Below are positions 1-39,821 of a DNA stretch of 39,821 nucleotides, in pieces. Positions within the stretch are counted from its first letter, which is position 1; the number at the start of each line of letters is the position of its first letter. A program made the translations under genes and the position numbers. The notes under the pieces are model-generated. The model ran no database searches, had not been told where the DNA came from, and saw nothing but the letters and a program-made list of their open reading frames with translations. This DNA comes from Hydrurus foetidus (taxonomy: Eukaryota): NCBI GenBank assembly GCA_900617105.1, contig UYFQ01000749.1:1-39821 (forward strand), in the 5' to 3' direction.

Positions 1-1
1 T

Positions 2-1009
2 GACATATGTGTATTCAATAGGACTGAGCTAGATTCCACTCAGACTACTTTAGTTATCCATGTTGATGATATGATGATCAGCAGTAGGGATGAGAAGCGT
101 ATAGATAGTATAATTTCAGAGATAGAAAAACTATACCCAGGCTTGACTAAGAGTAGAGGTAAAGTGTTGAATTATATAGGTATGACTTTTAACTTTGAGC
201 AGTTAGGCAGAGTTGTCATATCCATGGAAGGTTTCATAAAAGACTTGTTAGACGATTGCATAGAGATTGTGGGGGTGTCTAGAACACCTGCCGACGATAA
301 TCTATTTAAGATCGATCTTAACAGTCCTTTATTGAAAGATAAAGAACGTGAGAGATTCCACTCACTAACAGCTAAGTTGTTATATTTAAGTAAGAGAACC
401 AGACCAGACATACTGACATGTATAGCATATCTAACTAAAAGAGTCTTAGAACCTAGAACCGACGACTGGAATAAGTTAGCGCATACTATACGGTATATCA
501 GAGAGACTAGAGCTACGCCGCTGACCCTAGAGGTAGATACTCCGGTTAAGGTTATAGCCTATATAGATGCATCATACGCTGTACATGCAGATAAGAAGAG
601 TCACACTGGCTGTATTATAACACTAGGTAAGGGAGCAATATATGGTAAGAGTTCCACACAGAAATTAAATACTACGTCTAGCACAGAGGCAGAACTAGTA
701 GCTATGACTGAAGCAGGTAATCAGGTTTTATGGACTAGGAATTTCCTTATCCATCAAGAGTATGAGGTAGGTCCAGCTTTAATTTACCAAGATAACCTAT
801 CCACAATTCAGTTAGTTAAGAACGGTAGGTCCAACAGTGAAAGAACTAGACACATAGACATCAAGTTTTTCTTCCTGCATGACCGAATTAAATCAGACCA
901 TATTATTGTAACCTACAAGAGTACTAAAGAAATGATTGCAGATTTGCTGACCAAGCCACTGCAGGGGAAGCTATTCCAAGAGCTACGTGACCAAGTGCTC
1001 AATGTATAA
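2..1009 (+). CDS. Ty1/copia Pol C-terminus (RT HVDD motif + RNase H), 5'-truncated by the window edge
   Basis: The frame is open from base 2: DICVFNRTELDSTQTTLVIHVDDM..., LLYLSKRTRPDI, YIDASYA, SSTEAEL, IYQDN, RTRHIDIK, MIADLLTKPL. Confidence 0.95.
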   Translation, partial: DICVFNRTELDSTQTTLVIHVDDMMISSRDEKRIDSIISEIEKLYPGLTKSRGKVLNYIGMTFNFEQLGRVVISMEGFIKDLLDDCIEIVGVSRTPADDNLFKIDLNSPLLKDKERERFHSLTAKLLYLSKRTRPDILTCIAYLTKRVLEPRTDDWNKLAHTIRYIRETRATPLTLEVDTPVKVIAYIDASYAVHADKKSHTGCIITLGKGAIYGKSSTQKLNTTSSTEAELVAMTEAGNQVLWTRNFLIHQEYEVGPALIYQDNLSTIQLVKNGRSNSERTRHIDIKFFFLHDRIKSDHIIVTYKSTKEMIADLLTKPLQGKLFQELRDQVLNV

Positions 1010-1519
1010 AGAAATTCAGGGAGTTATTTATTGATTTTGACTTACCCACTTATAGCGCTTTTTCCAGATAAATTACAAAATAAAAATAAAAATCTGATTT
1101 CGCTTTAAATCAACATTTGTTTGATAGGACCGCGAGGGACATCGATGCACCGCTTTTGCGACATCGAATGTCGACGTTTTAGCGGATTTAAGGGCACCAA
1201 CATCGGTTGGATCGAACTCGAGACCGGTCACCAGCTGAGGCTTTTTTGACGGTTTAGAAATAGTTTTTCTCGAGTAATACCTATCCGCTAATCCAACCAC
1301 CCATGTTTTATTTTACACCACATCACGACGCAACTTGTCAATATTAAAAAATTCCGTGAAAAATATTTTTAAGAAAATTTACTGTTTACCATACCCTAAC
1401 ACTAAGTTCCCTATCTGAGTGTTGTGTGAAACATTATGAACAATAACCAATAAGTATACTATATAAGCATATGCTAATTAACATATTCACTTATTCAAAC
1501 AATAACCATCATGGGGGTG

Positions 1520-1976
1520 TGTTGTGATATCCGGATTAGACTAGGATCTTGTACCCTGTGTGATGTATGATTGTTTTCATGCACGGGTGTACGTACATTC
1601 AGCGATAACATTGACCGCAACCCTCGCACTCATGTTATGCTACCTAGATGTAATCGACAGCATGGCACCGAATAGAACGTCTTCTTCTCTTTTGAGCGAG
1701 CGTTGCTAGCAGTCGGAAGTGCAGGGATCGTTTGGGAACTCGGAAGAAATTCCGTGTAAATCGCCCAGATTTCCAATATGACGACCCGATTGAAGTTTAG
1801 AGCCGTTTCGGGTTTCAGAGTGAACAAGATCAAGAATCAAGATCATCAAAACAAAAAACAAACAAATCAACTGGAGATGGTTGCCTCTTGTAATTTGAAT
1901 CGCCTTATCAGAAGTTTGTCATTTTCATCACAACCTCATGCTGTCGGCTTCAAAGACTTAGATCAGCCCAGCAACA
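1520..1976 (+). repeat. Putative 3' LTR of element A
   Basis: Starts TGTTG right after a GGGTG-ending PPT, as in the other elements here. The end is uncertain (CAACA at 1976 or ATCACAACC near 1935). Confidence 0.45.
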
Positions 1977-1977
1977 C

Positions 1978-3504
1978 ATGGTCGTAAAAAACATGGAAAA
2001 ATCCGATGTTATTCCTACCGTAATTGATAGCGATGGTAGTGACTCCATTGGTAATGATCTTAGCTTGGATTTGATAAGAGGGAGTTTATCGTGTCTCGGA
2101 AAACACCCACTTAATCTTAGACACGCGTATCTTGATTTCAGCGCTGAGGGGAAAAGAATTCGTGGAATAGATAACATTCAATCCTATCCGCATCTGATGT
2201 ACGTGAGCCTTTCCAATAACCTCATAGAGAATTTGAAACCCCTAGAGAATTTGCCTGCACTAGTTCAGCTGAAAGCGAGGTGAGGACAGCTTTTCTCAGA
2301 CTTAAAAGCTCTCCTTCTCAGTCTCACATCAGAATTGCTTGAACAGAAATAATCTCCTACGAGATTGTTTGATGTTCTCGCCGAAAAAATGCACCTCCGA
2401 AAGTGCTTCGCCTGACGGTCAGAAAGACGTGGGATCTATGTTGGCTGTGGCCGATCTTAGTGGTAATCAGTATCAGAGATAAGAAATCTTGATGACCACA
2501 ATTTTCTGGAGTGTTTGATTCTTAGCGCCAACAGGATAACGATGATATCAGGACTACAAAACTTAAAATACCTTCAGGTGACTAACTTCCCTGAAAGTCC
2601 TCGATCATTTATTTCTATCACACAGCGATTAAAATCTATGATATGGTGGTAATGAGGATGTGGCAATTTCTGTTTCTTATGAGGCAGGTTCTGGATTTAT
2701 CATATAATAAGCTGACGAGAATCGAAGCCCTGGAAGGCCTGCTTCTGAACGACTTGAATCTTGAGGGGAATCACATCACCTCTTTAAAAGGCCTTTCAGA
2801 TAATCCTCGTTTAAGTATTCTGAATGTAGCAAATAATAGAATTGCATCTCTAGCACCTTTAGCGCTTTGTTTAGAGCTGTGTAACCTGAATGTGAGCCGA
2901 AACAGGGTGAAGAATGTGAGACAGGTGGAGTTCTTGAAGGGACTCCAATGGCTCAATCATTTGACTTTATCCGACAATTCGTGCTGTCAGAAAATAAGCT
3001 ACAGGTAAGAGGTGAAACATGACGTAAAGATTCTAAGAAACATGATGTTTATTTTCTCAGCATTCACCATCTTGTAGAGCATCGCATGCATGCTCTCAGT
3101 AGACATCGTTGTCGTTACCTCCCTCAACTCATTCTTTCCAATTTATCTCCACTTCACTGTCACTTAGAGCACGAGTATCGTTTAGACTGCCTCATTTGCA
3201 GCAACTCGATGACTCCGTCATCTCCTCGGAGGAGAAAATACGTGCGTGTAATTTATACGGTTCTGAGGGAGGAGATCTGCAGCAACGACAAGACGCCTTG
3301 AATAAGTATTTCCCTGACGAGTGTTTCGAAGATTACATACCGTATTTTGAGGATGACGAACTGGACATCAGGATATCGGAACTGCACGAGGACGGTGGGG
3401 AGGGTGCTGGCTGTGTGCAACAAGATGCGAGTTACGAAGATGCCAAATCCCTCGTAGGTGCGATACTACGGGACATTAAAGACGGAGGCGAAACCGGCAT
3501 TTGA
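1978..3504 (+). CDS. LRGUK-like leucine-rich-repeat protein (LRR part only, no guanylate kinase domain seen); exons 1978-2279, 2347-2577, 2688-3004, 3168-3504
   Basis: SDS22-type LRRs (LMYVSLSNNLIENL, LDLSYNKLTRIEAL, LNLEGNHITSLKGL) and an LRR cap (YRARVSFRLPHLQQLD..EEKIRACNLY) resembling LRGUK. Introns are GT-AG and in phase. Exon 2 needs one extra base near 2470 to stay in frame. Confidence 0.75.
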
Positions 3505-4133
3505 TATTTTTCTCATCTTGTTAAGAATGCGCTATCTTGTCGGATAAATCTGTTATTTGATGTTAGCCGATCGTCATCAACGCGGCGACATGCCTCGATT
3601 GAAAGTGATCACTGATCGCTCAGCTTTTGTCGATTACAAAGACGTCACGGTATACGCTACGCTAGAGGCTTAATGTCTGTCTTCAGTTGAAAAGTCAAAT
3701 CGAGTGACGACACTTTTACGCGACAAAATCGAGGGGAAAGCCTGCTTATTTCCTCATCCTCTGCATTTCAGCTAAATTTCACTTCATCTACCTTAGAGTC
3801 ATTTTTTAACTTTTCCAGTATTATGTAGATGTTGATCGAGAAGTGGAGAAGATGGTTCAGTGACTCATCAATGAAGTACTATTTTAGCTGATCATTGACC
3901 TTGTGACATTTTGAAGTATTCCATACTTCATGGTATCTGAGATATACATAAGTAGAAAGACTCCTCATACTAAATAGCTCTTTCTATGGTATGGTAGCGT
4001 CAAGATTAAATATGCAATAATTTGCATGCTGCATGCATGATGATATATAATATTATGGCACTCGACGGTACCGTAGGTGTCTCGTCATATAACATAATAT
4101 AACGGATTTTCAAATGAAACGGGTTCTACAGAG

Positions 4134-4459
4134 TGTTGGGATTTCTCGAAACCGGTTGCTGACAACTGGTGCGTACGTGACCGGTACCCCAAGACTCGCG
4201 AAATAGACGTATAGTACAATCACTTGATAATTAAACTTGTGATGCCATCTGCAACATGACGGCAACACAGTTTATTACATTCATCAAGATCGAAGCATGC
4301 ATCACTCATATCATGGTATCTTGTGCGGACACAGTCCGCAAAGATCATGCATCCAACGGGGTCCCGGCCACTACCCCATGGGTACACGCCGCTGTCCGTC
4401 GGGTTCCACACACACACATCTACTACAGTCTACAGTGTCTTTTCCCGGATAATCAAACA
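4134..4459 (-). repeat. 3' LTR of B1 (326 bp)
   Basis: TG...CA ends; near-identical to 14970-15302 over about 278 bp. Confidence 0.93.
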
Positions 4460-4554
4460 CACCCAACAGGCACACATAGTTGTTAATGTATCACGCATTT
4501 GATTTTCAACCATAGGATGTCAAGGTGAATTGGTTTGCACGCAGTATGTCTAAC

Positions 4555-5026
4555 CTAAATAGGATTTTCTTTGAGCACCCTCAATTGCTCAATGTCCTTT
4601 GCCCATCCCGTGAGGCCCTCTCTCTCTCTCTTCAACTGTGCACCCTGCAGCGGCTTGGTCAGCACGTTCGCGTACATCTCTGCGCTTGGCAGATACTCCA
4701 CCCGGATCTCCCCGAGGTCCACCCGCTCATTCACCCAGAAGTATCGGATCTGTATGTGTCGAGTCCGCTCCGCCGCGGACCGGCCGCGATCGATGAGTGC
4801 CATGCACGATTGGTTGTCCTGGAACAGCGTGATCGGCGCCATAGTGTACCCTTGCTCGATGAGGAAATTACGGATGTAAATTCCTTGGTTGGCCGAGTCG
4901 GACATCCCCACTAGCTCAGCTTCGGTGCTCGACTTTGTCACGATGAGTTGCTTGCTGGACCTGCAGTGGACTGCACCTGACTCACCCAGCACCACACAGC
5001 TCCCCGTGTGGGACTTTCCGTCGCTG
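4555..5026 (-). CDS. B1 Gag-Pol distal fragment (RNase H C-terminal part), cut off by the B2 insertion
   Basis: SDGKSHTGSCVVLG..KSSTEAEL..FQDNQS..RTRHIQIRYF..MYANVLTKPL. It joins in frame to ...YVDASYGVH when B2 and one TGCAC copy are removed. Confidence 0.92.
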
Positions 5027-5031
5027 TGCAC

Positions 5032-5349
5032 TGTTGGAGTATCCGGAGAAAAGACACTGCTGTAGTTGTATAGTATATGTATGGATCCTGACGGACAGCG
5101 GCGTGTACCCTGGGGTACGAACCGCTGACCGTTGGATGTATGGGCTCGAGGAGCCATCCATTCATCTGTCTTCAACATGGATGAAAAACGTGCAATTGCC
5201 TTGATATGTAAAGCTTCGTTGCCGTCTTGATTGATGCCGGTGCACAAGTTTAATTATCAAGTAATTATACAACACAAGTCTATTTTACGAGCCTTGGGTC
5301 ACCGGTCGCTACGAGTTGCAAAGCATCCGGATTCTGAGAATCCCCAACA
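5032..5349 (+). repeat. 5' LTR of B2
   Basis: TGTTGG...CCAACA; direct repeat of 10256-10573. Confidence 0.97.
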
Positions 5350-5359
5350 TAATTAAACT
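5350..5359 (+). other. B2 primer-binding site, complementary to its own LTR motif 5247-5256
   Basis: TAATTAAACT is the reverse complement of AGTTTAATTA. Confidence 0.8.
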
Positions 5360-5375
5360 AGATCAGCGCATCGAG

Positions 5376-8300
5376 ATGCCGCCGAAGAAACAAGAAGAAC
5401 CAAAGTCAGGTGCAGAGCACTGCATGCTGAAGATCGGACATCAAAACAACGTGGTGCAATGCAGAACGAGGCATGCGGCCTGTACGGCATGACCGGCATG
5501 TTCTTCAGCACCAACAAGAGATACGTCCATCCGTACCCTCGCGAGGAGGATTACAATCCCACCTTTCAAACGGTGGATACCGATACCACTGACGGCGGGT
5601 ATCGAAAATGAAGACGGGGAAGAAGATGAAGATGGATCCGTAGACCCAGAAAATGTCATGATCGGGCCACAGCTCCCTCCAGAGCTCCTGTCGTGTACTC
5701 TGAGGCACTCATCGACAAGCTGCGAGCCGGTGCGTTCGAAGGACGCCGTAAGGCAGTCGAGACCCAAAAAGTCGATGAGCAAAAGCTTTTTCCACTCATG
5801 TGGTCGAGGATGTCGACTGGGTCCAAGTCCAAGGTTCGAGAGGAGCCAGGATTCGAGGCATGTCGCCTCAGACTCGACAGTGTGCAACTGTGGGAGTTCA
5901 TTCGAAGGAGTCACTTAACTCACGTCTACGGCGAAGACGACTCAATGAGAGCAGTGAATGTCCACGAACAAACACTTAGGTATAACTACCTCAGACAGGG
6001 TGAACGTGAGGTAATAGGCGACTTCAAAACGCGCTTCGATAACCAGGTATTAGCCAACAGAGGTGTTGGTATGACTGAAGTGGAAGAACCGATACGTGCT
6101 ATCGACTTCCTCAGTAAGTTAGACCCAAAAAGGTATACCGGTATGTTGACACTTATGCGTAACAACGCTGTACAAAACCTACCAAACAGTTACCCTTCCA
6201 CCTTAGCCGGAGCATACAGGGTAGCGTCATCTTGGACCAACGCCGGCGGCGGAGTCCCCCTCGGAGCCGAGCAACATTCCGCATTCCTCACCGACACTTT
6301 GTTGGGAACAAAGGAAAAAGTCGCTGGAAAAGGGTCGAAAGGCAAGACAGCTGCGCCGAAGAAGAAATCATCGTCAGTGATTTGCTTCGTATGCGGAAAG
6401 ATCGGCCACTATGCAAAAGACTGCGAAGAACGCAAGGTCGGCGAGCAAGCACTGCTCACCGGTATCGAAGACCAAATCGAAGACGACGATGAGAGCGTCG
6501 AGGCAGCCTTCGTTACGACAAACGAAGTCGCTCTGTTCACGCGAAGTCATGTTCTGCTGGACAATCAGGCCTCCGTCAACATATTTTGCAACGGGCCTCC
6601 TGACAGATATCCGGAAATCGCAGCATGCGATCCTCCTCAACGGAGTCCAACTCGAAGCAAAGGGCGTCCGAGTTGACCAAGAAGGTGACTTCGGGGAGAT
6701 CGGCCCTGTATACTACAGCCGCAGGGCCACAGCCAACATATTGTCATTCGCAGCTATGGCTGATAGCGGTGCCGACATACGATACGAACATGAGACGGGG
6801 TGCTTCGTCATGCGTCCAGCGGGTAGCAGTACGTCTTACAGCTTCAGCAGGCAGAACCTGCCAGGTTCTACGGGACGATTCTACGTGTGCGATGCAAGCG
6901 GCATGGCTGGAGTGAAATCGCCCTGTCAGCCATCGAGCAGGTCATGGTTACTACTGTCAGAGACAACATGTTGAAGTTCACAAAACGCGAAATAGCGTCG
7001 GCAGCAGCAGCCAGGGAGATGCTAGCTCGTATGGGATACCCGCCGGTCGAGATGGCGATCGCGATGATACGCGGTGGGAACAACTTCAGCGTCTCGGAAG
7101 CCGACTTCCGAAACACAATCTGGGGCAAATGTCTTGGTGCGTGGCAAAAGTCACAAGAAATCTCGCCCGTGGCGGATATTTCGTTGACACCTGCGCCAGC
7201 ACAACAGCAGCAAGTGTTGAGTGTGGACATCATGTATCTGGAGGCCACAGCGATACTTATAGCAGTTTCTACCCCTCTGGATATGACCCTTGCTGTGAGT
7301 CTCATTCGACTCGACACTGGCAAGACCTCTCGTCAAGCGGCAGTGGTAAAGCCGGCATTGAATGAGATGATATCCATACTGAAATCCAGGAACTTCTTAG
7401 TGCATGTCATCATGTCTGACGGAGAAGGTGCTATTGGAAAAATGAGGCCTGACTTAATGGCACTCGGAATAGAGGTGGATGTGAGTGCAGCTGGCGGGCA
7501 TGTTGCAAGAATTGAACGACGAATACAGATGGTGAAGGAGAGAGCACGTGCTCACATATGCGGTAGACTTCCATTCACGCTGAATGAGCTGGGCAATACC
7601 TACCTAGCACTTTACTGCGTCTCACGTATCAACTGCCAGCAGTCAGGATCAAGGCCAGGGGGTCTCTCGCCAAGAGAACTTTTTTCGGGACGGCGGGTTG
7701 ATGGGACCCTGGACTTCCGTGCCGCGTTCGGAGACTATGCCGTTTGTACAGTACCTAATACTGACAACACGATGACATCACGTACTGAAGATTGTATTGT
7801 CATGCTACCTACACACAGCAGGACTGGATCATTCAAGATGCTTTCACTCACCACCGGCGAACGATCAACCGTGATATGCCCAGCCCATTCACACTGAATG
7901 CCATGGCATCAGAGAAGGGAAGAAAATCATCCAAACTAAATTACATGTGTTTGACGAAATGTTATTTGCCAACAGTCTTGACAAGTCTAACATGCCAACC
8001 TTCATTATAAACCCCCCCACTCAGGATCCACCTGTCGACAAAAGCGAGGGCCACAATCAACCAACCCTCACCGACTTACCATCAGCGGACATTTTCGACA
8101 GTCCTCCTTCTGATGTGGGGGGGTGGGCAGTAGCAGCCGCCATACCAGCAGCCGCCATACCAGATGAAATCAGAACTTCGGAGCTCGAGACAATTGGGGT
8201 GAACGGACAGGACATACTCACTCCACCATCACCCCCCACACCAATACCGCCATATGAACCAACACTCCCAGACGACATTCCAGACGGTGCACATGCACTC

Positions 8301-10111
8301 GACAGTGAGCCCACAGCACAACCAGTGCAGTCAACAGTGAGAGAGCAGCGAAGAGCGCCAGTACCCACAGAAAGGATGGTGACAAGGTCATCCCGCACGA
8401 GTGAAGATGCGTTCGTAATCAACGCTGTAGAGAGAATAGTCAAGACAGCAGCGTCGATACACAACGTGGAAGAGGTGTTACAGCGTCATAGAGACGAAGT
8501 TAGTAAGAGCAACACAGCCAACATCAGCGTCAGAGAGGCATTTCGCACCAGGGGTGACGAAGCCAAGAGAGTCATCGTGTCAGAGCTGAAGCAGATGATC
8601 GACAAGAGAGTATGGGTACCGTAATGGGAGGGAAGCTATCAGCGATGCAGAGGGCGGCGACGATCAGGTCCTCCATGTTCCTGAAGCAGAAGAACAACCC
8701 AAACGGGAGCTTCCACAAACTCAAGGCCAGGCTGGTCGCAGGAGGCGATCAGCAGGACAAGAGCCTGTACGAGGACCTATCGTCACCAACTGTGTCCACC
8801 AGCGCGGTGTTCACCCTGTTAGCGATCGCAGCACATGAGGAGCGTCGAGTCGCAGTAGTAGACATCAGTGGAGCGTACTTAAACGCAGACATGGCACTAG
8901 AAACGCCGGTGCATATGCGCCTGGACCGTACTATGACGGACCTAATTATTGACCTCGACCCAACATACAGTAAGTACACAGACGCGAGAGGCGGCGTGAC
9001 GGTACACTTGAAGAAAGCCTTATACGGGTGTGTTGAGAGTTCCGGGTTGTGGTATGAGAACCTACATGCCACCATGCTGGGACTGGGGTACGTACGGAAT
9101 ATCTGTGATAAATGTGTATTCAACCGAACAGGCCCAGACGGGCATCAGTGTACCGCTGCAGTGCACGTCGACGACTTCTCATAGCGAGTAAGAGCAAGGT
9201 CTATCATCCCACCTAGTCGACGGACTGCGGATTAGGTACGGTGCAATCACATTATCACATGGACCTTATAAATTACCTCGGTATGGCAATAGACATGCAT
9301 ATACCAGGACAGGCGATGATCACCACGACAGGATATTGCGACGAGATCGTCAAGATATCAGGAGTGAAGGGACCGCACGTCACCGGCCACAGAGGGGCTG
9401 TTCGAGACAAGAGAGGAGCTGTTCAGCAGCGAGCCAGTGCGAGTATGGTTCCACAAAGTCGTCGCCATGGTGCTATACCTGACCAAGCGCACGAAACCCG
9501 AGTGCCTAGTGGCAGTGGCCTTCCTAGCCACCCGCGTCAACAAGTGCACCGCAGACGATGTGGAGAAGCTCCAGCGGCTAGTGCGATACATACACGGAAC
9601 GAGGGACAGCGGCGTAGTGCTACGACCGGGTGCGGCGGGGATTTCAGTGAGACTTTTCGTGGACGCCTCCTATGGGGTGCACAGCGACGGGCGGTCGCAC
9701 ACAGGGAGCTGCGTAGTGATAGGCGATGTCGGAGCAGTGCACTGCAGATCCTCGAAGCAGCTCATCGTGACAAAGTCGAGCACGGAGGCGGAGCTGGTCG
9801 GGCTGTCCGACTCAGCCAATCAGAGTATATTCATCCGTACATTTCTCATTGCACAGGGTTACAAGATGGAGCCGGTCCACCACCAACCCTGCACCGGGTG
9901 GGCGAGGGAGATCCGAGGAGCGCACGCACGCCACATCCAGATCAGATACTTCTGGATCAAAGAGCGGGTGGACACCGGAGAAGTGCGGGTGGAGTACTTA
10001 CGCAGTGAGGATATGTACGCGAACGTGCTCACGAAGCCGCTTCAAGGATCCCAGTTCCTGAGAGAGAGAGATGGGCTCACAGGGTGGACCGCAGAGAAAG
10101 GAAAGAAATAA
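5376..10111 (+). pseudogene. B2 gag-pol, broken by many frameshifts and small deletions
   Basis: Starts MPPKKQEEPKSGAE. Fragments in several frames carry the CCHC knuckle (CFVCGKIGHYAKDC), LLDNQAS protease, integrase (SDGEG, ERRIQMVKE), RT (KARLVAGG, LKKALYG, HVDD) and RNase H. Colinear with B1. Confidence 0.92.
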
Positions 10112-10255
10112 GGGTGCCATCGACGAAGACGGGTAGCACTCGATACAAATAGTTAGATATTACTGCTTGCAAATCAATTCACATTTTCACTTTTGTTGCC
10201 GACATCAAAATCCAATGCGTGACTGGGTGCTCAACTACTGCGTGCCTGTTGGGTG

Positions 10256-10573
10256 TGTTGGAGTATCCGGAGAAAAGACACTGCTGTAGTTGTATAGTAT
10301 ATGTATGGATCCTGACGGACAGCGGCGTGTACCCTGGGGTACGAACCGCTGACCGTTGGATGTATGGGCTCGAGGAGCCATCCATTCATCTGTCTTCAAC
10401 ATGGATGAAAAACGTGCAATTGCCTTGATATGTAAAGCTTCGTTGCCGTCTTGATTGATGCCGGTGCACAAGTTTAATTATCAAGTAATTATACAACACA
10501 AGTCTATTTTACGAGCCTTGGGTCACCGGTCGCTACGAGTTGCAAAGCATCCGGATTCTGAGAATCCCCAACA
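10256..10573 (+). repeat. 3' LTR of B2
   Basis: Direct repeat of 5032-5349. Confidence 0.97.
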
Positions 10574-13500
10574 TGCACCCCGTACGATGCGTCTACGTAC
10601 AGCTGTACGGACAGTCCTAGCTTCCCTGGCCTCAACATCACTCCATCCAGCCTAGTGTAGTTGATATACTTTACCAGTCTCATCAGCTTGTCCACGTCAT
10701 CCATAGTGCACTTGTCGACGCGAGTGGTGAGGAATGCAACCGCAGTGAGGCACTCTGGCTTGGTGCGCTTCGCCAAGTATAGTATCATCGCTACGATCTT
10801 GTGATACCAGATCCGTGTGCCCTCGCATGCCCGTGGGGATCCATCTCTCAGCTCGAATAGGCCGTCTGTGGCGGGTGACTTGGCGTAGCCCACCACCCCT
10901 GATACCTTCACGATCTCCTCTGCGTATCCAGGCATGGTAATGCACGCTTGACCTGGTATTGTCATGTCTAAAGACATACCGAGATAGTTAAGTAAGGGAC
11001 CACGTGCAAGTGTGATAGCGCCATACCTTCTACGCAGTCCTTCGACTAGCTCATCGAGTGTCACCCTGCTCTTGCTCATTATGAGCAGATCATCGACATG
11101 TACAGTCGCTGTGCACTGGTGACCGTCACCCCCAGTCTTGTTGAACACGCACTGATCATAGTCGTTGCGCTTGTAACCCATGCATGACAGAGTGTTCCTG
11201 AGATTCTCATACCACAGACCCGCACTCTCAACGCACCCATACAGAGCCTTCTTCAGCAGCACTATGATGCACCCCCCCGCATCCACATACTTGCTGTAGC
11301 TCCAGTCGATCTCTGCAATGAACTCCGACATCGTACGGTCGAGCTTCATGTGCACCGGCACCCCCAGTGTCATCTCAGCATTCAGGAACGCTCCACTGAC
11401 ATCAAGCACTGCGACGTGTCGAACCTCATGTGCTGACACTCCTATCATCGTGAATACCGAGCTGGTCGATACAGTAGGTGAGGACAAATTCTCGTACAGG
11501 TCCTTGTCCTGTTGGTCTCCCCCTGCTACCAGTCTGGCCTTGAGCTTCTGGAAGCTTCCATCTGGGTTGTTCTTTTTCTTCAGGAACATAGACGAGCGAA
11601 TCACAGCTGCACGTTCCGCTGCAGTGAGCCGAGATCCCATCACTGGCACCCAGACTGCCTTATCCAGCATCTGCTTCAGCTCCTGGACTATCACCTTCCT
11701 AGCCTCCTCACCCAAACTTTTCAGCGCTTCCTTGACACTGATGTTGCACGTGTTGTTCCTAGTCATCTCGATGCGGTGTCTCTTGATCACCTCCTCTATG
11801 CTGTGTATCAGCGGTGCGCCTCTACGCACTGTCGGAGTCGACGCCACGAATGCCCCCTCACCAGTCCGGAAGAATTCAATCACTCTCTTAGTAGATGGTG
11901 GTGTCCCTGGTGCATCCCATTCAACTCGATCGACTGGCTGCTTGGGTACGCTCCACTGTGCCATCTCAACTGTCGTCAGTCCCACAGGTTGTGACGGCTC
12001 AATCGGTGTGATGTCGGTAGTGGTCGGTGGGATTGCATCCCCTTGAGGGATGGGTGGTGAGTCGGGAGTTTCAGTGGGGTAGTTGACTTCCACTTGAGAT
12101 TCTACTCTGCTAAGCTCTGGTACAGCCGGTACCTCCCCCCCCACTTCGTTGGGTAGAATCTCAATGACGTTGTCGGCTGTCGGAAGTTCTGCTACGACTG
12201 GCTGAGGTTGTATCGCATTGTCTATCACCACTCGTGTAGCACCGACAGTTGCGTCCTGAGTGGGGGGGTTGGTAATGAAGGTTGGCATGTTAGACTTGTC
12301 CACACTAGTTCCATACAACAGTTCATCAAATACATGCACTTTAGTTCGAATTATTTTCTTCCCTTCTCGAAGCGCCATGGCGTTCAGCGTCTGGATGACC
12401 GACTGAGGCATGGGAAGAATCTTGAATTGATCCCGAGTCACTATCCTCCCGCTAGTCAGTGAGAGCATCTTGTACGATCCAGTCCTGTTGTGAGTAGGCA
12501 GCATGACAATACAGTCTTCAGTACGTGATTCCATTGAGTTGTTAGTGTTTGGTACTGTACAGACGGCGTAATCTCCAAAGGCGGCACGAAAGTCCAAGTT
12601 CCCGTCAACCCTCCGTCCCGAAAAAAGTTCTCGCGGTGAGAGACCCCCCGGCCTCGATCCAGATTGTTGGCAGTTAATGCGTGAGACGCAGTATAGAACT
12701 AGCATCGAATTACCCAGGTCTGTGAGCGTGAACGGTAGTCGACCACAGATGTGTGCCCTAGCACGTTCCTTCACCATCTGAATCCGTCGTTCAATTCGAG
12801 CAACATGTCCGCCCGCAGCACTGACATCAACCTCAATTCCTAGGGCCATGAGATAGGGTGTCAATTTTCCTACTGCACCTTCTCCGTCAGACATGATCAA
12901 TCGGACCAAGAAGTTCCTGGATTTGAGAGTACAAATCATATCATCTAATGCCGCTTTCACAATTGGAGCTGCACGCGAGGGCTTCAACATATCGAGGTGA
13001 ATAAGGCTCCCAGAGAGGGTCAAGTCCAGAGGGGTTGAAACGCCGATAAGTACTGCTGTGTTGTTCAGATAGATAATGTCCACAGCCAAGACTTGCTCCT
13101 GCTGTACTTTCACAGCAGTCAGCGAGATGTCGGACACTGGTGTCGACATCTTATGTGTTTTGCCCTTCAGGCTTGCAAGACATTTGCCCCAGATCGAGTG
13201 AGCGACTCTGAAATCGTTCTCAGATACTCCGAAGTTGTTCCCCCCACGTATCATTGCTATCGCCATTTCCACCGGAGGGTATCCCATTCTCGCGAGAAGC
13301 TCTCGTGCCTTGGCGGCCGATGCGACCTCTCGTTTAGTATACCGCTGCATGTTGTCGCTGACCGTGCTGACGAGCGCCGTCTCAGATGGATGCTGCGTCG
13401 GGATGTTGCGCACCATTGTCCTCACGTCGCAGACGTAGAAGCGACCGTTAGATCCAGGTACGGGCTGTCGGCAGAAGCTGTAGATGTTTCTCGATCCCTT

Positions 13501-14943
13501 GGGTTGCAAGGTGAAGCGATTCGCCGAGTGATCGTATCGTATGTCCGCTCCGCGATCGACCATCACCGCGAATGAGAGGATGTTCGCCGTTGATCCCTGA
13601 CTGAAATAGACAGGCCCGACCTCTCCGAAGTCGCCTTCCAGGTCGACTCGGACTCCTGATGCCTTAAGCTGTACCCCGTTGAGCAGTATTCCATGCCTCG
13701 ATCGCCGAATGTCCGTGAGTAAGTTGGGGTTGCAGAAGACGTTTACCGACGCCTGGTTGTCTAGAAGGACGTGACTTTGGGAGAACAGCACGATCTCGGC
13801 AGAGGCTACGAAAGCCGACTCATCGGTCCTTTCGTCCTCTTCGAGATCTTCTTCTCCGTCTGCGAACAGTGCAATGTCGCTATGCTTGCGATTCTGGCAA
13901 TCTCTCGCGTAGTGCCCGACTTCGCCGCAGACAAAGCAAATCACTGACGATGATTGCTTCTTTGGCGTGCTCGTCTTCTTCGAGCGGCCTTTCTTCTCCG
14001 GGACTTTTTCCTTCGTCGTCATCGCGGAATCTGTCAAGTATGCGGAATGCTGTTCCGCGCCAAGGGGGACCCCTCCGTTCGAGTTCGTCCAAGACGATGC
14101 TACCCTGTATGCTCCGGCTAAGGTAGAAGGGTAACTGTTCGGCAAGTTTTGTACAGCACTGTTACGCATAACGGTAAGCATGCACGTATACCTTTTAGGG
14201 TCGAGTTTGCTAAGGAAGTCGATAGCCCTAATCGACTCCTCGACTTCCATCATACCTACTCCCTTGTTGGCTAAGACTTGATTGTCAAATCTTGTCTTGA
14301 AATCGCCTATGATCTCACGCTCACCCTGTCTGAGGTAGTTGTAGCGGATCGTCTGCTCATGGATGTTGACCGCTCGCATCGAGTCATCCTCACCATAGAT
14401 GTGAGTGAGATGACTGCGACGAATGTATTCCCACAGCTTCACACTGTCCAATCTCAGCTTCGCTGCCTCGAACCCTGGTTCTTCGCGAACCTTGGACTTA
14501 GACCCTGTCGACATCCTCGACCATATGAGCGGCCACAGCTTTTGCTCATTCACTCTTTGCAGCTCCACTGCTTTGCGTCGCCCCTCGAACGCATTGGCAC
14601 GTAATTTGCTGATTAGTGCAGGTGAGTACACCTCCGCCGCGGCTGGTGCAGGTGCAGGATGATCTTCCTCGTCACTGGGGTCCTCTGACCCGGTGTCGTC
14701 TTCATCGTCCTCTTCTGCACTCGGTACCACTGGTGGTGCAAGCGCAGGGTTGTAATCCTCCTCTCGAGGAAATGGGTAGACGTAACTTTCGTTAGTGGTG
14801 AAAAACATGCCGGTCATGCCGTAGAGGAGGCACGCCTCGTCCTGCATTTCTTCTCTCCATTGCACTACGTTGTTTAGACGTCCAATTTTCAGGATGCAGA
14901 CTTCTGCTCCTGGTTTAGCTTCCTCTTGCTTCTTTAGCGGCAT
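10574..14943 (-). CDS. B1 Gag-Pol polyprotein, main part (about 1613 aa when rejoined with 4555-5026)
   Basis: ATG at 14943 (MPLKKQEE). Contains CFVCGEVGHYARDC knuckle, LLDNQAS protease, integrase core, RT (KARLVAGG, DVSGAFLNA, LKKALYG, HVDD) and RNase H start YVDASY. The IN-before-RT order identifies it as copia. Confidence 0.96.
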
Positions 14944-14957
14944 CACGATGGCGCTGC

Positions 14958-14969
14958 CAAGTTTAATTA
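14958..14969 (-). other. B1 primer-binding site, complementary to its own LTR motif 15064-15075
   Basis: In element sense, PBS TAATTAAACTTG pairs with LTR CAAGTTTAATTA (12/12). Confidence 0.85.
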
Positions 14970-15302
14970 TGTTGGGATTTCTCGAAACCGGTTGCTGACA
15001 ACTGGTGCGTACGTGACCGGTACCCCAAGACTCGCGAAATAGACGTATAGTATAATCACTTGATAATTAAACTTGTGATGCCATCTGCAACATGACGGCA
15101 ACACAGTTTATTACATTCATCAAGATCGAAGCATGCATCACTCATATCATGGTATCTTGTGCGGACACAGTCCGCAAAGATCATGCATCCAACGGGGTCC
15201 CGGCCACTACCCCATGGGTACACGCCGCTGTCCGTCGGGTTCCACACACACGCATACACACACACACAACTACTACAGTGCATTTTCCCGGATTATCCAA
15301 CA
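14970..15302 (-). repeat. 5' LTR of B1 (333 bp)
   Basis: TGTTGG...CCAACA; repeat of 4134-4459. Confidence 0.93.
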
Positions 15303-15435
15303 TGAGCTGCCCCTCCACAATACCTGTGTACATCTAGAGATGTAGTAAGAAACTGATGAATTCTAACTATTCGAACAGGATCTGCTGCATTCGTGCTCGT
15401 AATTTCAGTCTCTCTGCGCCCTCGGAGCTGCAATA

Positions 15436-18400
15436 ATGACATCAATACTTTCGGGAGAGAAAATTCCGCTCCTCTGTTCAATCTTATTTTATGTCTTGCT
15501 TTGCCCCTATACGAAAGTAGAAGAGAGCTTCAATATGCAAGCGTCACATGACTTGCTCTTTCTCGAAAACAACCATTTATTCCCTATGTGGTCGCTGCAA
15601 TCTCCTACATCCCTAAGCTCATTTGATCATCTGGAATTCCCGGGAGTTGTGCCACGAACGTTTCTTGGTGCTATATCTCTAATTTTGGTTTCATGGCCCT
15701 GTCATCTCGCTGTAAAAGTGCTGCATGCCATGCAAATCGTTCCCGATATTCAAATCCTATATCTCTACCTCGTTCGGTCTGCATTAGGAGTTTGCTCATG
15801 GCTGTCATTCACAACATTTTCGGACTCTGTTGCTTATCGGTTCGGATTTGGCGCGGGCAGAATGACTTGCATTCTGACTACTTTCCAGTTTCATCTGCCA
15901 TTCTACATGTCTAGGACCTTACCGAACTCTTTTGCCTTGATCGGCTGCCTTCTTGCCTACTCTCGATGGATACGTGGGAAAGGAGTTGAAGCGCTCTTGG
16001 TCATCACATTCTGCATGATAGTTTTCCGTTGCGACCTGCTTTTGCTGCTTGCTCCTCTCACACTGCAGCAATTACTCTCGAGGGAAGCTCCCTTGATTCT
16101 GACTGCAGTGCTAGGAATATCCACTGCACTGGTTTCCCTCCTTCTGACTGTATCTGTTGATTCTTTCTTCTGGCAGAGGTGAGTTCCAACGCCACAATTG
16201 AATTCCACAGATTATAATCTGCAATAATCGGAGCTACTTGCAATATCTGGGGTCATACATTTAGTCTTCAATAATGCTTGGCGATCATTGATACTCTCAC
16301 GAATGAAGATTGAAATTAACACAGCTATCATCTTATCTTCTGTCACGCATTCTCTGAAATACTTCTAATCTGAATCAATTGCCATCATGGTGCATTCACC
16401 ACATTATTTCTTACGGTTAATGCCCTTTAGATTATTGTGGCCTGAAGGAGTTGTTCTGTTTTTCAACACAGTGGCAAATCGGAGCAGCGAGTGGGGTGTC
16501 TTGTCCTGGCACTGGTATTTCTCTAACGCCCTACCTAAGGTAACTATTAGTCACCTATTCCTGTTTAGTTGTGATTTAGAAAACAATGATTTTAATGATG
16601 ACATGAAGTTGAGGGTCGACAAATGATAAAAAAAGGCTCAGGCAGGTCAGCGTTAAAAGAGGATGTTAAACTACAGATCTGAAGGTCAACTGGCTGGTCC
16701 GCTGTAAACATCTGGCGACTGGGATAAACATCAAATTTTAGTGATAAGATGATCTTTGTTCCAATTTGCTAATGCGACTCACGTAGAACAGAATTTACTC
16801 TGTCTTGCGTCAGCAGTGAAGGTGTTCGTGTATTTCGTCTTCATAGGTCTCACTGATTTTGGTCGAGTTAAGGGTCATAGTTCATGAAGTGGTATAGATT
16901 GAGGAGGAAAAACGAAGGCATTCTCACTTTTCCATTTGAACTTAACTCACACAATAAGTCTTACAATACGCTCTCTTAAACTATCTACCTACCTGTCTAT
17001 CTATCTATCTACCTATCCAACTATCAATCTATCTATCTAACTATCAATCTATCTATCTACCTATCTATCTACATATCTATCTACCTATGTATCTAACTAT
17101 CTATCTCTCACGTAAACTCTGTCTCTTTCTCAGTTTCTCACGCACTCTTAAACACACTCTCTGTCTGTCTAACCCACGCGCACGCATTCGCTATCTCTGG
17201 CAGTCGCTTCACATTAGCCTGCCCCTTGCTGTGTGCGCTGTTATCGGTCTGCGGTGTCCCATGCAGCTACTCCACACCACACGGAGTTCCTCGAATTCTA
17301 TATCTTCAGACAAGATTGCGGTTTCAGCTACAATAAGCGATGGAGAAAAGGAAGCAGAAAAAGAAGAAGAAGTATTGGAAGGTAAGGGAGACTAATTTCT
17401 AGATAACAGAAGCAAATTCTGTCCGTACTGAAAAGAAATTACCTTCACTTGTCCGCTTTTAGATACAACAGTAAGGCGCTTAGCGCTGCTTAATTGTTTT
17501 GGCCCTCCAGACTTGGCGGTGCTGTACTACTGCTTGCCGGCTATCTCATACACTGCTATTTACAGCATCCTGCCTCACAAGGTACCGCTCACCTTCTCAT
17601 GCTCTTTCTCTGATGCTCTTTCTGTGATGCTGTTGCAGTCATGCTCACCTTCTCATGCACTCCCTTTTTCTTCTGTATGTGGTCGCATATCGTATATCTG
17701 CGGCAGATATCTCTTACATCAAATGTCTCCACTAACTGGGAACATTCCGTTGATAGGAGTTGCGGTTCTTGTTTCCTGTGATGCCGCTTCTTGTCATGGC
17801 TGCGGGTGTTGGTTTCAACAGACTGCTACCTCTCGAAGACCACTACATTCCATTTTCCGAGACCTCTTCCTTTGACAGAGATCTCTATGATGCATCAAGA
17901 TCACGATCGTGCGGTGCATCAGGCTACAGCAGTGTGTCTTCTTCTGTCCCTACTACACACACTAATGACGTAAAGGTCGCAACTGCTGATGCGACTGTTA
18001 CTTCTTCAAGCAGCACTACTGGTGAGAACGAACATGTGGCCAATAAGGGAGTGAAAAAAAGAAATACAGTGAGTCCCAGTACTGACGACGTGGCAGATTC
18101 CAGACAGAGTTCCAGTTCCGATCGCAGTCACAGTGATAGTCGTCACATTAAAAAGCGCAGTGTAGCTGAACATGTCGTCTTCAGGTGAGAGCTGTAACTT
18201 TAACTATTACTGCACTGCTTATATGCCTATCGTCACGATACATTATATTGTGCCGTGTTGCTCCGTAGGAGGTGGTGTGATGTATTGTTGCCACCAAATC
18301 ACTTGTGATGTGGAATCAATGTATCGTTCCATCTTCTTCCGAACGGCTCGATTCATCATTACGCGCTGCATCGAATCTTAGGGCAATTCGTGAGATCACT

Positions 18401-20534
18401 TTTACTCTCAACATCATGTGACGTAACATCACATGATGATGTACACCCGTGCATTATGTGGTGTACCATTACATCATGTGACGTAGCATTCCATGATGGG
18501 TATGTATTTACATGACGTGATATAACACAACATGATATCGCATAACATCACATTGCGGCAGGTGTTGCATACTCTTGGTGCTTCTTCTCTCTGCTGCGAT
18601 ATCCTGCCTGTTAGCTCTCGCTGCAAGTCACAACTACCCTGGAGGTGTCGCGCTGAACACACTGCTCACCACCCACATACCAGGTGATCTCCATGCTCTA
18701 CAGTACATTGTCTATCTCCTAGTGAGAACCTCCCTCATCTGACTTTCTGTGCATCGTGATGTGGAGCCATGAGGCGATGTTTTTCTCCTTGCTCCACTTT
18801 GTGTGTAGAATCCATCTTTCAACGAATATCTGCTACTTCATTTCATCATTTTGCACGTGAGTTAGGAACGTCAATCAACCCCTGTGACATTCTGCTGTCC
18901 TTCTTCATTCCTTATTTCCATGTTTTCCTCCCTCCCTCCTCCCATCTTTTCCTTTTCTTCCTTTCTCTCTTTCTTTTCGTCTTTCTTTTGCATTTGCGCC
19001 CCTCTGAAGAACGACGCATTATTGTCATTGTTGCAGATGATCACATGCACTTAAGCGCCCATTGTAATAGCGTAGTGCGCGCTGAAGGCACACTCACCGA
19101 GACAGGGACAAGAACAGGCGTAAGTACGGGGAAAAGTTCAAGTGCAAGGGCTAGATATCAGTCTGTCTGCCCCGCTGCAGTTAAAGTGCACATTGACGCA
19201 GCAGCTGCTATGACAGGAATCACCAGGTGAGGATGGAGGAGAGTAGGGGGTAGGTGGAGATGAGGGGAGAGGAGAAGAATTGTTCAGAAATATTTGGTGT
19301 TGGGTGCATGGAGTGGCACAGCATCTAAACTGAGTTCCCTATAATAGATTCTTATTTATCGATGTCTGACTCCGTGTCACCGCACTTGACTGTCATCATG
19401 TTCTACTGACGTCACTATTTCACAATGGCAGATTCTGCCAAGAACCTGTAGTGCGTGTGAAGGGCATGGCAGTGCGTGTGGTGTACTCTAAGGCTGAGGG
19501 GCTCACGGACTTCTTCGAATTCGACTGGCTCCTTACAGAAGATCCATGGTAGGCGTTTTGTATATTTTATTTGAATCTGTTCTATTCTTCCTTATTTTAT
19601 CATATTCTACTCTCCTCCGTTCTGTTCTGTTCTGTTCTATTCTATTTTAATATAATACATCATGTTCTGCGGTAAAGGTTGTAATACATTATAATGTTCC
19701 TTTCTGTTGTAATCTATTTTGTTCCGTTACGTTATATTTTACTCTAACCTTATCTCTTATCTATTACATTCGGTTCTGATACTCATATTCTAATCAATTT
19801 TAATATGCTTCATTGCTTTCTAATCTTCTTACTGTTCAGTGACATTTTATTCTGTTTAAATGAGATGAAATGAAATGAAATGAAACGAGATCATGTTGTT
19901 CTTTCCATCAGATTCATCTCATTTCTCATTTTTTCTCTTGTCTGACTCATAATACTATTCTACCGTCATGACCGTTCTCACATTAGATACTCGATATTCA
20001 ACATTTGATGTTCAATGCAGGAGTCACGGGAAGAAGGAACATTTCGATATCATAGAAGAAGTTTCCGCCTTTCAGTCGTACACCTTCATGTCTGCGTATT
20101 CCTCCTTAACTGCTCTAAAGACTGCTGCTGAAGCTGCTGTTGGTGGTGGTGGTGGTGATGATAATGTTCAAGTTAAGAGCACAGGAGGGTCAGTCGTACA
20201 GGTTACTGTTTTGGACGGTGAACGGAAAGAACAGGGAGAGCAGGTTGGAGGGGGTGAAGACATGGGAGGAGAGGAAATAAAAGAGGTAGGAGGGAAGGTG
20301 GGAGGGGAGGATCACAATAGGGGTTCTCAAGAGAAAAAGCGTAACTCACACCTGGAGATCAATCAGAACACGCACTCAGAACGATCAGTCCCCTTGAACA
20401 CCAACACTAACACAGACACAGACACACAGCTCATCCCTAGAGGGATAACTGTGACCCCTGTCATGACACACCTACCCCTTGGCATCGTCACGCAGACAGC
20501 CATTTACATTTTACGCAAACGCACGTCACCATGA
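15436..20534 (+). CDS. ALG12: Dol-P-Man alpha-1,6-mannosyltransferase ALG12 (GT22); 9 exons: 15436-16178, 16431-16539, 17204-17381, 17511-17581, 17757-18184, 18562-18683, 19037-19226, 19432-19548, 20021-20534 (about 823 aa)
   Basis: Motifs CPYTKVEESFN.QA.HD, FDHLEFPGVVPRTFLG, QFHLPFYMSRTLPN, VDSFFW, WPEG, SSEWG, PHKELRF, NYPGG, HID..AAMTGITRF. All introns are GT-AG and phase-compatible. Confidence 0.92.
16981..17106. repeat. Imperfect (CTAT)n microsatellite in ALG12 intron 2
   Basis: Run of ctat/ctac/caat tetramers. Confidence 0.9.
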
Positions 20535-23123
20535 GCTGATAGTCTGTGTCAGAAAGAGACTGAGAAAATGATTTCATGAGAGAAGGAAATAGAGAGGATA
20601 ATAAATGAGAGGAGAGGTTGATTGATGTAGGGTCACAAAATAAATGCTGTGAGACTCAAGTCACGAGAAATAAAATGTTCCGAAGCGCTTTGTCGTCTCT
20701 AGTCGGTCATGAGATAGCGATAATGAATGGTACTAGTTCATATTACCTTGAAGTCAAATTGGTAGAAAGAGCTGAACTGAATCCTAGAGAAGAAGAACAT
20801 CAGAAGTTATCTTGCCCAGCGACCTAGCCCGTCTACCCAACCTTTAACACTTAAGGGTTACATTAGGGCTAGGGTAGAGGATTAAGCGAGAAGGCTTTCT
20901 CGTAGAAGAAATCTGTGTCGTATTCTCGCTCTTACAGAACACCAGCGCCTGACAGCAGAAGTGCGAAGTGCGAAGCATTTATGAAGATCACCTTTGCCCT
21001 TTGCCTATGTCGAAGTTGGTAATGTTTCCATGGGTAGCGATGTGCTTGCAGTAAATCACATACGTAGAGATGGACGAAGACGGCACAAAGTTAGAGTGCT
21101 TTTGCAAACCCGATTTCGTCTCTTTTCGCACGACTTCTTGTCTTTTGTGCACTCAACTTCAAATTCACCGTTACTGCACGCTGCTCAATCCGTATGGTGC
21201 GAAATGTGAGTGAGAACAGTTTGCAAAAACAATCTACTGCTGTGCAATTTTGTGCACTATACCGGATAAACGAAACTTATTTAATTGTTCTGGAATCTAC
21301 ATTGATGTAAGATCCAGAGTCCACCCCTATAAGGGAACACAGTTACTTTCGAAATTCCTTCAGGTAAGAATTAAGTATGTCAATATCGTTTTGATGAACC
21401 TCTTCTACTTTTTGCAACGTAATTCTCATTGACGGGTCTGTTTTGATGGAGATAGATACATTTTGATGCTGATGATTAGATTGCTATCATTTTGATGTGC
21501 AATGATGCGACTTCTGTCGTGTGACAGTGACTGTTTTCGATACAATGATATTCGGCACATCTTGTTGCATTTCTCTTTAATTCTTCTCTTTGATGTAATG
21601 AGTATCATGAAACACCTGAATACCCTTCACCACTTACATCTAGCCCTTTTTGTGTGTTATATTCTTCAGATTCCAATGCTACACTAGAGATATCCAGTAA
21701 GAATGCAAACTGTGAAAGCATGGCCTATCGATTCTTTCATCCTTTTGATCTTGAATTTAAAGTCAGAGGTGTCAGGAAAGTTACCAGAGGGATAAGTGGC
21801 TTGTGGTAGGCAAGCGTTCATGACTCATTTTCTGCAGGGAACGTAACACAGCATCACAGACGGTGACGTATGTGAATCCATACCACCATGGGTCACATCC
21901 AGACTGCATAGATGAGAGGGAGAAAAAGAGGGAGATGGAGGAAGGGTAAGAGGGAGGGAAGGGAGGAGCAAGGGAGGGGGGAAGAGGGAGGTATGGACAA
22001 TAGCGCGCAGCACTTAGGTTGATCTTCACAGTGGCCTCTAAGGCCCGCTATTCTAGATCACTCAAACTAGCCATTAGAGAAGGAGGAGAGGGAGAGAGAG
22101 GTTGTGCTTGTATCGGGCTAGGATGGGCTGGTGTACCTCTCTGTGTGACTCTGCTTGGCAAGGCAAGAGAGGACAAGGGAAACCATGGGAAGACAGCAGC
22201 AAATCACCCTTCCCATGCATCCGTGTGGACTACTATGTCTATCCTGCTGAGGAGCTAGCTGTCTATCACGATGCTGCTACTGCGGCTCAATAAAGTGCAG
22301 CAGTACGTTGCCTGACACGTACTGTGAGTGTCAGGGTCGTTCCATACGAGTGGAACTCAGTCCGATTTCTCAGCTGAGTTCCATTGTATTCACCAGAAAT
22401 CGTAGGTTTTGTATTCGTACAGAATGGCCCTCATTGCAAAGATGGACTACGGAACATTTACACCAACTCGTTTTCATTTACGCAGAGCATTTGCCACGAA
22501 CTGGATCCATCACAATACTCCACTCCATACTATCGGAGAGCGGAGGAGAGTGTCGCAAAATCATTAAATTTTATTTGATCATGTGTGTGACAGTATGAGG
22601 AAGTCAATATGTACTGATTGGTAGTTTATGATTCGTTGTAATTTACCTTAAATCAATCAGTGTCGATCAAATGGATTAATTAATCAAGTTAGAGTGGACC
22701 GTTTGTTCCACTAATATTGTTTTTATCTATCTATCGAGGCGACAGTCTTTTTCCTTTCGTACGACAGGACATCAAAACAGGGCGAGGAATGGAGAGGCAA
22801 GGCAGAGTGTGGTGTAGTGTGTTGATCGCACGGATGGTGTGGAGTGGTTTCGATGACTCACTCAAAGCCATCCGCTCTTACGCCCTTACATCCAGTGATA
22901 CAGCGGAGCTGGTGTGTCGGTGTAGTTTGTATCGGTTATCAGTGAGGGTGACGAGTGTGAAACAGACATACGAACGGACATATGGACGTGTACGTCACCG
23001 ACATGTTCTGCAGTTCCAAGGTCCCTGATTTCCTTTCAGCGTTCAGTGGTCTAAGAATTGACAGGACAAGACAGAGCAGGGCAGTCTAGGAGATGACCGG
23101 ACCATGAGGAATGGAGTTAGTGC

Positions 23124-24756
23124 TCATGCGACTCCGTTCAAGGAGAGCAGTCTGACATCGATTTTAAGCGCAGAGTTGGGAGGAATCCTATTAGCTGCAG
23201 GTTTCCCCATTTCTTTCTTCAGCTCCAGCCCTTCCTTCCCGAAGGCCAATTTTGCAGGCAGAGTAATGAGCCTTCTCTCTCCTACGCACATGCCTCTCAC
23301 AGATGCATCCCATCCACTGGGCAGTGCAGAGCCGCTGCTGTAGCTAGAAGGAGCGTTTGAGCTGGCAGGACCGAGAACAAAGTAGATGCTGTCATCAGAT
23401 GGCCTAGATCCTTTGAAAGAAGGGAGACAACGACGAGAGTCACATCAACTGAAATGAAGTGAAGCGAAATGAAGGCACCTTGACAACCCAAGAGCACACA
23501 ATACGAAAAAAACTAAATACAATGATGTGCAGTGTTAAGGAAAGTACTTTCTTAATGATCTGCTGACTCACCCTGGCTGGCTAGGACCTTCGCACCGTCA
23601 ATGAGCTGTCCCTGTCCCCCACTGGACTCGTCCCCTGCTATGCGGACCTGGTAGCTCACCTCCACCACGTCTCCTATCGCTGCAGAGCGCACACAAGCAC
23701 CCTTACCCTTCTGAAGAGAGTGAGAGGAGAAGAATGGCAGAAGATTAGTGATGGGCCAGACAGAAATGTGCTCAAGATTTGTGTTGTCATCGAGCAGTGA
23801 GCTGTGGAGAGGAATCAGATGAAGAGCGGAACAGGCTAGATAGGCATTAAGCTTTATTGCTGATCTCGCTATAGAAGATGTCGACAGAGGTATGTGCTTA
23901 GCCATATGATCGATGCATATATGTAGAAATGTACTGCAGCTATCTAGCCAGGTGATGGCACCTCTAGTCTCTCCACCCGAAGTGTTTGGGACGGGGATAT
24001 GGCAGTCTCCACAACAAGGTTAACGGCGCCTCCACTATCAGGTGAGCTGCTATTGAGTTTTTGAAAGAACATCTCTCTACTACGGAAGACCAGACTAAGT
24101 GGTCGAGGGGCTGCTTTGATAGATTCTATGACCTTTTTGAGGCAAATTGAAACGTTGCCCTTTTAAGTCCTGTGAATGTCAACAATGATGAGCAGCGGAC
24201 TTGCACCAAATACCTGTGATCGATCTTGACCCTCCACATTGACGTCATTCAACGCAACGAGAATCATGCCTGGCTTCACCATGTTAATCACACTTTCATC
24301 GGCATTTTCCTTGACGCTCTGCACGCAAACTCGAGTATTTTTCTTGTCTCCGTATTCAAGTTCTGTGAGACCGATACCAAGGTATGCCCCTCGGATTATC
24401 ACCTCAAATTCATCAGACATAAGCAGTATCGGTTTCACTGCAGCATCTGACGCACATGCTACTCCTCTTTGGAGAAGAACTAAGCTAACCGCCATGAAAG
24501 ATGCAACTGTGGCTTTAGTTTGATCTCGCGTGACTTGATCGACTGATACAGGCACCACCTCTGAAATCCTGGGGAGTCCTTGTTGGGAGAGGCTGGGTAT
24601 TTCACACTTGGCAGAACGTGCACACATCCGCATTGAGTGTTTTGGCTGCGAAAAAGCAGCTGTATCTGATGCAATCATGCTCAGAAGAATGTGAAAGATT
24701 GAATACAGCCAATTGAGCCGATGGAGATGCATGGCAGGCAATCGGTCAGACGCCAC
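23124..24756 (-). CDS. Plastid-targeted PDZ-like + FKBP-type peptidyl-prolyl isomerase; exons 24756(or 24732)-24214, 24132-23962, 23710-23572, 23410-23124
   Basis: The spliced translation gives a PDZ-like segment (YLGIGL..VKPGMILVALNDVNVEG..VIESIKAAPRPLSLVFR) and an FKBP domain (GDVVEVSY, FVLG, GWDASVRGMCVGERRLITLPAKLAFG, IPPNSALKIDVRLL). The N-terminal hydrophobic stretch ends in AAF. Introns are GT-AG and in phase. Confidence 0.88.
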
Positions 24757-24932
24757 CGGAAAGCTGAAAGTGCCGAGAGGAGGCGTCTACTTTCGAGATT
24801 TTATCGCGTTTTGCGTGAAGTTTTGGTGCATTATCGAGCTGAAGCTCAGAGCTCGATGCCTCGACTTTCTATCCGATCTCTCTCCGAACATTCTCAGTGT
24901 TGTTGAAGAAGACTTGGACTGGAACTTGGACT

Positions 24933-25232
24933 TGTTGATAGCGCACGTACAACATAGTTAACACGCACCGTACGCAGCGTACATACCAGGGCGCACGTAC
25001 AACACATGTACGCAGCGTACACACCAGGGCGCACGTACAACACATGTAACACACATTGTACGTAGCGTACATACACTACACATCGTACGCAACTATCATT
25101 TTCAAACACTGTCAATTGCAGCAACAGTTAGCCATGCGTATTGACTTCCATCCCGCATAATTTAATTCCAACACCTGTGAAACACGTACATTCGTTTCAC
25201 CTTTGGTGCGCAATTTAATCTGCGGATCAACA
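24933..25232 (+). repeat. 5' LTR of C
   Basis: TGTTGAT...ATCAACA; contains a 38-bp tandem duplication at 24970-25045. Confidence 0.97.
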
Positions 25233-25243
25233 GTTGGAATTAA
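25233..25243 (+). other. C primer-binding site, complementary to its own LTR motif 25162-25172
   Basis: GTTGGAATTAA is the reverse complement of TTAATTCCAAC (11/11). Confidence 0.85.
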
Positions 25244-25250
25244 CCTCATC

Positions 25251-26345
25251 ATGGCCACTTTTCCGGTGACTTTAATGGATCAACCTCGACAAAATTTTCG
25301 GTCATTTTATCGGGCAGCAGTCGCCTCCTATGGTGCTGCGTGCACCACAGTCCACCAGCACGGCCTGCTTGGATTTATCTTAAATGATGCACAATGGGAA
25401 CAACTTCCCGGAAATCTCGTTCCCAACGCCGATCCTGAACTACCAAACGAAGTCGTGCCTCGCCCTACCATCATTCTTCCCGTCACGCCGGCTGCCAACG
25501 CCACTGCCCTCACCATCAAAGTCTGGGAGAAGCGCCTCGCAGAAAATGTTCTAGTGACCGATAGCCTAAGATCTCTCAAAGCACAACTTATCGCCAGCGT
25601 CCAACCAGCTGATATCGTCATTCTACACGACCCATTTTTTGGTCTCCTCAATGTGCCGGCATTGACAATAATGATACACCTTACAGAACTCCACGGCACG
25701 TTGAACAGCACCGACTTCGCCCACCTTCGCTCTCAACTGTCACTCCCGATGACACCCAACGCATCTCTCCAGGATTTTATCGGGACACACCAGTTACTTC
25801 ACGATCAATTCTCAGAAGCTCAGCAACCCCTGTCCGAACTTGACAAGTGTCATCACTTTCGCGAAGCAGTTAAAACGCTTGCACACATCAATCATGCAAT
25901 CGACTCCTACTTAGTCGCTCATCCCCTAGTGGGGGGACAAAACTTCAGAGCGCTCACCGCACACACGCTCCAACAAGCACCCAACTTCACTCCAACAGCT
26001 GCAGCGATGGGTTACGCAGCGACCATCACCCAAAATCACAGCACAATTCTCGACGTTGACAACGTGTCCGCACTACTGCACACACCAGCATTCGCCGCTC
26101 TCATCACAGCCGCCGTAAAGGCGGCCACTCCGGTTAATCCTCGCGGCCAACGCACCCGCACCCCGGCTGCGAAACGTCCCCCGGCTGCTGCCCCCCAAAA
26201 AGACAGACTGTATTGTTTCCACCACGGGTATGACAGTCATCGCGGTTCCGACTGTAGACACATGTTCACGAATGACTTCGCCGCTGATCAACGCGCCACT
26301 ACAAATCACAATACTATATCCGGTGCGTCCACCGCTCGATTCTGA
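25251..26345 (+). CDS. Element C Gag
   Basis: ATG at 25251, just after the PBS. C-terminal variant knuckle YCFHHGYDSHRGSDC. Ends in TGA. Confidence 0.88.
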   Translation: MATFPVTLMDQPRQNFRSFYRAAVASYGAACTTVHQHGLLGFILNDAQWEQLPGNLVPNADPELPNEVVPRPTIILPVTPAANATALTIKVWEKRLAENVLVTDSLRSLKAQLIASVQPADIVILHDPFFGLLNVPALTIMIHLTELHGTLNSTDFAHLRSQLSLPMTPNASLQDFIGTHQLLHDQFSEAQQPLSELDKCHHFREAVKTLAHINHAIDSYLVAHPLVGGQNFRALTAHTLQQAPNFTPTAAAMGYAATITQNHSTILDVDNVSALLHTPAFAALITAAVKAATPVNPRGQRTRTPAAKRPPAAAPQKDRLYCFHHGYDSHRGSDCRHMFTNDFAADQRATTNHNTISGASTARF

Positions 26346-29300
26346 CGGTTAGGGGCGGCGCAAGAGCTTTTCTGTTATCTTCCTGCACGGTGTAACTTAA
26401 CTCAAACAACCTCTTCAGTCGTCCCCCCTTCCCTTTGTGCCGACACTGGATCCACGCACACGTTGCTCCGTGCATCAGATGCCCCATATATCAATAGCAT
26501 CGAAACAAGTCTTCATGTGCTCCTCCCCAACGGCGCTACTATCTCATCTATCGGTGCTTGCAACCTCGATTTTCCAAACCTCCCGCACACTGTGCCGTGT
26601 CACATCTTTCCAAATGACGTTCTCAATACTTCCCTATTATCCATATCGCAACTTTGTAAAATGGGATGTGTCGCTACTTTCTCGGCCTCCGATGCCTCAA
26701 TCACATTCAGCAACCGCCCCGTACTACGTGGCCTCAAATCGCCCGACGACAACCTATGGACTCTACCTTTTCTAGCCTTCAACACTGCACTCCTTCCCAC
26801 AGTACGTGCTGCGTACGCACTGTCATCAGATGCCTCGTTTGTAAAATTCACGCACGCTTCACTTGGTAGCCCCTCACTCACTACCTTGACGAAAGCTGTT
26901 CGTCGTGGCTATCTTCACTCGTACCCGCGACTCACATCACTCATGTTAAATGCTCATCCGCCAATTAGCATCGCCACAGCTCAGGGACATTTGGATCAAC
27001 ATCGCCAAGGTCAAAATTCAACTCAGATTCCTGTCACCATCTTTGACACAAACGACACCGATGAGGATCTCGTGCCAGCTGACGCTCCCACACAGCTCAC
27101 CGCTTACACACGAGTTGTCCTTCTGTCCGATACTTTACATTCCGACCTCACCGGTCGGTTTCCGGTAACATCACACAATGGTGCTCAATACATATTTGTG
27201 TCAGTCTTAGACGGTTACATCCATGTTGAAACAATGAGAACAAGGCATCATACAGAGTACGTTACAGCCTACAAAAAGACGCTAAACTTTTTCGCTCAGC
27301 GTGGCCGCCGGCCCGCCTTTCAACGCTTGGACAACGAGACATCCGGTCCTTTAGAAGCATTCGCAACTGCCAACAACATCAGCATACAGTATTGCCCGCC
27401 GCACACACACCGCTCACTCAAAGCCGAACGAGCAATTCGCACTTTCAAAAACCACTTCATAGCCACTCTGGGCACAGTAGCTTCAGAGTTCCCCATGACG
27501 CTTTGGGATGAACTGCTGCCGCAGGCCGAGCTTTGCCTGAATCATCTGCTGCCCTACAGTCCCAACCCCGCTGTATCAGCGTATGCTGGAATCCACGGCG
27601 GTGCGCTAGACTTCACTCGACATCCCATCGCTCCAGCCGGAACTCGTATCCTTATCCACGACAAACCCACTGTTCGATCCTCCTGGGCACCGCATGGAGT
27701 CCCAGGATACTACCTCGGCCCCGCGCTGCAGCACTATCGGTCCTACCGGGTTTGGTCATCCACTTCCAAAGCAACCCGCATCTCCGATACTTTAGCGTGG
27801 TTTCCTAGCGGGTTTACAGTCCCCGGACCAAGCCCACACGATAACCTTCTCGCCGCAGCTATAACGCTGAAGAAAACACTCACAGAATTTAATTCATTGC
27901 CTACACAATTTCGTACCAATTCGCAACCCGGAGTTTCCGTCATAGAATCCGTCATTACCGATTTGGCCGGGATCTTGGGTACAGACCCGGCCGGAACTGT
28001 GGGTACCGATCCGGATACCGTAAGTACACCCGCACCAGCGCTAGCTCTCCCTGCTCCAACGTATTACACCACACTCATAGCACCTTCAGTCGCTGCTATC
28101 CCTCTTCCTTTGCCGGACTCTCGCCAAGAACAGAGGGTGGTCCCCAATATAAGCACTACCGATCTACCTCCTTTATCCCCTCCGTTTGCAGAACACGAAG
28201 TGCCTCAACCTCTTGTGTCCCCATCAGTCCAGATACCAGCCGGTCCACACCAACATCTGAACACTTCCACCCAATATGACTCTCCCAACATTCGCATCAC
28301 AAGCCATCATCCACGACGACCATCGGTACCGCTCCCACCTCAGATCTACAGAAATTCTACCCACCCACCTCAGTTCGCAGCTGCCCTTACCACGCTTAAT
28401 CTTGACGACCACGGCCAACCGTTACGTTACTCAACCGCCAAAGCGGGGTCCAATGCACTACTGTGGCAACAAGCCGAATCCGAAGAGCTCGACAGACTTC
28501 TTGCAACTGAAACGATTCGGCCCATTTTCCTGGCTCAGCAACCTATTGATCGCAGACGGGATACAACTTATTACAACCCTCAGACAAAAGAAAAGCAAAA
28601 TGCTTCAGGTGAAAGAACATACCGCATCCGTGGCACCATCGGTGGCGATCGTATCCATTATCCCGGCCCGACAACTGCTCGAACCGCTGCAATGCCCCTG
28701 GTAAAAATCCTTCTTCAATCAGTCATATCCGACGGAAGCAAATGGCTCACCATTGATATCAAAGATTATTACCTAAACACGCCACTTCCTCGCCCTGAGT
28801 ACCTGCGCATCGCGTCAAAATTTCTCCCGTCTACAGTAATTCATCAACACGACCTTCAGCAATTTTTTCATAATAATGCTATCCTCTTCCAAGTCAACAA
28901 AGGTATGTATGGGCTCCCCCAGGCAGGACTCCTCGCACAACAAAGACTCATCACTCACCTGGCATCCGAAGGCTATCATCAAACCGATACTATTTGTCTC
29001 TTTCGCCATGTGACTAATGGAACGGTGTTTTCGCTTGTCGTCGATGACTTTGGAGTCAAATACACAAATATGGACGGCGTCAACCACTTAATTCAAACGC
29101 TCCAAGCCTTATACACCATCACCGTTGACTGGACAGGTTCCAAGTATCTCGGTTTCTCGATTGACTTTGATCAACGTCATCGTACTGTTACGCTCAGCAT
29201 GCCAGGTTATATTGCTAAAGTGCTTCAGCGCTTCGCGCCATTACTCAAAATTGGAGCCAATTCTCCAGCTGTATACATCCCACCCAAGTATGGCGTCGGA

Positions 29301-30173
29301 CAACAGACACCACACATCGACACCAGTACACGTCTATCACCCGCAGAAACTACTACATTACAAGAGATTGTTGGCTCCCTTCTCTATTACGCCAGAGGTG
29401 TAGATGTAACCATATTGCCGGCGGTAACACACCTGTCGTCCCTACAAGCGCAACCTACACAAGACGTTCTCCAGGCCGCGCAACGCCTCTTAGCTTACTG
29501 CTCACGCTATCCCAACAATGGTCTCCGATACTATGCATGCGATATGATCTTACATATTCAGTCGGACGCTTCCTATCTCTCTCGTCCCGGAGCTCGTTCT
29601 GTAGCTGGAGCTCTCTTTTACCTGGGAAATATTGGTCAACCCACACACATCAATGGTTCTGTACACGCACTCAGTTCTATCATACCTGCTGTCGTGGCCT
29701 CTGTCGCTGAAGCTGAATATGCAGCTCTCTTTCACGCTGGCCAAGAGGGAATTTGGCTCCGGCATATTCTCCAATCGCTCGGATATCCTCAACCGTCAAC
29801 AACCATTCTGTGCGATAACAAATGCGCTGAGGGAATCGCATTAGACACCATAAAGCCAAAACGCACCAAAAGCATCGACATGCGTTTCCACTGGATTCGT
29901 GATAGAATTCGTCAAGGACAATACACAGTCACATGGCGCAAAGGAGCCGACAATCTTGCTGATTTTTTCACAAAACCTCTGCCTGTTCACTTACATCAAA
30001 AGCTTATGCCGCTGCTCGTTCACATTCCTCCTGCCCAGTACGCCACAAACACCACAAGCTCAGCATCTCGTGCACTCACTCATCGAAACAAAAAGGCTTC
30101 AACCACCGAAACTCCCCCTAATTATACTGATTTGAAGGACGAGTTGGTGGGATTCACCTACAGTGCTTCGTAG
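26346..30173 (+). CDS. Element C Pol (PR-IN-RT-RH), in frame with gag behind a single TGA
   Basis: The frame is open from 26346, with protease ADTGSTH (DTG at 26442-26450), integrase (SDLTGRF, RLDNE, KAERAIRTFK), RT (DIKDYYL, KGMYGLPQAG, VVDDF) and RNase H (SDASY, AEAEY, CDN, KSIDMRF, NLADFFTK). Confidence 0.93.
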   Translation, partial: RLGAAQELFCYLPARCNLTQTTSSVVPPSLCADTGSTHTLLRASDAPYINSIETSLHVLLPNGATISSIGACNLDFPNLPHTVPCHIFPNDVLNTSLLSISQLCKMGCVATFSASDASITFSNRPVLRGLKSPDDNLWTLPFLAFNTALLPTVRAAYALSSDASFVKFTHASLGSPSLTTLTKAVRRGYLHSYPRLTSLMLNAHPPISIATAQGHLDQHRQGQNSTQIPVTIFDTNDTDEDLVPADAPTQLTAYTRVVLLSDTLHSDLTGRFPVTSHNGAQYIFVSVLDGYIHVETMRTRHHTEYVTAYKKTLNFFAQRGRRPAFQRLDNETSGPLEAFATANNISIQYCPPHTHRSLKAERAIRTFKNHFIATLGTVASEFPMTLWDELLPQAELCLNHLLPYSPNPAVSAYAGIHGGALDFTRHPIAPAGTRILIHDKPTVRSSWAPHGVPGYYLGPALQHYRSYRVWSSTSKATRISDTLAWFPSGFTVPGPSPHDNLLAAAITLKKTLTEFNSLPTQFRTNSQPGVSVIESVITDLAGILGTDPAGTVGTDPDTVSTPAPALALPAPTYYTTLIAPSVAAIPLPLPDSRQEQRVVPNISTTDLPPLSPPFAEHEVPQPLVSPSVQIPAGPHQHLNTSTQYDSPNIRITSHHPRRPSVPLPPQIYRNSTHPPQFAAALTTLNLDDHGQPLRYSTAKAGSNALLWQQAESEELDRLLATETIRPIFLAQQPIDRRRDTTYYNPQTKEKQNASGERTYRIRGTIGGDRIHYPGPTTARTAAMPLVKILLQSVISDGSKWLTIDIKDYYLNTPLPRPEYLRIASKFLPSTVIHQHDLQQFFHNNAILFQVNKGMYGLPQAGLLAQQRLITHLASEGYHQTDTICLFRHVTNGTVFSLVVDDFGVKYTNMDGVNHLIQTLQALYTITVDWTGSKYLGFSIDFDQRHRTVTLSMPGYIAKVLQRFAPLLKIGANSPAVYIPPKYGVGQQTPHIDTSTRLSPAETTTLQEIVGSLLYYARGVDVTILPAVTHLSSLQAQPTQDVLQAAQRLLAYCSRYPNNGLRYYACDMILHIQSDASYLSRPGARSVAGALFYLGNIGQPTHINGSVHALSSIIPAVVASVAEAEYAALFHAGQEGIWLRHILQSLGYPQPSTTILCDNKCAEGIALDTIKPKRTKSIDMRFHWIRDRIRQGQYTVTWRKGADNLADFFTKPLPVHLHQKLMPLLVHIPPAQYATNTTSSASRALTHRNKKASTTETPPNYTDLKDELVGFTYSAS

Positions 30174-30336
30174 GCCGACACCCATACCACCGCCGGCGAG
30201 CACCCTTTCGGGGATCGAACCGACGGCCATTCGATTATGATTGATCATCACTGACCAATCACGTCACAACTCTGTCTTTTTGTCCTGAAAATACGAATAC
30301 ATATCTGTTCAAGCATGCACCATGTTTGAGAGGGTG

Positions 30337-30636
30337 TGTTGATAGCGCACGTACAACATAGTTAACACGCACCGTACGCAGCGTACATACCAGGGCGCAC
30401 GTACAACACATGTACGCAGCGTACACACCAGGGCGCACGTACAACACATGTAACACACATTGTACGTAGCGTACATACACTACACATCGTACGCAACTAT
30501 CATTTTCAAACACTGTCAATTGCAGCAACAGTTAGCCATGCGTATTGACTTCCATCCCGCATAATTTAATTCCAACACCTGTGAAACACGTACATTCGTT
30601 TCACCTTCGGTGCGCAATTTAATCTGCGGATCAACA
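30337..30636 (+). repeat. 3' LTR of C
   Basis: Direct repeat of 24933-25232; differs at 30608 (C) vs 25204 (T). Confidence 0.97.
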
Positions 30637-30655
30637 GGACTACTTGTTCCTGTAT

Positions 30656-31047
30656 TGTCGGATATTGCAGATAGCACTATCTGTCGGAATAACTGTGTGA
30701 TAAGTAACCGTATAAGTTATTACGTATGTACATTTAATGACGTTTCGTACGTCGTGTGCCACGTGGAGGTCGCTACTCCACCGGTCCAAGTTCTTTTTCC
30801 ACATCCAGGAACATTAAAAATGAAAGTACACCATGTTTGACTGTGCGGGACAGATCGAATTTCTCGACTGTCTCCATGAACTATGTAAGCTACGTTGCAT
30901 TGTTAATTACTTTAAACTCCAAACCAAACCCACTTTCGCCTTGAGCCCGGGAAAGTGACCAGAAGACAGGTTGAAGTTGCAGAAGGAGAGCGGACCCAGG
31001 AAGGATTTAGTTGCCCATTCAGTGGAACTAAAGCGTGGACTCCGACA
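30656..31047 (+). repeat. 5' LTR of D (392 bp, partner LTR not in window)
   Basis: TGTCGGA...TCCGACA terminal inverted repeat, directly upstream of the PBS-like motif and the gag ATG. Confidence 0.75.
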
Positions 31048-31058
31048 TAATTAACAAT
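31048..31058 (+). other. D primer-binding site, complementary to its own LTR motif 30899-30909
   Basis: TAATTAACAAT is the reverse complement of ATTGTTAATTA (11/11). Confidence 0.8.
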
Positions 31059-31072
31059 TGCACTTTCATCCT

Positions 31073-32185
31073 ATGAAAGGAAAAGCTGCAGACAAGAAAC
31101 CTTCTGGCAAGGGCGGCCCTGCCAACGGCGGCAGAGGCAATGCCGGCCGTGGAGGCTTCAAGCCTCCACCCCGAACAGGAACGGTAGCGGCCATAGGCGC
31201 GTTCCTGGATTTGGGGAAGGAAATGAACCATGGTAGCGTAAGCGCATGGATGAGAAAATTTAGAGAGTATACGCGGACCAACTATAAATCAGACATTTGT
31301 GACATATTTGGAAACGAAGGCATACCGGGAGAATATCCCGTCCTAGTGGCTCCTGCCGATATAGCGGAGGACGCGAACTTCATGCAAATTGCAAGATGGA
31401 AGAAAACACTGGACCTCTACGACAAGAAAATGATCGAACTAGAGACCGACAAGAAGCAGGTTTTCGGCCTGATGCTAGGTCAGATAAGCGAGACGTCTAA
31501 GGCGACTATCCGCGAAACTGAACCGGGCCTGGCCGCGATCACAGCGGAGAACCCGCTATTATTCATGAGAGCCACCATCCTCACCCACCTGTCCGACCCG
31601 AAGCTGGGAGCAGACGAGAACTTACTACGGGTAAGGATGGCCTATGAGACCGTAGGAATGGAGCCCAACGATGTCCTCAAGTACTACTACCAGCGCTTCA
31701 AAGCCCTGAAGACTGGATACGATGATACCAAACGGGTCCTAGGGATCGAGCCGGTGTATACACCGGCCATGACCATACACGAGAACCTTCTCACGGGAAT
31801 GACGTTCATGAAGGGACTCAACTCGGGGTACAAACAGTTAGTAGAATACTACGAGCGTGGGATTAAGGACTGGCCAGATTCGCTAGATGAAGCGTACTTA
31901 GAGATGGCGAAGGTGACTCCCAGAAAACCGGCCGGATCGGGCCCACCTAACCAATCTAATATCTTTGCAGTGAAAACAGCTGGAGGAGAAAAATCAGTAG
32001 GTAGAGAGAAAGGAAAGTCAACTGGGGATGCGGGAAAAGGGAAGGGTGCACGTCCGGGATACGGCACCCGACCCGGGATTTGTAATTCATGTAAGGAACC
32101 AGGACACTATGCATATGAGTGCACTGCCCAGGAGAGCCAATCGGCTGCATCAGCAGCCAGTGGACACTCGAAATCGGTAAACTAA
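31073..32185 (+). CDS. Element D Gag
   Basis: ATG at 31073, an RGG-rich N-terminus, and the knuckle CNSCKEPGHYAYEC. Confidence 0.88.
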   Translation: MKGKAADKKPSGKGGPANGGRGNAGRGGFKPPPRTGTVAAIGAFLDLGKEMNHGSVSAWMRKFREYTRTNYKSDICDIFGNEGIPGEYPVLVAPADIAEDANFMQIARWKKTLDLYDKKMIELETDKKQVFGLMLGQISETSKATIRETEPGLAAITAENPLLFMRATILTHLSDPKLGADENLLRVRMAYETVGMEPNDVLKYYYQRFKALKTGYDDTKRVLGIEPVYTPAMTIHENLLTGMTFMKGLNSGYKQLVEYYERGIKDWPDSLDEAYLEMAKVTPRKPAGSGPPNQSNIFAVKTAGGEKSVGREKGKSTGDAGKGKGARPGYGTRPGICNSCKEPGHYAYECTAQESQSAASAASGHSKSVN

Positions 32186-35100
32186 ACGCATTACATTATT
32201 CCCCACCCACACACGCACCTCCACACACACACACACCCGTACATGCACTTACCCCCACCGGTCCACGTTTGGCTGACTCCACTAGCGGGGTTGAATCGTG
32301 CGACCGTATTGTATTTAGTGCAAACACCTGTAATATATACAACGCAATTAAAACAAAACACATACTGCTTGATACTTGTGCTGGTGAGTCGGTATTCAAC
32401 GACTCATCCCTGTTATACAATGTAAAATCTGCCACCACTCCCATGATTGTTAGCGGGGTGAATCCGAAAGGAAAACCGCTAATAGTCAAGGAGCGTGGCG
32501 AATCAGCGTTCGGCAATGTATATTATAGCCCTGACTGTGCTGGTAACATACTGTCTTTCGGTAATGCTGTACGTGACTGTACTGATGTTATGTACTTACA
32601 TGACCATGACTGTTACATAGTACAGGATGTCACTGGTGACTATTTCTACAGATTCTCGCGAGATGAATCTATGAATATATACCAGTGCAACCTTGACACT
32701 ATGGTGACTAAATGCATGCCACTATTAGTTACAACCGTAGAAGAGAAAAAGAAGAAATATACAGTTAGAGAGGTCAGAGACGCTTCGCTAGCTAGAGACT
32801 ATCAGCGTAGGCTAGGTTACGCTAGCGCAGCACAAACTATCAAGTTGATATCCCAAGGGAATTTGACTAATAGCAAAGTGACTGCGCGAGACGTACACCG
32901 AGCAGTAGACATATGGGGACCAGACATTGGATCCCTAAAGGGTAAAACTACTAGCCACCAAGCTAAGCTAGAAGAGAAGTTACCTCTTATAGGCACAGAG
33001 TATAAGACAGAACAGATCATGTACATTGATATAATGTTTGTCAACCAAATACCTTACCTAGTATCAGTTGTACAGCCTATTGAATTCCTGTTTGTTAGCA
33101 AGCTAGCCAAGAGAGATCACAAAACACTATGGAACAGTCTAAAGACAGCCATAGCAGGCATGACTAAGTATCACTTTAAGATTAAGATGATAAGAGTAGA
33201 CGGTGAAGGCGCCATAAACACCGAATGGTTCCACAACAAAGTCAGTCTCAGAGGTATCATTTTAGATGTTACCGGAGCCGGGGAAGCCGTAGCCGTAGTG
33301 GAGCGCAAGATTAGTCAGATCCGTTATTAACACGCTGCCATTTGAATTAAGCGAGAAACTTGAAGTGTGGTTAGTTAAGTATGCAGTCAGTAGAATTGTA
33401 TTAGCTCCCACACGTAACTCTATAGATCACATCAGCCCACGAGAGAAACTCAGCGGTAGAAAGATTGATGTAGATAAAGAGATTAAGCATGGTTTTGGTG
33501 ATTATGTCCAAGTGCACAATGATGTTATTGACAACTCTACCAAACCAAGAACAGCCGGGGCCATAGCACTTATGAGCTCCGGCAATCTAGAAGGTTCATG
33601 GTACTACATGCTGTTAGCAAATGAACAAATTGTTAAACGTACAAAAGCAACCGTACTACCCATGCCTAACGAAGTTGTGTTACACTTAAACAGTCTGGCA
33701 GCGAATAGAAAAACTGCCAATGTTAAACAACCTGTATTCGAGAATAGCCACACCCTATTCGATGATGATGATGATGTTGACGATGACCCTGAATATATTG
33801 GTGACATTGAGTATGATACCATTGACGAATCTGCTGACGCAGAAGAAACCGATGAAATAACTGAAGACAACCAACATGTTGACAATGACACATACCCTGA
33901 GCCACAACAATATATGTACGACGAAAACAACCCACCGACATTAGATGAGTATGTAGATGGCACACTATATACGAATGACACCACTCACACTAATGACGAA
34001 CTATATTACGATAACCACACACATGATGATTCAAATCAATACGAAACACATGAGCGTTCACCCAGATACAATCAAGCACTAATCGATGATATATTTGGCA
34101 TAAGTGATGATGAAAATGACTTTGATGATGTAACTGCGCAACCCGAAGTATTCTCACCACCTTCAGTAATAGAAACAGAATATGATTTACCAGACAGTGT
34201 TTCACCTTTGTTGCGTAGAAGTGGTAGAAACCACCAACTAGGTAAATGGAATAGGAAATATGTTGGTAGCATGTTTTATAAAAACACATTCCTATATAAA
34301 ATGACTGTTAGTGAAGGAATTAATAAGTTAGGGGTGCTAGCTGTTGATTCCATTACATCCGAATTAAAACAAATGTGCGATAAGGATGTATGGGAAGGTG
34401 TAACTTATGAATCACTTACCCCTAAACAAAAACGCACCATCATACCGAGTAGTATGTTTCTAAAAGAAAAGTACACGGCTGATGGTATGTTTGAAAAACT
34501 GAAATCTAGACTAGTGGCCGGTGGGCACCTACAAGATAGAGATGTCTATAACAATGGTGCATCCCCTACTGCTAGCACATCCAGCGTATTTATACTAACT
34601 GCGATTGCTGCTAAACAGAACCGTGCTATTGCCACTGTTGATTTCCCCGGTGCATTCCTGAATAGCGATATGCCGCTAACCGGTGACCATGTTGTATACA
34701 TGCGATTAAATAAACAACTGACTGCTGCACTAATACAAATAGATGCAACATATAACAAATACATAAATAAGAATGGAACATGTATCGTGAAACTAAAGAA
34801 AGCTTTATATGGATGTGTAGAATCTGCTAAGTTATGGTATGACAAACTATCCAGTGATTTGATTAAACTCAATTATACTGCAAACGAATACGACATCTGC
34901 GTATTCAATAGAACCGAAACTGACAACACACAAACCTCATTAGTAATTCATGTTGACGACATGATTATTACTGCTTCAACTGAATCCTGCGTGGATGAGG
35001 TTATAAAGCAGATTGAAACTATATACCCCGGTCTAACCAAACACCGCGGCAAAGTTTTAAATTACATAGGTATGACCTTCGACTTCAATAACGAAGGAGT

Positions 35101-35774
35101 AGTCAAGATGACGATGGAAGGGTTTGTAAAAGATCTCATTGAGGGGTGCACGGACATGCCGGGCACGGCTACCACTCCTGCACGGCCCAATCTGTTTGCT
35201 ATACCTGATGAATCTAACCCATTATTACCTGATGACTTGCGTGAGCGTTTCCACTCCATTACAGCTAAGCTACTGTACCTGAGTAAGAGGACTAGGCCGG
35301 ACATTCTCACGGCCGTAGCATTCCTTAACAAGCGGGTGCTGAAGCCCCAAAGGGATGACTACGACAAGCTGTCCCGTACGATCCAGTACATACGGGGTAC
35401 CCAGCACATGGGTATTACATTTGAAGTACATGAACCTATCCATGTTACTGCATATATCGACGCATCCTTTGCCATACACCCCGACATGAAAAGCCACACA
35501 GGTAGCATGGTCACATTGGGGAAGGGGGCAATTTGTGCCAAGAGCGGGACACAGCGCCTGATGACCAAGTCCAGCACAGAGGCCGAGCTAGTCGCACTCA
35601 GCGACGCCGCCAACCAAGTGCTATGGACCAGGAACTTCCTGGAGAGCCAAGGACACCTACAGCCTCCCGCACTAGTGTACCAGGACAACCAGTCCACGAT
35701 ACAGTTAATTCGTAATGGTCGTTCTAATAGTGAACGTACACGTCACGTCGACATACGGAATTTTTTCCTGCACG
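32176..35774 (+). pseudogene. Element D Pol (-1 frame relative to gag); small frameshifting deletion near 33320 and truncation by insertion
   Basis: LLDTCAG protease, integrase (YIDIMF, RVDGEG, VERKI), RT (KSRLVAGG, DFPGAFL, LKKALYG, HVDD) and RNase H up to HVDIRNFFLH. Confidence 0.9.
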
Positions 35775-36770
35775 TGTAGCCGTCTGGGGCCCTCGGGACC
35801 TTGGACCCCATTCCGTCTGTTTGGGTTCATACCCAAACACACTGTAGACTTCTAGGTAGACTCCTAGCACCCTGGTAGGATGTTTCCCTGCTCATATATA
35901 GTTCAACAACCCCTTTGTAAGCCTAACCCAACACCTCCTAGCCCTCTAGCCTAGTTCCTTCAGGGCCACAGTGACGTCACTTCCCACCAGCTTCTATAGT
36001 TTCCTAGTGTTCATTCGTGTTTTTCGCCGTCTTCCAGTGCTTCGCTGGAAAGTTTAAGAAATCCCTCGTGAAGAGGACTTTCCAGAGTTCCCTCTACTCA
36101 GAGATCGATTGTTTTTGGCGGAGCAACGTGCTATTCGAGAGGAACTCGAAAACCGCTGCCCAACTCCGGAGATTACCTACGCCGACGACGATCCAGATCG
36201 TCCGCCTGACAATCCTCCGTCTAATCCATCAACTTTCACCGACCCACGTCCGTGGACAGTAGCTCCTACAGTCCTACGTCATTCTCTTGATAGAGAAACC
36301 GCGAGTTCATCGCTTTATAACGCCTCTAATTACTACTCTACTCCTTCCACACACCCAGCACTCTCTTGCGTAACCCCTGCACCTTCAGCTTTTAAGCGAA
36401 GTCGACCGGTTTTCAAACCGAGAACAGTTGAGAAGCGACTTCCAGCAAGTTCGCTCCGCTGTATACCGAGGTTTCAACACGAAACCTTGTCGAATTTGTT
36501 GGAAACCAACGAATTTCTGAGTGTTACGCCTGTTTCTGTATTGCAAACTCGACCAACTTATAAGTCGACATTCACACCGGTTCAACAAACCGAGTCAAAC
36601 CTAAGCAATCCACTTAGAGAGAAAAACGTTCCGGGGTTATATCCCGTTGAGCGTGGAAACGCTTCTTACGAGGCGTCGGGAGATAGTTTTCTATACGAAA
36701 ATCTCCAGAATATAATTCCAACACTTCGTGTGGAATTATTGACTGAAAACACTCACCCTATGGTGAAGAA
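35775..36770 (+). mobile_element. Putative LTR element F (candidate LTR 35775-35970 plus start of an unidentified ORF), inserted in D and interrupted by B3
   Basis: D homology ends abruptly at a TGTAG start. TGTAGCC...GGCCACA form imperfect terminal repeats and a TATATA box lies near 35895. An open frame at 36058-36770 has no recognisable motif. Confidence 0.45.
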
Positions 36771-37086
36771 TGTTGGGATTTCTCTAAATCCGGATGCTTT
36801 GTGACTAATGCGACCGGAGACCCAAGGCTCGTAAAATAGGTTTGTGTTGCGTAATTACTTGATAATTAAACTTGTGCACCGGCATCAATCAAGACGGCAA
36901 CGAAGCTTTACATATCAAGACAATTGCACGTTTTCACCCATGTTGAAGACAGGTGAATGGATGGCTCCACGAGCCCACACATCCAACGGTCAGCGGTACG
37001 TGCGCTATGATGCACGCCGCTGTCCGTCGGGTTCCATACATATACTATACAACTACAGCAGTGTCTTTTCTCCGGATACTCCAACA
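36771..37086 (-). repeat. 3' LTR of B3 (316 bp)
   Basis: TGTTGG...CCAACA; homologous to the B2 LTR and retains the CAAGTTTAATTA motif (36863-36874). Confidence 0.93.
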
Positions 37087-37229
37087 CACCCAACAGTCAC
37101 GCAGTAGTTGAGCACCCAGGCATGCATAGGATTTTCATGTCAGCAATAAAATAAATATGAATTGTTTTGCAAGCAGTAACGTCTAACTAAGTGTTCTCGA
37201 ATGGTGCAGTGCATCTGCCTCCGGCACCC

Positions 37230-39821
37230 TTAATTTCTTTCCTTTGTCCGTGGCCCATCCTGTGAGCCCGTCTCTCTCTCTCTGAACTGGGACCCTTGGA
37301 GCGGCTTGGTCAGTACGTTCGCGTACATGTCCTCGCTCCGTAGGTACTCCACACGCACTTCTCCGGTCACCACCCGCTCTTTCACCCAGAAGTAACGGAT
37401 CTGGATGTGGCGTGTGCGCTCCGCTCCGGATCTCCCGCGCTCCACTAGTGCCATGCAGGACTGGTTGTCCTGGTAGATGGTCACCGGCTCCATTTTGTAA
37501 CCCTGTGCAATGAGAAAAGTACGGATGAATATGCCCTGATTAGCTGAGTCGGACAGCCCTACCAGCTCCGCCTCCGTACTCGACTTTGTCACTATCAGCT
37601 GCTTCGATGATCGACAGTGCACGGCCCCGATGTCTCCAATCACAACGCAGCTCCCCGTGTGGGACTTTCCATCGCTGTGTACCCCGTAGGATGCGTCCAC
37701 GAATAGCCGTACTGAGATCCCCTCCGCACCCGGCCTCAGCACTACGCCGCTGTCCCTCGTCGCGTGTATGTATCGCACTAAGCGCTGTAGTTTGTCGACA
37801 TCGTCTGTCGTGCACTTGTGAACTCGCGTGGCTAGAAAGGCCACAGCTACTAGGCACTCCGGCTTGGTACGCTTGGCCAGGTAGAGCACCATGGCGACCA
37901 CCTTGTGGAACCAGACTCGCACTGGCTCTGTTACTGCACCAGCACCCTCCCTTGTCTCGAACAGTCCCTCTGTGGCCGGTGTCCGCGCTACCCCTTCACT
38001 CCTGATATCTTGACTATCTCGTCGCAGTATCCTGTGGTGGTGATCATCGCCTGTCCTGGTACATGCATGTCTATTGCCATACCGAGATAGTTTATGACAG
38101 GACCATGCGATAAAGTGATTGCACCGTACCTTTTGCGCAGTCCATCGACTAGGTGAGCCATGGTCTCCTTGCTCTTGCTCGTGATGAGTAAGTCGTCTAC
38201 GTGTACTGCAGCAGTACACTGATGCCCGTCTGGGCCCGTCGGTTGAATACGCATTTATCGCTGATATTCCGTACGTACCCCAGTCCCCGCATGGTGGCGT
38301 GCAAATTCTCATACCACAGTCCGGCGCTCTCTACGCACCCGTATAGCGCTTTCTTCAGATGCACTGTGACTCCCCCTCTTGCATCTGTGTACTTACCGTA
38401 CGATGGGTCGATGCTGATGATGATATCTGTCATGGTGCGATCAAGGCGCATGTGCACTGGCACATCCATCGTCATGTCCGCGTTGAGATATGCCCCGCTG
38501 ATGTCTACTACTGCGACTCGTCGCTTCTCATGTGCTGCAACGGTCAACAGGGTGAATACCGCACTGGTGGACACGGTTGGGGAGGATAATCCTCGTACAG
38601 ATCCTTGTCTTGTTGGTCGCCCCCTGCGACCAGTCTAGCTTTGAGCTTGTGGAAGCTTCCGTCTGGGTTGTTCTTCTGCTTCAAGAACATGGACGATCTG
38701 ATGGTAGATGCTCTCTGCATCGCTGACAGCTTGCCCCCCATCACCGGCACCCATACCCTCTTGTCTATCATCTGTTTGAGCTCTGACACGATGACCTTCT
38801 TGGCTTCGTCCCCTCTGGTGCGAAACGCCTCTTTGACACTGATGTTGGCTGTGCTGCTCTTGCTCATTTCCTCCCTATGGCGTTTCATCACTTCGTCTAT
38901 GGTGTGTTCGACTGTGCTCCGCCTGCTGTCTCGCGGTGGTACCCTCCGTGCTTGTCACGAACGCGTCCTCGTTCGTACGGACTGACCGTAGTCACCATTC
39001 GCTCTGTTGGTGCTGGTGTTCTACGTGGCTCTCTCACCGTCGATTGCACTGTGTGTGCTGAGCTGCTGTGGGAATGATTCGCTGTCGAGTGCAGGTGTGT
39101 CGACTGGACTGTCGTCTGGTTAGTCGATGGTGCGAGTGGTGGTGTGGTGGTGTAAGTACGTCGCTGTCTTGCACCCCATCTGTTCGGGTTCCTCAGTTCC
39201 GATTTCATCGGGTATAATCTGTTGTTTCCGCTGCTGCGACTGGTCCCCCCCCCCACATCGGAAGTAGGGATCTCGAAAATGCTGTCTGCTGATTGTAGGT
39301 CGGTGAGTGTGGGTTGTTGGTCACCGATCCGGCGTCGACAAGTGCATCCTGAGTGGGGGGTTGGTAATGAAATGTGGCATTTTAGACTTGTCGAGACTGT
39401 TCGCGAATAGCAGTTCATCAAACACATGCAATTGAGTTTGAATGATTTTCTTCCCTTCTCTGACTGCCATGGCATTCAGTGTCGCGATGACTGACTGTGG
39501 CATCGGCAGTATCTTGAATTGGTCCCTTGTGACGATTTTGCCGGTTGCCAATGACAGCATCTTGAATGATCCAGTCCTGCTGTGTGTAGGCAGCATGACA
39601 ATGCAATCTTCAGTTCTAGATAGCATAGTGTTGTTGGTGTTTGGTACTGTACAGACGGCGTAATCCCCATAGGCGGCACGGAAGTCCAGGTTCCCGTCAA
39701 CCCGCCGTCCAGAAAATAGCTCTCGTGGTGAAAGACCCCCGGCCTCGATTCTGACTGCTGGCAGTTAATGCGGGAAATGCAGTACAGAGCTAGATAGGTT
39801 AGACAGAGTTCGGTAGGAGTG
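37230..39821 (-). pseudogene. B3 pol (IN C-terminus, RT, RNase H) with multiple frameshifts
   Basis: Fragments KARLVAGGDQQDK, DISGAYLNA, LKKALYG, HVDDLL, FVDASY and SSTEAEL occur in different frames. Confidence 0.92.

Follow-up and report, generated by a model that had tools for sequence, protein, structure and literature searches.

Complementarity between primer-binding sites and their own LTRs suggests self-priming in Ty1/copia elements of a stramenopile-like host

The window, i.e., the whole stretch of 39,821 nucleotides analysed here (Hydrurus foetidus assembly GCA_900617105.1, contig UYFQ01000749.1), carries several LTR retrotransposons. RT was assigned by hits to Pfam RVT_2 (PF07727), and integrase motifs lie ahead of these hits in elements B1, C and D, i.e., in the Ty1/copia order gag-PR-IN-RT-RH. 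RNase H D/E/D motifs were found in elements A, C and D; B1 has them on either side of the B2 insertion. The features are as follows:

4134..4459 (-), B1 3' LTR, with a second copy of the motif at 4228-4239
5032..5349 (+), B2 5' LTR, 318 nt, TGTTG...CAACA, 100% identical to 10256-10573
5244..5256 (+), B2 predicted self-primer; Initiator-like CA with its A at 5244 (putative start site), paired stretch 5247-5256
5350..5359 (+), B2 primer-binding site (PBS) TAATTAAACT, immediately 3' of the LTR
5377..10111 (+), B2 gag-pol region, spread over several frames, with a zf-CCHC match
10256..10573 (+), B2 3' LTR, with a polypurine tract ending GGGTG 5' of it
10574..14946 (-), B1 gag-PR-IN-RT-RH in one frame, split by B2 (RNase H remainder at 5031-4555), with RVT_2 and zf-CCHC
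14958..14969 (-), B1 PBS TAATTAAACTTG
14970..15302 (-), B1 5' LTR, 333 nt, 94.6% identity with 4134-4459
15064..15076 (-), B1 predicted self-primer; TCA with its A at 15076, paired stretch 15075-15064
24933..25232 (+), C 5' LTR, 300 nt, paired with 30337-30636 with one difference
25157..25172 (+), C predicted self-primer; nearest CA with its A at 25157 (putative start site), paired stretch 25162-25172
25233..25243 (+), C PBS GTTGGAATTAA
25251..30173 (+), C gag (up to 26345), a single in-frame TGA, and pol after it
30337..30636 (+), C 3' LTR
30682..31047 (+), D 5' LTR, 366 nt, TGTCGGA...TCCGACA
30899..30909 (+), D predicted self-primer, its first base being the A of GCA
31048..31058 (+), D PBS TAATTAACAAT
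31073..35779 (+), D coding region, gag and pol spread over three frames and ending inside RNase H
36770..37086 (-), B3 3' LTR, retaining the B motif at 36863-36874; the B3 PBS lies beyond the window

B2 is inserted in the RNase H coding region of B1 and is flanked by the TSD TGCAC (5027-5031 and 10574-10578); the TSD of C is GGACT. Both elements have the complete set of TG...CA LTRs, polypurine tract and 5-bp TSD, and their LTR ends were set from the LTR pairs and TSDs, without reference to pairing. B1 is flanked by CAGAG and TGAGC, with no matching TSD. The D element breaks off near 35779 and has no 3' LTR in the window; the start of its LTR at 30682 is backed by contigs of other copies with a polypurine tract ahead of TGTCGGAAT, and its end by a 7-nt terminal inverted repeat. 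ARAGORN found no tRNA gene in the window, and Rfam gave nothing at gathering score.

All eight LTR-motif and PBS strings reported by the sequence-only reading are in place and form exact reverse complements, over 10-12 nt, in every element with a 5' LTR (4/4 in the window). An exact partner was found in dinucleotide shuffles of the same LTR only once for B2, once for D and never for B1 or C (5000 shuffles each). Pairing begins without a gap at the first base after the LTR; in B1 and B2 the helix is one pair longer and reaches the last A of the LTR. The further claim of three divergent families with differing motifs needs revision: the PBSs of B1 and B2 are identical and that of D opens with the same TAATTAA, and what stands is a division into two deep copia lineages, one comprising B and D and the other C, with an RT identity of 21-24% between them. 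The RT tree is a quick IQ-TREE result with no outgroup, from which no order of events is drawn. Folded from the predicted start, B1 forms the helix with a mean pair probability of 0.99, and with 60 extra 5' bases the helix is lost (0.08), a loss that is compatible with a start at the motif but also shows the folding to lack robustness.

Relatives of B and D were collected as metagenomic loci with 27-39% identity. From 78 such loci, 23 were dropped for too little upstream sequence, leaving 34 with the whole junction and 21 with the contig head only (55 altogether); five of the 34 had no automatic LTR start, so that 29 were scored by a blind rule in which the LTR end was picked from the terminal inverted repeat alone. 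Perfect pairing of 9-16 nt from offset 0 was found in 19 of these 29 loci (18/28 without a duplicate), against a background of 12 in 6662 positions pairing perfectly over at least 9 nt. The rule missed the other ten, whose pairings were located only afterwards, at another CA-like end. Among the 21 head-only loci six are paired, one (L008) is doubtful and the other 14 lack pairing at any credible LTR end, several of them beginning less than 200 nt ahead of gag. L017 has about 370 nt ahead of gag and CAACA ends, yet no pairing of at least 9 nt, and is possibly a true exception. Spurious sites at L016 and L040 were excluded. For C, nine of 15 loci were examined and six, with the match near the contig start, were skipped; all four with a junction pair, over 9, 15, 11 and 11 nt. 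No relative was found in the viral contigs scanned.

The pairing is specific to each element. The 18 PBS 11-mers from the blind set all differ, and none of 306 cross-element combinations gives at least 10 of 11 pairs. In 16 loci picked for helices of at least 14 bp, 224 of 224 cells are paired, with 75 two-sided and no one-sided changes, a result equalled in none of 500 shuffles; RNAalifold recovers the same helix unprompted. The close RT sisters L063/L064 and L038/L044 have three PBS differences per pair, all of them compensated (L006/L012 was left uncounted because the register of L006 is uncertain). From the CA to the helix end, the curated sites, which were selected for perfect pairing, comprise 471 Watson-Crick pairs, no G-U and seven mismatches. 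The primer length of about 11 nt proposed earlier does not hold across the relatives, where the paired stretch is 9-16 nt and mostly 14-15 nt.

The 5' edge of the paired stretch also carries a recurrent motif. TCAHW occurs there in 11/18 blind and 25/38 curated sites, against a background of 0.017. Published diatom and oomycete Initiators read TCAH(+1)W and YCAYTYY (PMC4686930, PMC3599244), and the stramenopile Initiator-like TCA lends indirect support to a predicted transcript start at this edge. B1, B2 and D agree with the predicted start. For C and its relatives, the nearest CA is found 4-6 nt ahead of the paired stretch, which may leave the primer with an unpaired tail at its 5' end; in C the 4-5 nt in between are mostly unpaired.

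We consider it highly probable that in the Ty1/copia elements of the window reverse transcription is primed as in Tf1, the primer being the transcript's own 5' end and not a tRNA. This is the best reading because the pairing is flush, element-specific, covarying and free of G-U and starts on an Initiator-like motif, and the proposal of the sequence-only reading is supported on these same grounds. RNA polymerase II would start at the Initiator, and the first 10-16 nt would fold back on the PBS over a loop of 57-224 nt. The element's own RNase H would cleave just past the paired stretch, as in Tf1, and the freed 3'-OH would be extended from the U5 end. The primer would then be copied in plus-strand synthesis, so that every cycle would renew the PBS from the motif in the LTR; this would explain the purely Watson-Crick pairing.

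The same reading had stated that no canonical tRNA PBS is present. This has to be qualified for C, whose PBS has TGG at bases 3-5. The TGG fails tRNA geometry: tRNAs carry C at position 61, whereas reading the C site as the complement of a tRNA 3' end gives G there, and the closest relative tested (L084) has TAG in its place. Such a TGG could speak for a helix that is structural, serving packaging, dimerisation or translation control in the 5' leader, while a tRNA bound elsewhere primes; retroviral and LTR leaders are, after all, structured. We regard this as very improbable, since the helix begins exactly at the first post-LTR base and ends at an Initiator-like CA, since structural helices usually tolerate G-U, which is absent here from all 471 pairs, and since TGG within the first six PBS bases is unique to C among 39 curated sites and not shared by L084. 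Priming by a host tRNA half, with the LTR match being secondary, is known in copia elements (Osser, Bryco, Bianca and FunCo1; PMC6317226 and PMC5445492), and the PBS of D admits a reading as an anticodon arm carrying GTT. As a tRNA-Asn half, however, the D site fits at chance level only: a loose geometry test, passed by the FunCo1 control, is also passed by 10 of the 39 sites, whose anticodon readings are of nine kinds, the stop-reading TTA and CTA among them; such a spread identifies these passes as chance fits. Moreover, 36 of the 39 PBS 11-mers differ, a diversity that conserved tRNAs could not match, and each fits its own LTR; we give this explanation almost no credence.

The primer could also derive from the element's own LTR by a route other than cis folding and RNase H cleavage: it might act in trans, supplied by a co-packaged copy through its 5' end or by short capped transcripts of a 3' or solo LTR, or a host nuclease might set it free. 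Such routes would predict complementarity, Initiator and covariation just as cis priming does, and no conserved U5 stem was detected in the loop. The D family also has motif variants with no listed PBS partner: in contigs over 24500-34400 (three runs, one study), a T>C change at 30901, inside the motif, occurs frequently (25967 of 68562 depth in run X1) and at a 10% share none is listed for its partner 31056, the two sites not being linkable on one molecule. Against this, the loop is confined to 57-224 nt in the curated sites and the cis helix is strongly favoured in folding (0.89-0.99), a pyrimidine follows the helix in 29/38 curated sites, which fits a preferred cut site, and the Tf1 precedent, as described in PMC7175516, is in cis and uses RNase H. 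We judge a primer acting in trans or released otherwise to be improbable, if somewhat less so than a structural leader.

Priming by the transcript's own 5' end thus remains the favoured reading, and a far-reaching version of it can be formulated: self-priming would be standard in two deeply separated stramenopile copia lineages, would do without the U5 stem of Tf1 and would involve rewriting of the PBS in each cycle. Tf1 is said to need a U5-IR-like stem. RNAalifold found no consensus U5-like stem in the loops of the relatives, and the loops show no more structure than upstream U3 (mean z of -0.86 vs -0.70, with values below -2 in 8/38 vs 5/37), a point that tells against Tf1-like priming here. 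We hold this version to be rather unlikely in full; if true, tRNA-free priming would be ancient, perhaps ancestral, in Pseudoviridae and not a rare exception.

In Tf1 the PBS pairs with the first 11 bases, and the cut made by RNase H falls between bases 11 and 12 (PMC7175516). Tf1 and Tf2 of Schizosaccharomyces pombe, Tj1 of S. japonicus and the Tf1/sushi group likewise have an LTR-adjoining PBS complementary to their own LTR (PMC4600332, PMC5341516). Tf1/sushi elements are Ty3/gypsy (RT-RH-IN), whereas those in the window have the copia order and RVT_2; furthermore, the pairing here is 9-16 nt long, no conserved U5 stem was detected, and start and cleavage are predictions. The earlier statement that copia elements are normally tRNA-primed is incomplete: PMC6317226 predicts self-priming for the plant Ty1/copia lineage TAR, including Houba and Osr-1, on the criterion that part of the LTR complements 10 bp or more beginning 0-5 bp past the LTR, and does so for 89% of 203 elements, which have a 5-bp TSD. 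Self-priming copia elements are therefore not new in kind. The likeness to TAR lies in this priming criterion: TAR is a plant lineage, whereas the elements of the window have a stramenopile-like host and environmental, chrysophyte or diatom relatives. The best named matches of the host ALG12-like gene are stramenopile, so the plant host of TAR does not apply. Named relatives of the elements come from Spumella and Fragilaria, a Fragilaria crotonensis protein groups in the RT clade of C, and among those Atlas neighbours that have a recorded taxon Bacillariophyta predominate for both lineages. The diatom copia groups CoDiI, CoDiII and CoDi6 are likewise divergent in RT and have diatom relatives; the paper that defines them (PMC2806351) does not describe priming, 'tRNA' being absent from it and the sole 'PBS' a buffer.

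We found no report in the literature of self-priming copia elements in stramenopiles. Experimental proof of self-priming in the literature consulted comes from gypsy-type Tf1, and for copia it had been a prediction in one plant lineage; the pairing, strongly covarying, is now seen in two deep copia lineages, where a stramenopile Initiator-like motif marks the predicted start. The predicted start coordinates are exact and diatom hosts are genetically tractable. The pairing also bears on the proposal, made in PMC3601003, that LTR elements acquired tRNA priming late. One diatom annotation retained only LTR elements with a recognised PBS (PMC7466962), and filters of this type could under-count self-priming families.

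Fungal GalEa copia elements are likewise without a tRNA PBS and have a palindromic 9-mer after the LTR, according to PMC5445492. In GalEa the first 9-mer has its partner 12-41 bp downstream, and its authors found no complement in the LTR, whereas here the partner lies upstream, inside the LTR. The B and D PBSs open with the palindrome TAATTA, resembling the Conserved Hairpin Site of GalEa.

The complementarity between an element's primer-binding site (PBS) and its own LTR is real and conserved. It had been claimed from the sequence alone as exact for four Ty1/copia elements, B1, B2, C and D, and in all four (4/4) the bases just after the LTR are the exact reverse complement of a motif within it. 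Among 5000 dinucleotide shuffles of each element's own LTR, an exact partner arose once for B2, once for D and never for B1 or C. The LTR of B1 is 67–69% alike to that of B2 or B3, and few stretches identical between B1 and B2 or B3 are as long as the 20 nt that include the motif. Folded from the predicted transcript start, the helix has a mean probability of 0.89–0.99.

The copia elements are clustered around a host ALG12-like gene:

Main features of the window
15302-4134, minus strand: element B1, interrupted by B2
24933-30636: complete element C, target-site duplication GGACT
30682-31047: 5′ LTR, the only LTR of element D, which breaks off near 35779
1-1009 and about 1520-1975: 3′ end of family A (polypurine tract and LTR start; PBS beyond the window)
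15403-16540: intron-containing host gene for an ALG12-like alpha-1,6-mannosyltransferase

B2 is inserted into the RNase H region of B1 with the target duplication TGCAC, and the start of D is backed by other copies with a polypurine tract before it. Families A and B3 are represented by 3′ parts only within the window; A is a fifth family with intact RNase H and 65% DNA identity to D. In reverse transcriptase (RT), B1 and D are 43% identical and either is 21–24% identical to C, which sets B/D and C apart as two deep copia lineages. The host gene starts about 100 nt from the B1 5′ LTR and its best named matches are stramenopile (about 45% identity); those relatives of C that carry a species name belong to Spumella vulgaris and Fragilaria crotonensis. 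The host is hence probably an ochrophyte resembling chrysophytes. A (CTAT)n-type microsatellite at 16961-17129 is intronic or intergenic.

One metagenome scan yielded 78 relatives of B and D at 25–39% identity, 34 with the whole junction, 21 with the contig head only and 23 without upstream sequence. LTRs were delimited blind to pairing: the polypurine tract set where they start and the best terminal inverted repeat where they end. Perfect pairing over 9–16 nt from the first post-LTR base was found in 19 of 29 loci so scored (background, 12 of 6662 positions). In the ten misses the rule chose another LTR end; a looser, after-the-fact search recovered pairings of 10–15 nt in nine of the ten, and the miss L016 pairs over 9 nt by eye. 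Five further junction loci without an automatic LTR start pair over 14–16 nt. Among the 21 head-only loci six pair, one is doubtful and 14 do not pair, of which L017 may be a true exception. Pairing is kept in L035, whose LTR seems to be AG...CT instead of TG...CA, in L005, ending CT, and in L001, L004, L080 and L084, whose LTRs end CAATA.

For C, 15 relatives came from prokaryote genome bins (L079–L093), probably as misbinned eukaryotic contamination; nine were examined and the four holding the junction all pair, over 9, 15, 11 and 11 nt. The earlier statement that no canonical tRNA PBS is present needs qualification, as the PBS of C does hold TGG. The PBS of L084, from the clade of C, reads GTTAGTAAATA vs GTTGGAATTAA in C, and either one pairs with the LTR of its own element; the TGG is therefore not conserved.

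No two of the 18 distinct blind sites share a PBS 11-mer, and in 306 cross-element combinations 10/11 pairs are never reached. In an alignment of 16 loci picked for helices of at least 14 bp, all 224 cells are paired, 75 by changes on both sides and none by one-sided change, counts which, by the tool's own warning, are inflated by relatedness. None of 500 shuffles equalled this pairing, slid registers pair at 41–53%, and RNAalifold returned this helix alone. Two pairs of close RT sisters (L063/L064 and L038/L044) have three PBS differences each, all matched in the LTR. The stretch from CA to the helix end holds 471 Watson-Crick pairs, seven mismatches and no G-U pair; selection of sites for perfect pairing favours the absence of G-U, but no junction-complete locus was lost by it. 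These counts suggest that plus-strand synthesis would copy the primer into the PBS, rather than the PBS being kept by selection on RNA structure alone.

The helix starts at or just after CA in 15/18 blind and 34/39 curated sites (background 0.11–0.12), and on TCAHW in 11/18 and 25/38 (background 0.017). Together with the Initiators given in passages of published work for a diatom, TCAH(+1)W (PMC4686930), and oomycetes, YCAYTYY (PMC3599244), this indirect evidence points to the LTR motif as the predicted transcript 5′ end. The helix of C, L080, L084 and L089 has its nearest CA 4–6 nt further upstream, so the primer of the C lineage may be partly unpaired.

Exact pairing, covariation and retention in relatives make Tf1-like self-priming, as the sequence-only reading proposed, very likely the best explanation for these copia elements. 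Against it may count T>C at 30901, common among D-family contigs without a listed partner change in the PBS, in contigs that do not tie the two sites to one molecule. Tf1, the gypsy-type self-primer of S. pombe, is also said, by the title of a paper on it, to need structure in its loop, whereas the loops of the window elements and relatives are no more structured than U3. The elements would work like Tf1 (mechanism in parts of PMC7175516, PMC5341516 and PMC4600332) but are not Tf1/sushi members. Excerpts of PMC6317226 report predicted self-priming for 89% of 203 elements of the plant copia lineage TAR, to which the window elements probably do not belong, and the hairpin described for fungal GalEa in part of PMC5445492 differs from the present pairing. 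A term search of the main text on diatom CoDi elements (PMC2806351), whose supplements may bear on this, did not find the word 'tRNA'. No report of self-priming in stramenopile copia was found in the portions of the literature covered, which lie outside subscription journals and repeat-database entries.

Several coding features were also recorded. The gag of C ends with one in-frame TGA, then CGGTTAGGG (26343-26356), and six of seven C relatives checked (L079, L080, L082, L083, L084 and L089) likewise have a long open frame with an in-frame TGA or TAG after it. AGG stands at +6 to +8 in five of these six, matching C, and L083 has GGAGGG; the pattern suggests conserved stop-codon readthrough in the C lineage. 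In D, the gag frame overlaps pol, which is in another frame, at 32119-32185, a possible programmed frameshift; the frame shifts again at about 33299-33330, perhaps through decay or assembly error. The coding region of B2 (5377-10111) lies in many frames despite identical LTRs, which suggests assembly indel errors or a non-autonomous young copy. In contig runs X1–X3 the D LTR (30682-31047) is covered far deeper than the C interior, and D is probably a high-copy family, depth being no copy number. Finally, between D and B3 lies unannotated sequence with a local hairpin (36709-36741) whose 5′ arm equals the C LTR motif region at 17/19 bases.
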